Shown: positions 1 to 64,000 of the stretch, piece by piece | How the letters are laid out: every line of letters begins with the position of its first letter | Numbering within the stretch: the first letter of the stretch is position 1 | Origin: a virus | DNA length: 64,000 nt | Virus record (IMG/VR): IMGVR_UViG_3300032163_000002 | Coordinates: 32,001 to 96,000 of that record | Direction: 5' to 3' (one strand) | Program-made: the position numbers and the translations under genes | Notes under the pieces: model-generated | What the model was told of the DNA's origin: nothing | The model's database searches: none | Seen by the model: the letters and a program-made list of their open reading frames with translations, nothing else

Positions 1-925
1 CACTGCAAGGATGGCCGAACACTCAGCACGTTCATAACTGACAGGCTCCTTGATCTTTTCGCGTGCTTCGATCTTTTCAAGTAGATGTTTAGCCCGACCT
101 TCAAGCCGTAAGATATGAGGAGACAAGGCGAATTTCATGCCAACTTCCTTCATACCCGTTTCTTGCCCCAATAGGCTTCCGAAAAATGTACCGCTACCGG
201 AGAATATTCCGGGTAATACTTGCGGATCAGATGGACACCCGCATGTTCCTCATTCGGTCGTGCAGCATCACCGGATTTCAAAATGTAGAGTTTGTCTACG
301 AACCAACACTCGGGCTCGTGAAGCGTTGTGTTCCGATAGCAACCCCAAAAATATCCGATCACCTGTCGAATCCAATCCTGCACTTCTGGTGCATCGAGTG
401 GAAGAGGCACCCACGAATCGAGCTTTGCTTTCGCGGCAGCTCGCGTAGCAGCATCGAGCCATTCACAATCGACAGCACCCGAAAGCGACATGCTTCCTCG
501 ATTCTCAGGGCGCTGTCGAAGATCCGTCTCGATTGAATACTTGTGCTCTGGATGCCCCGGTGGATTAAGAAATCCCCCTGCCCCTGTATTAACGATGCGC
601 CCCTTTTCGCTCATATTCCTTTCCTTCTTCCTGTAAACAACAGGATTTATTTTTCACGCGACGATGAAACCGTCAGCCCTGATCCCTTTGACGATATCTT
701 CGATATACCGATGCTCAACCACGTAGCTATCCCCCCAGCGCGTTGCGTCTTCCGGAAGATGCTCGACACACCATTCCAGAGCGTTCTCTGTCTTCGGCCA
801 AAGGATAAACACCGTTCCCTCGTTCTGCACGATGAAATCAGGGATTTTTGCTTCTTTTTTTTCCCGCGCTTCACGAAGTTCTTTGAGACACTCTGCGATC
901 AAGGTATCGTCGGGATACGGATAAT

Positions 926-1594
926 TCATGACGTTTCCCCTTCTGACGGCTGCGCCGTCCACTTGTTTTCCAAAACTTTCTTAGCCATACCTTCGATAAC
1001 ACGCCACCTAGCAACCTGAATTCCAAGAATAACCGAAGCCCCAACCTCTTCCTGTTCTTTTCTCCACGCCACAATATTTTCAACGATGAGCTTAAGCACT
1101 TCCTCCTGAGCCTTCACCTTATCAAGCAATTTCATGGAAGTATCCATGACATCCAAAACAGCCTTCGATACCTGCTGTTCAAGGGTGCGGGTAATCTCCA
1201 CAGGAATTTCCGTAGGATGAACAATCACCATTGACACGACCTCAGCCTTTTCCACTTCAACCGGAACATTAACTGGTGGCTCAGGCTTCGGTGGCTCAGG
1301 CTTCGGTGGCTCAGGCTTCGGTGGCTCAGGCTTCGGTGGCTCAGGCTTCGGTGGCTCAGGCGTCCCCACGGCAGAGACACGCTGAATTTCCCGGACTAGC
1401 TGCTTGAGAGTAATTTCATGAAGCTTTCTACCGGGAGCCGTGGCTTTCCATCCTGTGCTCGTGCGAAAAATCTCGAACTTAAGCCAACCGGGATGCTGAT
1501 ACGTCGGCACCCCTTTGGCGTCTACACCAATCACATGCAGCAAGTCTCCCAAGACTAGCCGATGCGTATGAACAGTGCCCTTTTTTCGCCCCAT
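926..1594 (-). CDS. Hypothetical protein with a proline-rich (KPEPP)n linker and a helical C-terminus
   Basis: 222-aa ORF directly after the promoter, with an in-frame 15-bp repeat. Confidence 0.75.
   Translation of the reverse strand: MGRKKGTVHTHRLVLGDLLHVIGVDAKGVPTYQHPGWLKFEIFRTSTGWKATAPGRKLHEITLKQLVREIQRVSAVGTPEPPKPEPPKPEPPKPEPPKPEPPKPEPPVNVPVEVEKAEVVSMVIVHPTEIPVEITRTLEQQVSKAVLDVMDTSMKLLDKVKAQEEVLKLIVENIVAWRKEQEEVGASVILGIQVARWRVIEGMAKKVLENKWTAQPSEGETS
1275..1361. repeat. 15-bp coding tandem repeat (ggtggctcaggcttc), about 5.8 copies
   Basis: Read directly from the sequence; encodes KPEPP. Confidence 0.95.
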
Positions 1595-1632
1595 TTTTTT
1601 TCCCTTCTGTCACATCTCGCAGCCACGGTCAC

Positions 1633-1661
1633 AAGATAGGTTACTTATTACAAAAAGTCAA
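1633..1661 (-). promoter_or_regulatory. Class A sigma70-type promoter TTGACT-ttttgtaataagtaacc-TATCTT
   Basis: 17-bp spacer; spacer motif shared with promoters at 2846, 8606 and 9499. Confidence 0.85.
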
Positions 1662-2335
1662 GAGCTTTTTTGAAGATATAAAACTGCCGCAAGAAGGCGT
1701 GAAACGTCCTCATTAAAAAGACCGATAGCTGAATTACAACGAGTGCATAGTAATCCGCGAAATCGCATAGTTATATGATTATGATCAAAGGTTAAACGAG
1801 TGAATCTTTTAGCTGTTTCTGGTTGACCGCAAATCTCACAGGCGGAACACGCCTTTAACTTCTCTAGTGCTAGGGCTAAATCCTCAGCAGAAAAGCCAAG
1901 CTTTTTACAAGCACGGCGCAGCCTTTGCGCATAAACCTTCTTTGGGTTTTCATTCTTACGATATTGCTGTTTTCGGGCTTTGCGCTCTTCGAGGGGGAGT
2001 TTTTGCCAGTAAGAGCGATTCATCACAGAATCACATTTCCGACACCAAGAACGAAGACTGTGTACCCTCTCCCCACTACGAGGGGAAAACTCCACAAAAG
2101 GAAACCATTTCTTACACCGGGAACACCGCTTTAGCTTACGCTGAATATCACGTACTTTTGACCCATGAATTCTGCGCACATGCTTACCCGAAGCTTCATC
2201 GCGCTGACTACGCTGAAGACTCTGGCAGACACGACAACGATACCGTCGAGCCTTTTTTCCATTCCTGCGTCGAAAGAAAGGAAAAGCATTAAGAGGCTTT
2301 TCAGTGCAACAGGCTAAGCAGTATCTAGTTCTCAC
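1658..2335 (-). CDS. Endonuclease VII-family (HNH-like) homing endonuclease with N-terminal Zn-finger repeats
   Basis: C-terminal CEICG...DHNH.T..FRGLLC..CN.AIG.F.ED...L..A..YL signature; N-terminal CxxC pairs. Confidence 0.9.
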   Translation of the reverse strand: MRTRYCLACCTEKPLNAFPFFRRRNGKKARRYRCRVCQSLQRSQRDEASGKHVRRIHGSKVRDIQRKLKRCSRCKKWFPFVEFSPRSGERVHSLRSWCRKCDSVMNRSYWQKLPLEERKARKQQYRKNENPKKVYAQRLRRACKKLGFSAEDLALALEKLKACSACEICGQPETAKRFTRLTFDHNHITMRFRGLLCTRCNSAIGLFNEDVSRLLAAVLYLQKSS

Positions 2336-2808
2336 GCGATTCCAAGAATCTTAACACACTCGGGACCAATTCCATTGGCCCGATCAAGACTGGCGGGAAC
2401 CGTCAGGGTTTTCCCGCAGCGGCCACAGTGACCAGCATGGTAGACCTTGACCTGTACAGGCAGGTTGCCGTCAATCAGGTGCTTCCAGAACCACGCGAAG
2501 GCGATACAAGAAGGAGCCTTCTCGGTGATCCGCGACTTGAAAGACCGCTGGAATTTCGCGCCACCCTCGAAGAGCATCCCAAGAAATTCGTAGTGATAGT
2601 CGTTGTCGCAACCAGTCAAGACCGCCACGAAAAAGATCAGGTTCGTCGGGCCTTTCTGCTCTTTCGGAACAGAGATCCGATACGTGAAGCGATTCTTCGT
2701 TTCAGTGTTCAGGATCGTGAACTTGGCGCGACCCGCAAGACAGTAACTCTTGGAATCGACGACCGGACTGGCTGGAATCGGAGGAAGAGTGAGAAGCTGA
2801 CTCGTCAT
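2332..2808 (-). CDS. Conserved phage protein with C-terminal DUF6011-like Zn motif
   Basis: CGRCGKTLTVPAS...GIGPEC motif; ATG at 2808 has an RBS (the track extends the ORF to GTG 2841). Confidence 0.75.
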   Translation of the reverse strand: MTSQLLTLPPIPASPVVDSKSYCLAGRAKFTILNTETKNRFTYRISVPKEQKGPTNLIFFVAVLTGCDNDYHYEFLGMLFEGGAKFQRSFKSRITEKAPSCIAFAWFWKHLIDGNLPVQVKVYHAGHCGRCGKTLTVPASLDRANGIGPECVKILGIA

Positions 2809-2845
2809 TTTCGATTTCCTTCTGCCGCTCTCTGCGGCCACCTAT

Positions 2846-2874
2846 AAGATAAGTTACTTATGCCAGAAAGTCAA
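2846..2874 (-). promoter_or_regulatory. Class A promoter TTGACT-ttctggcataagtaact-TATCTT, with a 5' hairpin (2824-2838) and an upstream IHF-like site (2896-2908)
   Basis: 17-bp spacer; same architecture and spacing as 8584-8668. Confidence 0.85.
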
Positions 2875-2925
2875 GGGAATTTTTTAGTCCTTTGTTTTCA
2901 ATCACTTACAGATTTCTTTTCAGCT

Positions 2926-5900
2926 TCAGCCTGAGCTTTGAATTCCTCGGGAGAAGCAATTGAATTCCTCGGGAGAAGCAATCACGCTCAAGCAAAGCAT
3001 CGCGTTCTCAAGAAAACGCTCCATACCTAAGATATATTCCGGCATCGCGTCCTTCTCGTAGCTAAGCACTGAATTCTTGATGAGAAGGAGAAGCTCTTCT
3101 GGAGATTTCGGCTGTTGCACAGGTAATTTAACTGAAAAATGCTTGAGACCTTTCGTATAAAGCTCCCATGCACATGCTGCCATCATGATGTCTTTCAGAA
3201 GAAGATGCACTCCATGTAACTTGTCTGCGTGCTGCTTCTCGAATTTCCGCGCACGAACAGCTTCATCCCGAAGCTTCGGAACACACATATCAGCAAAACC
3301 ATGTAGAGCAAGATCCAGAAGTAATTGTTCCCACTCTTCATTCGTCATTCTTTTTTCGTCCATCACCGCTAATTCCTCACAATCTTCAACCCGCAACGCG
3401 GACACACGAAATAAGCTGGCGGCTCCACACCAGACAAAATTATTGTCGCTGTGCATCGCGGACAATACACATAAGTCGTATCTCGCGCTTCAAGAGCATC
3501 CGCAAATCGACACGACGGTTCCGGACATTTTCCTTCAACTAGCGGAACAAGCTGATGATTATGTTGATGTATCAACCGCATCTGACAAACCAGCTCTTTG
3601 ATGCCCTTTTGACGAGTCTGCTCCGTAGTCACGTTACACTCACCCCTTTCAAATCCGCAAGAGCCATCTCCTCTTCGATAATGGGAAGTTTCAATTTCTT
3701 TCGATTCGATATCCGGGTTTTAAGTGCGTGAATATTGAAAATCCACGACAAACGAAATTCTTTACCATCTCCAGCCACCCGCGCGAACCGCACCAATTTC
3801 GGAGCTTTATCCACAAGCCCCACATAAACGAGCGCATTCGGTACTTCCTCTTCCATCATCATCTCCTACTGAGGATGAGCGAGTATATATAGCCGCGTAT
3901 CCCGCTCTTCACGAACATGCTCTTCACTCGTAGCATCCGCTGCAATTTCAAAATAAACCTGACAAAGCTGATTTATCTCTTTCTGTTCTTCACGTAATCT
4001 GTACGCCTCATTCGCCTGCGTAACCAACGCATTTACATCGTTAATCACGTCAAGCGCTGTATGATCTTCAGGAACCGGATCATGCCGCGCCCCCGCGATA
4101 ATGAGTAGCACCTTACGCGCCGTCACTAGTTCAACGCGCGTCGTATCCCACTCACACTCCATGTTTGCCTTGTAACGATGCATTACCAGCAATGAAATCA
4201 AACCACCAAGGAAAACAGAAGAACCAATCCACACGATGACTATGAACGGCGTAGCGTTATCTATTACCTCAAAAAAATGAGTCATAATTTTTCCTTTTTC
4301 AACGTAGTAGCCGGACCAAGCAACGGGGGCACCTTCCCGGTTTTATATGCCTCAACAATATGATGCCCGACAGATTCTCCAACTGTGGAGCCGTCGGGGA
4401 GCATAATTTGTGCAAAAAATGCTTCGTCAAAAGTCTCAATATTGTCAGCAGCGCTCTGTAATTTCGCTTTGATCGCCAGCGCAAGCCCACGCCAGCGTGA
4501 GCGGCTCTCCTGCTCCCATGCCTTCTGCCAATCTCCCGGATTTCGTTTCGTACGACCCGTAGGTGTCTTTTTGAAGCATTGATCTTCCTTTACCGGAAGA
4601 GGCAAGATGAACTTGATTCGTCGATTTTGAAGCTCAAACTGAATAACCGCTGCGTCATTTTTCCAACCATAGACAAAAGCGGTTGCACCATATTTTGTCA
4701 GAAGCCCTTCGATTTCAGCGCGAGAGCGGTCAGAAGAAACAATCGTGGCAGCAGCGTAACGACGAAATCTCATTTCTCAATCCTCGCACAAGCTGCCCGA
4801 ATTTCTTCAATACGCACGTTTACGACTATATACCCATCGCGCCGATATTCTTCCACTGCCTCAGCCACTTCATGTTCTCTCCCCCACCAACATTCACACC
4901 CCCACACAACATCTCCATTGTCAAGCCGAAGTTTAGGGTTCGAGACAGAACTTTCTACCAAAAGCTTCGCCATCCAACCACAAGCTGTTAGGGGAATTTC
5001 ATCACCTTCATAAACTCCATACCCAAGAAAACGCACGATTTTTTGCTCACCGCCAGCACCAAGAATCGCACCGATACGTTCACCTGCTTTTTTCACTTCA
5101 ATCCGCCTCGGCATCATAAAACGGCCCGTTTGCTATAAAAGCCTTGTTTGCTTCAACCCAATGAGCCCCACGACGACCCTCTTCCGCCAAACGTTTTAGA
5201 GCAGCTTTTCCTTTCGTCCACCGAAGTATATCTTCAGCATCTTCATAACCGACCCTATTCACAGCCGCATCCAAAACCTGCATAGTTGCATAAAGCCCGA
5301 CACGAGCAAGGCGATCTTTCATCCGAACCAGATCCACGATAATCCGAACACGTTCTCGCTTCTCTTCCACGGTCAACGGTCGGCCTTTACCGGGAACCAA
5401 ATTTTCTTTTTTCATGAAAGCTCATCCATGCCCGATGCCTGCTCTTCGTCTTCAACCTCACCGGAAATACCTTCAACGAAGACCTCTGCCGATTCCGAAG
5501 TCTGCCCCTCAACCTTCGGCGCGGAAATCATCTTTCCGAGCTTTCCACAGGAACAGGTAATGACGTAGTGGAGCACGAAACCATAGAACGACCGGCGATA
5601 TCGAGAAGGCGTTCCGGGCTTGCCGTCACTGCGCGACGTGCGTTCAGAATCGGTCTCCTCGACCGAAAGCTTGTGCTCCTCACCCTCCGGATACGTGCCC
5701 ACTGTGTGCCCCTTGCAGTCTTCGGCATGATCATTCTCAGGATTGAAGTTCGCTTCCGTCAATTCCGTGCCGCACTGGTCGCAAGCATTGACGATACACA
5801 CTTCAACGGTCACATGCCCGTCTTCGTCAATGTCGATAGAATTGATTTCGGGTTCCTGCTCTTCAAACCCGACAAACTTATTGCAATCACCACAGCGTGC

Positions 5901-6315
5901 CATTTTATTTTCCTCCTCCTATTCTACGTTTTCCGACGGCGGAGGGGAAATACCCATCCGCCAGAGTTTCCACTTTGCCAGTGCAATCTCTTCCTTCAAG
6001 TCGCGCATTTCGATTTGCCTTTTTACGAGCTTTTCCCGTGCATGTGCGATAACAGCACGAAGCCATGCGATTTCTTCTTCACATTCACCCACGTCAATTC
6101 TCCTGAAAATTGAAATAGACGCGGGGCGCGTGCTTGAATATGAACGTCCCCTTCTTTCCGTCAGACTTTCGAATGACAACGACAAAGGGGGCCATAAATC
6201 CCTCAACATCATAATCACGGGTCAATTCTTCGGTCGAAATCCCTTCCGGCGTCTCGGGATTGCTGTTGATACTATTCACCATTACACGGCGAACATTTTC
6301 AGTCGGATCGCTCAC
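2926..6315 (-). other. Run of small hypothetical genes (2926..~3363, 3369..3632, 3629..3862, 3866..4285, 4282..4773, 4770..5117, 5098..5415, 5412..5903, 5919..~6092, 6094..6315)
   Basis: Contiguous co-oriented ORFs with ATGA-type overlaps; several have CxxC motifs. Confidence 0.7.
2939..2982. repeat. Perfect 22-bp tandem duplication that frameshifts the 3' end of ORF 2926..3465
   Basis: tgaattcctcgggagaagcaat x2. Confidence 0.95.
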
Positions 6316-6781
6316 TTCTCACCTCCGCTCTACAACGTTGATAGCTTGCCCGTGCTTCCATTGCATGACATGGACGACAACGACGTTTTTCATTAAGCAA
6401 ATGCCCACGCGGACAATGCGTTTTTCTCGCATTCCTTGCTGAGACCGTATCCCCACGCAGGAGATTTTCCCGTCGTGTTACTAATTCAAGGTGAGCAGGA
6501 TTCACACACGCCTTTGAACAAAGGGCTTGACGAAGACCGGGATTCAAACGAAAATGATCAAGTTCTTTTCCTTTCGGAATTGACCCTTTCAAATTTTCGT
6601 AAGCGAACCGATGAGTCAACACAGCACGATAAGACCCATCTGTTCTAGACCCCACACGAAAATACCCATATCCACTTCGAAGCAAAGCCCCGCGCCAAAG
6701 CCAACACCCGAAACTTGATTTCATTTCTACCATCCGAAAAAACCGATCAAGCGGAGGCTTAGGAATAGGCCCCTTTAACAT
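6299..6781 (-). CDS. HNH homing endonuclease
   Basis: CWLWRG...GYG...HRFAYE...LDH...CVNPAHLELVT..EN plus KTHCPRGH tail. Confidence 0.92.
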   Translation of the reverse strand: MLKGPIPKPPLDRFFRMVEMKSSFGCWLWRGALLRSGYGYFRVGSRTDGSYRAVLTHRFAYENLKGSIPKGKELDHFRLNPGLRQALCSKACVNPAHLELVTRRENLLRGDTVSARNARKTHCPRGHLLNEKRRCRPCHAMEARASYQRCRAEVRSERSD

Positions 6782-7222
6782 TTCACAAACTCAAGTAATG
6801 GAACGACTTTTTCCGGCACAAAAATTATCGCTTCTTGAGTAGCATACGAGAATTCGTGCCACGAATCCGGCCCAGCTTTGTCAAGCGCTTTCTGAAGCTT
6901 CTCGCCTGAAGCATCCGTAAGCTTCATTCGAGTGCCAGAAGCGCCTACCCGAACCGCCACCCGAAAGCGCTTGATTTCCTTCGGAACGACTACTTCGACT
7001 TCGGCAGGGTCCGTGATATGCCTCGTGGGAATGCTCTGCGCCTGCCACGAAGGCTTTTGCACCACGTTCCCGTCCTTGTCCTTGGGCCGGGGTCGTCCAC
7101 GACTTGCTCGGGTCACACAGGTCAGCAGAGCCCCACACGAAGATGCCATCCCGATCTTTGAGCCAACCACGTACGATTTCAGCCGCCGCAGCCTTAATAC
7201 GATGAAGCCCCTGATTCGACAC
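6775..7222 (-). pseudogene. Hypothetical gene apparently split by a +1 frameshift near 7085
   Basis: Frame of 6881..7222 looks protein-like up to SWTTPA; frame of 6775..7224 looks protein-like from KDKDGN; one extra C joins them. Confidence 0.6.
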
Positions 7223-7246
7223 ATTCAGCTTCCTCCTGACAGCCTT

Positions 7247-7275
7247 AACTTACACTCGTAAGATCAAAAAGTCAA
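7247..7275 (-). promoter_or_regulatory. Class B promoter TTGACT-17-TAAGTT with palindrome CTTAC-gagt-GTAAG
   Basis: Consensus shared by 8 sites; followed by AGGAGG RBS. Confidence 0.88.
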
Positions 7276-7931
7276 GGAGTATTTTCAGGCGAGGTTCCAT
7301 GACCTTTCCGAAGAAGACTTTCCCGCGCTTTTTTCAGCAGATCCTCCACCTTCGGCTTCCGCGCGGCCTTTACCTTCACCTTCAACGGAGCAATCTCCAG
7401 CATCCGGACTCGACGTTCATGGTATTTCACCGTTGCCTCCCACGTCTTGAGCTTCGTCTCGGTGAGCTTGAGCTTCGTGGTCCATCGCGCGACCTGAGCG
7501 CGCGCGTGCTGAAGCCGTGTACTAACCCGAATAGCGGGTGTGATTTTCTTGATGACAGGCACGCACTGGTCCAGTGGAAATGTGTTCAAGTAGGCGTAAT
7601 ACATATTCCAATTTCCAGAGTAGGAATATCGCGGACAGCCTTTCGTAACATCACGCCCAACTCCACAAATCATCCGCGCCATCGCCCACGCGAGCACCAC
7701 GCCAAATGGAGCCATATGAATAGAACGGTTGAATGTTCTTGGAAGACGCAGTCGGAGATACGCCCCCATGCCAGTCCTGCCTCCGCGACACTGAGGCCAA
7801 CGCCCACGAGTATAATCCACCCTGACTGCGAGCGCCTTCCGCTGAGCTGAGTTCAGTTCATCATCGGCCACACGTCGAATAATTGCCTTCAGGTGCTTCG
7901 TATCGTAGGTCGTCGCATTTACAATTTTCAT
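7272..7931 (-). CDS. Basic hypothetical protein, possibly a degenerate zincin-like domain plus coiled coil
   Basis: 219-aa ORF; helix VVLAWAMAR where an HExxH motif might be expected. Confidence 0.6.
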   Translation of the reverse strand: MKIVNATTYDTKHLKAIIRRVADDELNSAQRKALAVRVDYTRGRWPQCRGGRTGMGAYLRLRLPRTFNRSIHMAPFGVVLAWAMARMICGVGRDVTKGCPRYSYSGNWNMYYAYLNTFPLDQCVPVIKKITPAIRVSTRLQHARAQVARWTTKLKLTETKLKTWEATVKYHERRVRMLEIAPLKVKVKAARKPKVEDLLKKARESLLRKGHGTSPENTP

Positions 7932-8569
7932 TTTTCATCATCCTTCAGCATGCGCCCCGGCTGATCGGTAGGAATCTTCCAACATTCCAGTCGCGTGAAA
8001 TACTTGTTGCCGTAATGATCCGCATGAGGAACATCCTCGTAATGATCCAGCTCCAGTTTACGAAAGTAGGTCCATACGTCACCTTCACGAAATCCATTCG
8101 TCTCGTCCACGGACTGCTGCCAGATGAACCGCGTGCCGCAATGCACACAAATGTTCTTGAAATCTTCGCCCCCAACCGGATAAAGAAAGAGAGCTGCGTC
8201 GATTGCAATCAAGTGGCCTTTCTCGCAGAGGAAATATTCCATGCCTTCGTACGACATGCGCTACCTCTTTTTCGCCTTGAGGTTGAGCCCGGCCATGAGC
8301 CTGCGGTAGCTCCAACCGCAAAGCGAGCACCTGATGTCACTGGTTGCTTTCGAAGCGAACGCTTCGAGAATCGCGTCCGGCTTCACCCGAGCGCCCTTGA
8401 GTGCCCGCCTTGTGAGCGTCGCCTCTGCGCTGTACGGCCTCTGAAGCGACTTGCAGGGGACGACGATGGGAACGGTCAGGATGACTTCAAGCCTGCCCTG
8501 ACAGCCGGGAGTACCCCCAGCTTTTGAAATCCGTTTCGTTCTGGTTCTGTTCGGACACTTTACCGCCAT
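7928..8569 (-). other. Two small Cys-rich hypothetical genes (7928..8257, 8261..8569)
   Basis: Co-oriented ORFs following the promoter at 8606. Confidence 0.7.
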
Positions 8570-8605
8570 CGCATTCTCTTTCTACCGCTTTCTGCGGCCA
8601 TCCTC

Positions 8606-8634
8606 AATATAGGTTATTTATTACAGAAAGTCAA
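8606..8634 (-). promoter_or_regulatory. Class A promoter TTGACT-ttctgtaataaataacc-TATATT, with a 5' hairpin (8584-8598) and an IHF-like site (8656-8668)
   Basis: 17-bp spacer; paralogous to 2824-2908. Confidence 0.87.
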
Positions 8635-8665
8635 GGAGAATTTTAACTTGTTTATTTTCAATGAG

Positions 8666-8995
8666 TTAAACCTGCTCGTCTTCAGGCTCCCCGGTCTCAA
8701 TCACCTTGATTTTCTTTTCGTCTCTCAGCAGCATCTCATATTGATGAATGGACTGCTGACATGACACGATTTTCCTGTGTGCCTGTTTTTTCACTCGCTC
8801 AATAGCTTCTGAAAGAGTGTGCCACCATTCAGCTTTCGGAATAAAAAGGCTTGTACCGAATGAACCTTCTTTCGAAAAATAAACTTCACCACGCTCCGTA
8901 TGCACGAAAGCACCACCTGAAACTTTCAGGATGCCTTTCGTCAGACCCCATTTCGTTATGTAAACTGGTTCTGTTGAGGGCTCTTCAGTTTGCAT
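8666..8995 (-). CDS. Hypothetical protein (likely start MQTEE)
   Basis: ATG overlaps the stop of the upstream NTase gene; GGAGG RBS. Confidence 0.65.
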   Translation of the reverse strand: MQTEEPSTEPVYITKWGLTKGILKVSGGAFVHTERGEVYFSKEGSFGTSLFIPKAEWWHTLSEAIERVKKQAHRKIVSCQQSIHQYEMLLRDEKKIKVIETGEPEDEQV

Positions 8996-9492
8996 CAGGA
9001 ACCTCCTTTTTGTTTTGGAGCATCCATCGGAAGAGCGACGAGAAGAATGACACCCTCGATATTTTCGAGATGTGCTCGCTTCCTCGTCGCCTTGAAATCC
9101 GGACCTGCATGGAAAGGAAGAAGCTCGATCTGCCAACCCGCCCACCCTGCCGGAATCGTCCAGTTACCGGGAAAAACAGACTCGAATGGAATCGAATTTT
9201 CGCTGATGATGCGACGGATCTTTTCCTCGTGCCGTTCATTCACGATCAAGTCGATGTCCTTCGCGTTCTTCTTACCTCGCGCGACGGAACCGACGACCAC
9301 GACGTAGGAGGCGATGGCTTCGAGGAAGGCACGGGCTCTAGGAGTGAAACGGCTATGCGAGCGCACCGTCTGCTGCATGCGCTCCCACGTTTCGAGATCA
9401 TGACCGTTCGTGCTCGGACAGGTCGCACGCTCTCGAAGCATGTTTTTCCATCCACGATGATCTGGAAAGGCGGCTCGAATCGTAATCGACAT
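8995..9492 (-). CDS. Pol-beta superfamily nucleotidyltransferase domain protein, leaderless
   Basis: VVVGSVARGKKNAKDIDLIV matches GS-x-DxD; third acidic residue in QIELL. Confidence 0.8.
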   Translation of the reverse strand: MSITIRAAFPDHRGWKNMLRERATCPSTNGHDLETWERMQQTVRSHSRFTPRARAFLEAIASYVVVVGSVARGKKNAKDIDLIVNERHEEKIRRIISENSIPFESVFPGNWTIPAGWAGWQIELLPFHAGPDFKATRKRAHLENIEGVILLVALPMDAPKQKGGS

Positions 9493-9498
9493 ACAGGT

Positions 9499-9527
9499 AG
9501 GATAGGTTACTTATTACAGAAAGTCAA
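9499..9527 (-). promoter_or_regulatory. Class A promoter TTGACT-ttctgtaataagtaacc-TATCCT
   Basis: 17-bp spacer; 6 nt separate the -10 box from ATG 9492. Confidence 0.85.
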
Positions 9528-9922
9528 GCCCATTCTTTCAGTATTGCCTGCGCAGCAGCAACAGCGGACAGCTTCGGGGCGAGTTCTTGCGTGGCTGTTT
9601 CTAACGCCCTTCGCAGGGCTGCCTTCGGAGTCTTTCCATCTTCAACCCACCATTGACCGATATAAACAGTATAGGAATTACGACGTACGGAAATCTTCAA
9701 CCCACGACAACGAACCTCGTAATGCCAGCCAAGATCTTCCCATACACGAGGTTTCCACCCTGCTCCAAGTTTCGTCGATAACGAAACCGTTAAGAAGTTG
9801 ACGAGGCTCTGCGCGGCTTCCTTCGTTGCCTGATAATCTTTCCACAAGCACCCATAACCACACGCAGACGAACAGTAAATGTCACCTTTACGATGAGGGG
9901 TCCAGCTTAACCGCTTCTTCAT
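9524..9922 (-). CDS. Hypothetical protein
   Basis: 132-aa ORF. Confidence 0.7.
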   Translation of the reverse strand: MKKRLSWTPHRKGDIYCSSACGYGCLWKDYQATKEAAQSLVNFLTVSLSTKLGAGWKPRVWEDLGWHYEVRCRGLKISVRRNSYTVYIGQWWVEDGKTPKAALRRALETATQELAPKLSAVAAAQAILKEWA

Positions 9923-9943
9923 TGACTTTCACTTCTTCACGTT

Positions 9944-10079
9944 AAAAAAAGACTCACGCGACCGGTCCTGCCCCGGCTTCAGTGTGCAGCGAGGTTAGAT
10001 TTATGACCACCGGGACTGCGCACGCTCCCTCTGGTCTCATACTCGGCGCGTCATCTGGCCGTGCTGCGCGTGAGTCCAT
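9944..10079 (-). ncRNA. Candidate tRNA-like structured ncRNA (~135 nt); alternatively a 41-aa leaderless ORF 9954..10079
   Basis: Own class B promoter; 10-bp 5'/3' closing stem GACTCACGCG/CGCGTGAGTC; adjacent 5-bp stem with 7-nt loop GGCAGGA; U7 tail. Confidence 0.6.
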
Positions 10080-10085
10080 ACGGGT

Positions 10086-10114
10086 AACTTACACCCGTAA
10101 GATCGAAAAGTCAA
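10086..10114 (-). promoter_or_regulatory. Class B promoter TTGACT-17-TAAGTT with CTTAC-gggt-GTAAG
   Basis: Consensus match. Confidence 0.88.
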
Positions 10115-10123
10115 GCCCCTCAC

Positions 10124-10197
10124 AAAAAAATTTCCCGGCAGACCGGAAATCGTTGAGCCTGCCGGGTAACGCGAACGTGTGCCTTTCGGCCACGTTC
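10124..10197 (-). terminator. Two hairpins followed by a U7 tract (intrinsic terminator or small RNA 3' end)
   Basis: gaacgtg/cacgttc with inner GCC-GAAA-GGC; cccggcag/ctgccggg; T-run. Confidence 0.6.
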
Positions 10198-10226
10198 ACA
10201 GATTTTCTTAAAGGAATGATATCAGG

Positions 10227-10295
10227 AAAAAAAGAAGGGCGATACAGAACCCGGCAGCAAAAATCAACGTAACCCGCATACCGGGCCGCTCGTAC
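10227..10295 (-). terminator. Imperfect long hairpin plus U tract after ORF 10303..10767
   Basis: cccgg/ccggg stem followed by TTCTTTTTTT on the minus strand. Confidence 0.45.
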
Positions 10296-10302
10296 CATTC
10301 CA

Positions 10303-10767
10303 TCAACGCGCTCCATGCATCGGAACACGCCCGCCTTTAGCGCCAAGGGATCTCCCGCAGACAGAGCAAAAACCGTGAGGATAAACGTAAGACCTGTCTA
10401 TTTCACCCTTCCATTCCTGCCCGGAACCGGAGCATTTTCCTTCAGGAACAGGCTTCTGTTCTTTCGGTCCCTTCTTGCAGCACGGATACGCCGTGATATC
10501 GCTCGGTGTCCATGAGCCTTCCTCGTGTCCACCGTCCACCAGATCCTTGATGACCCACCGCTTTGCCTCTTCAGCGGTCATCTCTCCCGGAAGCTCCGCG
10601 AGGTGATTCAGGGACTTCTCGGCTTTTTCCCGCGCGATATCCGAACACCCGGCAGCATGAATCGAAATCATGGTGTCATTACCATGCGTCATTCCACGGT
10701 AACAAGCCACGAGCTTGAAACGCTGGTCTTCCATCAGCCGGGGCAGAAGAATGGAACGAATTTTCAT
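10303..10767 (-). CDS. Hypothetical protein with the shared MK..S.L...L.E leader and a C-terminal Zn ribbon
   Basis: MKIRSILLPRLMED start; CSGSG...CSVCG. Confidence 0.75.
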   Translation of the reverse strand: MKIRSILLPRLMEDQRFKLVACYRGMTHGNDTMISIHAAGCSDIAREKAEKSLNHLAELPGEMTAEEAKRWVIKDLVDGGHEEGSWTPSDITAYPCCKKGPKEQKPVPEGKCSGSGQEWKGEIDRSYVYPHGFCSVCGRSLGAKGGRVPMHGAR

Positions 10768-10768
10768 T

Positions 10769-11065
10769 TCAACCTATGATGCGAGATGAAACCAATAAGA
10801 GGAGCCATGCTACGCCAACCCCCCCGAAAGTAACCAGTGTATCTTCCCATGAATTCCCACGGACCTCATCAATCTCATATTTTGCGTCGTACCAGAATTC
10901 CTTTAGAAGTTCCAGTGCGATTGCAGCAAGCGTCACCCACAACAGCTTCAGCCCCATACCGTGAGTAAACAAAGCTGCGACGAGAATCACCGCAAGCCCG
11001 CTGAAGAAATGTGCAGACTGTGCAACCGTGTTAAAAGTTTTGTCGTCTATCATCGCGCGGTCCAA
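10769..11065 (-). CDS. Small multi-pass membrane protein
   Basis: Three hydrophobic segments; H(F)F.G...KEFW.D...D pattern. Confidence 0.7.
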   Translation of the reverse strand: MDRAMIDDKTFNTVAQSAHFFSGLAVILVAALFTHGMGLKLLWVTLAAIALELLKEFWYDAKYEIDEVRGNSWEDTLVTFGGVGVAWLLLLVSSRIIG

Positions 11066-11829
11066 TATTCATCTACGTACTGATTCGCATATGCATACGC
11101 TATTTTGAAAAAACCATTTAATCCCCAATCAGAGCCCCACGAGTTTTTCAGCCACAGCCAACCCCCACCTTTCCAATAACCGGGCTGAAATTTCGGTGTG
11201 TCAGTATACCCAACGAGAGTAACCGCGTGGCCTCCGAGCGACTCTGCTCCAAGAGGCGGAACAGAAACGATGCCTGTCTGCGCTGCCTGATCGGACTCCA
11301 TTTGATCGAAGACTTGCATTCCAATTACTACAGGATATCCTTGCGCCAAACATGCCTTGGCCGCGTTCAGACTCACGACACTCATGTATTTCGAAATCTT
11401 GAAATCAACCGCTTCTGTTACGGCAACCGGAGACGGCGGATTTTCAAAAGTGGAGATATCGTAAGGATCAAGGTCTTCTCGACAAACCCCGAGATGAAGC
11501 ATGCAATCCAACCCGTCCTTCAAACAAGCCCCGGAATCCTCCTTGATGGTGCCTTCTACCGAGCGCTCTTCGTAGTAAAGGAACAACCGAGAAAGGCGCG
11601 TTAGAGGCTTCCCTGCCTTCAGGAGCAAGAATTCACGAAGCCCGGATGCCAGCGCGTTAGCTGTGCAACTTCCTAAGTCTAGCTGGTCTACAACCGGCGA
11701 GCATTGCGCCCGCAGATCCACGGACGATGGAAGGGTATTCTTCTCGCTTGTGTAACGCTTCTCCGTAAACAAAAAATGCCTCGGGTCCGGAGGCGATTTG
11801 ACACAGTTGAAGATATGCTTGATAGACAC
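11050..11829 (-). CDS. Papain-family (C1) cysteine peptidase
   Basis: LPSSVDLR, DQLDLGSCTAN (Gln/Cys), GGHAVTLVGY (His), KNSWGSDWGLNGFF (Asn). Confidence 0.95.
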   Translation of the reverse strand: MSIKHIFNCVKSPPDPRHFLFTEKRYTSEKNTLPSSVDLRAQCSPVVDQLDLGSCTANALASGLREFLLLKAGKPLTRLSRLFLYYEERSVEGTIKEDSGACLKDGLDCMLHLGVCREDLDPYDISTFENPPSPVAVTEAVDFKISKYMSVVSLNAAKACLAQGYPVVIGMQVFDQMESDQAAQTGIVSVPPLGAESLGGHAVTLVGYTDTPKFQPGYWKGGGWLWLKNSWGSDWGLNGFFKIAYAYANQYVDEYWTAR

Positions 11830-11832
11830 TTT

Positions 11833-13319
11833 CTACTCCTCTTTTGCAAGATGAACTAACATCTCTTCAAACGCTGGAGCAAGCTCCGGAAAATGTTCCC
11901 GAATCGTCGGAAAACGAAAAGATATACCCTCATAAGGCCCGCCATGCCCGCCCACAGGATTTTTTGAAGCCAGCCATGCAGCCTTCTTTTTCGTAATCCC
12001 ATCTTCCTCGTCTTCAGGCGGGATGATGACAGGTGGATTATCTGTCACCTGAATCAGCGCCTCGGGGAGTCGAGAGCGAACTTTCATATCTTTTTCGACT
12101 TTTTACGGTAACTTCTTTTTTTCATAACCTTTTCGTTTGGCAATGAAGAAAAAGTAGGCTTCTTCCATTTCAAATCAGGAATACGCCCAATTTGTCTTAT
12201 GAAATCAAGCTCATCGCCTTTGTCTGTAGGCTGCTCAACAAGTAAGGGCTCAGAAACTGAGGGCTTCGGGGGGCTTTCTAATTTTTTTGGAAGCGATACA
12301 ACTGATGAATTGACATAGGATTCTTCACGCACAGATTGTTCTACCCCAAGATCCTCACGCCGTACAAACCACAAAATACCCCCTACAACGGCAGCAAGTA
12401 CAAATAGAACAATTACAACTATCATAATAATTATCTTGTCCTATTTCTTGAAGCGCTTCTCGTATTCTACACGGGCCTGCTTCTCCGCTAAACTTACGTA
12501 AACCGGTGCGGGTTCAAGCACCGGAAGTTTAGAAACCAGCAGAGGCTCGCTCACAGGTTCAGGAACTGGAGTAACTGGAACTTCATGCTCCGGAGCTTTA
12601 CTAGGATCATGGAAAATAGGCATTGTTTTCTCCTTTAGTCTTTCGGGTATTGACAAGTCATATGCCCTTTAATTTCACCGCGCTCCCCACAATCGGGGCA
12701 ACGAAACCTTTCATCATCCTCACCAGAAATTTCATCACCAGTTGTGATTTCAGGAGTCTCATCTTCCGCCGGATTTATCAACCCCGGACGAATGAGAGTT
12801 TCAGCCAGTTTACTTGTAATTTTCACGGCTTCCACCTCATTTTTACTTTGCGAACCGCAAAGTTATTAGCGCCACATCAACGGCCTTTCGATTCTCCCAC
12901 ATCATAGCGCTCATCAGACGTACTCATACGAGGCTCAGCCTGCTTCTGGTGCCCACAGGGACAACCTTCGAGCTGACAACCCTCGGAAGTGTGGATATTC
13001 AACGGATGTCCACAAGAACGACAACGCCCCGGTTCAAGCGACATTGAATAATCCGTCGGACTTTCGATAAGTTTTTCAGCTAATTCACTCTTGACTTTCA
13101 TTATAACCCCCTTGCGCGTAACGCAAAATTTGCTCGTTGAGCGATCTTTCCGCCTTTTTCAGCCGCCGCTCGCAAAGCCGATGTTGAAATAGGTTCATCT
13201 TCAGGAATTCCTAAATCACGATGGAGCTGACCCTTTTTCAACTCTGGAGAGATTTTAGACATCCATTTCGGATCATCAACCTCTAATATTCGACGTAAGA
13301 ACTGAGTAGTAACTTTCAC
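11833..13319 (-). other. Cluster of small proteins (11833..12087, 12084..12425 with N-terminal TM, 12441..12623, 12635..12826, 12877..13101, 13101..13319), four with the shared N-terminal leader
   Basis: Leaders MKVRSRLPEALIQ, VKITSKLAETLIR, MKVKSELAEKLIE, MKVTTQFLRRILE. Confidence 0.75.
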
Positions 13320-13320
13320 C

Positions 13321-13935
13321 TTACGCCCTCCGTTCTAAACGATAGTCTGGAATTCGCACTCGTTTAGTAAGATGTAAATGTGCTTCCGCATGATGTGTAG
13401 GGCAAAGAATACAGAGATTTTCAGGAGTATTGTGATCTCGAACCCTGTCACAATGATGTACGACAAGAATCTCCGGATACATATCATATCCGCAGACTTC
13501 ACATTTATTCCCACGTTCTTTTCGAATCACCTTTCGTAGCGTACACCATTCACCTTCTCCACGAAGAGCCCGTTTAGTCTCAAATGCCCGGCGACAAAAC
13601 ATAGAGCAAAAACGTCCACGTTGACCCCCAACATGACGTGAGATAGCTAGTACAAACGAGCGCGCGCAATATTCACAGACAAGCGTAGCTGTTTTCTGCA
13701 CAGTACAAAATTTGCCACGACAGCTTCGTGAGCAGAACATTTGAGTTTTACGGTGAGAAGACTTCGATACAAAGGGAATCTTACACCGCGCACAAATATT
13801 TACTATATCCGGCTTTTTTGAAGAAACACGAAAAGAGCTTCCTTTACGAAAATGATGCCCATGAACAAACTGCGAGCCTTTACCGCTTGGCATTTTTCCA
13901 CAACCACAACGGCAAAGGCTACTCATGATTTTCAC
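13321..13935 (-). CDS. HNH endonuclease with NUMOD/Zn-finger N-terminal repeats
   Basis: CRCGCG start, FCSxxC repeats, CEVCG...HHCD....HN.PENL..LC..HH. Confidence 0.9.
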   Translation of the reverse strand: MKIMSSLCRCGCGKMPSGKGSQFVHGHHFRKGSSFRVSSKKPDIVNICARCKIPFVSKSSHRKTQMFCSRSCRGKFCTVQKTATLVCEYCARSFVLAISRHVGGQRGRFCSMFCRRAFETKRALRGEGEWCTLRKVIRKERGNKCEVCGYDMYPEILVVHHCDRVRDHNTPENLCILCPTHHAEAHLHLTKRVRIPDYRLERRA

Positions 13936-13940
13936 GACAC

Positions 13941-15059
13941 CTACCTCTCAAAGAGATAGTCTCTCTGAGCTTTATGCATGAGCGCTCGCGTTTTTTCCTC
14001 AACTAATTCCATTTCGTAAATTGCCCGCCCGAATTCACCGAGCGGAGCTTTGAGAAGTGGTGATTTTATGGGCTGTGGTTGAGAAGGAAAAGTCACTTGT
14101 CCAGCGAGAAAATGCTCAACTATTTTCCGCACACGTCTCGTGTCGGTTCGCAAAACTCATCCTCCTGAAAGATAGTAGCTAAGAACGACAGGGGCAGAGT
14201 GAGCAGCCGCCTCCCAACAAATGATCTTCGAGAAGGTGCGGACAGCTTACACAGCGAAGCTCATCGTCAGGACTTACCAAAATAACAGCAGACTCCTTCG
14301 TTCGCGGTGGTTGTCGGTGTACCCTGCCGTGTTTTCTCGCGTGTTGTTCATCATAAGTAGCCGTAATTGGCGGGGCCTTGCCGAAAATTCTTTCCTGATA
14401 TTCACTTCCGTTACGGGCAAAAGCATGGGCGATTTTATTCTCATGCAACAGCACGGTGCCTCTTTAATTCCGTCACATGGACGATTTCTTTAACACGCGC
14501 TTTCTGCTGATTTCGAAGAATACGCACACAGACGAGATTCTGGTCAATAGGAAAAGAAACCGCAGCAAAGAACTCAAAACATTCCGGAATGACCATAAAC
14601 CGAGATTTCCAGTCAGCTCCATAGACTTCATCGAGAGAACCTTCTACAATTACTGTTGGCTCCGCGACACCATATTTCTTCAAGAAATAAGCCCGGCGTG
14701 TCTTCTCACCACGAAGAACACAAATCTGCCCCGGCTTAAATCGAATAGTCATCAACACTTTCCACTGGAAGCGCTACCTCAATCGCCTGAGCCATAGGAC
14801 GTATTCCGATGTCGTGTAATCTCATCCACGAAATAGTTCCGCATGAAGGGCATGTCTTTCGTCCGGGCACCAAAGCAAAGACGTGATCTTCTGCGCACAA
14901 ACCAGCTTCCTTCAAGTCGATAGTAATAGAAGCTGCAATGATTTCGTCTTTAGTTGGTGAACTCACGAGCTTCAATTTCGCGTGCATCAATCCGATTTCT
15001 TTTTCTCGAACCTTAAAATCATAAGCGGCTACAAAAGCAGGCCGAGTAACGCTACTCAT
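13941..15059 (-). other. Small hypothetical genes (13941..14153, 14179..14454, 14441..14758, 14736..15059)
   Basis: Contiguous overlapping ORFs. Confidence 0.65.
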
Positions 15060-15529
15060 TTTGCCACATACTCTTTATGTAATTCAAGCGTATCCAAATA
15101 GTCCAAATAGATATTATCCGGCCACGTTCGACGAAGCGTATCAATGACAGTGAGAAAAAGCAAATCCTTGAGCTTCTCCCGATCTGAAAGTTCCTCGTAA
15201 GGACACATATTTGGATGTGTTTTATTTGCTAGGTCTTTGATGAATCCGTAAGCCCACCCCTGTGCAGTCTTAAACTTCATCCACTCCTCGTGCATTTCTC
15301 TCGGAGAAGCATCAGGGTGCCTCAACGCATAGCGTATTCCAGAACGAACGCTGTCTCGCATTTTTTCTTCCGTCAAATCCCACACAGCAAGTGAATCGTC
15401 GCCATGTCCTTTATTGTATGTACGAATAACCTCGTGGCATAACCGTGCAGCAGCTTCAATAAATCGACTATTAGTAGCTTCATTATCAGGTGATTTGTCA
15501 TAATCATCAGACACTCGCATCGGTGACAT
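15056..15529 (-). CDS. RyR (ryanodine receptor repeat) domain protein
   Basis: HEEWMKFK..QGW.YG..KD...KTHP.M.PYEEL...EK.KD. Confidence 0.92.
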   Translation of the reverse strand: MSPMRVSDDYDKSPDNEATNSRFIEAAARLCHEVIRTYNKGHGDDSLAVWDLTEEKMRDSVRSGIRYALRHPDASPREMHEEWMKFKTAQGWAYGFIKDLANKTHPNMCPYEELSDREKLKDLLFLTVIDTLRRTWPDNIYLDYLDTLELHKEYVAK

Positions 15530-15692
15530 TGTCTACCTCCCGAAAGAAAAATTCAAAAAAGTTTTGTTTGGATCATCCACGATCCAGACTATAAGAATCC
15601 AAAATACGACAAGAGCAACCATGAAAATAAATGTATCCTTGAGACATTTCATACCATTGCCTTCATACTAATCAGCAGAAGCAGGGTTGTTT

Positions 15693-18111
15693 TCATTTTT
15701 TTGTGGCAGAAATAGAACTATAAGGTCCAATGCCAAGTGCCGCTTCTGCCCGGTCTTTTATAGCCATAACACTACCTGAACGCTCCTTTACAAGAACCGT
15801 TTCTGTATGAATATAACGAAGCGCCTCTTCCAGTTCTTCCACTTTATTGCAAGCTTTTTTATGAAGACGAAACATCTTCATTCCAGCGGAACGCCGTGCT
15901 TTGAGATCCGATGAACAAACAAGATGATCCAAAATCTGCCCCAGCTCACCACCCGTATTTACTGTTGGCGCGTCTTTCCTACTCATATTTTCCTTCCTAA
16001 TTTGAACCTCTTAAACCGCAATCCACACTGCAACGCTCGTCCAGTACGCCAACCGTGATCGTAAAATTGGTGCGCAAAAAGTCACGCGCCCGTGCTCAAC
16101 GACAAACCCCGCACAGAGATAACGTGTTGTGACACGGTAAAGACCGTCTTTTTTCATTACTCCGATCACTTGACGCTCCATTCCTCTCCAGCATTGATAT
16201 AAGCGTTGTGAAATATAACAACCAACATAAGACTAACCCAAAACACAGCTCGACATCGTTCACGCCAAGTCAAATCGCTCCATTCTGTAAACGACGCGGA
16301 TTTCTTAGCTTTCATCGGCCCTCTCCCGGTCCAAATTTCGGCCCATTATAGCTTTCCAAGACGAGGAACTCATGCCAGCCGCAACCACGCACCGGATCAC
16401 ATCCCTTATCGTAGAGGAACGATGCAGTCACGGTGCCATCAGTTGCGACGGAATGAGCGGAGATCCCGATGAGCGCCCCGCAGTTGCAACGTATCAGAGG
16501 CTTGAGAGGCCGTCCGTCTGTGCTGGAAATTGCAATCCACCCAGCACCGGGGCGAAGGTCACGAGGATCATCGAGTTTTGGAATATTCACCGCGCCAGCT
16601 CCTGCAAGGCCATAAGCGCCGCGCGACGAGCAACCAAGCCACTTCTCGCCGTAATCCAGATCCTGACGAAATCGTGCTCGTCAAGCACCTCAACGAGTCG
16701 GTAATAGCCGTTTGCTGGGCTCCATCGCTCGTAAACAGTCCAACCCTTCGGCGCTGTGGCACGGACCATCGAAAGGGTGATAGGAACAGATTTCTTATTT
16801 GTCACAACGTTTTTTCCACACGATACTTTTCCACCAGCATCGCAATTATGATTGCCTGTAACATTCCAGCACGTTCTGCGTTTTTCATCATCAATTTCTC
16901 AGCACTCTGTCGGTCACGCTTTTCCATGTTGAGGAACTCAAGTAATTCAGCGATATGCTGAGCCTGTTTTTCCAACTCTTTATGAACAGCCTGAGAATCT
17001 CTTTTCCAATCAGCTAGAGTGACAAGTTTATTCGGCTTTGACTTCATGCTTCTTTGTCCTTTTCATCAGGCAAATCCCCCGGAAATCCTTCCGTCCCACC
17101 AAGAGCGCTCTGCACACTTAAGCCGGATTCAGAATACGACTCCACCAACTCAGGGGGCTCTAGATGACGTAGTAGCCGATCAACGGCTAACGCGTCAAAT
17201 GCCGAATAAACCGCCGTCGTGCTTTTCCCTTTTTCGAAGTAAAGATCCATGACGATTCCGTTTTCGACATTTTTGATTATCCCCCAATTTCTATTTTTCA
17301 TTTCTTCTCCCTCACTTTCAACCAGCGTATACGAGCGCGCAAGAATTGACACACCGAACAACGTGGTGCTGTACATTTACCTAAAGCCGCTGTTGAATCC
17401 GCTGGCAACGCCACTATCGCCGCCACAAGCTCCCGCAATTCAGGAATGCAAATGCGGAGGTAACTTTTATTTTCACGCAATACTCGTCTTCTTCACGAAA
17501 GGTTGACCATCAACTACAGCACGGCAAGCGCTACAAAAATCATCACTTATCATAACAGCGCATTGCTCTACTTCCGGAATATTTACAAGCGCCCACGAAC
17601 TTCTAGAACGTGAACCGCAAAGTCCACGCGAATATTCAAAGTCTTTCGCATCACGCACGATATGTATTTTCTGCTTGACATGCCCACTCGCTTTCACAGA
17701 AGCCTTGACAAATACCCGTTTCATTCAATTCTCCGTTCGAGATGAAGGCCACGGGTGCGTAGGCTTCTTGACAAACGAAGACAATGCTTCCTTTTCTTTA
17801 GCTTCAATTTCCCGCTTGGCCTCTTCGACTTTATGGAAAATAGCATCATTAAGTGCTGCCTGTGCATCAATAGAACGTTGATTCTCTCTATACACCCGCG
17901 CATTCGCCTTATAAATACCAAGCATGAACGAGAGCACCATGAGCAAAGGTAGCAGCGCAAAAGGCACCGCAATATACCGCCACGAAATATTCAGTGTACC
18001 CGTGGATTTGAACCCTGCAAAAAAGACAACATACCAAAATATACCCGGAAAAACCAAGTTTTCTATGAAATGAAAAATGCGGTCCATGCCATCATCTTTT
18101 TCCTTTGCCAT
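15693..18111 (-). other. Run of small hypothetical genes (15693..15986, 16011..16157 not in the ORF track, 16312..16590, 16587..16805, 16802..17047, 17044..~17300, 17298..17480, 17473..17724, 17725..18111 membrane)
   Basis: Contiguous co-oriented ORFs; 16011..16157 translates MKKDGLYRVTTRYLCAGFVVEHGRVTFCAPILR... Confidence 0.65.
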
Positions 18112-18130
18112 GTCCTCTCTCCCCTCAAAA

Positions 18131-18508
18131 TCAGTGGGTGCCCTTCGACTCTGTCTCGTTCTGTTCTCGTATTGCCCAAAACCGATTAGCACCCTCCATC
18201 GCGTTAATCATGATATTAGTACCTCCAACCAGATTCATCGAATGAATTTCCCACGTCAATCGAGGGAGCCGCCCGAAATACGCAGCAGTTTCGATCCACC
18301 GAGCAACAAGCGTGCTATCTTCCTCTGGAAGCCCCAAACCATAGGCTAGCGAAATATGCGTCGTAGAGCCATCCATCAAAATCGAAATTGCCTCAGCCGC
18401 CGACCGCGCGTGGTAGTCAAAACTCGAAGGCATGGGTCTCATACTATCAAGCCACAGTTTCAAGATAATTTCCCTCCATTTCGAATTAAAAAACACAAGA
18501 GGAGCCAC
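18131..18508 (-). CDS. Cyclic-phosphate-processing receiver-like domain protein, degenerate active site
   Basis: LWLDSMRPMP...ARSAAEAI...HISLAYGLG...IHSMN..G versus family LxLDDxR...SLDHDLG...HSxN; true start probably the TTG before KLWLD. Confidence 0.75.
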   Translation of the reverse strand: MAPLVFFNSKWREIILKLWLDSMRPMPSSFDYHARSAAEAISILMDGSTTHISLAYGLGLPEEDSTLVARWIETAAYFGRLPRLTWEIHSMNLVGGTNIMINAMEGANRFWAIREQNETESKGTH

Positions 18509-18841
18509 AAGCTCCCCTCATTCAAGAATCGTCGTACCATTTACTATACATGATTTTCTCCTAAATTATTGTAAACTTTCAAATAAATACGTCTCTCCGC
18601 TGCCACGCCTCCGATTCATATTGACTAAATAATACAAATCGAGTGAAAGAGAATGATATCTTAACCCAATATAATAGGAAAACATCTTCTTCCACACTTC
18701 GAGGGCGTTCTCGACGACCTAGCTTCCACCGTCGCCGTGTCGAGGGGCTGGCTACCCTCCCTAATGAATTATCAAACAACAAAATTTATTTGACCTACCG
18801 GGTATACCTTCAACTAAACGGCGGATCTACATTTCTATAAT

Positions 18842-19060
18842 TCATCGCCCATCACCTCCTTTCTCTTGAAGAGCAAGACGAATTATTTCCTTCATAGCCG
18901 TGATTGTTTCGGGGATGCTGTCTGTACGCACCCAGCAATCGGGAAAATCCTTGCAGGTAGCGACGACACCAAGCGTCTCGGTCACGTCAAGATCAAGGTA
19001 GAAGCGCTGCTCATCCACCTCAATTATCGCCATCGAAGACGTGCTTGGTATTGAACTCAT
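18842..19060 (-). CDS. HicB-like antitoxin N-terminal domain protein, no HicA partner
   Basis: VVATCKDFPDCW...DSIPETI..MKEII.LAL resembles the HicB partial RNase H fold. Confidence 0.65.
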   Translation of the reverse strand: MSSIPSTSSMAIIEVDEQRFYLDLDVTETLGVVATCKDFPDCWVRTDSIPETITAMKEIIRLALQEKGGDGR

Positions 19061-19425
19061 TTCTGCTCAGTCACGATAACAGTAGGAGCTTCCGCCCCAG
19101 CTTTCAAATATTCAATCTTCTCGAAGAACTCATGAAGCATAAAAGCCACAGCCGCTTCTTTATGCTCGTGCTTCGGGTTAAACGAACCCATCATACAACG
19201 GATCATACGGAGCGCCTTGAGCGCATCAACGCCAGATCGAGGAACGACCTTGAGCCCGGAAATACCAGAAAAGAACCAGTCGTTGAAAAGTTTATTCTGA
19301 GAAGTATGCCCAGCGCCCCCTCTGATATGAAATTCCTCTGGAATTTTCGCCATCGGCGGCAAGAAATCTTCACAGTTCCCGAAAGCGATGTCAGCATCGG
19401 TGACTTCGTGAATCTTGAGTGTCAT
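19057..19425 (-). CDS. Conserved phage hypothetical protein (PKHEHKEA motif)
   Basis: First gene after the class B promoter at 19447. Confidence 0.75.
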   Translation of the reverse strand: MTLKIHEVTDADIAFGNCEDFLPPMAKIPEEFHIRGGAGHTSQNKLFNDWFFSGISGLKVVPRSGVDALKALRMIRCMMGSFNPKHEHKEAAVAFMLHEFFEKIEYLKAGAEAPTVIVTEQK

Positions 19426-19446
19426 AGCTTTTTCTCTCTAGTAGAA

Positions 19447-19475
19447 AACTTACACTCGTAAAGTCAAAAAGTCAA
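19447..19475 (-). promoter_or_regulatory. Class B promoter TTGACT-17-TAAGTT with TTTAC-gagt-GTAAG
   Basis: Consensus match with one arm mismatch. Confidence 0.85.
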
Positions 19476-19526
19476 GGGCTTTCTGCGAAACTCCCTAAAG
19501 TGAAGACCAGCATCAAGTTACGTCGA

Positions 19527-19823
19527 TTATCTACGGACAGAGGTTCCAGAAAAATCCTTCGGCCTCGGTCCGCTATCCATGTGTGCCTGATCGTTTGCCG
19601 TAGACCAGATTGAGCCATCTCGACGAAAGCCAAGAAACCACCCCGCGTGCTCGTAGACTTCGACAAAGTTACAGGAAGAATGCGCTGCGAACCACTCTTC
19701 CGCCACCTTCCTCATTAGTTCGTTTCCGTACTCTTTATCTCCGAGATGAACGATATCGTAATCATCACCCTCATTTTTCTCAATGAGCTTCTCTACGAGC
19801 TGCGAAGTTGCTTTCATCTTCAC
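19527..19823 (-). CDS. Hypothetical protein with the shared leader MKATSQLVEKLIE
   Basis: ORF coupled to the upstream gene. Confidence 0.75.
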   Translation of the reverse strand: MKMKATSQLVEKLIEKNEGDDYDIVHLGDKEYGNELMRKVAEEWFAAHSSCNFVEVYEHAGWFLGFRRDGSIWSTANDQAHMDSGPRPKDFSGTSVRR

Positions 19824-20332
19824 TCCTTTTCTTGAAGTAACTGCTCGACAATGCGCTCTACAGCTTCGAAACTGAATTTCTTGCCATGACGAACCTTCGT
19901 ATAATCAGTGCCTCGATTTACTGCATGAAAATCCCCAAGCACAGTAGGAGAGCCACCTTTCGGAAAAAGCAAAACAGCTTTTTCTTCGTATTCAGGACCA
20001 ACATACAGAATTGAATCCTGCTTATATTTCTTCCCTAGCGCCAAAGCTTTTTCCTTCGATAACCCCGGCACAATATAGGAAGGCTCGTCACTGCCTGTGT
20101 AGTTTCCCTGAGCATGGGAAAAGCCATACCCAAGTGAAGAAATGTCGTGCCCGAGCGCCTCCATGTCCAGTTTGTTCATATACCGGCCTGCGTCATGCGC
20201 TGACCGCGTTGTATCCACTGGCTCACGCTGCTGCTCCCATGCAGTCAGGATGGCAAAAGGACGCTCCCCAGCCTGCTTCCAAAGAGCATAGACGCGCGAG
20301 AGAGGTTCAGACTCGAAAAGCAACCACTTCAT
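19820..20332 (-). CDS. Conserved phage protein (DUF3293-like)
   Basis: FAILTAW...LGY....G.Y...E.SY.VP...LGKKY.QDSIL pattern. Confidence 0.65.
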   Translation of the reverse strand: MKWLLFESEPLSRVYALWKQAGERPFAILTAWEQQREPVDTTRSAHDAGRYMNKLDMEALGHDISSLGYGFSHAQGNYTGSDEPSYIVPGLSKEKALALGKKYKQDSILYVGPEYEEKAVLLFPKGGSPTVLGDFHAVNRGTDYTKVRHGKKFSFEAVERIVEQLLQEKE

Positions 20333-20370
20333 GAAAAGATAGTTCTACTTGCCGCCATGATTCATGAAAG

Positions 20371-21909
20371 CTATAAATTCTTCCCCGTCCAAAGTGCAGC
20401 GCAACCTTTTTGATTTCGATAAATCAAGCACAAGTAAGGTTTTTTCGTAATAACGTCTTGAACGGTCCACCATTCTGCACCCTCAATTCCAACAGTCAAC
20501 CACTCCATGCATTTAGGTACAGCAGTATAAAAACTAAGAAGAATATGCTCGCAAGGTTCGCCGTCGTCACAATTTTGAAAAGTGACTTTCTCCCCCGGTT
20601 TGAAAATAAACTCAGACATTTTTTTCATCCGGCGGAGTCAGTCGCGCGTAAAAAGTGATAATACCATTTTCCATAGTTGACCACTTAGTAATTGACCAAC
20701 CCTCGGCCACCATCTGATGCACTCTTTCTTCTCCGAGTTCAAGAAGGTAATCTTCTATCTTTTGCCGAAGTGTCATGCAGATTTTTTCTACCAATTCCGC
20801 AGTAATATCAGCTACATCACGCACTTTTCTTCTCCGAGTGATGCCCACACTTGCATTTTTCAGTAAGCCACTCGAAACAGAAATCAAAATGCTTGCCACA
20901 AGAAGTACAGGCATACACGTACATATAGGGATTTTTCACCCATTCAGGTATATGTTCGACCCCAACTTTTCCCCGGCACCAACGCTTCGTGTCTTTTTTG
21001 TGACTAGGGTACGAACGAACTTCCTCTTGCAGCGTTTCTACTTTTTTGACATCTTCTGCGGAAATTATTCGGTTCCCATCCCGCTTAAATCCCTTCGTTC
21101 CACAGCCACAAGCATGCTTGGGGTGACGCTTACACCTTTTCTTTTTGTAATTCAAGGCTTCTCCTCAACAGCCACGAAACCATCCTGTTCTGTTACTATT
21201 TTCTGTTCTGTTACTATTTTCTGGAATGTCACATATTTCGGTTTAATGGTAAGTTTTGTGATCTTCCCCGTCGCAAGTTCAATAACAACTGCCGGACCAT
21301 GTACCCAGCCTCCTGTCCCTGATAAACCTTCATAAGGAGGCGATGATGCCGCTGCAACTTTCTTTGCCTCTTCAAGTGATATAACGAAAAACGTCACGAC
21401 ACGAGCTTTATCCGTAGGCTGTGCTGGTAAATATGTCATCGAATGAGGAGGAATTGTTGCTATGGTTGTCCAAACAATAGGATTTGCAATGACAAAAGTA
21501 ACAACGAGAATAAAGCCATTCATGTCTCCTCCTCAATGTGCCACCACGGCAGAAGCATCCGGTCTGCTGGATCATCAGTTCGACCTAACGCAGAAACGAC
21601 AGGGACCCTCGGGATGACATCACCTTCAGGAGTTTTCTCTAGCGTGCCCTCGCAGGACAACACCAGATATCCGGGGCGTAAATCACTGAGTACTCCGGCG
21701 ACAATTTCTACACCTGCGGGTGTTCTCCGCGCGCTAATCACCTGCCCACATGTAGCACTTAAAAGATGGGATTTCTGTGGGAGAGCACTAAACTCCCAAA
21801 AGATAAACTTGCCGGGAAGCTGCCCCACGATGTCATCGAGAGCTTCCGATGCAAAGCGCCGTTTATTTTGTGTGAAATTCTCCGTGGCAACCAAAGCTCC
21901 GATTTTCAT
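20371..21909 (-). other. Small hypothetical genes (20371..20628, 20612..~20820, 20817..21155, 21152..21523, 21520..21909)
   Basis: Contiguous overlapping ORFs; 18-bp in-frame duplication (QKIVTE) at ~21185-21223. Confidence 0.65.
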
Positions 21910-22397
21910 GTTATTATTTCAGCTTGTCTAGTACGCGCTCGATAATCAAGCGTCAACAGTCGAGCCCCCTTCGGCAATTCGTGCTCGTCTTTCGCAGTTA
22001 CCTCAATCTCGTCAAACTTAAAATACAGTTCATTTCTCACGTCTTCTATGATGTATGGAGCGGTCACATCATTCACATTAAATTGTGTGTTCCCCAATGA
22101 AAGATTAAAGCTAGATATTTTCACTCCCTTGAACCAATAGCACCTCACCGGATCTCCAGCTTCCGACAGTAGCTCAACTTTGAACTCCCTGATTACACCA
22201 CTCAGATACATCCGGATCAACGCCAACCCATTTTCTTCCGTATGTATGAATTCTCGAAAAGAGATCCGACCATTCTTTTGCAGAAGGTCGATGTAGGCGC
22301 TCTCCACTGTCAAGCCAAAATATTCGCTGATGTATTTTGGCACATCCCACGGAATAGCGAATACGAAATTGAATGCTTTGATCGGCTCGAAATTCAT
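21906..22397 (-). CDS. Possible T4 gp19-like tail-tube-fold protein
   Basis: FEPIKAFNF start, KVELLSEAGDPVRCYWFKG and F.FD near the end resemble contractile tail tube proteins. Confidence 0.45.
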   Translation of the reverse strand: MNFEPIKAFNFVFAIPWDVPKYISEYFGLTVESAYIDLLQKNGRISFREFIHTEENGLALIRMYLSGVIREFKVELLSEAGDPVRCYWFKGVKISSFNLSLGNTQFNVNDVTAPYIIEDVRNELYFKFDEIEVTAKDEHELPKGARLLTLDYRARTRQAEIIT

Positions 22398-23617
22398 AGG
22401 GCAAGCTCCTCCACGTTCTCCCGAGTAGGTCCGTAGCTCCTGTATTTGATAGGCAAGTGGATCTCCCTGAGTAAAGACTGCTGGATGAGACTGTCCGTTA
22501 TAATTGGTGAGCGTAATTGATCCAGACAGGTCACAGCCAGCGTAGGTGGTGCCAGTATGCTCCTCGGAATTTCCGAAGAATCCTTGTCAATGGCTGCCTT
22601 GATGAGAGGCATGTCCAAATGCCCAAAGCGTAACGTACCCTGAAAATCATTCGGAGCATTCGTTTCATCCGGGTAAGAAATACTAAGGTCTTCCGTGGGA
22701 AACGGTCCTGCGCCATGCCGAGTCATGTAACCTCTGAGCACGTACACGACATCCAGTTCGTAAATCTTGTTCTGTCGCAAGTAGGGAATTACGTTGGTCA
22801 AGCCAGTGCGACTTCGTGTGACGTGAGGAAAAAACTTATGCTGCTCATCAAGAAGAAGTCCTTGAGCGCCCTCGAAGAGCAGATGACCAAAACCTTTCGG
22901 CGTCTCGTTAACAGTCGCCGCCTCGTCAAGAAATTGCTCCATTGCCCACATGAAATTCGTCAGCAGATGCTCCGACCAAAAACGTGACTCAAACATATCC
23001 TGTAAAGATGTCTCAAATTTCGCCGAAAGCCTCGGCATTAGCGCCGTTGCCCGACCTGCCGAATAGTCTCTGGAAACTACAAGAAAATCTCGCAACCACT
23101 CACGGGATGAAGCCTGATACACATATCCCGGAAGGGTTTCGCTACGTGTCACCGTCTCGTTAATCCCCACACCGCAGGAGCCATGCCGGGCACTGTGGCG
23201 CTGCTTCTCAAGCTCCTGATTCAACAGCATGTCCCACGGCGTAGTGAAAATAGCTTTACCATCTACGAACACAGGAGGGATCACAGCCATGACCTTACGT
23301 AGCTCTTCGCACTCCTTCTGCCACAACAACGGATTCACAATAAATTTGGAAGAAAGATAGGTAGCAGCACCCGCAAAAGTGCCACTACCAATGTGAGAAA
23401 AAGCATGGCGGTGTCTTTCCGGATCTGGTGTAACCGCTGTATGCCCAGCTTGTGCTCCGCCATTATACCGAATTACAAGCGTGTGCTCTGCGTCCTTGGC
23501 AGCGAAAAAATCAGTAATTAAGCCTTTTCCTTCATCACCCCAGCAAGCTCCTATAACCGCTGTTGCTCTCATCGTCAAAACTCCATATCTGGAAAGACTT
23601 TTATTTTGCGCCTGCAC
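22394..23617 (-). CDS. purA: Divergent adenylosuccinate synthetase-family (PurA-like) protein
   Basis: GACWGDEGKG, GGAQAGHT, FEGAQGLLLD, FPHVTRS, TRHGAGPFPTE; likely start ~23572 (MRATAV). Confidence 0.9.
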   Translation of the reverse strand: MQAQNKSLSRYGVLTMRATAVIGACWGDEGKGLITDFFAAKDAEHTLVIRYNGGAQAGHTAVTPDPERHRHAFSHIGSGTFAGAATYLSSKFIVNPLLWQKECEELRKVMAVIPPVFVDGKAIFTTPWDMLLNQELEKQRHSARHGSCGVGINETVTRSETLPGYVYQASSREWLRDFLVVSRDYSAGRATALMPRLSAKFETSLQDMFESRFWSEHLLTNFMWAMEQFLDEAATVNETPKGFGHLLFEGAQGLLLDEQHKFFPHVTRSRTGLTNVIPYLRQNKIYELDVVYVLRGYMTRHGAGPFPTEDLSISYPDETNAPNDFQGTLRFGHLDMPLIKAAIDKDSSEIPRSILAPPTLAVTCLDQLRSPIITDSLIQQSLLREIHLPIKYRSYGPTRENVEELAL

Positions 23618-24482
23618 TCACAAGCTGAGCCGTCACCGTACGAACAGCCAGCGCAGAATCTCCCTTCCAGCCATTCATCACGACATGAGGATCTCCACCC
23701 TCCACGAGCTGAATGATGGCAACGATGCCTTCTGCCAGCCGCTCGATATCCGGCACAAGAATAGCCCTCTCTCGTAAAAGAGCCTTCCAGTTCTTCTCAA
23801 CCTGCTGGTCTGTCACCGGACTTACGATGAGATGAAAAACATGCCAGTCCTTCTGCGTGTCAGCCAGAAGCACTTTGGAGTTCATGTCAGTTTCCGCTGA
23901 AACTCCAAGGAAATGCGTAAGCTGATCTTTCGTAAGCGTCGGGTGTGGGGACTCGTCACCAATAGTGAAAATGTAGCCCTTACGGTGGCGCTTCCGGATG
24001 GCGTCGCACTTCGTCTTGTAAGCAGCGAAAAACCACGCCAGCGAATAAGACTCTCCACCGTTGCCGCCGCCGTGCCCTTCAAGGTACATCTTGGCGATCT
24101 GGTCCACCATCGGCTCGACACTGGCTTCGAATTGCGTAACCTGTAGCGGAGCGCTATCGCAATTCGCATCCCCCAGCGCCATGCACATGATCTGAGGGTC
24201 AGTGACAGGCTTGCGCGCGTACAGTTCCTTCATGATGGTTCCGAGACTTCCCTTGATAATCGTCTCGGCGAGAATTCCCATCGACCCCGTCTCATCCGCG
24301 CCCAAGATGATCGGTGTCGCTTCAGGGTTAGCATCCGAATCCACAGCTTCCCGGAACTTGACCTTGGCCGGGTCCAGATCCGGATGAATATCTCTCTGTG
24401 TGAAAATCTGATCCCGGCTCTTGGCGCTGGTGGCATAAGCATGCCGGTTCCAATCAACATCTACGAATCGTGCGTTTCCCAT
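23601..24482 (-). CDS. vWA-fold protein
   Basis: MIDAS-like DETGSMG; GD...D..PLQVTQFE; GGGNGGESY; FTIGDE. Confidence 0.85.
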   Translation of the reverse strand: MGNARFVDVDWNRHAYATSAKSRDQIFTQRDIHPDLDPAKVKFREAVDSDANPEATPIILGADETGSMGILAETIIKGSLGTIMKELYARKPVTDPQIMCMALGDANCDSAPLQVTQFEASVEPMVDQIAKMYLEGHGGGNGGESYSLAWFFAAYKTKCDAIRKRHRKGYIFTIGDESPHPTLTKDQLTHFLGVSAETDMNSKVLLADTQKDWHVFHLIVSPVTDQQVEKNWKALLRERAILVPDIERLAEGIVAIIQLVEGGDPHVVMNGWKGDSALAVRTVTAQLVSAGAK

Positions 24483-24621
24483 GACTTCTCTCCCTTTGTG
24501 ATTAAAGCATTAAACATTCATTATTTTGACGTTTATATTGGTACTTAAATCATCATACTTTTTCACTACCTCCACTTCATTCTTGACACAAAACATTTTT
24601 ACTCATCAATTTATTTAGCGT

Positions 24622-26085
24622 TCATTCGACCTCTTTAGCTAAACCCCACAATTCATCATAAACCTTTTTCCAGTCTTCTCCAGCATTTACCCTGCGCTTA
24701 AGCTCATTATGTTTCTCTACATATTCATCGTAAACTTCTCCACCTTGTTCCCCATGAAGATCCACAAGAGCATCACGAATCAAGCGCCCTCTTTCTTCTT
24801 TATAAGATGTTGCCTTAAGCTGCTCTTCAAGTTCAGCAAAACGCTTTTCTAATTTCTTCAACCCTTCAGGTTTCTCAGGTGTAAATAGCATCAAATGTTT
24901 TTCCTTTTTACACAATCTCGATATTCGGAATCACTTTCACAATAGCTTTACGATAAGAACGTAATGCAAGCGAATCAAAATACCCCACCGGAACGTATAC
25001 AAAACTAATTGGCTTGCCGTAAGACGAGCTGATGGCGTCATGGAAAACTTGCGGATCAAAAAGGTATGTGTCGTCCAACCCCTTTGGAAATGCATACGAC
25101 GATAGCAGACCATTAGCATAAACCAAAAGGTTATGTGTGTCCGGCATTAAATTCGCCCACACTGAAACCTTGTGAAGCTCGCAGGCGCGTTGAAGCAAAT
25201 GACGCTGAATTCCGTGAATGACAAAGCCCTTCACAACTGTAAACCAGCCATTAGATTCGTCGATGACTAGGCGCAACCCAACCATTGCACCTCCTCGGCT
25301 ACTAATGGCCTTCTTGAACGCACGGGTGTTCGTGGCATAACCCAACACGAGCGAGAAGGAAGAATTCTCGCCGTTGATAGAAACACCTTTCTGGTAAAGT
25401 CGAATAAGTGTATAATGGCTCAATAGCACAGAATCATTCACCGCCTTGCAAATGTCATGTGCCGTTATTTCTTGAAAGTCGGTACTCAACATCATGACGA
25501 CCTTTTTTTCATTTAGACCCCTTCGACTAAAAAACTGAAGGAGGAATAATACAGTAACGCAGATCAACCCACACGAGTTCTCCTGTTTTTGGTACTTTCA
25601 CTAATGCCATCCCTTCCGGCATTGAATTCCGAAGCGCTTCAAGGCAGTCTTGCAGTGGCAGAGAACAGGGTGAAGACAGTACACTCCTTTTAACCAAGAA
25701 AAAGCCTCCAAAGAAAACCATTAGAATTACTAGACGGATTGTGATTTCACGAAAATTTGTGCTTAACACAACGATTCTTCCTTCAGAACCCCAACCTTTG
25801 CAGGTCTTCTTCCTCCTCTCCCGACAAGACAGAAATATCGGTAGCTCCTGATTTATAAGCTTTCACCAATCTGTCTTCCAACTCTTGAGACCAACGGCTT
25901 CTAGTTCGAAGATAAACGATATTTCCCACCTGTGCAACCGGAACCCCCAACTCTTCGGCTAGTTTACGCTCATAAATAACTGTTTCCTGTGTGAGTTGAT
26001 CCATCATCTCCTGAAATTCCTGCATTTTCTTTTCATCCTCCAAAGGAATTTCACAAGAAAAAGAAGTCATATCTTTATGACTCAT
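24622..26085 (-). other. Hypothetical genes (24622..24915, 24908..~25496, 25527..25769, 25783..~26085)
   Basis: Co-oriented ORFs. Confidence 0.65.
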
Positions 26086-26092
26086 GGATTCC

Positions 26093-26515
26093 TCACTTGA
26101 AGTCACCATCAGGCAGTTTATGCCACGGACGAGCATTATGAATTTCCTGCATCGTAGGAAAATTCTTTCCTTCAAATCTCCACGCGCGATCATCGAGGTA
26201 AATAAGGGCGGCAGGTTTTCTGTCAGTTACCTTGACTTCTTCGAACCCATGAATATCACCGTAAGTATCCCACATGATGTTGCCATATTTCTTCAGCCAA
26301 CGCCGCACCGCGCGCCGCCCCCTCCATGTTCGGCCTCGGGTCGTAAAGATCACTACAGCGAACTCCTGAAGAGTCTTATGAAGCCATTCGATAGCACCGG
26401 CTACCGGAGAGTCCGGAATGACATGCGGCGCGATCCACGGCGTGCTGTACTCATGAAGTACCCCATCCATGTCGCAGGCCACTGTATAGCGCCTTTTCAC
26501 CGATTCCACCTCCAA
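26093..26515 (-). CDS. HAD-superfamily phosphatase / 5'(3')-nucleotidase-like protein
   Basis: DMDGVL (motif I), FTTR (II), KP...YLDDRA (III/IV). Confidence 0.88.
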   Translation of the reverse strand: MEVESVKRRYTVACDMDGVLHEYSTPWIAPHVIPDSPVAGAIEWLHKTLQEFAVVIFTTRGRTWRGRRAVRRWLKKYGNIMWDTYGDIHGFEEVKVTDRKPAALIYLDDRAWRFEGKNFPTMQEIHNARPWHKLPDGDFK

Positions 26516-26520
26516 TCTAT

Positions 26521-26549
26521 AACTTACATCCGTAAGAAGCTCCTGTCAA
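26521..26549 (-). promoter_or_regulatory. Class B promoter TTGACA-17-TAAGTT with CTTAC-ggat-GTAAG
   Basis: Consensus match. Confidence 0.88.
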
Positions 26550-26559
26550 GAGGCAGCGC

Positions 26560-29500
26560 TCATTTCTTTCTCCCCTTCGTCTTTACCAGACTCATCAATT
26601 CACTCAAACGCTGTAGCTCAGAAAAAATATCCGTCATAATATCGTGTGCGATTTTTTTTGCTATCGGCCCTAATATCAACACTTTTCTATTCGGGTTGTA
26701 CAGGCAGTATTTCCACCGGCAATGATTCGGGTTCACCGGACACCGCGCAGGTAGCTGCGCATGTTTTTGTTTTTTCAGCGCAGGCTTGGGACCGTCTAAT
26801 CTGTGCGTAGATTTTCGCTTTGCGTTTTTCACGTTTCTCCAAAGCTTTTATAAGGCGCTTCTCGGTCAGTCTCCGTTCACATGGATTCTGCTCGATAATT
26901 CCCTCTGAAGGCTTCACATCATCTTTCACGAAATTCAAACGAAGATTCTTGAACGGATCTTTTACAACTTTAGGTGTTGATGGTGAAATGAAATTTACTT
27001 TCGTTCCCTCTGGAATCACAGCCGCCTGTTCCTCTGATAATTCAGCGATAGCACGAAGTTGTTCCATGATTTCAGGAGGTGGTGCTGGAACAGAAAATAC
27101 TTCCTCTTGTCTCTTCTCTGCTAGAACACGAAGCTGCTCATTCACAGCTTCTACCCCTGAAGATGCTCCACCTTCATCAACAGATGCAACCGGCAATTCC
27201 TCGGATTTTTGCTCTTCCATACTTTCCCCCTTCACACCCCCTTTTTGACAAAGGTTCTTGTTATAACTATGTCCTTACACCCCAAAAGGGTGCCCCCCTA
27301 CAAAATTCCCCGATTGTCATTAACATGCGTGCACCATATTTACGTACTTACGTTACCCCTGTAACCTTATCCACGTTAAGATTCCTTCTTTTTCTCCATA
27401 GATTTAACTTTCAACTGAACAAGCGCCTCATTCAAGTCAGCGATCAAAGCTCTGATCTCGTCTGGACCACCAATGAACCACTCCTGACAGGAATGAGGCA
27501 GGTAGGCCCCGTAGAAGCCCACACGTAAGGAATCCTTCAGATCATCCTTACGCCTAGCGTCCCCGACAAAATGCTCCCCATTCAAACGCGAACAAAAGCT
27601 CCCATCCGCAATACAGAGCATATCCCTACAATTTGTTGTGAGTTTAAGGTCGTCCTTGCAGTACGCCATGCTTTTTCTCTACTTTTTTCTTAGATTTGTT
27701 CTTGAAAATCTTCTTGATGGTCGGAACCGGAAAAGAGTCTATGAAAGTACCATAGGGGACAGGCTCAGCAGAAACCGGCTCATAAAGGCAGTTAAAAAAT
27801 GCCTGCCGAATACGCGCAAGGCCGCTAGGCATGAGTGCGATTCCAACGAGACTCACGAGGAAAACAAGCAAAGGAAGAAAATGAAAATCTATCTTCGCTG
27901 CGTACAGAGGTAAGCTACGTTCCATAAAAATTCTCCTCTTAAAGTTTCAAATGAATTATTGGATTTGGGTCATCCGGTTCTTCATTTAGGCGAGACAAAA
28001 TCTTGCCACGAAGAGCATCCAGAATCTCCTCTACGTTTTCCTCCTCCTTTTTCTTTTCTACTTGTATCTTTTTCTTGGCAGCTATTGATACTCCTGCCTT
28101 GGAATCAAAGCCAGCCATAAGATCGAGTTCCTTCTGCTCTTCCATCCACTCCATCACAAACTTGTCATCAAGATGCGCGGGGGGAAACGACCGTGTATTA
28201 TCAATCTGCGTAGAAAGCTTACCATGAATATATGCCCGAATTCCCTCGGGAGAAGCTGACTCCACGAATTTATGAAACAAGCCTGTATAAACTTCTACAC
28301 CCCTAGAAAACGCCTTTTCCACCATACTGCTTCTGGTCTTGATTCCACTTACATCCGTAAAACTGGAAGGCAGTGAAAATTTCGTAGATAAAATTGCAGT
28401 AGCACTTTTGGCTTCGCTGAGCGCGCTTTCCAGTCTTTCACGTTCACGATAAAGCCAGATAAGATCGAGCTTCAAACAAACGAGAAAAGAACGAAACTGC
28501 TCAGCATCCTTCAATTCACGAAACGTAATACGCTCCCCTTGCGGAGCCTTTAGACCATTGAGTAAATCCACAAAATTCTGATTCAGTTGAAGAACACGGC
28601 GCTCATCCACATGCAACTTTTTCTTACTCATAATTACATCCTGTCAGCGAGAATCTTCGCCCGAATGGCTGAGAAGTCTTTTTCGAAAGCTACAGCCTCC
28701 GTTTCCTGCTTGTTGAAAGGTGGTAATTCACCTACACATTCAAGGCGCAGATCCGCCAAAGTCGTATAATTGACCAATAAATGCGAGACGAAATCTGTCT
28801 GCACAGTCAATCCCTTAAGCGTAGGCAGAATTACAACATTTTCAGCGGCAAGCTTCAAGCCACCTTTTGCTCCAAATGTAAGCTTAGTGCCCATCCACCG
28901 AATTTCTACTGTGTTGATATTATGCATGGTATTCCGCAGATAAAGATGTACCTGACCATCACTTGCGACACTTGAAGCCGTAATGTGTGCCTCTATCGGA
29001 TGCTCATTGGTAACTTGATAAATTGGACGTGAACCCTCCAGCGAGAAAATCCCTGTAAACACGACAACTCGTTTGGAAGGCAATGAAACCGTTCCACGAG
29101 ACGCCCGTTTACTGGAATTCCTATGAATTCTTTTCACGCATTCCTCGCCAATAACTTTTCACGCGCCACCGCGAGTAAGTCTTCAACCTCACGTTCTTTG
29201 ATTTCTGCAACATACCGGGCAATACTCGGAAATGTAGGGAGACGAAGGCTGGACGTGACCCATGAAGAAGAAATAGCTGGTTGTATGCTCCGCGCCATCT
29301 TGAGATTTTTCTCAAACTCTGCACCGCAAACCGGAAGATACATTGATGTACCGTTGATAAATTCCATTCGCTGCTTTAGGAGCTGTGCTACGGTTGAAAA
29401 CCCAAGATCACTCGCAAAGAATTCAACTTCTGAAAGTGCGATGACACATTCCACCGCTATAACTTCCGTAGGTATCTTCTCTATTTCAGGATGTCTGGAA

Positions 29501-30327
29501 TAAAAAAGCTTCGCAAGCCCATGAACATAGGCGAGACTGATCTCCTGAATTTTGCCTTCCGGGGGTTTCTCTCCCCGATGCATGTCGTACAGCCCCATCA
29601 TTTTTTTACGAAGCTCGATGAGATTCTCTGTAGCAGAAACAGAAGGGGGGTTAAAGTCATTTGCAAAGTCACCCAGCTTTGGGTGCGATTTTTCAAGAGA
29701 AGAAGACTCCGTAGAAATCAAAGGAAGATACCCCCGGTCATCATCTTCTACGCCTCCATTGACCGCCGTAACTAGTTTCAATTCTTTAGTTACAGCTTCT
29801 ATCTCCGTGTCTGATTTTTTTTGATGAACTCCCGCAGCTTTATCCTGCTCGTTCATGAATTTCACAAACTCAGGATGAAGCGGCCTGCTACTGTGAAATT
29901 TATCCATCGCCATGCCTCTTCACGGTATAGCGCTTGTCATGAAGCCACTTGTTCCACTTTCGAACCTGATGCCACTTCCACCATTTCAGCACCCAGCGCA
30001 TTACGAAACACCCGATGGAAAAACCGAGTAGAGTCCAGAGCACCCGAAGACCCCATATCTTCGTCATGATTACTCCGCCTCCATCTCCATGAGCAGGCCA
30101 CGCAGTAGCTTCAGCGCCGCTGTACGCTCGGAGGTTGCCGTGAGAGGGTAGGAAGGCAGGTACTTGCCGTTCGCGTCACGTAGCTCTCCGTGGACATGCA
30201 GAAGAGCCGAAGCTTCAGGGCTGACCTTCCAGATCAAACAGATAGGGGAAAAAAGCTTGGCGGAATCCGGCCAGACCGTATATCCGGCTTTTTGAAGCTC
30301 GCGGATAACCTCAACGCGATTCATCAC
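26560..30327 (-). other. Hypothetical genes (26687..27235, 27376..27669, 27644..27925, 27939..28631, 28634..29137, 29134..29913, 29900..30067 Trp-rich membrane peptide, 30070..30327)
   Basis: Contiguous ORFs; 29900..30067 (55 aa, MTKIWGLRVLWTLLGF...) is not in the ORF track. Confidence 0.65.
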
Positions 30328-30333
30328 CCTTAT

Positions 30334-30362
30334 AACTTACACCTGTAAGAATAAAAAGTCAA
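30334..30362 (-). promoter_or_regulatory. Class B promoter TTGACT-17-TAAGTT with CTTAC-aggt-GTAAG
   Basis: Consensus match; 6 nt separate the -10 box from GTG 30327. Confidence 0.88.
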
Positions 30363-30402
30363 GGGAAAAAGAAAAGGGTAATAACCCACGAAACTGCTTA
30401 CT

Positions 30403-32528
30403 TTAGAAGGTTACTACCCCGTTTCCTTCTGCACGAACCGGGCCATATAGCCTGTGGGAAATTCTAGCGGGACGCTTCAAAGGGGGGACGAAGCGCTGCA
30501 TTTGATGGTGAGGCGTTATGGCAGGACGAAGAACAGACGCTCGCAGGGCGAGCATGAGAAGTCCGCTCGCGCAGATCGAAGAAAACACGAAAATCGAAAT
30601 ACGCCGCATTCTATTTCCACCACCAGTTTTTTGTACCACTGAGAAGAATCGAGTTACCGTGATCAGAGATAGTGAAAACATTAGGCCAAAACTTGTCTTT
30701 ATCCATTTTTACTTTCAGTCCAAGCCGATCTCCAGTAAAGTACAACTTCCCGTACTGATACCAATGCTCGTCATCTCTACTAGCAATATCTCCACCTTCC
30801 TGATAAAATTCGTCTTCCTCTTCCTCACGGATGGATTCCTTTTTCGGTCCACCTCCACGCGCATAATTTATAGGTTCCGCATGAAGTTTATACCCCGGTT
30901 CAAGCTGCCTCTTGTCATCCTCAATGCACTTGTCACAATAATCCGATCCTTGATTCCACGGAACTTTACAGCACTTGCAACCTATGCACTGACGACTATT
31001 ATTATTTTTTTCCCTGATTTGCTTAAAGAGTTCGCTGAAAATTGTCATGACCATCTCCTGTCAAGATAGTCCATTTCAAAAGTCAATTCCAGTGATCATG
31101 AGCCCACTCGGTCCACAAAACATGAAGTACTTCTTTGATTTGTTCTCGGTTAGGCATATGCATCTCCACGTCATTACGAGACGCCAAAGGCGCGGCACAT
31201 TGCCCACAAAAGATTTCGGCATTCTTCTCCGCAACGATACACCTTCCTGTCGGAGCTATGAGAACCGGCTCCTTGCACTGGCTGCATATATCCATTGAAG
31301 TACCAGAAACGGACCCGAGAGCGTTTGATTTCCGTACGCAGACAAGTATATTTTTGTCGTTCATACATCCTCTTTTAGATTTTCCGGTAGCGAAATTTGA
31401 AGTACAGCTTTCACAAACTCTTCCGGAGGAGCATACCCGTGAGCCTTGACATAATGGTAAATCATGTCCGGCGCCATGTAGACCACGCCCTCACCCACGA
31501 CGTAAATTTCCGATGCGCCCCCTTCGTCCTCATACCCCCACTGAACCGGATTCCGTATGCACTGCTTCAGTGCGATGAACGGACAAGGATGCCAGCCCAA
31601 CGTGTGATTGCAAGAAACGAGCCTCCAACCGTCACCCGTAGCACAAAGAAAATGGAGAGCGTTCAGAAATTCTTTGGACGGCGTAGCTGTAGGAATCGAG
31701 TGTTCTGCTGGATTCAGCCAGCCAATGTTCAGTGCCGGAAATTTCTTCAATTCCTCCCTGCGAAAACTCATAGGTGTCTTACCCTTGAGCCACTCCCACG
31801 ACACGGCCTTCTGCCAGTAAATCTCGTAGGGAGGATAGGGTTTGTCAGTATAAGGGGTAAGATCCGCAAAATAAGCCATCAGGCTTTCTCCTTCGCCGCA
31901 AAAAAACGCCAAAGCTTCCACCATACCCGAATAAATATGTTCACTTTTCTTCTCCATACACAATGCCCGACGCACACATAAGGATTACGGTAAATAAGTA
32001 AACCTTCCTTGGTTGTGCCAATAAAAGTTGTGCTATTTTCAGAATCAGGTTCATTAGAAGGTTGAAAACCCTCCTGTGTTCGAAATGACATAGCTGCGTC
32101 AGGCCCAATCATGAAAAACCGTTTCATGGCACCCCACCTCTTTCTACTGAAATTTTTACCCGAAGCTTTTTGAGCGCCTCTTCATCTATTTCTATTTCAG
32201 GAAATGGTGTGGAATTTTTCGGAACAAATTTACCATTTACTATATCCGCTGGTGCAGCAATAGATTCGCGGAGCTTTTTCGTTTCCTCTGACACGACATA
32301 CATTTCTTCTTCTTTAGATATGACTTCAAGAAGCGCTTTTATCGCTTCTTCGCTTTCTCTTATGCGCGCTTCTTCTTCAAGACTTCCTATCCTGCTCCCG
32401 GCACGCTCCTCCATAATAGGTGACGTATCTGCCATATTTTTGACTATGAGAACTTCTTTACGACGGTCCAGCACCCCATAATGCCGACGAGAGCCTGAGC
32501 TGTAGTCCCGCCGCCAAGGGCCACCCAT
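30403..32528 (-). other. Hypothetical genes (30403..~30611, 30611..31054, 31083..31364, 31361..31879, 31879..32127, 32124..32528)
   Basis: 31361..31879 has a conserved-looking YFADLTPY...NIGWL...EI.V.G...Y.AP.MI.HYV..H.Y.PP pattern. Confidence 0.65.
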
Positions 32529-32534
32529 ACTCTT

Positions 32535-32563
32535 AACTTACACCTGTAAACTAAAAATGTCAA
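32535..32563 (-). promoter_or_regulatory. Class B promoter TTGACA-17-TAAGTT with TTTAC-aggt-GTAAG
   Basis: Consensus match; 6 nt separate the -10 box from ATG 32528. Confidence 0.87.
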
Positions 32564-33009
32564 GCCCTTTTTTTCGTTCGATTCACTATGGCACACCCCG
32601 ACATTAAACGTTCATGAACGTGCCGAACAAATTTCGTGCTGAACTTGTAATGCCCGGACACCTGCTTGTAAATTGTCTCTAAATCCGTGTCTGTCTTCTC
32701 TCGGGCTGCTTCGACAGCTAGATAAAGTTGAAGCTCAGTCCAGATTCGATTCCAGACCCGCATGCGGGGAATAACAAATGTCTTGCCACTATACAACGAA
32801 AGAAATTGTCGAAAAGTTTCAAGAGTAAACCCAAAACCAGCAAAATCCACAAGCTGTGGGCAAGCAGGAGACGCCAGCGCGATGAAAAGTCGAAGTGCAT
32901 CCTTCTCACTAATCTTGCTTGTGAAATATCTTGCAGAAATTTTCGGAAGTGGAGCGAAATCTGTGGCAAGAATTTCAATAGATTCCCTGATCTCCCTCTT
33001 CAATGTCAC
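32560..33009 (-). CDS. Mor/C-family-like transcription activator
   Basis: FLSLYSGKTFVIPR (Mor-type G..xYIP) followed by a C-terminal HTH-like segment. Confidence 0.55.
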   Translation of the reverse strand: MTLKREIRESIEILATDFAPLPKISARYFTSKISEKDALRLFIALASPACPQLVDFAGFGFTLETFRQFLSLYSGKTFVIPRMRVWNRIWTELQLYLAVEAAREKTDTDLETIYKQVSGHYKFSTKFVRHVHERLMSGCAIVNRTKKRA

Positions 33010-33782
33010 GGCATTTCTCGATTTTTCAGAAGTTCAGGAACCTGAAGAATCGCATTACGAGCAAGATGCTCTCCGTATTGAATGATGAAAAATGGATCAG
33101 GAGGTTTCCATTGTGATCGAATAAGAGTAGGGGAAGGAAACCGACCTCGTAAACGTTGAAAAGCAGAAAAACGAACAGCCTCTCCCCACGGAGTCAACGC
33201 GTAAATATTCAAAGAATCCACCGCTTTTACGACCGCTGTCGGAAATGATTCCTCAAGAAACATCTCCTGCATCATCGGATCGGAGTTGTTAACTTCGTGA
33301 GGCTCTACCGCATCATCATCAGAGACATCTTCTTCACTAAGCGAAAGCGCCACACGCATCAAATGCTCTTCTTCCGGAAAGTCACCCTCATCATCTTCAC
33401 TTTGTGCGGTCCCATAAGACAAAAGAGAACCTTTTTTCAACCGAGCAAGCTCGCGGAACATAGAATATTTTGCCACAGAGTAAAGCACACGAAAAAGTAT
33501 ATCAGGACTAAGCGTATCCGTGAGGATAGCCAATTTTTTTGCGCTTCGATGAAACTCAAGAAGTGCCGCTTGCTCCAAATCCTCACGATCAGGAGAATTC
33601 CGCATACTTGCAAACTGGACAACGAAGACAGCTTTCGTCAAGTCGATAGCCGCGTGTATCCATACCTCGCTACGTTTGACTGAACGTGGAGCTTTTCGTA
33701 AATCCTGAAGAGCGTAAAATAACGTCAAGTTCCGAGTGCTAGCTACTGAAACCGCTCTGGACCTATTCACGCTCACGGGCAA
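33006..33782 (-). CDS. Divergent sigma-factor-like protein (region 2-like)
   Basis: DREDLEQAALLEF...K helix resembles the sigma70 region 2.2 DLxQ motif. Confidence 0.4.
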   Translation of the reverse strand: MPVSVNRSRAVSVASTRNLTLFYALQDLRKAPRSVKRSEVWIHAAIDLTKAVFVVQFASMRNSPDREDLEQAALLEFHRSAKKLAILTDTLSPDILFRVLYSVAKYSMFRELARLKKGSLLSYGTAQSEDDEGDFPEEEHLMRVALSLSEEDVSDDDAVEPHEVNNSDPMMQEMFLEESFPTAVVKAVDSLNIYALTPWGEAVRFSAFQRLRGRFPSPTLIRSQWKPPDPFFIIQYGEHLARNAILQVPELLKNREMP

Positions 33783-33793
33783 CCTCCACTATG

Positions 33794-33836
33794 AAAAAAG
33801 AGGGGCGTGGAGCAATATACTCCTCACCCCCCCCTT
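33794..33836 (-). terminator. Intrinsic terminator after the AT-hook gene
   Basis: GC-rich hairpin followed by T6 on the minus strand. Confidence 0.65.
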
Positions 33837-33854
33837 CCCGCAAGGGAAAGCACC

Positions 33855-34523
33855 TTAGAGAATCGCAGCCGCGCCAAGCACCGGAGGAAGGCCCTCACCA
33901 CCAAGCTTGAGGGACAGCACTTCGGCGTCAGTAACCGGAATGTCCCCCGGAATCTCCGGGACAACCGGAAGCCCCGTAGCCACCTTGATCGCACGAGCGG
34001 CTTCAGTTTCCGACGTGATCTTCCGAGGGCGCCCCCGACCGCGCTTGATCGGAATACCGTCCGACCCGAGTGTGACAGGCTTCGGGGGACGGCCACGACC
34101 GCGCTTGATCGGAATACCGTCCGGCCCGAGTGTGACAGGCTTCGGGGGACGGCCACGACCGCGCTTGACTGGGGCGCCAGCCACGACAGGCTTCGGGGGA
34201 CGGCCACGACCGCGCTTGACGGGGGCGCCAGCCACGACAGGCTTCGGGGGACGGCCACGACCGCGCTTGACGGGGGCGCCAGCCACGACCGGTAATGCAG
34301 ACACAGCCGCCGCAGGAGAAGAACCTGCAACAGCGGGAGTCTGCTGCCCCTGAGCGTACTTGTGGAGCGAAATGAACTCAGTTTGCGCCGCCGTCAGTGG
34401 ATGAACTCCACCAGAGATCCGACGCGCGATGTTCGAAAACATGAGGTAGGCGTAAGGGTTTGCCTCCATCGCCTGCGCGATGACATTAGAGGCGGCTTCG
34501 ATAGGGGTCAGGATCTTTTTCAT
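33855..34523 (-). CDS. HMGA-like protein with five AT-hook motifs
   Basis: KRGRGRP(P/R)K x5; ATG 34523 preceded by GGAG RBS. Confidence 0.88.
   Translation of the reverse strand: MKKILTPIEAASNVIAQAMEANPYAYLMFSNIARRISGGVHPLTAAQTEFISLHKYAQGQQTPAVAGSSPAAAVSALPVVAGAPVKRGRGRPPKPVVAGAPVKRGRGRPPKPVVAGAPVKRGRGRPPKPVTLGPDGIPIKRGRGRPPKPVTLGSDGIPIKRGRGRPRKITSETEAARAIKVATGLPVVPEIPGDIPVTDAEVLSLKLGGEGLPPVLGAAAIL
34020..34290. repeat. Coding repeats (60-bp and 51-bp units) encoding the AT-hooks
   Basis: ggccacgaccgcgcttga repeated. Confidence 0.9.
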
Positions 34524-34525
34524 GA

Positions 34526-34969
34526 TTACTTCTCTCCTTTTCTTTCCAGATTCATGATGTTCGTTACGGTTCCAAATTGAATCCACTTCGGGGCGTTTTC
34601 TCCTTCGGACCAAGAGACTACCATATATTTTCCGGGTTTCAAAATTCCAAGGTAAGATTTCGGGACAGACGCTACCGCTGAAGGCCGAGACTTGCTGTAG
34701 GAAATCCTGTATGAGGTATCGGCAGTGCCGTCCGAGGAAACCAGACGGATGAAGCCGGTATTCTTGTCGTAGAGCCAGATGATGTGACTCGGACGGCCCA
34801 ACGCGGCCAGTGCGTCACGAGTCAAGGTAATCTGCACTCCGTTTCTCGTTATCCTCACGTAAGGCTGCTCAAGCACGGCGTTGAGCGGAACCGGCAACTT
34901 CACAGGACGCCGCCTGCGCGCCCCACGTTTCGGCCCTATCATCACGTTAGAGACTTCCATTTCATTCAT
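34526..34969 (-). CDS. Possible AbrB/SpoVT-like swapped-hairpin DNA-binding protein
   Basis: VRIT..G.QITL.R....ALG....I.W..D....IRL pattern. Confidence 0.45.
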   Translation of the reverse strand: MNEMEVSNVMIGPKRGARRRRPVKLPVPLNAVLEQPYVRITRNGVQITLTRDALAALGRPSHIIWLYDKNTGFIRLVSSDGTADTSYRISYSKSRPSAVASVPKSYLGILKPGKYMVVSWSEGENAPKWIQFGTVTNIMNLERKGEK

Positions 34970-34984
34970 CTAAAAGCACTTCCT

Positions 34985-35230
34985 TTAGTCTTTGACCCTG
35001 CTCTGCCATTCTTCCTTTACCGCAGGCAGTAACCGCAGGATGTTCTCACCTTCACTGAGAATGATCTCTTCAAGTCGGGTTCTGGCTTCAACCCGAAGAC
35101 GCTCGAAACAAGCATCCTTTTCCTCCTGCGAGTTATCCGGGGCATCCTCCTCGAACCCCACGTCTGCACGAAAAAATTCGTAGTTACCGAGATTCACCGT
35201 TACCCCTAAACCGACCTTACATCGGGCCAT
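34985..35230 (-). CDS. Small conserved phage protein (T.NLGNYE..R.D motif)
   Basis: GGAGG RBS after the promoter at 35250. Confidence 0.7.
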   Translation of the reverse strand: MARCKVGLGVTVNLGNYEFFRADVGFEEDAPDNSQEEKDACFERLRVEARTRLEEIILSEGENILRLLPAVKEEWQSRVKD

Positions 35231-35243
35231 GCGCCCCTCCACG

Positions 35244-35278
35244 CTTACGAATGTAAGACTTCAAAAAGGAAAAGTCAA
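35244..35278 (-). promoter_or_regulatory. Variant promoter TTGACT-17-TACATT with the CTTAC-N4-GTAAG palindrome shifted toward +1
   Basis: Perfect palindrome at 35244-35257. Confidence 0.8.
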
Positions 35279-35466
35279 GTTAATCTTGCAGCAGTGTTTT
35301 CTTTGAATCGGCGCGCTCTGACGGAGACACCAAAACGGGAGGTTCAACGACAAGATGTGTAGCTGTCAGAGAAATAACCCTATAACCCTTTTTCGTATAG
35401 CTACTTACGAACAGCGTAGCTTCACGAGGATCATCCGGAAGGGTATACACTTCCTGTATCGGTTTC

Positions 35467-36153
35467 TCAGGCATTTTCTTTCTCCTCGCTGGTAATGACC
35501 GGCAGCAAACCGGCATCGGTTGAAGGTGTGTCTACGGGTTCAAGAGCAGGAATCACTTCGGCCTTCCCCAACTCCACGCTATAAGCGATGAGTTCTTCAG
35601 GAGTGAAAAGCTGCTCCACGTCAAGATGAGTACCTGTTGCAATCGTATATCGAGTCACGATATCCACGTTGTCAGGATTCTTCTTCAACCAGTAGACGAG
35701 ACCAGTGACATAACCCCCATAGATATAATGATCCGAATGCTCTTCGTTCCATTGGAGAACGAGCGTCACCCGGTCCCGCAGCGGAACCTCCTTCATCATG
35801 AAGTTCACGGTGTCAAGCACCTGCTTAAACTGAAGCTGCGTATTCGCCGTTTTCTTGTACTTTTCCATATCGAGAAAACCACCAGTAACAAGCTCACGAA
35901 CCAAAGCCTCAAACTTACTATCAAGCTCCCCATTGAAATGCGAAAGAAGCCCAATCCCATTTCCAAGACGTTTGAAATCAGCTACGACATCTCTGCGTTT
36001 TACGTCACCCGCTAACCATTTCTGATATTCCTCCGGTGTACGAAATACCGGAGCACCCTGTTCCAATAACGAAGGCTCATCATATTCCGGAATGGAAGAA
36101 GCCCGTTTCTGACTCCCACTACGATTCTTCGGCATAGTCGTCTTGTTACTCAT
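35467..36153 (-). CDS. Hypothetical protein
   Basis: 228-aa ORF coupled to its neighbours. Confidence 0.7.
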   Translation of the reverse strand: MSNKTTMPKNRSGSQKRASSIPEYDEPSLLEQGAPVFRTPEEYQKWLAGDVKRRDVVADFKRLGNGIGLLSHFNGELDSKFEALVRELVTGGFLDMEKYKKTANTQLQFKQVLDTVNFMMKEVPLRDRVTLVLQWNEEHSDHYIYGGYVTGLVYWLKKNPDNVDIVTRYTIATGTHLDVEQLFTPEELIAYSVELGKAEVIPALEPVDTPSTDAGLLPVITSEEKENA

Positions 36154-36794
36154 TCAGTTTCTCCCCTTTCTTCCTCTGGAATCTCTTCCGTTTTTTCAGC
36201 TTCAACTTCAGCAATCGCTTCCTCAGCACGGCCAGCAACAGGTAACTTTAATTTTTCCGGAGCAACCTTCGGGAAATAATCACCAAGAAAATCGAGTGTC
36301 GTTTTCAAATGGCTCTCTCGACGTTGTGTAAGCATTAAAAGAAACTGCATCACTGCTTCGTCACGCAACTTCCAATCGCCACGCCCCTTGAGAATGAACG
36401 AATCCTGAATTGGAGCACCTGTTTCATCAAGAGCTTGTTTATAAAACTGAGTCTCAAGAATATCCTGTGCATTGTTCAGCAACCGTCCTGTATTTCGAAG
36501 CTCTAATGCAGCTTCTGTGGCAATCCTCTTCAATTCCTTTCGCGCCAGATGCCTTTCCAATCGTTGTCGCTCAGTCCGCCAGTGTCCAGTCTTCGCCCAT
36601 ACGACAATAGTATTCAAAGGAATTTTAGTTTCCAGTGCAACTTTCCGAAGCGAAAACCCGTTTCTCAAATACAAATTCCTCGCTTTGAGACGAGTCTCGA
36701 ACGGATGAACTTTACGTATCTCCCCCGGCTTCAACTTCGATTCTTCTTCAGACACGGTCAACATTACCCACTTTTCGTCTTTCCACCGCTCCAA
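36150..36794 (-). CDS. HTH protein, terminase small subunit-like
   Basis: A..LY...G.S...VA....IP..TI..W.....W...R pattern. Confidence 0.55.
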   Translation of the reverse strand: MERWKDEKWVMLTVSEEESKLKPGEIRKVHPFETRLKARNLYLRNGFSLRKVALETKIPLNTIVVWAKTGHWRTERQRLERHLARKELKRIATEAALELRNTGRLLNNAQDILETQFYKQALDETGAPIQDSFILKGRGDWKLRDEAVMQFLLMLTQRRESHLKTTLDFLGDYFPKVAPEKLKLPVAGRAEEAIAEVEAEKTEEIPEEERGETE

Positions 36795-37345
36795 CGAAGA
36801 GTATCATTGAGAGGCAGAATCTTGTCGGCAATACGCCGATACTCGGAATTGAGATCCCCTGCTCGAATGAACGCCACAACCCATAATACCTTCCCGGCTT
36901 CCTTGACCATATTCGCGGTCGGAAGAAGCGCCCCAGCTCCTGAGACAAGAACTACCTTATCATAATAGGCGAGCACTTCCCTCACATCCTGATAAACCGC
37001 ATGAGCCATCGAGGTACGAACGTAGTTGACATGACGAACTTCAGCAGTTTCATTTACCTTCATGGAACAAAAGCTTCGACGAACTTTATATCCGAGTCTC
37101 TTTAGCAGCTCTACGAAGGAATCATCTATGAAACCTGTCTGTTGTTCTGGCGGTATCAAAGATTTTTCCTGTATTTCCGTGGAAGCCACAGGCGTCACGA
37201 TGTAGGCTGTCAATAACGTTTCCTCTCCGGGGTGTGTAACGATCCGTTTTAGCTTAACATAATCCACACGAGCACGCGGATCTCCCGTGGTTCGTATCAA
37301 CCCGTGAAAAATATTTTGAATATCACATACAACGAAGGTTTTCAA
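36764..37345 (-). CDS. NYN (LabA/DUF88, PIN-like) domain protein, degenerate catalytic residues
   Basis: VVCDIQNI; VDY.KL; VVLVSGAGALLP (family SGDGDF.P); G..V.V...S..L...AD. Confidence 0.8.
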   Translation of the reverse strand: MKTFVVCDIQNIFHGLIRTTGDPRARVDYVKLKRIVTHPGEETLLTAYIVTPVASTEIQEKSLIPPEQQTGFIDDSFVELLKRLGYKVRRSFCSMKVNETAEVRHVNYVRTSMAHAVYQDVREVLAYYDKVVLVSGAGALLPTANMVKEAGKVLWVVAFIRAGDLNSEYRRIADKILPLNDTLRWSGGKTKSG

Positions 37346-37941
37346 GGAGTCTCCTCCGCATTTTCATGAGCAAAAGTAAGTGCTACCCGATTAAGAAAAG
37401 CTACTGCGAATACTTCAAGTTTCGCAATTCGATACATTCCTACGCGAAGACATAAACATTTTACGTCCCCAAAAGCATCAGTGCTGTTCCAAAGTATAAG
37501 CGGCTCTCGATAATTTTTCATAAGCACCACAACCGGGAGAAGAAGCTTTGGCGCAGTCTTTCTGTCTTGCTCCCCACGCAATTTTTCAGTAGCTTCCTTA
37601 AGCCATTCAAACCCGACCCACTTCATTTCGAGTTCAAGCAGATTATCAAATGTCCATATTTCCCGGTTTTTGACTTCTATGTAAACCGGAAAACGGGCGC
37701 GTACTTCATCAGACATGCGCAAATCAGACCGTTCAATAAAAGCACCAGAATTCGGAGTTCGACACAAAGCCTTGTATTCAACTCCGAGAATTTTCCCAAG
37801 TATCTTGGCAATTTTCAGTTCACCTGATTTCCCCTTCGTCCGAGCCCTACGGCCATGTCCTGCCTTCGTCCGAACCATGACTTTCCCGAAACCTTCACAT
37901 TTAGGACAGGTCTTTTCGGTAAAACTTTCAGCTTCGCTCAT
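37342..37941 (-). CDS. Holliday junction resolvase (PD-(D/E)xK)
   Basis: R.KG..GE..IA..L; R.P.SGA; SD; YIEVKN.E. Confidence 0.82.
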   Translation of the reverse strand: MSEAESFTEKTCPKCEGFGKVMVRTKAGHGRRARTKGKSGELKIAKILGKILGVEYKALCRTPNSGAFIERSDLRMSDEVRARFPVYIEVKNREIWTFDNLLELEMKWVGFEWLKEATEKLRGEQDRKTAPKLLLPVVVLMKNYREPLILWNSTDAFGDVKCLCLRVGMYRIAKLEVFAVAFLNRVALTFAHENAEETP

Positions 37942-38146
37942 TCAGCTACCTTAATCCACTCTGCCCCATCCCATTTTACAGTCACCGAAGTCAAAAAAAG
38001 ATCAACCTGAAACTCCGGATCTTTGGAGGGGTTAACCTCCGAGTAAAAAAACATGCACAACTTGCTCTTATCTGCGCGTTCAGCCTGCTTTTCAAAAGAC
38101 AAAGGCACCCATCTACCCTTACACTCGGCAACGAATTCTAGAATAG

Positions 38147-38686
38147 TCATGCTGCAATCTCAAGGGCCTTCAAAAATGCTTTCCGAATTGCCCACGCATA
38201 ACTACTAAGCGTAACATGCACGCCACCACAGCACTGTCCACAATGAAGACCAACCTCGTTCATTGATATTTCTTTCACAAGAAGTCTAAACTTTTTCACG
38301 TCAATACGCGCTAATTCTTCATCAGAAAGATTCAACTCTTTCAAAACTTCATTAAGTGCGCGTCTAGGCCAATATGTATCGTAAATCGGAACTGCGGTTT
38401 TACGAAGCCAACACCACATTTCAGTAGCGTCATTAACATTCGGAGCTTCATCGTGACAGCGCGTGCATAACGCAACAATATTATTCACATCATCTGTTCC
38501 ACCAAGTGAAACCGGAACGATATGACACCTCTGAAGTTGAGCTTCATAGCCGCATCTCCAGCAGCGTTCATGTGCCTCAGCCCAATCAACACCAAGCCCT
38601 ACTTCTGTTTGACGGATCTCCCAATAGCGTACGGTTTCCGCCAACCAATCTTTTTTCTTATTCCGTCTTCGAGATAATACTCCCAT
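38147..38686 (-). CDS. HNH endonuclease
   Basis: CWRCG...CHIVP.SLGG.D...N...LC.RCH. Confidence 0.9.
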   Translation of the reverse strand: MGVLSRRRNKKKDWLAETVRYWEIRQTEVGLGVDWAEAHERCWRCGYEAQLQRCHIVPVSLGGTDDVNNIVALCTRCHDEAPNVNDATEMWCWLRKTAVPIYDTYWPRRALNEVLKELNLSDEELARIDVKKFRLLVKEISMNEVGLHCGQCCGGVHVTLSSYAWAIRKAFLKALEIAA

Positions 38687-38687
38687 A

Positions 38688-40608
38688 TTAAACTCTAGCT
38701 ACTTCGATGACTTGATCTACAAGAGCACGCGCAGTATTCATGTGAGAAATCAAATACGTCGGTCTGTTCTGTTCCCGCGCTCGTGTCTGAAGATATGTCA
38801 CAGCCCTCATTGTACCCTCTTCATCAAGGGCATCCAGAATTTCATCATAAACACACAAAGAAATTCCACGCTGAGCGCGCATTCCAATAAGATCCTGAAG
38901 AGCAAGAAGAATTGCAAGATCAATTCGTCGCTTCTCCCCACCGGAATTTCCTTCGTAAATTTCCGCCCCACGAGTGTTAATAATATTCACACTCATGCGC
39001 TCCGCTGCCGTCCCTTTTTTCAACATCGTCGTCGCCTGAATTTCAGCACTAAACCCGCCACCTGTCAAGGCATATAAATGATCGTTCACCCGCCGGTTTA
39101 ACTCAGGGAGCAACCCTTCGATGATAAAAGCCTTGATCCCCTTTGATCCAAAAGCGTCACGCCAAAAATCATATATCCCCAATTTTCCTGAAACCTCATC
39201 TAGAGCTTTCTGGACCTCTGCCGTTTTAACTTTCGCCTCCATGAGCTTCTGTTCAACGCTCGCAAGGCTCACCGTATAAGGGTCCACCTCCCTATCAAAT
39301 TTTTCCACCGCACCAAGAGCATTGCTAAAAGCGGTCTCTGCCGTAGCCTTCCACTGCTGCGTCGTCTGATATCGTAGCAAAACCTCCGCAAGTTTTGCTG
39401 AAACATCCGTAAGAGATTTCTGCCGTACGGTCATATCACTTCGCAATTTTTCCAGTTCCGTACTTAATAAACCGTGATCTTCTTTAACCTGCATGATGAG
39501 CCCGTCAAGGTTCTTCTTCTCGTTTCCTTTCGCTATCACTTCAGCAGCAGCTTCGGCGCGCTGCACAGCAATGTGCATCTCCGCTGAACCGTCATGTTTT
39601 ATTTCCTGCCCACAGGTCGGACAAACCTTCATGACCACGGACAGCTCCTCAATTTTCCGCTCCAACGCCCGAATATCGCCGTCAATAACTGCACGATTTG
39701 CAAGAAGCTCCGTAAAATAATCCTTCAATTCCGCCACGGATTGTTCTGTCAAAACAATTTCAGACAATATGTTCTGTGTCTCTGTCGTATCCAATATTTT
39801 CTTGTGTGTGGTCTCCTGAGTCATCAAATCTTTTACAAGAACATTCTGCTCCGTGAGCGTCTTTTTGCACTCCTCCAACGAAACCATTGCCCCGTCAGCC
39901 TGCTCAATAAGAGTTTTTCGAGTCTCCACACGCCCTTGCCGCCATGCTTCCCTAGCCACCTTACCCCCAGCAAGCGTCTGTTGGTGGATTTCCTCCGTTG
40001 TAATAGACAGATTTAAGGTATTCTGATATTCAGACAAAACTCCAGTCAATTCACCATACTTGTTTTCAGCGAGTTTCAATGCGGTGTCATACTCATCCAA
40101 TCCATAAATCCTATCAAAAATGGATTTACGTTCAGCGTCACTCATGTTTCCAGATGCGAAAAAAGCCCCAAGCCCCTGCCCGAAAATAATGGAATTCGTG
40201 AAGGTCCTATAATCCAGTCCAAGCCACTCTTCAACCTTTTTCTGTTGCTCCGCAAGATTCGCGGCTGCGAAAATAGGAAGGCCATCACGCAAAGTATAGA
40301 GTACCTGAGCCGCCACACGAGGCTTCACCCGACGTATCTGATAAGTGCTTCCGTCATCACTATCTTGAACGGTAACGGTTACGTCAGTTGATGCACATTC
40401 TTTATTGATCACATCATTGACGGTCTTTTTTGGGCGGACAGTATCTCCGAATAGACACCACGTAACAGCTTCGCTATACCGACTTGATTTCCCTGCACCG
40501 TTCTTTCCAATGACAAGAGTCAACCCCGGAGCAGTCAAATCCACCGTCTCCGTCCCAATGACGTTCATGAAATCCGCAAGAGTAACCCTTACGAAATGCA
40601 GCATTTCA
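38688..40608 (-). CDS. Rad50/SbcC (gp46-like) recombination ATPase
   Basis: Walker A GKNGAGKSS, Q-loop FGQG, zinc hook CPTCG, signature NSGGEK, Walker B YDE..D.LD, ISH. Confidence 0.95.
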
Positions 40609-40908
40609 TACCGCCTGAAGTCCATGCCTAGAAAACTTGGTAGTAGGCTCGACAGCCTTAACCTTATCCTCAAAGATCACACGGGGAGCCGGGCATCCGG
40701 GACCAACAGAATCATCCGTTGTTGAATACATAAGCTGATTTTTCATTGGAGACCAAAAAAGCTCTCCAACTCGCGGAGGTCGAACTTCTCCCGTCGGAAC
40801 ATACCCATCATCTAAAACCCACTTCGGTACAATTTCACCAACAATAACCCACTCAACAGGTTTCTCTTCACCTTCCGCTGTAGTACTTCCTATTTTGAAT
40901 AAGCTCAT
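40606..40908 (-). CDS. Hypothetical protein between the gp47- and gp46-like genes
   Basis: 100-aa coupled ORF. Confidence 0.65.
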   Translation of the reverse strand: MSLFKIGSTTAEGEEKPVEWVIVGEIVPKWVLDDGYVPTGEVRPPRVGELFWSPMKNQLMYSTTDDSVGPGCPAPRVIFEDKVKAVEPTTKFSRHGLQAV

Positions 40909-42045
40909 TCAAACTCTCCCGTTACGCATAACCGTTTCCAGAAATTCCCGCCCCACTTCAAGGAGATTTTCTTCTGTAACTCCACTCGGTAATCCCTTAC
41001 TGTCTTTCATGTATCCAATGTATTTCCGCAAAACCTCATTCACACCTTCAACACCAGTAAAAGAAATTCGAGTAAGTTGGGCTCCAGAAGAAGCCGCAAG
41101 CCGAAGAGAAATCGTATCAGGAACCTGCCGCGCAAGTATATCAAACATTGTAGGTTCACCTTTCCATTCAACACGATAATATGTCCCGAGAATCGCCGTG
41201 TCTTCCTCCAACATAGTTAATTGCACGACATTATCCACCTGTTGAACAACAAAACGCGGAGAATATTTATCTTCAATATGTTCGAAAGTTTCCGTATCTT
41301 CGTGATAAACAAGCCAACCGGGCGTGTAAGTTCGCTCACCAAAATTATGCTGAACCAGCCCTCCAACATAAATTACAGGAGCAGGAGCAACAAGAGCTTG
41401 GTGCTCGTGGTAATGCCCGGTAACAACTGCTATCGCCTCTTTTGGCACGTCCGTCTCCGGGTTCAATCCCTCACGCATGATGAATTCGTGTGGTCCCGTC
41501 TTAGCTCCAGAAAAAGACTGATGCGCAATGATGATCGGGGGGCGCTCAAATGACTGCGTAGCCACGGCCTGCATGAGGCGCTGAGCTTCCTTCATCCATT
41601 GCTCTCGTGAAGCCGTGTAAGGAATGACACAGTAAGGCGTCTGAATACCCCCCAACCGGGTCACAGCAGGCTCGTTGAAGACGACAGCGCTCCCCATCGC
41701 ATAGAGTGCGTGCAGCCCGTCATAAGACTGCCTTCCCTGTCGGTCTACGACATCATGATTCCCGGCCATGACATATATCTTCACCCCGGCTTCCTGTGCC
41801 ATTCTGAATGCTTTCGAAACAGCATTGAAGACCGCTACGTTGATTATTCCACGTCGATGAAATACATCTCCGGGAATGAAAATAACCGGAATACCATGAG
41901 CTTGTGCATAAGCCACTGCCCGCAAAAACGCTTCTAAAATTCGCACCATACGGGAATTACATCCCGGATAATTAGGGGAAGCATCCGGAGTAGAAAATTC
42001 CGAGTGATTATCGAAATGTGTGTCCGACAGAAAGAGCACGTCCAT
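40909..42045 (-). CDS. Mre11/SbcD (gp47-like) metallophosphoesterase nuclease
   Basis: SDTH, PGDVFH, GNHD, AHQ, GHYH motifs. Confidence 0.95.
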   Translation of the reverse strand: MDVLFLSDTHFDNHSEFSTPDASPNYPGCNSRMVRILEAFLRAVAYAQAHGIPVIFIPGDVFHRRGIINVAVFNAVSKAFRMAQEAGVKIYVMAGNHDVVDRQGRQSYDGLHALYAMGSAVVFNEPAVTRLGGIQTPYCVIPYTASREQWMKEAQRLMQAVATQSFERPPIIIAHQSFSGAKTGPHEFIMREGLNPETDVPKEAIAVVTGHYHEHQALVAPAPVIYVGGLVQHNFGERTYTPGWLVYHEDTETFEHIEDKYSPRFVVQQVDNVVQLTMLEEDTAILGTYYRVEWKGEPTMFDILARQVPDTISLRLAASSGAQLTRISFTGVEGVNEVLRKYIGYMKDSKGLPSGVTEENLLEVGREFLETVMRNGRV

Positions 42046-42169
42046 TATTTTTATGCCTCACCCATTCACTTATAGAACATCACCGGATCATTGTCCGCCA
42101 GAAACGCCGAATAATCGAAAGGTATTTGCAAAACCTCTTTCACCGATATATCTGGACCTTCAAATTGCA

Positions 42170-44605
42170 TCAGTGTATCCCGGAACAACCAAACATACTT
42201 CGGAAGCAAAATAGCTCCTGATGCAAATTCAATTCCTTTTTGAAGTGGTCTCCATAACCCAAGATCACGACGGGTCGGATCAACGTCATTCGGCTTAGCT
42301 TCACTAAGCCCCCAATGTTTTGTAACGGGGATCGCTGATGTCCCATAAATATGACGTGGGGCAGCATCCGGGACATCTACCCAACCATAGGTGCGCTTCT
42401 ATTTCCAAATTAACCACAAAAGTCCCCTCGCCATAGAGGCATTCAACGACCTTCGATAAACCTTATCAATTCTTTCACACAGGGGGCACTTAACCCAATC
42501 TCCTTTAATTATTTCATTGATGAAATGCTCCCTAGCGGCGTCAAGGCTTAATGGCATTCGCGTTAAACCCTCTTCAGTTCACGAAAGACAGAAATCACGC
42601 TTGAAGTCTTCGTTTGAAACAACCACGTAATTCAAAGGACGAACTTCTACAATCCAATCTCCGGGAAATGCGAGTGCCCCATATATGCAACCGATATGTG
42701 ATACCAGCAGCCCTTTATTACGCCCCCAGCCAAAAAATTGAGTACCATTAAATCCAGAGTGACTCGCCCAATCCTGCACCTTAGAAACATTTTCTCTCGT
42801 TAGTTGAATAGCCCTTACATATTGTATGTAGGAGGTGTCCACGTTAATTTCCCCCTAATACTTGTTGCTGCTTTTCTTTCTCTCCGGGTTCCACCAGCCA
42901 GATCCGCAACCCCTCGCGCCCTGAATTCCAGAACCCGCCCGGTTTTTTACAGCAAGGGCACATAGAAGAACCGGTGCCATTCTGTGTTACGTTATTTTGA
43001 TAGGTGCAATGATAACAGTAGAAAATCTGATCTCCCACATTCGCCTGCGATAGATCAGGCCAGTGAAAAAGTGGAACTTTCAGCTTTTCCCACATGCTCC
43101 AGCTTCCTACCTCTTATATGCATTCCAAGAAATCATGACAGAAATCGTCATTACTAATGACCACATAATCTAAAGGCCGAATTTCAACAATCCAGTTCGA
43201 CGGAAGCGCCCAAGAATACTTCACACACCGAACACTGTTTACTTCCATGCCTATGAACCTAACACCGTTTATTTCCATACCCTTTGTGCTCCACCCGTAA
43301 AAGACAACACCATTAAACCCCGAGTGAGAAGCCCAATCCACCACTTCCTGTGCGTTATCCCATAGCACTTTAATAGCGCGCACTTTATAAAGATATAACA
43401 TCAGGCACTTTCCACAGGAAGAACTTTTTTCGCAAAATGAGTCATGATTCGTCCGCATTGATCTACGCTGTAAATCGGAATCCACATAGCAAATAAATAG
43501 CAAGAAGGGGCAACTAGCGCAAGATCCTTTTCAATCTCTCGAACCAAACATTTCGTATATCGTTTTGAAAAATCCTCTCCGCCAAATCGCTCACGTATTT
43601 TTTTAGGGCGAGACATGATAACGATGCCTTCAAGCTCTGGCATCGGACCCCCCGCAGCGTACAACTTCAACCTGTCAGAATCTCTCAACGGAAAATTCGA
43701 GAATACCTCACGCACGAAATCGTCTAGAGTATTCGGAGTAATGACCCCTACAAATGGCAACTTGTAGTTACCTCTATTTATTCCCTCGCGGGAGTCAGAG
43801 CTACCACTTGACTCTAGACAAGTCTTAATTTGCTTCCGTTGATTTTCTACAAGAAGATCCACGTCAAACATGATAAGCCTTCCCCAAAGTAAAAGTCACA
43901 AATTCAGGGGTAGAAACAAAGGAAGAAAAAAAAGCAACAGGCTCAGGTTCACGTCTTGTTCCACAATATTCACATGGCTTACTGATCAGCCAGCAATACA
44001 ACGAAACGTTATAAGGAGAAGCCCCCTTCGGCATTCTGAAAGGGGCTCCGCAGTTCTTGCAGTTCTTAAACAAGATACGATCCTGTATGTACAACCCCGT
44101 TTTTTTCCTGCCCCCACTCAAGCTCCTCATCCACTTCGGCGCCACAATCCTTCCTAAATTTCCAACCAACATTCGAAGGGCCACAATAAATGAATTTCTC
44201 GTCAACTTCGGTGACACGAAGCTTCATTGGTTTCATTGCCGCCCGCCCCAATTTAGCAGAAGCAAACATGCGGTGAATGATATCACCAACTTTAACGTAT
44301 TCGAACTTCAATTCCATGAATTACTTCCCGGTCGTTGCTCCACTATCATCAGATTCCGGAACTTCACCCCCCTCTTCCGGCTCACCTGTCATTTCATCAA
44401 ACGCATCCATGAAAGTCACGCTCGGGTCCGGATATTGTGCCGGGTCTGGACGTGCTCCCATTGCCGTGATGAGGGCGCAAAATCCAGCTTGCAGAGTTTT
44501 TGAAATGGAAACGGCTTGCGCATGATGCATCGCTAACAGCACAATCAAATCGTCCGGCGTCAAGCTATTGATCTGTGCTTCTGGCTCTTTCTTCCTACGC
44601 CCCAT
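42170..44605 (-). other. Small hypothetical genes, including the paralog pair 42579..42842 and 43114..~43401
   Basis: Both paralogs share VRAI...DWASHSGFNG..F.GW...WIVE.RPL.YVV.SN.DF..DF. Confidence 0.7.
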
Positions 44606-45698
44606 CGACTTCCTCCTCTTCTATCGCTGCGACGAAAGCAGGGGGTTCCATAGCCAACTTCCGAAGCTCTGTGTGAATTTTTTGAATATCAGGTGTAACA
44701 AATCCTGCTACAAAATCTGCCCTACGAAACTTTCCACCGTAAACTTTATGTGAAAAGAATCCCGGTGATTCCTTGATGAAAACCCCACGGGATACACCAA
44801 AATCAAAAACACTAGCTGGATAATTGATGCCCTTGTTGAAGTAAAACTCAAACATAGCCTTCCCGAACGGAGCAGCAACTTTATTTTTCTTGATTGTAGC
44901 TTCAATTTCGATGCCAATGATCGGCGCCGTCTTATCATCATCCGTCCCGCTAACCTTAATTGCCTTGGCCTTCCGCAGAATAATCCGCTGCGAAGCATAA
45001 AATTTCATCGCTCGCCCGCCGGGAGTATCATCCGGATCACCAAACATCACTCCAATTTTAGTCCGAGATTGATTCAGCAAAAGCAGCGTCGTTTGTGTCT
45101 TCGTGATGGTGGGATTCAATTTTCTGAGTCCCGATGAAACCGCCCGTGCCTGTTCCGCCATTTGTTTATCTTCATATTCAGCGTCAAGCTGAGACTTCGT
45201 CTGCGAAGCCGCAACAGAATCTACGACAAACAAAAACGGACATGTTTCGTTCTGCTCACGCACGCCTTCGGCAAATGCTTCGATGATTCCGAAAAGATGC
45301 TCCAAAGTATCAGGCCGAGACAAGTAGAAATTATTTTCCACATCCACGCCTAACGTTTTGAAATAACTCTCGTGCGCTGTCTGCTCCATGTCACCATAAA
45401 CCACGCACCCACCCATTTTCTGACATTCACGAGCTATGTGCGCAGCAATCGACGTTTTTCCTTCAGATTCATTTCGACTGAAAAGTTCGATGATACGCCC
45501 ACCAGCTATTCCACCACCAAGCACCGCATCAAAATTTAAGGCTCCTGTAGAAATCCAATAAGGTATATTCGTCACTCCACCGACTGCCCCTGAAAGACGA
45601 ATCGCCGCCTCCGGCCCGTATCTTTTCTGAATGCCTTTCACTACCCCCTTGAAAAGATCAAGAGGCGCTTTTACGCCCCCCTCATCTCTTTCTGCCAT
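44595..45698 (-). CDS. recA: RecA/UvsX recombinase
   Basis: STG...D..LGGG...GRIIE, P-loop ESEGKT, VVDSVAA, QAR..S..LRKL, NQ.R.KIGVMFG.P..TPGG.A.KFYAS.R, KNKVA.PF. Confidence 0.96.
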   Translation of the reverse strand: MAERDEGGVKAPLDLFKGVVKGIQKRYGPEAAIRLSGAVGGVTNIPYWISTGALNFDAVLGGGIAGGRIIELFSRNESEGKTSIAAHIARECQKMGGCVVYGDMEQTAHESYFKTLGVDVENNFYLSRPDTLEHLFGIIEAFAEGVREQNETCPFLFVVDSVAASQTKSQLDAEYEDKQMAEQARAVSSGLRKLNPTITKTQTTLLLLNQSRTKIGVMFGDPDDTPGGRAMKFYASQRIILRKAKAIKVSGTDDDKTAPIIGIEIEATIKKNKVAAPFGKAMFEFYFNKGINYPASVFDFGVSRGVFIKESPGFFSHKVYGGKFRRADFVAGFVTPDIQKIHTELRKLAMEPPAFVAAIEEEEVDGA

Positions 45699-45699
45699 T

Positions 45700-46758
45700 T
45701 TAACTAACCGCCTTCCCCATCCGCGCAGTAACCCGAGCCCTAAGCGCCTTCAGATCCATGCCTGTGAGAACAGAAGGAGCGGTAGGAGCGGTAGGAGCGG
45801 TAGGAGCGGTAGGAGCGGTAGGAGCGGTAGGAGCGGTAGGAGCGGTAGGAACGACGGGGGACACTGGAATGACCGGCACCGGGGCACCAAAGGCCGCAGA
45901 ACCCCCTGAAACCACCGGAGGAACAACAAGAACAGGCGAGATAACCGGAATTGTAGAAGCCTCCACAGGAACAGCCGCAGAAAACATTCCAAAAGCACCG
46001 GGAACAGTTTCAGGAATACCCACCTCAACAGGTATATCTACTCCACCAGTGACAGGCAGAACGCCAGCCGAAGTCATAGGCAAAACTTTCTGACTTCCAA
46101 AGTAAGCCTCATCAACTCCAAGAAAACGCGCGATGACTTTTTGAAGCTTCTCCTTTGATTCAACCTTGATCTCTTCCGTAAGATCCTTGGCGGTACTGAA
46201 AAGCGCAAGAGTCTCAGCATCCGTCCGAAAAACCGGGCAGCGATTTTGAAGTAGCTGCACCGTGTATGTGACAAGTTTTCCAACACCCTGCCTTTTCAAG
46301 AGCATGTCGATTCCAGTCTTCAAATTGAGTACGTCTGGAAAATGCTCCATGTCCATGATGTAGGCAAGAAATTGCTCTTGCACTTTCCTCCCGCATTTGT
46401 AAACCTTGACTCCTTCTTTCTCTTTATTCCGCACGATGAGATTCCAGAGAAAGACTTTCTTTGGTTGAATAGAAGCGCCGACTTCCTGCTCGACCGGATC
46501 AGGGCTTTTCTTCAACCTGCGCGACTCGTGACAAATCGGACATGCTTCTTCGAGACCGGGCATGCCGAGACAATAAAAGCTTTGATTCACATCGCCCCCG
46601 ACAAAATGATCCACAGCCTCTACCCAAGGAACCTGTGCGTCCGGCCAACCGGGAAGCAGCCGAATATGATTTTGTCCGGACTCGGGACGGAAAAAGCCAC
46701 CAGCAGATTTTGTGAAATGTTCGTACAACGCGCGCATTTTAGCAATGTCGAGTGTCAT
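45700..46758 (-). CDS. gp32-like single-stranded DNA-binding protein with Pro/Thr/Ala tail
   Basis: FF.P..G.N.IRLLP, C...CP.C Zn site, G.D..L.R.G....Y.V; located between the uvsY-like gene and recA. Confidence 0.8.
   Translation of the reverse strand: MTLDIAKMRALYEHFTKSAGGFFRPESGQNHIRLLPGWPDAQVPWVEAVDHFVGGDVNQSFYCLGMPGLEEACPICHESRRLKKSPDPVEQEVGASIQPKKVFLWNLIVRNKEKEGVKVYKCGRKVQEQFLAYIMDMEHFPDVLNLKTGIDMLLKRQGVGKLVTYTVQLLQNRCPVFRTDAETLALFSTAKDLTEEIKVESKEKLQKVIARFLGVDEAYFGSQKVLPMTSAGVLPVTGGVDIPVEVGIPETVPGAFGMFSAAVPVEASTIPVISPVLVVPPVVSGGSAAFGAPVPVIPVSPVVPTAPTAPTAPTAPTAPTAPTAPTAPSVLTGMDLKALRARVTARMGKAVS
45775..45850. repeat. 9-bp coding tandem repeat (aggagcggt), about 8 copies, encoding PTA
   Basis: Read directly from the sequence. 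Confidence 0.95.
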
Positions 46759-46825
46759 GAAAATTTATCCTTTCAGATTGTGGTTAGTTTTCTTTTTTAA
46801 TTCGCGCGTAATACAAATCCATATT

Positions 46826-47326
46826 TCAGACACCTCCTCTGTGCCTGATGTACTCTCTACCCATTTGTTCGATCTCAGAACGGATATGCGCACCAAGAGA
46901 AATTAAAACGGAGCCTTTTTCACGAATCGCCTCAAAAGCACGGCGGGTCAATTCAGCCTGTGCTTTAAGTGCGTCTACTCGTTGCCGCCGAGAAATGTAT
47001 TCCTCATCAGCCATTACGAGTTGCTTGATGAAAGTTTCAGTCACTTTAACTTTTTCTTCCACACATTGTCGAGCTTCGTTACAAGCTTTTGCTTCAAAAA
47101 TTTCGAGTTCTGTTTTCGCGGTCTCGTAACTATTATTTGCTTGCTGGTATATTACACCAAACCACGCGAGAAGTGCAGGTTGCTTTGAAAATTCAGCAGT
47201 GATATTTTCTGAGTCAATATAGCTGTCAGCAACTAAGTCGATGTGATAAGTTTTTCCTTGAACGATGACAGGAAAACGAAGAATTGATTGATCGTGTGAA
47301 AAAGGATGAGATGCCGGAAGCGACAT
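46826..47326 (-). CDS. UvsY-like recombination mediator
   Basis: ID..N...EF..QP, K.TE..I...V..D.EY, L.SLGA..R.E helical pattern; gene context. Confidence 0.7.
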   Translation of the reverse strand: MSLPASHPFSHDQSILRFPVIVQGKTYHIDLVADSYIDSENITAEFSKQPALLAWFGVIYQQANNSYETAKTELEIFEAKACNEARQCVEEKVKVTETFIKQLVMADEEYISRRQRVDALKAQAELTRRAFEAIREKGSVLISLGAHIRSEIEQMGREYIRHRGGV

Positions 47327-47329
47327 ATA

Positions 47330-49924
47330 TTACTCCCACTCGAATTCCCTTACCGCACCCCAATCAGGACCTTCCGAACCAGAGACTCTAAGAGGCACTC
47401 CGGGAGATTCAGGGCCGTCGATAAACGGGAGTCCGAGGTGTTCAAAAATTTCCTTGATCTTGTAGGCAACCTCAAGAAGCTCATCGTTAGGGACCGAAAG
47501 AACCACGGAGTCATGGACCGTGGCTAGAATATGCGCCCGACTCTTACCGTTGTCAAGCCATTCCATCAGCCGAATGAGGCTCCATAGGCAGATATCTGAG
47601 GCATCTGCTTGGATTGGCGAGTTCACTCCTCTACGAAGAGCCGCATTGATCCGACCTACATTGGCAGGCACATTCGGCAAAAGGGCATCAGAGAGTATCC
47701 GGCGCCTACCGAAACGGGATTCGGAGTAACCCATCTTCTTGACTTGACGCTGAACTTTCTCGATCCATTCGTTCAGGATAGGATAACGAGCCTTATAAGA
47801 CTGGATAAATAATTCTGCCTCCGTCTCTGTCACTCCAAGCTGTTCGGCAATTTTTCTAGCTCCCGCCCCGTACAGAATTGCGAAATTCAAAGTTTTTGCT
47901 TTCTGACGCAACGGCTTGTTAGCTTCAGTTTTCATCTCCTTCGGATCTTTCCCGAAAATTTCTGCACCAACTGCTGAGTGAATATCATAACCTGCTTTGA
48001 AGGCCGCAACCAGCTTGGGGTCTTCGCTATGGATAGCAGTTACAACATATTCCAGTGTCGTGAAGTCGATATCAAGAATGACAGAATTCTCATCATCTGG
48101 AACAAAGACGTGTCGTAAATCAGGATCTTTTGGGATCTGCTGACAATTTCCAGCAGGACCAGAACTCGACAGTCTTCCAGTTATTGCCCCCGAACTATCA
48201 TCTTCCGTTTCATTGAAAAAAGAAACGAGATTATACCGAAAATGAAGGCGTCCATCCTGTGCCATGCCCCGCTTCCAACGATCATAAAAGGTCGTGTAAA
48301 GCTTTTCGACCTTACGATGCTCCAACATGAGTGGAATGGACGGGTGTTGATCTTTCAATTTCGTAAGCGCGGCTTTTGCCGTTGAAGGCATACCCTTCGG
48401 AGTCACAAAAGTTTGTGGGAGATGAAGCACCTGATAAAGCAACGTACGCAGATGCGGGTTGCTCGTCATAATAAATTCTTGTTCCGTAATTTCCTTGAAA
48501 GTATCAAGTGCCGATCCAAGCGTTTTCACAATCTCCGTTTCAATACGAGCCTGTTCTTTCAAAAGACTTTGCCCATATTCTTCTAATCGTTTAGAATCCA
48601 GCTTCCAACCATATGTCTCAATACGAGATAACGCATTCGATGCCTTTGCAAGAAACTCCGAAAGAAAACCCAACCGTGTTTGTTTCTTCGAAAAGAGTTC
48701 AGGAAGAAAATGCTCTGCCAACCGATAGGTCACATCCGCATCAAGACAACCGTACCAGAACAGTATTTCAAGCGGATAATGGTAAGAATCATTTTCCTGA
48801 TCCACATTTTCATTACCTATCGCCACATCCACAAGGCGTTTCTCCTGCTCATATCCTCCGTAAGGTGTAACCTCCCACGCAATTTTCTTCAACGACCGAG
48901 CGGGTAAACCACGACGCAGATGATCATAAATCATGCCATCAAAGAAAATTTGAGGAGCAACTCCAAGAGCGGCCAAGACAGCAACCTGATCGAATTTCGC
49001 ATTAAACGCAACCAGCTTTCCTTTATAGTTTGAAAAAAATCGGTGCATCTGCTCGCAAACGACTTCATACCATTGCGCTTGATCCCCAACCAATGTAGGC
49101 ACCTCTTTATGCACGACAGGAAGAAAAAAAGCTTCACCTACCTTGTCACTAAATTGAATCGAAGAAATAAAGCACTCTGGTGATGAACCATCAATAATAT
49201 GCCAAGGGTCCAAGCCCCGCGTCTCCGTATCGAATGCAACAAGCGGAGCCCTCAAAAGACGTGTCACCATTGCCTTGAGAGCAACAAGCTTCGTTACCAG
49301 TCTGTAAGTCTTCGCATGTGTGCGCTTATGTTCGTCCAGAGAAAATGGCTTCCAACCGGGCGTCGCAAAATTCTTGGCAAGGACAAGATCGAAAGCAAGG
49401 GCTTCACAGTCCGAAGCCGAGATGAGCGCTTGATAAGAATGTACGGTCGGGATTACTTTAACAATACGCTTATCAAAAAAAATATCGTGAATCTGTCCAC
49501 GTAACATACCAGATTTTGTTAACGGAATTACCAGAGTAGCCGCCGTCGCCAATTTCCCAAGAGAGACAATGACCTGCACCTCCGGATGTTTATCAATCTC
49601 TTCTCGCAACCACGGACGACACGCATTCAATTCCGTTTTTCCAAGCTTATACCCGTTAAATGGAATCGAACATCGAGTCGCATAGGTAAATGCTATTGAA
49701 GCTGCGTCTATTCCAACATTCTGAAGGATAGAACGAAGAAGTACATGCTTATCTTCGCCCGTGAAGAGCTTTCCAGAATCGGTTTCAATGACTCCCGGAT
49801 TATCCCCAGCAATTAAAAGACGAGCATTCGCGGGGCCATCCCAACGCACGGGTATTAAATTGCGATTAACTCGCCCCTCAAAAAGAGGGCACTTTTCACA
49901 AACATCCAGAGGATTTATAGACAT
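47330..49924 (-). CDS. polA: Family A DNA polymerase with N-terminal uracil-DNA-glycosylase-like domain and 3'-5' exonuclease (SPO1-type architecture)
   Basis: UDG family-4 Cys pattern; ExoI DTET, ExoII FNAKFD, ExoIII YGCLDAD; TGRLSS, motif B RQKAKTLNFAILYG, motif C TVHDS. Confidence 0.96.
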   Translation of the reverse strand: MSINPLDVCEKCPLFEGRVNRNLIPVRWDGPANARLLIAGDNPGVIETDSGKLFTGEDKHVLLRSILQNVGIDAASIAFTYATRCSIPFNGYKLGKTELNACRPWLREEIDKHPEVQVIVSLGKLATAATLVIPLTKSGMLRGQIHDIFFDKRIVKVIPTVHSYQALISASDCEALAFDLVLAKNFATPGWKPFSLDEHKRTHAKTYRLVTKLVALKAMVTRLLRAPLVAFDTETRGLDPWHIIDGSSPECFISSIQFSDKVGEAFFLPVVHKEVPTLVGDQAQWYEVVCEQMHRFFSNYKGKLVAFNAKFDQVAVLAALGVAPQIFFDGMIYDHLRRGLPARSLKKIAWEVTPYGGYEQEKRLVDVAIGNENVDQENDSYHYPLEILFWYGCLDADVTYRLAEHFLPELFSKKQTRLGFLSEFLAKASNALSRIETYGWKLDSKRLEEYGQSLLKEQARIETEIVKTLGSALDTFKEITEQEFIMTSNPHLRTLLYQVLHLPQTFVTPKGMPSTAKAALTKLKDQHPSIPLMLEHRKVEKLYTTFYDRWKRGMAQDGRLHFRYNLVSFFNETEDDSSGAITGRLSSSGPAGNCQQIPKDPDLRHVFVPDDENSVILDIDFTTLEYVVTAIHSEDPKLVAAFKAGYDIHSAVGAEIFGKDPKEMKTEANKPLRQKAKTLNFAILYGAGARKIAEQLGVTETEAELFIQSYKARYPILNEWIEKVQRQVKKMGYSESRFGRRRILSDALLPNVPANVGRINAALRRGVNSPIQADASDICLWSLIRLMEWLDNGKSRAHILATVHDSVVLSVPNDELLEVAYKIKEIFEHLGLPFIDGPESPGVPLRVSGSEGPDWGAVREFEWE

Positions 49925-52140
49925 TAAGCCGCTAATTTCCTCTTCCCGTTTAGAAAAAGACGCATGAGCAACTCCGGAAGTTGAGTAAAATCTTTGAGAA
50001 CTACGTAATTCCTGTAAAAATCCTCCACCGCGCTGTCGTCTCCCTCCTTGGGTGAAGAAAGCCCCACAGCGTAGACCTCCAGCCCCGGTATTCTTTCAAG
50101 CTTTTTGACTACAGCCTTCAGATGATTCGAAAGCCCTTGTTGGTCAGTCGCACCAGCCGGATACCCGTCTGACAGCACAATGAGAATTTTCCGTTTTTCA
50201 GACCGGAGAAGCAAGTGCTGTGAAAGCGTAGCGATAGATTCTCCGTCAATGTTATTACACTTAGGAACAGCATCTCCATTAGCAAACGAAGGAAACGCCA
50301 ACTTGAAAGACATGCCAAACGGTTTGAAGATTGGAAGATTTAAGGCTTCAACACGAAAATACGGATCAGGCTTTTCTGTGTAATGACATGGTGTACCCGC
50401 TCTTAAATTTCCTCCCGTAGTAAACCCATATACCGAAAACGGAATGGTCAGCTTATCGAGAAGAAAACTGAGGGCACCCGCAGCCAACATGGCATTTTGA
50501 AATTTCATTCCTGACATTGAGCCGCTGCAATCGACAATCAATTCGACGGCAATATTTTTTCTCATCCGCTTTTCAGCTCGTGTCAAGAAAGCCACGTCAA
50601 GAGCCGGAAATGGAGTTGAAAACGTCGCAAGCTGGCGCTGATTCAACCGAGGACCTTCCGAAGCCGGAACATACCGCCGAGAAAACTCCCCGAGAAGATG
50701 TCTGCCAAGATGCCCTAACGAAATAGCTGTAGCGTTCTTGCGGAAGATTTCTGTTCCTGACGCAGATGCGGGGGGAACCTGCTCAGACCTGTCCTTTTCC
50801 GTAGTAAGTACATGCCAATTACGAAGAGGGTCTCCCTCAAGATTCGGAGGAACCCTTTTCATCTTCAGGGCTTCCACAATTTTTGCAAACTTCGATGACG
50901 TGGACAGCGCCTCTTCTACCAGATTCAGAAGCTCAATAAGCACCTTAGCATCGAGCTTCTGCTCTTCGCCAGAAATGGAGTCATCTCCAAGCTCCTCTTT
51001 CTCTTCGCTACTTTTTCCAGCATTTCCAGTAGCATCACCAAAGGAGGTTTTGATTTTTCCTGTGGCATTACTCTCTCCGTCACCTTCTTCATCACCCTCT
51101 TCGTCACCTTCTTCATCACCCTCTTCGTCACCCTCCTCGTCATCCTTTTCATCAGGAGAGATCCTCTTATCCGTCTTCTCTTTTTTCTCAACCTTTTCTT
51201 TTTTCTCTTTCTTGCTCTTGGATGAATCAGAACTAGAATTACCAGCGTTCTCGTCATGCGCTTCGTCAACCTCAACGTCATCACTAGCCTTCGACTCTGA
51301 CGCCCTCTCGCTCCCTTTCTTCGGCTCCTGCTTCTCACAAGGCTGCGAGGATTTCGATTTTTCCTTCTGCGTCTTGAAGGCATCCTTTAGGAATTCAATC
51401 GTCGGGGACACAGCATATGTAATAACTGCATTTGCCGAATCGAGAGCCACAAGAGCTTCATAATTAACGAGGTTGAGAATCTCCTCTTCACGCGAAGTTG
51501 CAGCAGACACGTTATCTTTCCGCTCTGCTATGGCTTCTGTCATCCACGGAGCGCCCCGCCTAGCAAAGATCAAAGACACTAATCTAAAAAATTTCTCTGC
51601 AAATGTCTTTTCACCAACCGCTTCTTTATTACGTGACAAAACGGGATGTGTAACCTCGTCAATATAAGTTGCGTAAAAAAACCCCCGGCTTCCCTTGAAC
51701 CGCTCCACCCAGCGGCTTTCGCAACGAATATCTTCAAAGACATTGAACAGGATGAAAAGAACTTTTTCAACAATCAAACGATGCTCCGGCTTGACACCAT
51801 AAGGTGCTAACGTAGACAAAATCGTAGAAGCTTCACGCTGCGTCACAAATTTTAAGGTCTCCGTCCCTGCTTTCTGATTAAAAGTAAAAACAGTATGCGC
51901 CGCCTCGTGGTCGAGCAATCCATTAACAATATCAAGGCCAGAAATTCCCTTTGCCGCATAAACCTTTGTTACTTCCTCAAGCTGAGCGTCACTCAACGCC
52001 GGAAGAACGATGCACTTACCGTCCGTCTTCGGAATAGCGTTCTCCCGAAGAATAACCTGAAGCCCACTTCGCGCCGCCAGAACACGCGCCAGCCTGCCCA
52101 AGTAGTTTTCAGTATTAACCGGTACGTTCACGCCATCCAC
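49924..52140 (-). CDS. CobT-like protein: N-terminal zincin (HExxH) domain, acidic linker, C-terminal vWA
   Basis: PKTDGK.I.LP, HEAAH, FNVFED.R.E; (GDEE)n; DCSGSM, N.DGE, LSDG.P. Confidence 0.9.
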   Translation of the reverse strand: MDGVNVPVNTENYLGRLARVLAARSGLQVILRENAIPKTDGKCIVLPALSDAQLEEVTKVYAAKGISGLDIVNGLLDHEAAHTVFTFNQKAGTETLKFVTQREASTILSTLAPYGVKPEHRLIVEKVLFILFNVFEDIRCESRWVERFKGSRGFFYATYIDEVTHPVLSRNKEAVGEKTFAEKFFRLVSLIFARRGAPWMTEAIAERKDNVSAATSREEEILNLVNYEALVALDSANAVITYAVSPTIEFLKDAFKTQKEKSKSSQPCEKQEPKKGSERASESKASDDVEVDEAHDENAGNSSSDSSKSKKEKKEKVEKKEKTDKRISPDEKDDEEGDEEGDEEGDEEGDEEGDGESNATGKIKTSFGDATGNAGKSSEEKEELGDDSISGEEQKLDAKVLIELLNLVEEALSTSSKFAKIVEALKMKRVPPNLEGDPLRNWHVLTTEKDRSEQVPPASASGTEIFRKNATAISLGHLGRHLLGEFSRRYVPASEGPRLNQRQLATFSTPFPALDVAFLTRAEKRMRKNIAVELIVDCSGSMSGMKFQNAMLAAGALSFLLDKLTIPFSVYGFTTGGNLRAGTPCHYTEKPDPYFRVEALNLPIFKPFGMSFKLAFPSFANGDAVPKCNNIDGESIATLSQHLLLRSEKRKILIVLSDGYPAGATDQQGLSNHLKAVVKKLERIPGLEVYAVGLSSPKEGDDSAVEDFYRNYVVLKDFTQLPELLMRLFLNGKRKLAA

Positions 52141-53109
52141 CTACAAATTGATCTCATTCCGCTTCGCCAGATCGCAGACAATATTCCGCTCGTTCTGCGG
52201 CACGGCAGCGAGGAAGGAAAGCTTCACAGCACGCGAAAGCGAACCAAGAAAAATAGTGGCTTCGATTATGTTGTGAAGCATCCGCGTACTGAATGGAATG
52301 GTGAGTTCCATGCTACCGTCAAATGCCTTCCGATATTGCTGAAGGAAAGAAAAGATAGGCTCGATAGCTTTGAGCGGCAGGTCAAGATATTTTTTCGTGA
52401 TGATCTCACGCTCACGACTGATCTCGTTGTAGCCAACCTCGACGCGGTACGCGAAGCGGTTGAGTGAAGCGAAATTCTGTTGCTGCGTGCCAGCGTACAG
52501 GCCACGCGGGTCCGGGTTCACACCATCCGTGTTCCCCGTCGCCACACAGCGCCACTCTTTATTCGGACGAACGAATTCACTCGTCTCCGGAATATGGAGT
52601 GCGGGTGCATCCGACTCAAGAATCGGGTTAAGGAGCACGGTCGCGGCAGGCGAGCCCGTATCAAATTCGTCCAACAGATAGGTTGCCGGGCGCAAGACAC
52701 TCAGAGCGAGCGATCCGCGCCTGAACTGGAAAATGAGATGCTGCTTGCTTTCATCGGCGACAGCCGTATACGACCCGACGAGTTCGCTTCTAGCAATATG
52801 CTCGTCGAGATTCTGTCTCACGAGTTCTTTCGATCGTCTCGCACAAAACTGCACGACATGCGCCGTCTTGCCAGTGCCCGTATGCCCGTAGAGATACGTG
52901 TGCTTTCCCAGCACCTCTCCGAGAATGAGCGCCTCAAGAACCTGCGGCTGAAACATGAAAGCCGGGTCTACCTTCGGAACAAGTACCCGGTGGGGCTCGT
53001 CTTCGGAATGAGTGTAAACCCACAGCGAGAGATTACGAACCGACGAACTTAGCTCCGTAACCTCCGGAAAGAGTTCCGAGACTTTACGTGCGGTTTTCGT
53101 AATCGCCAT
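52141..53109 (-). CDS. CobS/MoxR-family AAA+ ATPase
   Basis: GHTGTGKT, LLDEFD, ATGNT, Y.GT...N.A.L.RF, FSTR. Confidence 0.93.
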   Translation of the reverse strand: MAITKTARKVSELFPEVTELSSSVRNLSLWVYTHSEDEPHRVLVPKVDPAFMFQPQVLEALILGEVLGKHTYLYGHTGTGKTAHVVQFCARRSKELVRQNLDEHIARSELVGSYTAVADESKQHLIFQFRRGSLALSVLRPATYLLDEFDTGSPAATVLLNPILESDAPALHIPETSEFVRPNKEWRCVATGNTDGVNPDPRGLYAGTQQQNFASLNRFAYRVEVGYNEISREREIITKKYLDLPLKAIEPIFSFLQQYRKAFDGSMELTIPFSTRMLHNIIEATIFLGSLSRAVKLSFLAAVPQNERNIVCDLAKRNEINL

Positions 53110-53133
53110 TTCCCGTTAGCCTCCTGACCCTTA

Positions 53134-53163
53134 TAACTTACACCTGTAAGTTAAAAAAGTCAA
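53134..53163 (-). promoter_or_regulatory. Class B promoter with extended palindrome TAACTTAC-aggt-GTAAGTTA
   Basis: Consensus match; AGGAGG RBS follows. Confidence 0.9.
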
Positions 53164-53172
53164 GGGGTATTT

Positions 53173-54126
53173 TCAGATACGGTATCTATTAGCGTTTTCA
53201 ATGACTTCCGTAATCTCTTCATCAGGGGCCTCACCCGGATCTTTCGACCGAAGAAGGGTCGCAACGTAAACCTCCGGTATATGCGCAACGAGCCGCCCAG
53301 CCAGAAATTTAGCCGCCAGAGACGCATCAGCATCGAGCAGCACTGTCATTTTCGTGATGCCTTTCGCTCTCATCGTGAGCAGCACAGCGATCTGCTGAGC
53401 CGTCGGATTTTTCCCGAGCAGCGCTACGAAATTAGGACCGTGTCGCATGGCATCAAAGACACCTTCGACGACAACGATCTCCGAAAAATACTGCGCCTTG
53501 TCGAGCCCGAAGATATGATTTTTAATGGATTCGACTTCGTTCGAAGAAGACAGGATCTTGAGAAACTGTTCCCCCGTCAGATCCCTTGCGACCCATCCGA
53601 CAAGCCGAGAATCCACTGCGCGAACCGGAACAATCACACGCCCTCTAAGCTGCCCGATAGTAGCGAAGCCAATCTCGTAAGCGTGAGCGGTAATAACAGA
53701 GACCCCACGCGAATCAAGATACGCAAGCGCCTTTTTCCGTGCTTCTTCATAACCGGGAGCTTCAAGCCAAACTGGAAGATACCCTGCCGGAAGCGGCTGA
53801 ATCTTCGGTGTCTTCGCCAGTACAGGCATTGACAGGTGGAGGAGGCTCGCACCAGCCTCCCCTTCACCATCGAAGATCACGTAGTCATGCAGTTTCAGAT
53901 CGGGTCTGCTGGCGAGTGCTTTTCGCGCAAAACGGACAAACCCGCCGTGCTCGTCGCATCGAAAGCAGATCCACATGCCAGTTTTGATGTTGATGTAAGC
54001 GTGCTTTTTCGCTTTTCGGTCATCATGGAAGGGACACGGAACATTAAACTCTTTTCCATTTCCAGATAGGCTAGACCGTCCGGGATAGACATCTCGAATG
54101 AATTCTTTTACGTGAATACTTGACAT
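53173..54126 (-). CDS. DNA primase (CHC2 Zn finger plus TOPRIM)
   Basis: CPFHDD...CFRC; GRVIVP; VVEGVFD; LDADA; KDPG. Confidence 0.93.
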   Translation of the reverse strand: MSSIHVKEFIRDVYPGRSSLSGNGKEFNVPCPFHDDRKAKKHAYINIKTGMWICFRCDEHGGFVRFARKALASRPDLKLHDYVIFDGEGEAGASLLHLSMPVLAKTPKIQPLPAGYLPVWLEAPGYEEARKKALAYLDSRGVSVITAHAYEIGFATIGQLRGRVIVPVRAVDSRLVGWVARDLTGEQFLKILSSSNEVESIKNHIFGLDKAQYFSEIVVVEGVFDAMRHGPNFVALLGKNPTAQQIAVLLTMRAKGITKMTVLLDADASLAAKFLAGRLVAHIPEVYVATLLRSKDPGEAPDEEITEVIENANRYRI

Positions 54127-54129
54127 TTT

Positions 54130-55518
54130 CTATGTTCCTGTTGAGGGTAATGTTTCAATTTCTTCTTCGAGTGTACCAATCTTGTTTAGAATTTCAGGAG
54201 CACTGACTTCACGAGTAGAAAAGATTCCGGGTTTTGCAAACACACAAATGGAGTAATCTTGATCAAAAGAAATTTCTTGATATGGTTTTCCAGAACGGTT
54301 TTTTGCGACGAAGATTCTAGCTTTATTTTGCTGGGATTCTTCAAGTGTTTGACAGATACCAAAAATGTGATCAGAAATCCAAGCTTTACTGATGTCTTCT
54401 GAAATATCTGCAAGCCCAACAATCTTTTTACCGATGGCGTCACGTTTGGCCTGAGTTGCGGTAATAACGGATATTTTATGATCTTTTGCAATTTTGTGTA
54501 GCATGGTATAGATTGAGTTTAATTCAAAACGACGGTCTTTGTAAGTATGTGAAGGTTTCATCAGATCCGCGTAATCGACTATGACGGTATCCGGAGCAAA
54601 CCCCGAATCCTGCTTCAATGTGTCGATCAGGCCAGAAAGCTGTTCAGGTGTCAAGGTCATTTCAGAATAGCCAACAATCCTGAGGGCATCTCCATATTTT
54701 GAAAATTGCGTTTGCATCCGTCGCTGCACTTCTCCTGTCATGTCTGTGAGTCGGTCGAATGGAATACCAGAAAAAGAGGAATCGAAACGGTCAGATACGG
54801 CATCCGGTTCTAATTCAAGGGTCACATAAAGAGCCTTAAAACCATAAAGTACAGCCTGCCGCGAGCAATGAACTAAAGCCTGCGATTTTCCTATTCCTGT
54901 TGCTCCAACAAAAACAGTCAACGTACTTGGGCTTATCCCCCCTCGGAGATAACTGTCAAGATTTCCTATCGCACAAGGTATACGCCGGTTGTAGATACTC
55001 GTTAAATCAAGACGCCGATCTGAACGCTTTTCCACAACTTCAGGAAGAAAGAAATCTACAGTACCAAAATCCCGGTCCACAGCAACCATGTTCGCTGCGG
55101 TGATCTCCTTTAGAATATCATCAAAATTGTTTCGTTCGAGGGCTTTTTCTGACTCGGCCAATGCATCCGAAAATGCTCGATGCCGAATATAGACCCGCAA
55201 ATGATCCACATAAAACGGTAAATCTACAAGCGGAGCATCCAGAAGATCCTCGAAGGTTTTCGCATATACGTTCCGTTGTTCTTCTGTGAGCGCAGGATCG
55301 GTAGCGAAGAAATCTACCATGACTTCGAAGCTCGGTGCATGCCCGTAAGTCTTAACATATTCAGCTATGAAATTTGCAATCGCGTTATAATAAGTATCCG
55401 ACCAGAAATCCGGCGTCAGAAGAGGCCAGAATTTCCGATAGAATCCTTCGTCAAAAAATACAGCCGCCAACAAGACACGAAGTGCCTGTGGGCTAAGCTC
55501 GACAAACGTAGCGGGCAT
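54130..55518 (-). CDS. DnaB-family replicative helicase
   Basis: GATGIGKS, TLEL, IVDYADL, TATQ, AKNR.G. Confidence 0.94.
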   Translation of the reverse strand: MPATFVELSPQALRVLLAAVFFDEGFYRKFWPLLTPDFWSDTYYNAIANFIAEYVKTYGHAPSFEVMVDFFATDPALTEEQRNVYAKTFEDLLDAPLVDLPFYVDHLRVYIRHRAFSDALAESEKALERNNFDDILKEITAANMVAVDRDFGTVDFFLPEVVEKRSDRRLDLTSIYNRRIPCAIGNLDSYLRGGISPSTLTVFVGATGIGKSQALVHCSRQAVLYGFKALYVTLELEPDAVSDRFDSSFSGIPFDRLTDMTGEVQRRMQTQFSKYGDALRIVGYSEMTLTPEQLSGLIDTLKQDSGFAPDTVIVDYADLMKPSHTYKDRRFELNSIYTMLHKIAKDHKISVITATQAKRDAIGKKIVGLADISEDISKAWISDHIFGICQTLEESQQNKARIFVAKNRSGKPYQEISFDQDYSICVFAKPGIFSTREVSAPEILNKIGTLEEEIETLPSTGT

Positions 55519-55892
55519 TAGCCGCCAAGCTCTAGTACCGGGATTCCTTTCGTTCGAGCACGTTCCACCATATCCGCTGTACCTCTACCCCCCGGAAAAG
55601 CCAGCAAAACATCTGGATGCCAGTGTTCGAGAAGTCGCTCATTACGAAGTGGTCCAGCCGCTTTTCCTTCAGTTTTCCAGTCTGCATTTTCAACCGCTAC
55701 GCTAAACCCAAAAAATCGTTTTGCTAAAAATTCAGCTAATGCGTCCGCTCCTTGCGCTCCACCAGTTACAACTGTCACCTTGGGGACGTAAGAATAACGG
55801 TCCAATGCATTGAAAACACCGTCTTCATTGTTGTAATTACGCCCACCACAAACAGCGACAACCAAACCACGGCCATTCAAGCGTCCGTCCAT
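55518..55892 (-). CDS. SLOG-superfamily (YspA/DUF2493-like) protein
   Basis: VCGGRNY, GGAQGADALA, ADW...G.AAGP.RN, AFPGG.GTADMV. Confidence 0.9.
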   Translation of the reverse strand: MDGRLNGRGLVVAVCGGRNYNNEDGVFNALDRYSYVPKVTVVTGGAQGADALAEFLAKRFFGFSVAVENADWKTEGKAAGPLRNERLLEHWHPDVLLAFPGGRGTADMVERARTKGIPVLELGG

Positions 55893-55908
55893 TTTATTCC
55901 TCTTTCAG

Positions 55909-56601
55909 TTATTGAAGGTAATCGGCTAAGACGGCAGACATTGCCGGATCACTGCTAAGCGTCGGGGCTAACTGCCTGAACTCCGGAAGAGACCAGACAT
56001 AGTCACGAGGAAGAAGCCTGACTAAGAACGGATCTAAAAGAACATCCGATATCGTCTTCATATCTACACGCGATACCATGATGTTTTTGAGCGTAGCCTC
56101 ACCAGATTTCAAAATATTCTCCGGACACCGCGCGCCCTGAGACATTTGCACCCGACGGAGCCACGCTTTATACCGAGATACGCACCCAGCGTTGACACCT
56201 AAATACCGCCACGTCGGATAAGTCGTGGCGTAAGGTGTTGGCTTAACCCACTCGACAAATTGTGCTTGTAGAAAATGAAAAACGCTAATGTGCTTTTCCC
56301 CGCAGAACCGAAGAATAGCACAAATCGGTTTCCAAAGCTTTAGATTTTCAGCATGAATTCCATTACGCAACACACCCCGGTAATAAGTCGTAACAGAATG
56401 TTGTTGCACAAGTTTTTCATAAAATTGAAGGGCTTGAATAACCTGCATCCGGTTGAGACCTTCCGGATTTCGTAAATGAACCGAGGTCTCATACGCTAGT
56501 TTTCTCCGCTTTATTGTTGGGCCAGAGGAATTCTTGGTCTTCCCCGTCGTCATCATCGTATTGCTCCAACGATGCCGTAACAGGTTGCTGCTGTGCGACA
56601 C
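55909..56601 (-). CDS. Hypothetical replication-module protein
   Basis: 230-aa ORF between the SF2 helicase and DnaB; start codon uncertain. Confidence 0.7.
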   Translation of the reverse strand: MSHSSNLLRHRWSNTMMTTGKTKNSSGPTIKRRKLAYETSVHLRNPEGLNRMQVIQALQFYEKLVQQHSVTTYYRGVLRNGIHAENLKLWKPICAILRFCGEKHISVFHFLQAQFVEWVKPTPYATTYPTWRYLGVNAGCVSRYKAWLRRVQMSQGARCPENILKSGEATLKNIMVSRVDMKTISDVLLDPFLVRLLPRDYVWSLPEFRQLAPTLSSDPAMSAVLADYLQ

Positions 56602-58093
56602 CGCTCTCGTACACGGAAATGGTTGAGAAAATCTTCTCGTCTTCGTAAACCTTCAATCGCGCCTTGAAATGTTTGAGCAAATAAGGATTCGTCAAATCAA
56701 GAAAATCTATGACCTCAAGCGAATGCCCTCCTTCCTTGATACGAAGTCCGCGCCCGATCCGCTGCATCACCCGCACAAAGCTTTTTGTTGGAGCCGCAAG
56801 AATGACCACATCAAGATCAGGAACATCGGTGCCTTCATCAAAAATAACCGTGGAGACAAGAATTGAAAGCGCCCCGCTTCGAAGATCAGCTACGGCCTTG
56901 TTGACAATACTCCGGTAAGACACGGAAGCCATATCTTTTCGTGCAATGAAAATGGCAGGGGGGAGAGTCGGATCACCTTTTTTCAAAGCTACATATTCAG
57001 CTTCAAGATTCCGAACCAATTTAACGCTAAAGCCCCCGACGACCAGAACCCGCTTTCCAGTCTTCGCCCGCTCCACAGCAAGCTCCATGATCCTTCGGGA
57101 CCGGCCTTCATTGCCAATGATCAGGTAGTTCAGGGCCTCCCGCCAGTTGTAATGACTGCACCCTGCGGGCTCTGAGACCTCGTAGACGATCAACCCAGCC
57201 TGTGCCAGCTTACCTTGCCTCTGAAGCCGTTCAGGCGGAACATCGACCAACAGGGGGCCTGTGCAGCCCATCAGGACCAGATCCGTCTCCTCATCCTTCG
57301 TGAAGGGGGTGCCGGACATGCCGACTCTAACCTGAGCCGGACAAGCGTCGAGAATCGCCCTGAAGGTGCGATCACCCTTTCCAACCCGATGGGCTTCGTC
57401 AGCTATCACAACGCGACTCTCCCGTAGAAGAGACAAAACGTAGGGGTCTCTAACGTAGAGCCGGGAAGCCAGCGTGTCAATGCTCCCGATGAGAAACTTC
57501 CCCGGTTTGTTGGTCTCGGCCATGATGATGCCAACACGCTCAGATCCGAGAAACTCGCAGAATCGTTCGTAGGTTTGGTCCACAAGCTGTTGTCCATGAA
57601 CGAGTACAAGGGTCGGGACATCGAAAGCATGAGCTATCATCGCTCCCACAAGGGTCTTACCGCCCCCGGTCGCAATCCGAAGAACGCCACGCTGATCACC
57701 GGGGTAGTTGGCCCGGAGAACCCTCTTGACAGCGTCTACCTGATAGTCCCACGGAGTCAGTGACCCGAACGGCCCGGTAATGGGGTTGACGACGGGTAAG
57801 AACTCAAAACCTTCCGGCATGAAAAGTTCGACCGGAAATCCTGCTTTCGTGAGAGCTTCCGTAACTAAAGACAAAACACCTGAAGGAAATGCCCCTCCTG
57901 TACTTAACAGATGAAGCTTTCCATCCCAACGTTTCTGCTTATAAGCTGTTGTCCAGAAATAACCTTTCTTGTAGCAGGAGGTTACTTCGTCAACAATATT
58001 ACGGGGATATCGGCTTAGAAACCTCGCGCGCTGCGCCCCAACCAGAATGTTCATTTTTGTTCCAAGCGGAAGAGGAAGCTGCACAGCAGGCAT
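56489..58093 (-). CDS. SF2 DExH helicase (UvsW-like), leaderless
   Basis: WDG...L, DYQ, ATGGGKT, DEAH, SGTP, EG.D.P, Q.IGRGLR. Confidence 0.95.
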   Translation of the reverse strand: MPAVQLPLPLGTKMNILVGAQRARFLSRYPRNIVDEVTSCYKKGYFWTTAYKQKRWDGKLHLLSTGGAFPSGVLSLVTEALTKAGFPVELFMPEGFEFLPVVNPITGPFGSLTPWDYQVDAVKRVLRANYPGDQRGVLRIATGGGKTLVGAMIAHAFDVPTLVLVHGQQLVDQTYERFCEFLGSERVGIIMAETNKPGKFLIGSIDTLASRLYVRDPYVLSLLRESRVVIADEAHRVGKGDRTFRAILDACPAQVRVGMSGTPFTKDEETDLVLMGCTGPLLVDVPPERLQRQGKLAQAGLIVYEVSEPAGCSHYNWREALNYLIIGNEGRSRRIMELAVERAKTGKRVLVVGGFSVKLVRNLEAEYVALKKGDPTLPPAIFIARKDMASVSYRSIVNKAVADLRSGALSILVSTVIFDEGTDVPDLDVVILAAPTKSFVRVMQRIGRGLRIKEGGHSLEVIDFLDLTNPYLLKHFKARLKVYEDEKIFSTISVYESGVAQQQPVTASLEQYDDDDGEDQEFLWPNNKAEKTSV

Positions 58094-58099
58094 GGTTAA

Positions 58100-58128
58100 A
58101 ACTTACACCCGTAAGAGAAAAAAGTCAA
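58100..58128 (-). promoter_or_regulatory. Class B promoter TTGACT-17-TAAGTT with CTTAC-gggt-GTAAG
   Basis: Consensus match; 6 nt separate the -10 box from ATG 58093. Confidence 0.9.
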
Positions 58129-58137
58129 GAGATACCC

Positions 58138-58166
58138 TTGACAGTCAAACGTATTGAACCTAAGTT
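58138..58166 (+). promoter_or_regulatory. Divergent plus-strand promoter TTGACA-17-TAAGTT, lacking the palindrome
   Basis: Perfect -35, 17-bp spacer, same -10 as class B. Confidence 0.8.
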
Positions 58167-58171
58167 ACAGG

Positions 58172-58245
58172 CTGCTGCTGTGCTCGCTGGGCCGAACACC
58201 CTGCGCGTACGTTTCGCCCCCGGTGTCCACCGGGGGCGTTCTTTT
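58172..58245 (+). ncRNA. Candidate ~70-nt small RNA
   Basis: Bounded by the plus-strand promoter and a plus-oriented terminator; no ORF contained within it. Confidence 0.7.
58215..58245 (+). terminator. Strong intrinsic terminator
   Basis: cgcccccggtg/caccgggggcg inverted repeat followed by ttctttt only on the plus strand. Confidence 0.85.
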
Positions 58246-58249
58246 CTCC

Positions 58250-59238
58250 TCATGCCGTCTCCGACGACGAAACCACAGCTTCATCCAGAATCACTTCAAT
58301 TCCATAAACCTTACGAAAAAATTTCTCTATGTAAATCGAGTAAGGTAATCCAGATTCAAGAACGGCTCCAGCAGCATCCTGTGTCAGTAAAAGCTTTCCA
58401 TCATCACGCTGAAGAAGCTCGAAAAGGTTCAAGTCTTCGATATAAACAAGAAAGCTGGGGTGCTTTCCCTGTGTATGGACGATCCCTTCATTCATTTCCT
58501 TTGCAGCTTCTACCCGTTCCTCCACTGTTTTCATTTTTCGAATCTCAGCTAATGCTTTGTCATGTTCAGCATAACCGTCAGCATATACGGAATGCATTTC
58601 CCGACTAAGGACATTCGTTGCGTAAAGTGCTCCGAACATGCCTTCACTTCGATGCGACAGAACTTTTACGAGTCCAAGCACTTTTTCCATCTGCTCTACA
58701 ATGAGTTTCTGGTTAGCCTCAACTCTGGCAAGCCGTTTTTCAAATTCCTCTTTACGCTTTTCAGATTCCTCTTTTTCATCAGTAATAAGTTCGCGCTTAC
58801 GAATCGGCACTAAGCACCTCCATAAATAATTCCAACTTCACGTTCAGCCAATGTTCGCCATTTTCGAGCATCATTAGAATCAAAAGAGTTCAAACACTTA
58901 ATACGATTATGTTCCAACCCATAATTATACCAGTCAGACACCCTTTCCTCTTGTTTACACAAAATAACCCACGGTAGAGAATGAGAATAAGGTAATGCAG
59001 AAGACGCAAATCGAGTCAAGAACTGCTTCCGACTTTGCTTAAAAAACTTTCCCCCCTCTGGAAATACAACAGGCGGGCTACCCTCAACCGTAATAACAAA
59101 TTGATCATCCACATAAACCACAAACAACCAAAATGAATACATCTCGTGAAAACTATCACCGACTTTCGGGTTTTGCAGCGCATCAAGCGTCAACGTGATA
59201 AGTTCGTTCCAAGATATTTCTTTACCCTCTAATTCCAT
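58250..59238 (-). other. Two hypothetical genes (58250..58810, 58810..59238)
   Basis: Coupled ORFs. Confidence 0.7.
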
Positions 59239-59283
59239 GACGTTATCATTCCTCCCACACTAAACCTGTAAGAGATAATCCTT

Positions 59284-59772
59284 TCACGAGCTATCTTTGT
59301 TAAGCGCCTTGAATCGTGTCAGCGTCTTTAATTTATGCTGTATCGGGCGTAACCCCTCACGAAGACGACGCCGATTGATCGCAGCACAAATTGACAAGTA
59401 ATTTGCTGTGTGACAAGACTCACACCGACAACCTCGTTGATACCGCGCGCAAGTCCCATGCTGAGACAGTGCCCGTTTTATTCCAGCTTCTGTTACACGC
59501 AACCGACTAACATGAGCAATACGTCTGACTGCTACTCCAGTTATAGGCTCATTTTTTTCACGCAACAATTTCATGGCATTTTCAAAGCGCTTGTTTCGAG
59601 CATATTGAGAAGCATGAAAGCGAGCAAGAACAGCCTGCTCCTCCTGTCCAGCCCGTGTAACGATTTGTCGAACCCGCTCACGACTTATTTCAAATTGACG
59701 GCCTATCGCAGAAAGCGGTGCGCCTTTCAAAGCCAATTCAATAATCAGCATTTCACGAGTCTTGTTAACCAT
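59284..59772 (-). CDS. Sigma70 region-4-type HTH protein with C-terminal HG...Y..GCRC..C Zn motif
   Basis: LSAIGRQFEISRERVRQI. Confidence 0.8.
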   Translation of the reverse strand: MVNKTREMLIIELALKGAPLSAIGRQFEISRERVRQIVTRAGQEEQAVLARFHASQYARNKRFENAMKLLREKNEPITGVAVRRIAHVSRLRVTEAGIKRALSQHGTCARYQRGCRCESCHTANYLSICAAINRRRLREGLRPIQHKLKTLTRFKALNKDSS

Positions 59773-59779
59773 ACTTCAT

Positions 59780-62475
59780 TTAACGAAGTTTGAGCGTGGA
59801 CACTGGAATGAACCATGCAATCAAAAAATCAAAATTTCGAGACAGATATTTAATCCTCCCAACAACGACCGGATCTTTTTTCCTAAACGTACGCGCCGGA
59901 CTAACCCCAATCTCATCGAAGATTTTCAGTGCCATTGCCCGCTCAGTCGCTGTGAGAATATGAGGCTTCGAAAGAGCAAAGGGAAACGTGATCTCTTCGC
60001 GGAATTTTTCAGCCCATCGGTTAACCAGCATAACAGGAGAAACCGTTCCATCAGCCGCCTTTTTATCAATAGTATAAGTTTTCTCCGCTGTTATTGCCTC
60101 CTCAGAGACATATCGCCCTTCTCCAAGAGCCGGAGCTTCTGATTCCTGAGCACGAACAGTTGGACCATTCCAACGGTTTTCACCACTTCTAAAATTCTTC
60201 GTCGGCTTCTTCCGTGTCGTCCTGACAGCAAAAATATCAATGGTAAAATCCGGAACGAGAATATACCCTGCCTCAAAAGCTGCACGCAACTTATGATAAG
60301 TCTCTGCTTTTTGAGACAACCTATGTAAATCCTGTTTGATCCGAACGAGATTCCAATGGTTTTTCTTGGCAATCTCGAAGTTTTCAGTCCGCTCTTTTAG
60401 CTCTACCTCCGTTTTTCTGATCAACTGAGATATCCAAGCAATAAGAGTTGTCTGTGAGGATGTAGCATCTACTTCAGACCCCACAACGACAGACACTTCA
60501 TCAGGAACCAACTCAGCCATTACTGGCGTTTCCAGTGCAGCAAGTTCCAGCGTCGCGCTCATTTTTCACTCCCTCCTCTTTACCAAGCAAAACTTTCACC
60601 ATAGCATTAATTTCAGCACAGATCGGGGCGTCAATATAAATTAAATCCCCTTCATCCGCCTCAATGTCTTCCCCGTGAATCTTCGGATCGTAAGCCACTT
60701 GAAAAAGAAGTCCAACTTCATGCGCCCATTCCTGAAACACCGGATCATTATAACCGGGATCAAAAAGATCCTCACGGATTTTTCCCCAAAACAACGCAAG
60801 AGGAAGCAACATTTCCATTATGGCAGCGGCATGAGTGAACATCTCTGAACGAATCTTGTTGAAATCAGGCGGTTTTTGCTCGGTTTCTCCGTGACCAGTG
60901 ATACACCCTGCAAGAAAAATGTCGTTGAGATTCTTGTCTATTTCTTCAGGCGTTAGGATTTTTTTCATACCCGTTGTGCCTCCTTTTTTGCCGCTTGAAG
61001 TTCCCGCCGTTTCTTTTCCCACTCCCGCTTCGCCTGCATGTCTGCGAAAGCGGTCTTACCCCGTTGCGCAGCATCATCGCGGAACTACTGCCACGGCCCA
61101 ACACGCAGATAAGCACGCACGTAGACACGTCGCTGAAGCTTTATCATAGCCCGATACTTGATAAGCTCGGCGGCTTCCCGTGGATCTTTGTCATTAACGA
61201 AAAATTTCAATTTCATAATTACATCTCCCTAGCGCTTTTTTCAGCATTTGCAACCCACACGAAACAAAATACTCCAACTGCCACCATCCAATTACTCCCC
61301 AACCAAATCAATAACAGGCTTACAATATAAAGCACCCACGAAAAAATCAGCACAAACCAGTATGCCCATTTATTTTTCATTTTCCTCCTTCAGCTATAGC
61401 ATTTCGTTTATTTAACCAATATTGCTGAAACCACCCAAGACGATGTACTGGCCTGCAATACCCGCATCCCGGAAGAAGACACCGATCTACGAGAATCGAC
61501 CAGTTATACCAAAACATCCAACGAGGCGTCGCGGGCGCTATACGTTGTTGGCTACCATAACCATGCGTGTGAGGTCTCAAATTTTCTTCCTCGCAACACG
61601 AATATAGTGAAGAGGAGGCCAACGCGGCGGAATATTCTTGTATTGATCAGTACAGGCCATATCCAATGCTTTCCGTAATACCTTCACCAATTTTTTTGTT
61701 TCAGCAAGATCGCTCCGAAGAGATGCATCTGTAAAAAGAAACTCTTCAATATAAGGATGGTCTGAATCATCTGGCAACGCCTTGAACATGAACTCTATCG
61801 CTTCTCGTGTCAATCTGGTCAATTTACTGACACAAGTTATATCTGGAATTTTAACTCGTGATTTTGTCGTTTGTAGAGCCAAGATATTCACTGTTCTCAA
61901 CAACTTACTTCGCTGTTCATTCAAATCTGTAACAGCAACGCAAGTACCTTCATGCTTCAATTCAAAACACCGAAAACATATTGTTGGGCGCTGATTCATA
62001 CTTTTTTCTTCTCACCAAGAATAATCTTTTCAACTTGGTCGTCACTCAACCCTCGCCAACGACACCACCGAATAACACAACCCACTTTGAAATTGAGCCA
62101 CACATTTTCACAGGCATGTTTCACAAGCTCAAAAGCTGCCCGCCAGTAACTACCGTACCACGCACGAACTAAACACCACAGATTAAGCTGCCATATAGGT
62201 TCTACTTTTATTCCCCGATCCTGAAATACACGAAGCCCCCGCAAGGCATTCTCCCACGGAACAGAGTAAACAGGATATCGACGGTTCACTTCAATACTCC
62301 GCGTTTTCATGCTGCATATCTTGCACACTACACGCCGCTTGTGACCTGCAAAAACGCCATGACAAGAACAGCACTCATTCCAATAATTGCCGTTCTCGTG
62401 CTTAAAATCTTCAGGCCAATCCCGTTCCGTTGCTTTCCAGTCCCGTTCATTTACTTTGTAAGAAGAATCAGCCAT
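59780..62475 (-). other. Hypothetical genes (59780..60562, 60513..60968, 61377..61622, 61577..61999, 61996..62475)
   Basis: Contiguous ORFs; the last begins with a RDWPEDF.HENGNY...C..C...GHKRR..C..C Zn motif. Confidence 0.65.
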
Positions 62476-63085
62476 TTTTCGTTACCTCAAATAATTTGTT
62501 CTTTTCATAAATCGCCTGTACCCAACTGGCAGAAAGACCAAAGCGCTTTCCAATCAAACCGTATGCTTCTCCCTTATTGCGAGCTTTAACGATTTCGTGA
62601 TCCCTTTCTTTTCTTGCCGGAGCACCAAGTGCCCGAACAGAAAGTACCGGAATCACACGACGCTTCGGAAATCTGGTATTAAGCATGCACTCTCTATTAT
62701 GAAAATATTGACTCTCATGCTTCGGATTGAACGAAACCCCACAGCCTTCACACTGTCGCAAACGTGCCCCGCAAGTAGGACACACCGAACCACCCTCCGC
62801 AGAGGGCTTCTTGTATCGTTTTTCCAGCCCCGTTTCATATCCTGTAACAATCGGTAATTGAACACCATACCTCTTCAATATACAACACAGTAACTGATGC
62901 GAATTCTCCCCAAAATTACGAAGGAGAAACATTGCCCTCCATTGCAAACCATCTCGGTAAAGAAGACACCCCGTAGATGTACGCGCAAGGTCTAAAGTCG
63001 TTTTCAAATTGGCACTACGCAAACAATTTTTTAAGCGCTCCGTCAAATCGAGTTCTTCCAAAACGATAGATTTCTGCTCAACCAT
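62468..63085 (-). CDS. RNA polymerase alpha-CTD-like domain, Zn ribbon and C-terminal HTH
   Basis: LEELDLTERLKNCLRSANL.T..DL...LRNFGE.S...L...L...G..L; R..EI...R..G.....IG.RFGLS...V..I. Confidence 0.8.
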   Translation of the reverse strand: MVEQKSIVLEELDLTERLKNCLRSANLKTTLDLARTSTGCLLYRDGLQWRAMFLLRNFGENSHQLLCCILKRYGVQLPIVTGYETGLEKRYKKPSAEGGSVCPTCGARLRQCEGCGVSFNPKHESQYFHNRECMLNTRFPKRRVIPVLSVRALGAPARKERDHEIVKARNKGEAYGLIGKRFGLSASWVQAIYEKNKLFEVTKNG

Positions 63086-63809
63086 GAAATTCTCCCGGAA
63101 TTTCTTTATAGATTTTTCCGATCACGCCTGTCTTCATATCTCCAACAAGACTCGGGGGCCAATAAAAAGTTCCGATTGCATGCCCGAGCAATGGGCGTTC
63201 GGACAAATATGTTTTGAAGTGTCCCCGCCGCAAATGCACCCCGATTAAAACTTTTTGCTGTGTCGCGCGGCGGATCTCGTCTTCAGAAAGAATTCGCTGT
63301 GTGCCGGGCACTCTAATTCGCAAAGTGTGATAACGAAGATACAGAAGACCACCACGGCGCACATGTTTCTTCGACAACTTCTCCGGAGGATTGATCTCCT
63401 CCGGCAAAACATTTCGACAGGATAAAAGCCCCTGAAAAAATAAAGCGACGTGACAAGAAGCGGGCACAGAGATATCCCCGAGACGTATATCCGTATCCGG
63501 CACGGTTAAATCATCGAGCTGAGAAACGAATTCTCCTCGATAAGTGTAAGCTGTACGTAAAACCCGTCCATCCTTTTCAAGCACAGCAATCATTGTCACA
63601 GTCGGCTGAATGACAATATTCCCCGCTTCAATAAACGGAACTAGTACCTGAATCCACCGTGCCCCGGCTATAAAATGCTGCCATAAAACGACACCTGCCG
63701 GGTCAAGGAACTCAGGACACATAAAGTGGTCAGGTGTAATTTGCTGCTGGTCAAACGTCACAATAGCCACAGCAGAGCATGCACCTTTCTCGTGCCATTC
63801 ATACCACAC
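63078..63809 (-). CDS. Conserved phage hypothetical protein (H.RRGH motif)
   Basis: HLRRGHFKTY...W.P..VG...G.I.K.Y C-terminal motif. Confidence 0.75.
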   Translation of the reverse strand: MWYEWHEKGACSAVAIVTFDQQQITPDHFMCPEFLDPAGVVLWQHFIAGARWIQVLVPFIEAGNIVIQPTVTMIAVLEKDGRVLRTAYTYRGEFVSQLDDLTVPDTDIRLGDISVPASCHVALFFQGLLSCRNVLPEEINPPEKLSKKHVRRGGLLYLRYHTLRIRVPGTQRILSEDEIRRATQQKVLIGVHLRRGHFKTYLSERPLLGHAIGTFYWPPSLVGDMKTGVIGKIYKEIPGEFHG

Positions 63810-64000
63810 ATTTTGATACGGCGGAGCAGCAGGTGGAATATCATAGATAGAAGTTTGAGCGATAACGGGAAACGTCTGTAACCCGTGGGCATGCTGAAAA
63901 TGTTCAAGCGCAAGTGGAAATACGGACGTACATTCGAAACTCTGGAATAACCCTCTCGGTGCAGACGGAAAAGTGCCAAACGGTATGACAACTTCAGTCA

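Follow-up and report, generated by a model that had tools for sequence, protein, structure and literature searches.

Promoter sites and associated genes

The genome is that of an uncultured phage and comprises 141,027 bp; the window, i.e., the whole stretch of DNA that was analysed, is 64 kb long and corresponds to genome positions 32001-96000. Site coordinates are window positions unless marked "genome". Twelve promoters carrying the palindrome CTTAC-N4-GTAAG or a close variant were found in the whole genome: 11 canonical sites, all on the minus strand, and one promoter in which the palindrome is shifted (Table 1). Eight canonical sites belong to the window, and the three others (genome 96654, 98918 and 99863) are localized just past its end. 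A reversed control pattern gives no site. The initial annotation had listed the eight window sites as intergenic minus-strand promoters (TTGAC[TA], 17-bp spacer, TAAGTT) containing the palindrome, and this is confirmed.

Table 1. Promoters with the palindrome and two genes of interest in the window (-, minus strand).
Feature	Position	Strand	Sequence features	Genes or protein
Canonical promoter	7247..7276	-	cTTGACT-17-TAAGTT with CTTAC-GAGT-GTAAG	149-aa ORF (6775-7224) and downstream genes
Canonical promoter	10086..10115	-	Terminator-like hairpin upstream (10132-10149)	Candidate ncRNA of ~130 nt, or leaderless 41-codon ORF with ATG 6 nt past the -10 box
Canonical promoter	19447..19476	-	Left-arm variant TTTAC (TTTAC-N4-GTAAG)	122-aa ORF (19057-19425)
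Canonical promoter	26521..26550	-		135-140-aa ORF (26093-26515)
Canonical promoter	30334..30363	-	Behind a hairpin and a T-run	84-aa ORF (30070-30327)
Canonical promoter	32535..32564	-	Left-arm variant TTTAC (TTTAC-N4-GTAAG); immediately after the sigma operon	Heads a 134-aa ORF
Canonical promoter	53135..53164	-	Between the primase gene and the CobS/MoxR-like ATPase gene	Heads a gene run: ATPase, CobT-like, PolA, RecA
Canonical promoter	58100..58129	-		Operon: helicase, DnaB-like helicase, primase
Shifted promoter	35244..35278	-	TTGACT-17-TACATT	Heads the operon p81, p147, AT-hook, late-sigma candidate, p149
p147 gene	34526..34969	-		Arg-rich N-terminal tail and two AbrB-like halves (AF2 model, pLDDT 84)
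Late-sigma candidate gene	33006..33782	-		258 aa, two domains: gp55-like N-terminal and sigma-4-like C-terminal

The ORF 26093-26515 has a DxDGV motif and by eye looks like a HAD phosphatase; it has no Pfam match. The mRNA of the 134-aa ORF is probably leaderless, since its ATG is located 6 nt past the -10 box. The same distance separates the ATG of the 534-aa helicase from the -10 box of promoter 58100..58129, which is back-to-back with a small-RNA promoter on the plus strand at 58138. The latter reads TTGACA-17-TAAGTT and has no left arm, as previously described. Other TAAG-type -10 boxes without a left arm occur at genome 99891 and in two relatives (L021 and L025).

Sequence and placement of the palindrome

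The canonical consensus on the minus strand is cTTGAC[TA]-N7-[CT]TTAC-RRRT-GTAAGTT. The palindrome runs from spacer position 8 through position 17 into the -10 box, of which it takes up the first four bases. Its exact form occurs seven times in the window (starts at 7249, 10088, 26523, 30336, 35244, 53137 and 58102), vs. 0.05 expected from dinucleotide shuffles. It belongs to intergenic DNA, as the initial annotation supposed: all 12 sites are in gaps between minus-strand ORFs, and the only remaining near-matches are two one-mismatch copies, both within ORFs, for a chance expectation of about four. The 5-bp arms are perfect at 10 sites and reduced to 4 bp at the two others. Conservation of the arms is thus as claimed, but the central four nucleotides, said to vary, are constrained: every canonical site has RRRT there, and the shifted copy has ATTC.

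The information content is maximal at -36..-31, -22..-18 and -16..-6, while spacer positions 1-7 are variable. The left block (-22..-18) and positions -13..-9 are exact reverse complements, an event of about 0.5% chance for a conserved 5-mer. It is very unlikely that the dyad is due to chance.

Promoter geometry

The -35 box TTGAC[TA] and the 17-bp spacer are found at 12/12 sites; position -36 is C in the 11 canonical promoters and A in the shifted one. The -10 box TAAGTT is invariant at 11/11 canonical sites, and T-12, A-11 and T-7 are retained in both TAAGTT and TACATT (shifted promoter). TAAGTT matches TATAAT at only 3/6 positions (4/6 for TACATT), so that a generic promoter scan misses the 11 canonical sites at its cut-off and lists, of the 12 sites, only the shifted promoter (35278). 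The non-consensus bases of TAAGTT, i.e., A-10 and G-9, are those required by the right arm of the palindrome. An ATG opening an ORF is located 6-7 nt past the hexamer at five of the 12 sites (P ~2e-5); this placement, at the expected transcription start, brings independent, though indirect, support for the promoter assignment. The sites constitute a single promoter family with sigma-70 geometry, and the host primary sigma would be the factor using both canonical and shifted members.

The palindrome spans -22..-9 in the 11 canonical promoters. In the shifted promoter (35244-35257) it is 8 bp further downstream and covers about -14..-1; around it, no -35 or -10 box of the canonical type stands in register. 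This copy had been reported in its TTGACT-17-TACATT promoter, which is verified, and its chance of occurrence is about 1e-4 to 1e-3 (single case). Since the dyad occurs once in another register, it appears as a unit of its own; the proposal that it is conserved independently of the -10 box is borne out by this copy.

Related phages

The closest relative (G002) has 51-81% amino-acid identity in shared genes with at least 240 aligned residues, two shared small ORFs being only about 35% identical. It keeps TTAC-AGGT-GTAA in two orthologous promoters, of which the preceding 7 bp have diverged. The outermost arm pair is G..T in G002 and T..G in two sites of the present phage; such a pair is asymmetric for a homodimer and counts against a dimer reading. 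An ortholog of promoter 53135..53164 was found in four of four relatives.

Beyond the window, the motif is recovered in the whole genome and in G002. The G001/L025 lineage carries a different dyad in the same spacer (consensus CGATC-TT-GATCG, with 2.75/5 complementary pairs per site vs. 0.3-1.6 in shifted controls), and the -10 hexamers of G001-type relatives are variable (TAnnnT). Relatives without the palindrome have a CTTGAC element at the same register as the left arm; the left arm may descend from it.

Encoded proteins

The best VIA match of p147 is MraZ (1n0e_A, Z 6.4, rmsd 8.7 A, 100 residues), the next match having Z 3.6; B3 and AbrB-like DNA-binding barrels rank lower. No Foldseek match reaches E <= 0.001, and sequence searches of Pfam and PDB are negative. 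The predicted MraZ/AbrB-like fold, a modest match, makes p147 the best candidate for the operator-binding protein.

The 258-aa protein is probably a divergent T4 gp55-like late sigma: its sigma region-2 fold is nearest to gp55 (VIA match to 7d7d_F over 109 residues, with Z 10.7 and rmsd 3.6 A), the subsequent VIA rows are sigma-2 domains and the top Foldseek matches are sigma factors. It would probably be a member of the regulon via the shifted operator. The likely target of this sigma is the motif ACTATCTT, which has no -35 box.

Four regulators had been proposed by the initial annotation. One of them is p147 (34526..34969), for which the predicted fold and the location behind the shifted operator speak in favour; however, its operon, including 32560..33009, is also conserved in a lineage without palindrome. 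The product of 32560..33009 shows no DNA-binding signal and is not retained. Two others are not retained either: 59284..59772, which looks like a protein with a sigma-r4 helix-turn-helix and homing-endonuclease repeats, and 62468..63085, whose alpha-CTD-like, zinc-ribbon and HTH product shows no link to the motif. Pfam or PHROGs scans of about 70 proteins revealed no classical repressor. The genome has no match to Phage_integrase, Resolvase or ParB_N, and no lysogeny genes were found.

Comparison with known systems

Phage P1, whose prophage is a plasmid, uses its operators for lysogeny; they are asymmetric 17-mers scattered around the genome, and the late-gene activator Lpa is under the control of one of them. 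Its repressor C1 binds operators in the phage genome and represses nearby promoters (PMC8198154). The likeness is that of one repressor with many operators, of which the shifted one would here control the late-sigma operon; the difference is that the site is here a 14-bp dyad which, at a fixed register, is merged with the -10 box. P1-type immunity does not apply: since no integrase, resolvase or ParB was found, a temporal switch in the lytic cycle is the more likely role.

In cluster A mycobacteriophages, many genome-wide copies of a short site serve one phage immunity repressor (PMC9283540, PMC6550527). These stoperators are asymmetric, bound by a monomer, and halt elongation within transcription units, in one orientation. 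The present sites are symmetric and inside promoter cores, and identity with stoperators was rejected on both grounds.

Classical operators (LexA boxes, lambdoid OR/OL, lac O1) are 12-20-bp dyads over the -10 box or the start, competing with polymerase. The likeness is a dyad overlapping the promoter core. What sets the present sites apart is that, in 11 promoters, the first four bases of the hexamer double as the right half-site, so that the -10 box is constrained to a uniform TAAGTT departing from the consensus. A MerR-type activator site was also rejected: the spacer has the optimal 17 bp everywhere, vs. the over-long 19-20 bp that such an activator has to twist. In the case of CRP/FNR (Clr-type) sites, the TTAC-N4-GTAA core is common to both, but the flanks are C..G and the centre is at -15.5, vs. 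about -41.5 or further upstream.

MraZ acts on direct repeats in the form of a large oligomer. It is a promoter-binding repressor with a double swapped-hairpin barrel (1n0e), and the p147 model appears to have a like barrel; however, there is no match at the sequence level, the structural match is modest, and DNA binding by p147 is putative. T4 switches promoter classes via polymerase-bound proteins (AsiA/MotA, ADP-ribosylation). It has in common with the present phage host-sigma promoters with an extended phage-specific consensus, a gp55-like sigma and a late motif without -35 box; it differs in that no dyad operator is known in its promoters, and the sigma described here has an extra sigma-4-like domain.

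Proposed regulation and alternatives

The explanation that is preferred, with moderate confidence, is that the 12 sites are host-sigma promoters with a fused putative dyad operator, and that one repressor is shared by the whole regulon. Host primary-sigma polymerase would recognize a -35 box of consensus type and, across a 17-bp spacer, a -10 box that is weak but competent; the 14-bp operator CTTAC-N4-GTAAG would be built into the promoter core; a dimeric or internally two-fold DNA-binding protein, most likely phage-encoded and with p147 as best candidate, would occupy the palindrome and block polymerase. The entire early/middle regulon would thus be shut down or held back at once, i.e., both replication operons, recombination and nucleotide-metabolism genes, small ORFs, the candidate ncRNA and the late-sigma operon. 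As p147 is transcribed from the shifted-operator promoter, its own production would be limited as well.

Sigma region 2 binds and melts promoter DNA from -11 onward. Both registers of the palindrome overlap DNA held or melted by polymerase, so that occupancy and open complex should exclude each other; repression would therefore be favoured over activation. The existence of two registers is compatible with repression and not with a geometry-dependent activator.

A rather unlikely explanation, which must nevertheless be weighed, is that the transcription machinery itself reads the block YTTAC-RRR-TGTAAGTTA as the label of a promoter class, either through host polymerase carrying a phage-made factor (sigma-binding or sigma-like) or through contact of the core enzyme with the spacer. 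Spacer and -10 box would then distinguish two temporal promoter classes, with no free-standing repressor, and dyad symmetry would be a by-product. It is kept alive by a second promoter class, TTGACT-TTCTGTAATAAGTAACC-TATATT (6-7 copies), and by the palindrome-less spacer element of relatives. The second class has the -35 box of the canonical class with a different 17-bp spacer, fully conserved and non-palindromic; strong spacer conservation does not, in this phage, imply a dimeric binder on its own. In relatives, CTT(G)AC and GTG are retained in this register, together with -10 boxes that are ordinary and variable. The promoter without left arm also has TAAGTT as -10 box, and the phage encodes proteins resembling sigma region 4 and alpha-CTD. 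On the contrary, the shifted palindrome would be unreadable at a fixed register and is very unlikely by chance, the exact complementarity between the two blocks is left unexplained, and no sigma region-2 family match was obtained apart from the gp55-like late sigma, for which another target is likely. The single regulator of the initial annotation thus stands in part: the promoter family, the dyad and the overlap favouring a repressor speak for it, whereas the second class and the spacer element of relatives leave room for a class label.

It is improbable that the operator, if real, is bound by a host regulator (e.g., a CRP/FNR-, LexA- or GntR-type dimer), which would tie the replication and late-sigma genes of the phage to a host physiological signal. 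Clr, a rhizobial CRP-family protein, binds TGTTAC-N4-GTAACA (PMC10187061), no clear phage repressor was found, and TTAC-N4-GTAA cores occur inside TTGAC promoters of viral contigs with flanks unrelated to this phage (two copies in L045; L031 and L048 each with a second copy 64-69 bp away). However, the flanking G and C important for Clr are here C and G, and the motif varies among related phages, as is more readily expected if it co-evolves with a phage factor than if a host factor binds it.

Improbable to the same degree is the repeated copying of one promoter cassette, with the dyad as inherited baggage without function of its own. Some promoter pairs indeed share 40-58 bp at 84-92% identity (e.g., genome 62326-62365 vs. 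85127-85166), but divergence has been free in both flanks and at spacer positions 1-7, as opposed to the invariant arms and -10 box. Moreover, G002 still has the palindrome in orthologous promoters although its proteins have diverged by about 45%, and the shifted copy falls outside the cassette. Finally, a hairpin in read-through RNA or in single-stranded non-template DNA (signal of processing, pausing or polymerase loading) is highly improbable: with G-U pairs permitted, every variant of the outer pair can form on the sense strand (C-G; U-G at two sites; G-U in G002), but the stem has just 5 bp (-2.4 kcal/mol, and -0.8 kcal/mol for variants), covariation is absent from the four inner pairs, which are invariant, the constant 17-bp relation to a consensus -35 box belongs to the DNA level, and there is no Rfam match.

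The type of control proposed, i.e., a shared repressor, is familiar; the phage carrying it is new. New here are also the second promoter class, the palindrome in G002 with another dyad in distant relatives, and the presence of late sigma and p147 in the shifted operon. If the proposed regulation is true, replication, recombination and late-sigma genes would be switched off jointly.

Distribution and architecture of the palindromic sites

The palindrome CTTAC-N4-GTAAG occurs exactly seven times in the window versus 0.05 times in shuffled sequences, and two more window sites have TTTAC as left arm. As the initial annotation had described, the eight canonical sites of the window are all on the minus strand with the structure TTGAC[TA]-17 bp-TAAGTT, i.e., cTTGAC[TA]-N7-[CT]TTAC-RRRT-GTAAGTT. 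The whole genome contains 11 canonical sites, three of them beyond the window end (Table), and 0 matches to the reversed control pattern. The additional shifted copy is also verified: in the TTGACT-17-TACATT promoter at window 35278 the palindrome is displaced downstream by 8 bp and has another centre, ATTC. On the contrary, the free variation of the four central bases is not borne out, the centre of the canonical sites being always RRRT. The information content is high at -36 to -31, -22 to -18 and -16 to -6; spacer positions 1-7 and the two flanks carry little information. The observation is confirmed and extended; its interpretation is supported in part only.

All of the 12 sites are intergenic, and ORFs hold two copies with one mismatch versus about 4 by chance. 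The motif is thus not equally common in coding DNA, since the sites lie between ORFs and the other near-matches are no more than chance would give. One of these copies, TTTACGGATGTAAGTG, has no -35 box and agrees with the full operator block, RRRT centre and next T included; either chance or an internal operator could explain it. The exact 30-mer pattern was found in no second record among viral contigs.

The generic sigma-70 scan, which is overall no better here than on shuffles, lists the shifted promoter and omits the 11 canonical sites, because TAAGTT shares just three of its six bases with TATAAT. The ORFs give the promoters independent support: at 5 of the 12 sites, the ATG opening a real ORF is located exactly 6-7 nt past the hexamer (P about 2e-5); these are the sites of the 534-aa helicase, of ORFs of 195, 134 and 76 aa, and of a 41-codon ORF or ncRNA. 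Start codons at this distance have no ribosome-binding site. Their position, where the start site is expected, implies leaderless mRNAs; many transcripts of this phage are probably leaderless, which gives a hint on the host. A terminator-like hairpin is found upstream of one site. Two further promoters were considered and rejected: an antisense one using the reverse-complement hexamer TAACTT (no conserved -35 box), and a second one of the palindrome type in register with the shifted palindrome (its -35 box would be TCCTTT, its -10 TAAGCG).

Coordinates of the features and sequences of the primase-ATPase promoters
Feature	Position	Strand	Remarks
Canonical palindrome sites beyond the window	genome 96654, 98918, 99863		
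Shifted palindrome	window 35244-35257	-	
1-mismatch copy TTTACGGATGTAAGTG	window 28346-28361	-	within ORF 27939-28631
Start codons near -10	window 58094-58099, 32529-32534, 10080-10085, 9493-9498; genome 96618-96625, 98882-98889		
Second-class promoters	genome 41527, 40634, 34874, 33661, 31829, 30505		variant at 28047
Second-class promoters in window	1633-1662, 2846-2875, 8606-8635, 9499-9528	-	
ACTATCTT	genome 140009, 123843, 63070, 52343, 46176, 26372	-	
ACTATCTT	genome 109177	+	
ACTATCTT in window	31070, 20343, 14176	-	
Large terminase	L011 6408-9773	+	1121 aa; with portal, genome 100408-106748
Portal	L011 9809-12748	+	979 aa
Adenylosuccinate-synthetase homologue	window 22394-23617	-	Pfam E = 4.7e-41
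162-aa HTH/HNH-repeat protein	window 59284-59772	-	
Alpha-CTD-like protein	window 62468-63085	-	
p147	window 34526-34969	-	
AT-hook protein	window 34020-34289	-	
258-aa protein	window 33006-33782	-	
p149	window 32560-33009	-	
Paired palindromes, other viral contigs	L031 7083-7163; L048 3694-3783		
Terminal repeat	genome 1-131, 140763-141027		
Primase-ATPase promoter, this phage			TTGACT-TTTTTAA-CTTAC-AGGT-GTAAG-TT
Primase-ATPase promoter, G002			TTGACT-TCGGGTT-GTTAC-AGGT-GTAAT-AT
Primase-ATPase promoter, L021			TTGACA-CTTCAAACTTGACGTGT-TAATAT
Primase-ATPase promoter, G001			TTGACA-GTTTTATATTTATCGTGC-TAGTAT

Other promoter classes

Three promoter classes can be defined: the palindrome class, the GTAATAAG-spacer class, and the apparently late ACTATCTT class. 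The second class comprises six or seven promoters composed of cTTGACT, the spacer TTCTGTAATAA[GA]TAACC and TAT[AC]TT. Its -35 box is that of the palindrome class, and its spacer is fully conserved, with direct GTAA..GTAA repeats and no dyad. Therefore a conserved spacer alone is no proof of a dimeric binder here. A 5' stem-loop (GGCCGCAGARAGCGG) follows several of these promoters, and an endonuclease VII homologue belongs to one of the operons. The third motif, ACTATCTT, precedes Shine-Dalgarno sequences by a few bases and lacks a -35 box; its core is similar to the -10 region of the second class, AACCTATCTT. It looks like a late promoter class and a candidate target of the gp55-like sigma.

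Repressor, class label or host regulator

The dyad spans -22 to -9 at the canonical sites and -14 to -1 in the shifted copy. Since sigma region 2 binds T-12 in duplex form and melting proceeds from -11 onward, a protein on GTAAG at -13 to -9 would be incompatible with the open complex. Moreover, steric repression tolerates both registers and a fixed-geometry activator does not. The invariant A-10 and G-9, which are non-consensus, are the bases needed by the right arm. A conserved spacer 5-mer would match the reverse complement of some stretch in the conserved right block with a chance of about 0.5%; for a palindrome falling by chance on the -10 box in a further TTGAC promoter the estimate is about 1e-4. 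The dyad, its overlap with the promoter and the second register favour a repressor, as in the proposed shut-off by a dimeric regulator, whose identity is less certain.

The main competing explanation treats the block as a class label, recognised by the polymerase or by a phage factor bound to it. The second promoter class with its conserved spacer fits such a label, as does a CTT(G)AC element in the relatives; against it stand the shifted copy and the fact that the arms are exactly complementary. It is also possible that the operator is bound by a host regulator: TTAC-N4-GTAA promoters exist in unrelated viral contigs (twice in L045), L031 and L048 each have a second nearby copy of the palindrome, and a CRP-family protein binding TGTTAC-N4-GTAACA exists (PMC10187061). 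In L031 and L048 the paired sites are (G/C)TTAC-N4-GTAA(C/T), 64-69 bp apart, one of them in a TTGAC-17 promoter; the gene downstream in L031 looks like a ribbon-helix-helix repressor. These three contigs were rejected as relatives, their flanks having no protein similarity, and are unusable for covariation. A pure legacy of duplication would leave the selective conservation unexplained, and an RNA hairpin is a weak explanation at only -2.4 kcal/mol.

A stoperator, a Clr site and a MerR site were each rejected, since their defining features were tested and not found; MerR-type activators between the hexamers require 19-20-bp spacers, and the spacer here is the optimal 17 bp. A CcpA cre-like site was rejected on arm orientation, which is opposite to that of cre.

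The operators of the P1 C1 repressor are scattered, one of them controlling the late activator Lpa. C1 binds operators in the phage genome and represses nearby promoters (PMC8198154); cluster A mycobacteriophage repressors are described as binding many stoperators (PMC9283540, PMC6550527). The palindrome set resembles both systems as a dispersed operator regulon. It differs from both in its dyad symmetry, in the fixed register of its fusion to the -10 box, and in a genome where lysogeny genes were not found.

Comparison with the relatives

Homologues of the CobS/MoxR-like ATPase gave four contigs of relatives. G002 (53.5% GC) is the closest, with 51-81% amino acid identity for shared genes aligning over at least 240 residues and only about 35% for two small ORFs. 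G001 and L025 (64% GC) come from one common sample, and L021 (49% GC) is the sole addition from the metagenome scan. Closer homologues P0002-P0004 (83%, 72% and 61% identity) and the sigma homologues are on contigs outside this comparison. The primase gene as sole query gave no relatives.

The primase-ATPase intergenic promoter is orthologous in all four contigs (Table). A second GTTAC-AGGT-GTAAT of G002 is located ahead of the homologue of the gene behind the genome 96654 site; the two G002 copies thus indicate that TTAC-AGGT-GTAA is kept while the adjacent spacer bases diverge. In the G001/L025 lineage, 12 promoters (L016, L023 and L024 of G001; L025) read TTGACA-GTTCGATCTTGATCGTG(C)-TAnnnT, with variable hexamers. 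Where this phage has the palindrome, the spacer consensus GTTCGATCTTGATCGTG holds the dyad CGATC-TT-GATCG, i.e., two GATC sites, with a mean of 2.75 complementary pairs out of 5 versus 0.3-1.6 in shifted registers. Three promoters of this phage retain TCGATCTTAC, which is the G001 element less one G. From these few genomes we infer that a spacer operator may be a trait of the whole clade, its sequence being replaced between lineages.

Candidate binder and sigma operon

Among about 70 proteins scanned with Pfam or PHROGs, no Cro/CI, LexA-like, RHH or MerR regulator was found, and Sigma70_r2 has no match in the genome. Sigma70_r4 and phrog_351 match the 162-aa protein only; its HTH closely resembles sigma region 4.2 (ISRERVRQI), and it also has a Cys-rich repeat of homing-endonuclease type. 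Its Atlas look-alikes are weak leads, i.e., sigma-r4 HTH and homing-endonuclease-repeat proteins (features 0.82-0.84, structure TM at most 0.39). The alpha-CTD-like protein combines a domain resembling the alpha-CTD of RNA polymerase with a zinc ribbon and a C-terminal HTH. Both had been proposed as regulators and neither could be linked to the motif; either product could touch -35 or UP-element DNA. The look-alikes of a 214-aa HTH protein are of small-terminase or transposase HTH type (scores up to 0.95).

The operon behind the shifted operator encodes, in order, p81, p147, the AT-hook protein, the 258-aa protein and p149; the same five-gene order is found in L025 behind the standard promoter of that lineage. 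The AT-hook protein has tandem 51-bp repeats, each with one (V/I)KRGRGRPPKP hook, and its L025 homologue is also hook-rich. Pfam and PHROGs gave no match for the 258-aa protein, which has 14 metagenomic homologues. Built with these, its model (pLDDT 80) has two helical domains; the protein also has an acidic disordered linker, and its Foldseek list consists almost entirely of sigma factors. In an unbiased structural comparison, T4 gp55 ranks first for the N-terminal domain (7d7d_F, Z 10.7, rmsd 3.6 A, 109 residues), and the C-terminal domain is sigma region 4-like (2h27_D, Z 5.0). By these modelled folds the protein is probably a late sigma, differing from T4 gp55, which has no sigma-4-like C-terminal domain.

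p147, another of the proposed regulators, has an Arg-rich N-terminal tail, two stretches resembling the AbrB signature and 11 homologues; Foldseek and sequence searches gave no match. The only standout structural match of its model, built with these homologues (pLDDT 84), is MraZ (1n0e_A, Z 6.4, rmsd 8.7 A, 100 residues), a promoter repressor whose single chain comprises two AbrB-like halves. The next match has Z 3.6, a plant B3 and an archaeal AbrB-like barrel following MraZ. The predicted fold and the position behind the shifted operator give this proposal some support. p147 is a reasonable candidate binder because the predicted DNA-binding fold would be internally two-fold and because it is conserved throughout the clade together with lineage-specific promoter dyads. 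Encoded behind the odd operator, it may regulate itself.

Genome and source record

The record has 141,027 bp and 47% GC, and the window covers its bases 32001-96000. Between 1 kb and about 100.3 kb the genes are on the minus strand; a plus-strand block (100.4-110.5 kb) carries large terminase and portal, and the remainder is minus-strand again. Both proteins are far above usual length; their internal matches to endonuclease, thymidylate-synthase and ribonucleotide-reductase families are suggestive of inteins or other insertions. The 109-bp "direct terminal repeat" sits within a tandem repeat (period about 135 bp) at the contig end and may be an assembly effect rather than a true terminus. PolA is 28% identical to that of Bacillus SPO1-like phages; no cultured phage is close, and megablast of 10 kb against cultured phages had no match. 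The genome has no match to integrase, resolvase or ParB families, the window has no tRNA and no Rfam match, and scans of a collection of genome contigs gave no host. A 293-aa ORF, 81% identical in G002, adjoins the adenylosuccinate-synthetase homologue. With this homologue and the family A polymerase, the genome might be of the PurZ type and contain 2-aminoadenine (Z-base); that base would affect how the A/T-rich arms melt and how proteins recognise them.

Content and meaning of the proposed regulon

The palindrome regulon includes the helicase, a DnaB-like helicase, the primase, the CobS-like/CobT-like pair, PolA, RecA, Mre11- and Rad50-like proteins, RusA-like and HNH nucleases, and the adenylosuccinate-synthetase homologue. 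The late sigma operon and numerous small ORFs belong to it too, as does one candidate ncRNA; the fold of this RNA does not surpass that of shuffles (z = -1.3). One control element thus ties the late sigma operon to replication genes.

A joint reading, which we consider rather improbable as a whole, would be that of a large, apparently virulent phage clade whose early-to-late switch is timed by a single-chain, internally two-fold MraZ/AbrB-like repressor, co-transcribed with the gp55-like late sigma and the AT-hook protein. In every early/middle promoter its operator would occupy spacer and -10 box; this operator would have been replaced in evolution, being CGATC-N2-GATCG in one lineage and CTTAC-N4-GTAAG, with the -10 box as half-site, in another. 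No new regulatory principle is opened. If the pairing of operator and p147 holds, it would document operator turnover between related phages and provide a compact, portable repressor-operator pair, the operator doubling as -10 box, useful in synthetic circuits. The motif gives a map of transcription units for an uncultured 141-kb phage clade with mostly unannotated genes.

Follow-up and report, generated by a model that had tools for sequence, protein, structure and literature searches.

Large lytic phages outside the model hosts have so far yielded few known regulatory RNAs, and uncultured ones almost none. The enterobacterial small RNAs (sRNAs) RybB and OmrA/B carry their seed at the very 5' terminus: the 5' end is conserved and unpaired, and it is followed by an inner hairpin and a Rho-independent terminator. 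Phage lambda provides two further points of reference. Its OOP RNA is a terminated transcript of 77 nt that is made from the promoter pO, against the direction of the early genes and immediately upstream of the replication genes; it faces the 3' end of the preceding gene, and its action is in cis, through an overlap with the 3' end of cII (PMC12197685). Lambda LPR1/PreS is a base-pairing phage sRNA directed at genes of the host, among them dnaN, and that host uses Hfq (bioRxiv 10.1101/2024.10.31.621285). In plasmids, RNAII of pMV158 is a countertranscript that controls the rep gene (PMC4485353).

Here we analyze a short plus-strand unit of an uncultured phage that can be set beside each of these systems. 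The window, by which we mean the whole stretch of 64,000 nt that was analyzed, runs from base 32001 to base 96000 of a virus record that measures 141,027 bp and has direct terminal repeats. Just upstream of a replication operon it holds what is probably a real sRNA gene: a non-coding phage gene of about 75 nt that would be transcribed independently of its neighbors. In our best explanation, to which we assign a probability of roughly 0.45 as a whole, the product of this gene acts in trans on the phage's own replication operon. The stretch is contained in full in a single DNA run, which is labelled 'sediment metagenome'.

Genomic context and anatomy of the unit

Nearly all genes of this phage lie on the minus strand, the exception being a region at about 100-110 kb of the genome. 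Among isolated phages, SPO1-like Bacillus phages have the nearest helicases, at about 28-34% identity, and the phage is therefore regarded as a distant, uncultured relative of the SPO1-like group. The unit sits in a 156-nt spacer between two minus-strand genes. One of these encodes an SF2 helicase with ResIII and Helicase_C domains (56489-58093) and is the first gene of a replication operon, in which it is followed by a conserved gene without assigned function, a SLOG protein, DnaB and primase. The other is an upstream gene of 186 aa without an assigned function (58250-58810, stop codon 58250-58252), whose 3' end faces the terminator of the unit; a homologue search with its protein returned only the protein itself. 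The helicase promoter (58100-58128, minus strand) reads TTGACT-17-TAAGTT and carries a CTTAC-N4-GTAAG palindrome. As the helicase ATG at 58093 lies 7 nt past the -10 box, the mRNA is predicted to be leaderless and to start at 58093. TAAGTT recurs as the -10 hexamer in a repeated class of 11 minus-strand phage promoters, which are near-identical and share the palindrome; several of them have an ATG 7-8 nt downstream and would likewise give leaderless mRNAs. Between the upstream gene and the helicase promoter the spacer holds no gene-strand terminator with a U-tract.

The predicted promoter of the sRNA lies back-to-back with that of the helicase, on the plus strand. Its -35 box is a perfect TTGACA at 58138-58143, placed against the helicase -35 box, and its -10 box is TAAGTT at 58161-58166, 17 bp further on. 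This arrangement had been pointed out in a preliminary description of the window and is found exactly as given there. The same description spoke of the only convincing plus-strand unit, and indeed the pattern TTGACA-N17-TAnnnT has a single plus-strand occurrence in the entire 141,027-bp genome, which is the predicted sRNA promoter. Given that by our estimate about 0.5 such matches are expected on the plus strand by chance, the predicted promoter proves nothing by itself. TAAGTT should be usable in the host of this phage, since it is the -10 hexamer of the 11 promoters mentioned above; as it matches TATAAT at only 3 of 6 positions, a generic promoter scan missed the sRNA promoter. By consensus match, then, the unit has a predicted promoter of its own on the same strand. 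Unlike the 11 promoters of the repeated class it carries no CTTAC-N4-GTAAG palindrome, in agreement with the earlier view of a promoter without an operator; on that view the RNA might persist after the shut-off of class B. In one relative (L009, see below) the spacer of the sRNA promoter contains a perfect 14-bp palindrome of its own, so that the sRNA promoters may be regulated too. A LexA-type box in these promoters was considered and rejected, its spacing being unlike the Bacillus consensus.

The unit ends in a terminator hairpin at 58215-58238 (plus strand). Although the preliminary description rightly reported such a hairpin, it starts 48 nt after the -10 box and not about 40 nt. The 11-nt arms of the inverted repeat, around a 2-nt centre, are also as described, whereas the RNA form is not an 11-bp helix but a 10-bp stem (nine G-C pairs) with a 4-nt loop. 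In a scan of all 141 kb this is the strongest perfect GC hairpin of the genome. It is followed by TTCTTTTCTCC on the plus strand and by GAAACGTACG, without a U-tract, on the minus strand. Reading both strands thus bears out that the U-tract is confined to the plus strand, and because the T-run occurs there only, the hairpin is taken to be a one-way plus-strand terminator. The U-tract TTCTTTTCTC (58239-58248) ends about 2 nt short of the stop codon of the upstream gene. The phage does use U-tracts, as is seen from a canonical minus-strand terminator with a proper U-tract at genome positions 20333-20354. A minus-strand 'terminator' at 58142-58124 was dismissed as an artefact of the two back-to-back -35 boxes and the T-rich promoter spacer.

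We infer that the RNA starts at 58173 or 58174, with UGCUGCUGUG, because the leaderless phage promoters place the ATG 7-8 nt after TAAGTT. From there to the end of the U-tract the predicted sRNA measures about 75 nt (58173-58248, plus strand). A 76-nt RNA folds at -36.8 kcal/mol (z = -3.8 against shuffled sequences), and in the predicted fold the 5' end is free and is followed by an inner hairpin and then by the terminator. The 5' seed, UGCUGCUGUGC-U-CGCUG, occupies 58173-58189; the phage of the window and two relatives all have (U)GCUGCUGUG at the predicted 5' end. The inner hairpin (58179-58211) is formed by CGC-U-GGG and CCC-U-GCG around a 7-nt loop, together with further base pairs.

Covariance models of Rfam 15 gave no match at the gathering score in the window or in the relatives (the best sub-threshold match has 17 bits against a gathering score of 45), and a search for tRNA and tmRNA found none. 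No similar DNA was present among 50,697 isolated phage records. Pattern scans for promoter plus seed in IMG/VR, JGI metagenomes and GTDB genomes yielded chance matches in coding sequence only, and the 185,579 species genomes scanned in this way gave no homologue with the sRNA promoter and seed; patterns of terminator and seed returned nothing with the right context in IMG/VR. In a BLAST search of the unit against all fetched loci, L011 was the sole match. No reading frame is conserved over the unit. The predicted 5' end of the sRNA has no start codon, and the only plus-strand frame over the unit (58154-58348) runs through the terminator. Two other roles were considered and discarded. A replication origin or primer was rejected since the 156-nt spacer, on reading, has no AT-rich stretch and no repeated short motifs. 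The idea that the hairpin mimics a CRISPR repeat was dropped because the T-run and the promoter are fully explained by a terminator unit. The sRNA is probably an ordinary kind of small regulatory RNA that represents a new family.

Conservation in related phages

Relatives were reached through homologues of the helicase, which gave contigs of four closer and several more distant phages. Two related metagenomic phages, L009 and L011, carry the unit in full, from the promoter and the 5' (U)GCUGCUGUG through the inner hairpin to the terminator and its U-tract. The unit is thus conserved as a whole in three lineages, namely that of the window, L009/L010 and L011, which supports the initial proposal of a self-contained plus-strand sRNA unit divergent from the helicase promoter. 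L009 and L010 were grouped as one lineage. A perfect TTGACA is kept in L009, L011 and a further relative, L012, and their -10 boxes read TATATT, TATTTT and TACATT, respectively. At the equivalent place, the sequences of both L009 and L011 allow an inner hairpin with a 7-nt loop.

In L009/L010, whose helicase is 70% identical to that of the window, the promoter, CUGCUGUUGU, the hairpin and the terminator are kept on the strand opposite to the genes, and in L009 the unit has the same position and orientation as in the window. The L009 promoter is TTGACA-17-TATATT and its predicted RNA starts with (U)GCUGUUGUACCCG. In its terminator each arm is one base shorter, a C and a G being missing, so that the stem is perfect but has one base pair fewer than that of the window; it is followed by TTCTTTATTT. 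The upstream gene of L009/L010 is homologous (44%) to that of the window. In L009 its reading frame is extended by ten codons and the hairpin lies within the last 32 nt of this frame, from which we conclude that the hairpin is conserved as nucleic acid and not as protein.

The more distant L011 (helicase 60% identical) has TTGACA-17-TATTTT, GCUGCUGUGGGCGCUGG, the hairpin and a terminator with a T-run. Extended by one more upstream base, GCUGCUGUGGGCGCUGG matches the sequence of the window at 18 of 20 positions and stands at the same distance from the -10 box. The L011 unit is inverted: it lies on the gene strand, about 650 nt upstream of the helicase, after a gene that is non-homologous to the upstream genes of the other two phages. 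Because promoter, seed and T-run were inverted together, the unit behaves as an independent gene, and we regard this as the strongest argument for such a gene. The inversion onto the gene strand also disfavours a purely cis-antisense role. In all three phages, the inverted L011 included, the unit has an intrinsic terminator in its own orientation, with a T-run that tracks this orientation. Ahead of the L011 helicase operon no promoter-like site other than the sRNA promoter is present, and read-through of the sRNA terminator may therefore also supply that operon.

Farther away the pattern changes. L012 (58%) carries an analogous opposite-strand unit that consists of TTGACA-17-TACATT, about 50 nt, two hairpins and a weak T-run, and in which no CUGCUG seed is found. 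L120 has no spacer at all.

A candidate target in the replication operon

The preliminary description placed the target of the sRNA at codons 2-7 of ORF 55909..56601, the second gene of the operon. It also named beforehand an alternative that would count against this placement, a start of the ORF downstream at MMTTG, and this is where the start came out. To judge by sequence, ORF 55909..56601 most likely starts at the ATG at 56556 (56554-56556, minus strand) and not at the GTG at 56601. GGAG (56564-56567) is found 7 nt upstream of this ATG. MMTTG aligns with MMPTMG in L011 and also with an uncalled upstream ATG in L009, the product of which then reads ...LRNPDGCDRMEV, like that of the window. 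With this start the second gene overlaps the 3' end of the helicase gene by 68 nt; in all three phages its first codon falls within the part of the helicase frame that encodes the acidic tail, with overlaps of 68, 50 and 32 nt. The model of its product is all-helical (pLDDT 75), and the product has no match in PDB, Pfam or PHROG.

Given the start at 56556, the candidate site lies inside the helicase frame and upstream of the second gene, at -47 to -30 from its ATG, so that the assignment to codons 2-7 falls. The proposed target is CGGUG-UC-GCACAGCAGCA (56586-56603, minus strand), in the helicase codons V-A-Q-Q-Q. The match first noticed is real: 58167-58183 agrees with 56580-56596 at 16 of 17 positions, and with up to two mismatches the window contains two sites against 0.02 expected. 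The part of the match within the transcript had been put at about 11 nt, and there are indeed 11 contiguous nt (58173-58183), but this length is at chance level in the genome, where equal or longer matches exist elsewhere, including a 12-mer on the control strand. A 9-nt inverted copy at 58081-58089, also described earlier, does exist but is one of about 20 such 9-mers, again at chance level. It was rejected as a functional flank: in the helicase mRNA it has the same sense as the sRNA, and therefore cannot pair with it, and it is absent at the L009 helicase start.

Target energies were calculated for the first 18 nt of each RNA against the phage's own sequence; non-self sites were ranked and the control strand was used for comparison. 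The ranking covered the whole 141-kb genome for the window phage and 11.5 kb for L009 and L011. In the window phage the site at -47 to -30 has -28.3 kcal/mol and ranks #2, on the gene strand, against -26.4 for the best control-strand site. The homologous sites are ranked #1 in L009 (-43 to -29, -29.4 kcal/mol, control-strand best -28.0) and #2 in L011 (-46 to -31, -25.6 kcal/mol, control-strand best -26.1). In support of the pairing proposed in the preliminary description, complementarity between seed and target thus recurs at the homologous site in the relatives (n = 3 phages, that of the window included).

The pairs differ from phage to phage. In the window GUGC pairs with GCAC and CGCUG with CGGUG. 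In L009 GUACCCG pairs with CGGGUAC, including one two-sided change from G-C to A-U, in a duplex of 15 contiguous pairs (14 Watson-Crick and one G-U). In L011 UGGGC-GCUGG pairs with CCAGC-a-GCCCA, giving 4+5+5 pairs with an energy at background level. When the three seeds are set against the three targets (3x3 matrix), every seed pairs best with the target of its own phage. From the sequences it would appear that the paired seeds and targets are not simply inherited, as their variable parts differ and yet fit each other. This co-variation concerns three related phages and low-complexity sequence, namely (CUG)n against (CAG)n, in which single matches are near chance; as the phages are related the three coincidences are not independent, and in a family of only three members the covariation is anecdotal. 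CAGCAG occurs within 80 nt before the start of gene 2 only in the window phage, L009 and L011, that is, in the three with the seed (background frequency 0.3-0.5 per kb); in the same 80 nt it is absent from the seedless L012, L013, L014, L017 and L120 (5 of 5).

Other sites compete with the candidate. The control strand of L011 has a chance match of 15 nt with one G-U, and the window seed has a stronger site outside the window, of -30.5 kcal/mol, at window coordinates -23716 to -23677 (genome 8284-8323). Duplex energies of the whole sRNA with 28-nt probes gave no discrimination. The candidate site itself lies at least 18 nt upstream of the GGAG box, in a translated frame and beyond the usual ribosome footprint. 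Local folds place it in or next to the apical part of a hairpin in both the window and L009, which would suit a loop-initiated contact; in these folds the GGAG box was not seen to be sequestered. That the site upstream of gene 2 is the target of the sRNA is therefore put forward tentatively, at slightly less than even odds.

Interpretation and alternative explanations

The gene anatomy, the conservation of the unit and the recurring seed-target complementarity are direct observations. On our best explanation, the host primary sigma factor would make the RNA, from a promoter of the housekeeping-sigma type that would fire against the direction of nearly all other genes. The RNA, with its UGCUGCUGUG start, one inner hairpin and a strong intrinsic terminator at its end, would most likely work by base pairing in trans via its 5' end. 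Its putative partner is the mRNA of the phage's own replication operon, at the 3' end of the helicase gene and 30-47 nt upstream of the start of gene 2. Other sRNAs bind within coding sequences or ahead of a ribosome-binding site, and on their example the pairing might change how ribosomes load at gene 2, or it might guide an endonuclease to cut at the junction between the helicase and gene 2. Either effect would shift the ratio of the helicase to the gene 2 product, the SLOG protein, DnaB and primase.

A broader reading can be built on this, which we consider possible but somewhat doubtful. According to it a lytic, distantly SPO1-like phage adjusts its own replication operon by means of a dedicated trans-acting sRNA, seed and target evolve together although the gene can change its orientation, and the slot upstream of the helicase is a conserved home of regulatory RNAs. 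Part of the idea of such a slot is that distant relatives hold a structured non-coding element of about 760 nt there, which is unclassified.

The RNA might instead be a real phage sRNA with other partners, either host mRNAs or a different site of the phage, in which case the match in the helicase gene would stem from CUG/CAG repeats and common ancestry. All evidence for the gene counts the same for this explanation; moreover, (U)GCUGCUGUG has been kept in L011 too, although the duplex at the site there does not rise above background, the window seed has a better site elsewhere in the genome, and lambda LPR1/PreS acts on host genes (bioRxiv 10.1101/2024.10.31.621285). We nonetheless judge it unlikely, as the homologous site is top-ranked in three phages with pairs specific to each, the motif is absent from the relatives without the seed, and the pattern scans of 185,579 species genomes gave no homologue with promoter and seed. 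An action in cis would be of another kind. Like lambda OOP, the RNA could be an antisense RNA, or a transcriptional-interference device, at the 3' end of the upstream gene; perfect pairing with read-through transcripts entering the helicase operon would then lead to cleavage, or polymerases would collide. The topology is right for this, with a short terminated RNA opposite the genes and just upstream of the replication genes (PMC12197685), and so are the 32-nt overlap with the end of the upstream reading frame in L009 and the lack of a gene-strand U-tract terminator between the upstream gene and the helicase promoter. However, the L011 unit lies on the gene strand and is antisense to nothing, the upstream gene of L011 is non-homologous to those of the other two phages, the overlap in the window stops about 2 nt before the stop codon, and a purely cis role leaves the conserved 5' sequence unexplained. 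Such a role is in our view improbable.

There might also be no RNA gene at all. The hairpin would then serve the upstream operon by stabilising its 3' end or by marking a pause site, or it would act at the DNA level, and TTGACA would belong to a palindrome, TTGACAGTCAA, bound by a regulator of the helicase promoter. The sequence TTGACAGTCAA is indeed palindromic and adjoins the helicase -35 box; one promoter-like match per strand is about what we estimate by chance; and the general promoter scan, for which TAAGTT is a 3/6 match, did not list the sRNA promoter. Against this stand the features that the three phages have in common, that is the -35 box, the 17-bp spacing, TAnnTT, the distance to the seed and the T-run on the same strand, whereas the palindrome TTGACAGTCAA is not conserved in L009 or L011. 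Given in addition that promoter, seed and T-run invert jointly in L011 and that the gene strand never has a U-tract after the hairpin, we hold this explanation to be quite improbable. Finally, the spacer could encode a small basic protein of 42 aa on the gene strand (58125-58253). Its ATG overlaps the upstream stop codon (ATGA), which is typical of coupled phage genes, and its PASTAAACNLG resembles PAGTTAGENIG in the same frame of L009. The similar residues, though, are encoded opposite the -35 box, the -10 box and the seed of the sRNA gene, and a 7-nt indel upstream of them breaks the frame in L009. Start codon and length differ as well, the L009 frame, on our reading, runs through the next promoter, and the counterpart in L011 is in a different frame and would oppose all other genes. 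This ORF was consequently rejected as a gene, and a coding role of the spacer is barely credible. We thus retain the trans-acting sRNA as the preferred reading.

Relation to described regulatory RNAs

The present case offers a compact and clearly delimited predicted sRNA gene, two natural variants of it, one of them inverted, and a candidate site, specific and open to mutation, in the replication operon of the phage itself. It raises the question whether a phage sets the ratio of its replisome proteins by means of an sRNA. If the target fails, what remains is a well-supported but ordinary orphan phage sRNA.

With lambda OOP the sRNA has in common that a short, terminated RNA is encoded on the opposite strand upstream of the replication genes, which holds in the window and in L009 but not in L011. 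The overlap with the upstream gene, by which OOP acts, amounts to about 0 nt in the window, 32 nt in L009 and none in L011, and no sequence similarity to OOP was seen. In further contrast to OOP, a conserved 5' seed together with a complementary site far away speaks for trans action of the phage sRNA. The resemblance to pMV158 RNAII lies in the proposed pairing between the single-stranded 5' tail of a small, terminated RNA and the mRNA of a replication gene, the translation of which would thereby be limited (PMC4485353). Plasmid countertranscripts, however, are antisense RNAs with their gene inside the rep leader. In the phage the helicase mRNA is predicted to be leaderless, starting at 58093, 80 nt from the sRNA start and on the other side of it, so that the sRNA gene (58173-58248) falls outside this mRNA, and the candidate site of the sRNA is found 1.5 kb downstream in the operon.

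In architecture the predicted phage sRNA is the same as the enterobacterial RNAs RybB and OmrA/B; it differs from them in that there is no homology (no Rfam match) and in its phage rather than cellular setting. LPR1/PreS and DicF are, like the RNA proposed here, phage-encoded base-pairing sRNAs that tune replication-related expression. Unlike LPR1/PreS, to which it is unrelated in sequence, the predicted sRNA has its candidate target within the phage itself, in the replication operon. By its features the sRNA belongs with the trans-acting phage sRNAs such as lambda LPR1/PreS.

Probable start of the second operon gene and possible targets of the sRNA

The second gene of the replication operon most likely starts at ATG 56556 on the minus strand (protein MMTTG) rather than at GTG 56601 (start region 56554-56601). 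The preliminary description had the reading frame begin at 56601, which is probably not so: the ATG is preceded by GGAG 7 nt upstream, and the start is conserved in the related phage loci L011 and L009. Counted from ATG 56556, the gene shares 68 nt with the 3' end of the helicase, and its start lies within the acidic tail of the helicase, an arrangement also conserved in L011 and L009. The L009 gene as called is truncated, but the overlapping start is present nonetheless. Across the whole genome, the 5' end of the sRNA is predicted to form its best non-self duplex at genome positions 8284-8323 on the minus strand (-30.5 kcal/mol). This site falls outside the window (window coordinates -23716 to -23677) and is slightly better than the helicase site.

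Promoters and terminators

The spacer of the sRNA promoter in L009 (L009:4643-4659) is filled by a perfect 14-bp palindrome, CACAACATGTTGTG, which is likely to be an operator. The promoter in our phage differs, having TTGACAGTCAA over the -35 box instead. An analogous orphan unit is found in the relative L012 (L012:4290-4395, minus strand, opposite to the helicase). It consists of TTGACA-17-TACATT, two hairpins and a weak T-run, and the predicted RNA of about 80 nt folds into the two hairpins with -49 kcal/mol; a separate leaderless promoter follows for the leftward gene. The unit lacks the CUGCUG seed, and the region near the second operon gene of L012 has no matching site.

Inside the helicase reading frame, a promoter-like TTGACA-17-TAyGwT (57452-57480, minus strand) is common to all three phages compared (the window, L009:5593-5621 and L011:5596-5624). 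It could be an internal promoter serving the downstream genes. The site is made up of the conserved codons SIDTLASR...YV, and it could also be a mere by-product of coding.

A hairpin reported by the terminator scan at 58124-58142 (minus strand; GTCAAG..CTTGAC plus T-run) is probably not a terminator: it is composed of the two -35 boxes, which stand back to back, together with the T-rich spacer of the helicase promoter. Outside the window (genome 20267-20354, minus strand) lies a canonical terminator on the gene strand, GCCCCCC..GGGGGGC followed by TTTTCCTTTT, and a TTGACA-17-TATGTT promoter comes directly after it. Terminators with a U-tract are thus in use on the coding strand of this phage.

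A large element in distant relatives

In more distant relatives, whose helicase is 48-49% identical, the place on the map that our 156-nt spacer occupies is taken by an element of about 760 nt that contains no genes and is absent from our genome. One version (L014:4205-4965) has identical copies in L015, L016, L022 and L023; the other (L018:583-1347) is the same in L017. Overall identity between the two is 59%, with fully conserved islands alternating with arms whose changes compensate each other, as in GGAGGG..CCCTCC against GGTTGG..CCAACC. Comparing both versions gives 30-35 two-sided compensatory pairs, whichever strand is considered, and a long-range pairing of 12 bp, invariant between them, closes off a stretch of about 680 nt. 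A hairpin with a T-run, lying on the strand opposite the helicase, directly adjoins the upstream stop codon. A search of Rfam returned zero matches even at E <= 1, and the element is a candidate for a new large structured RNA.
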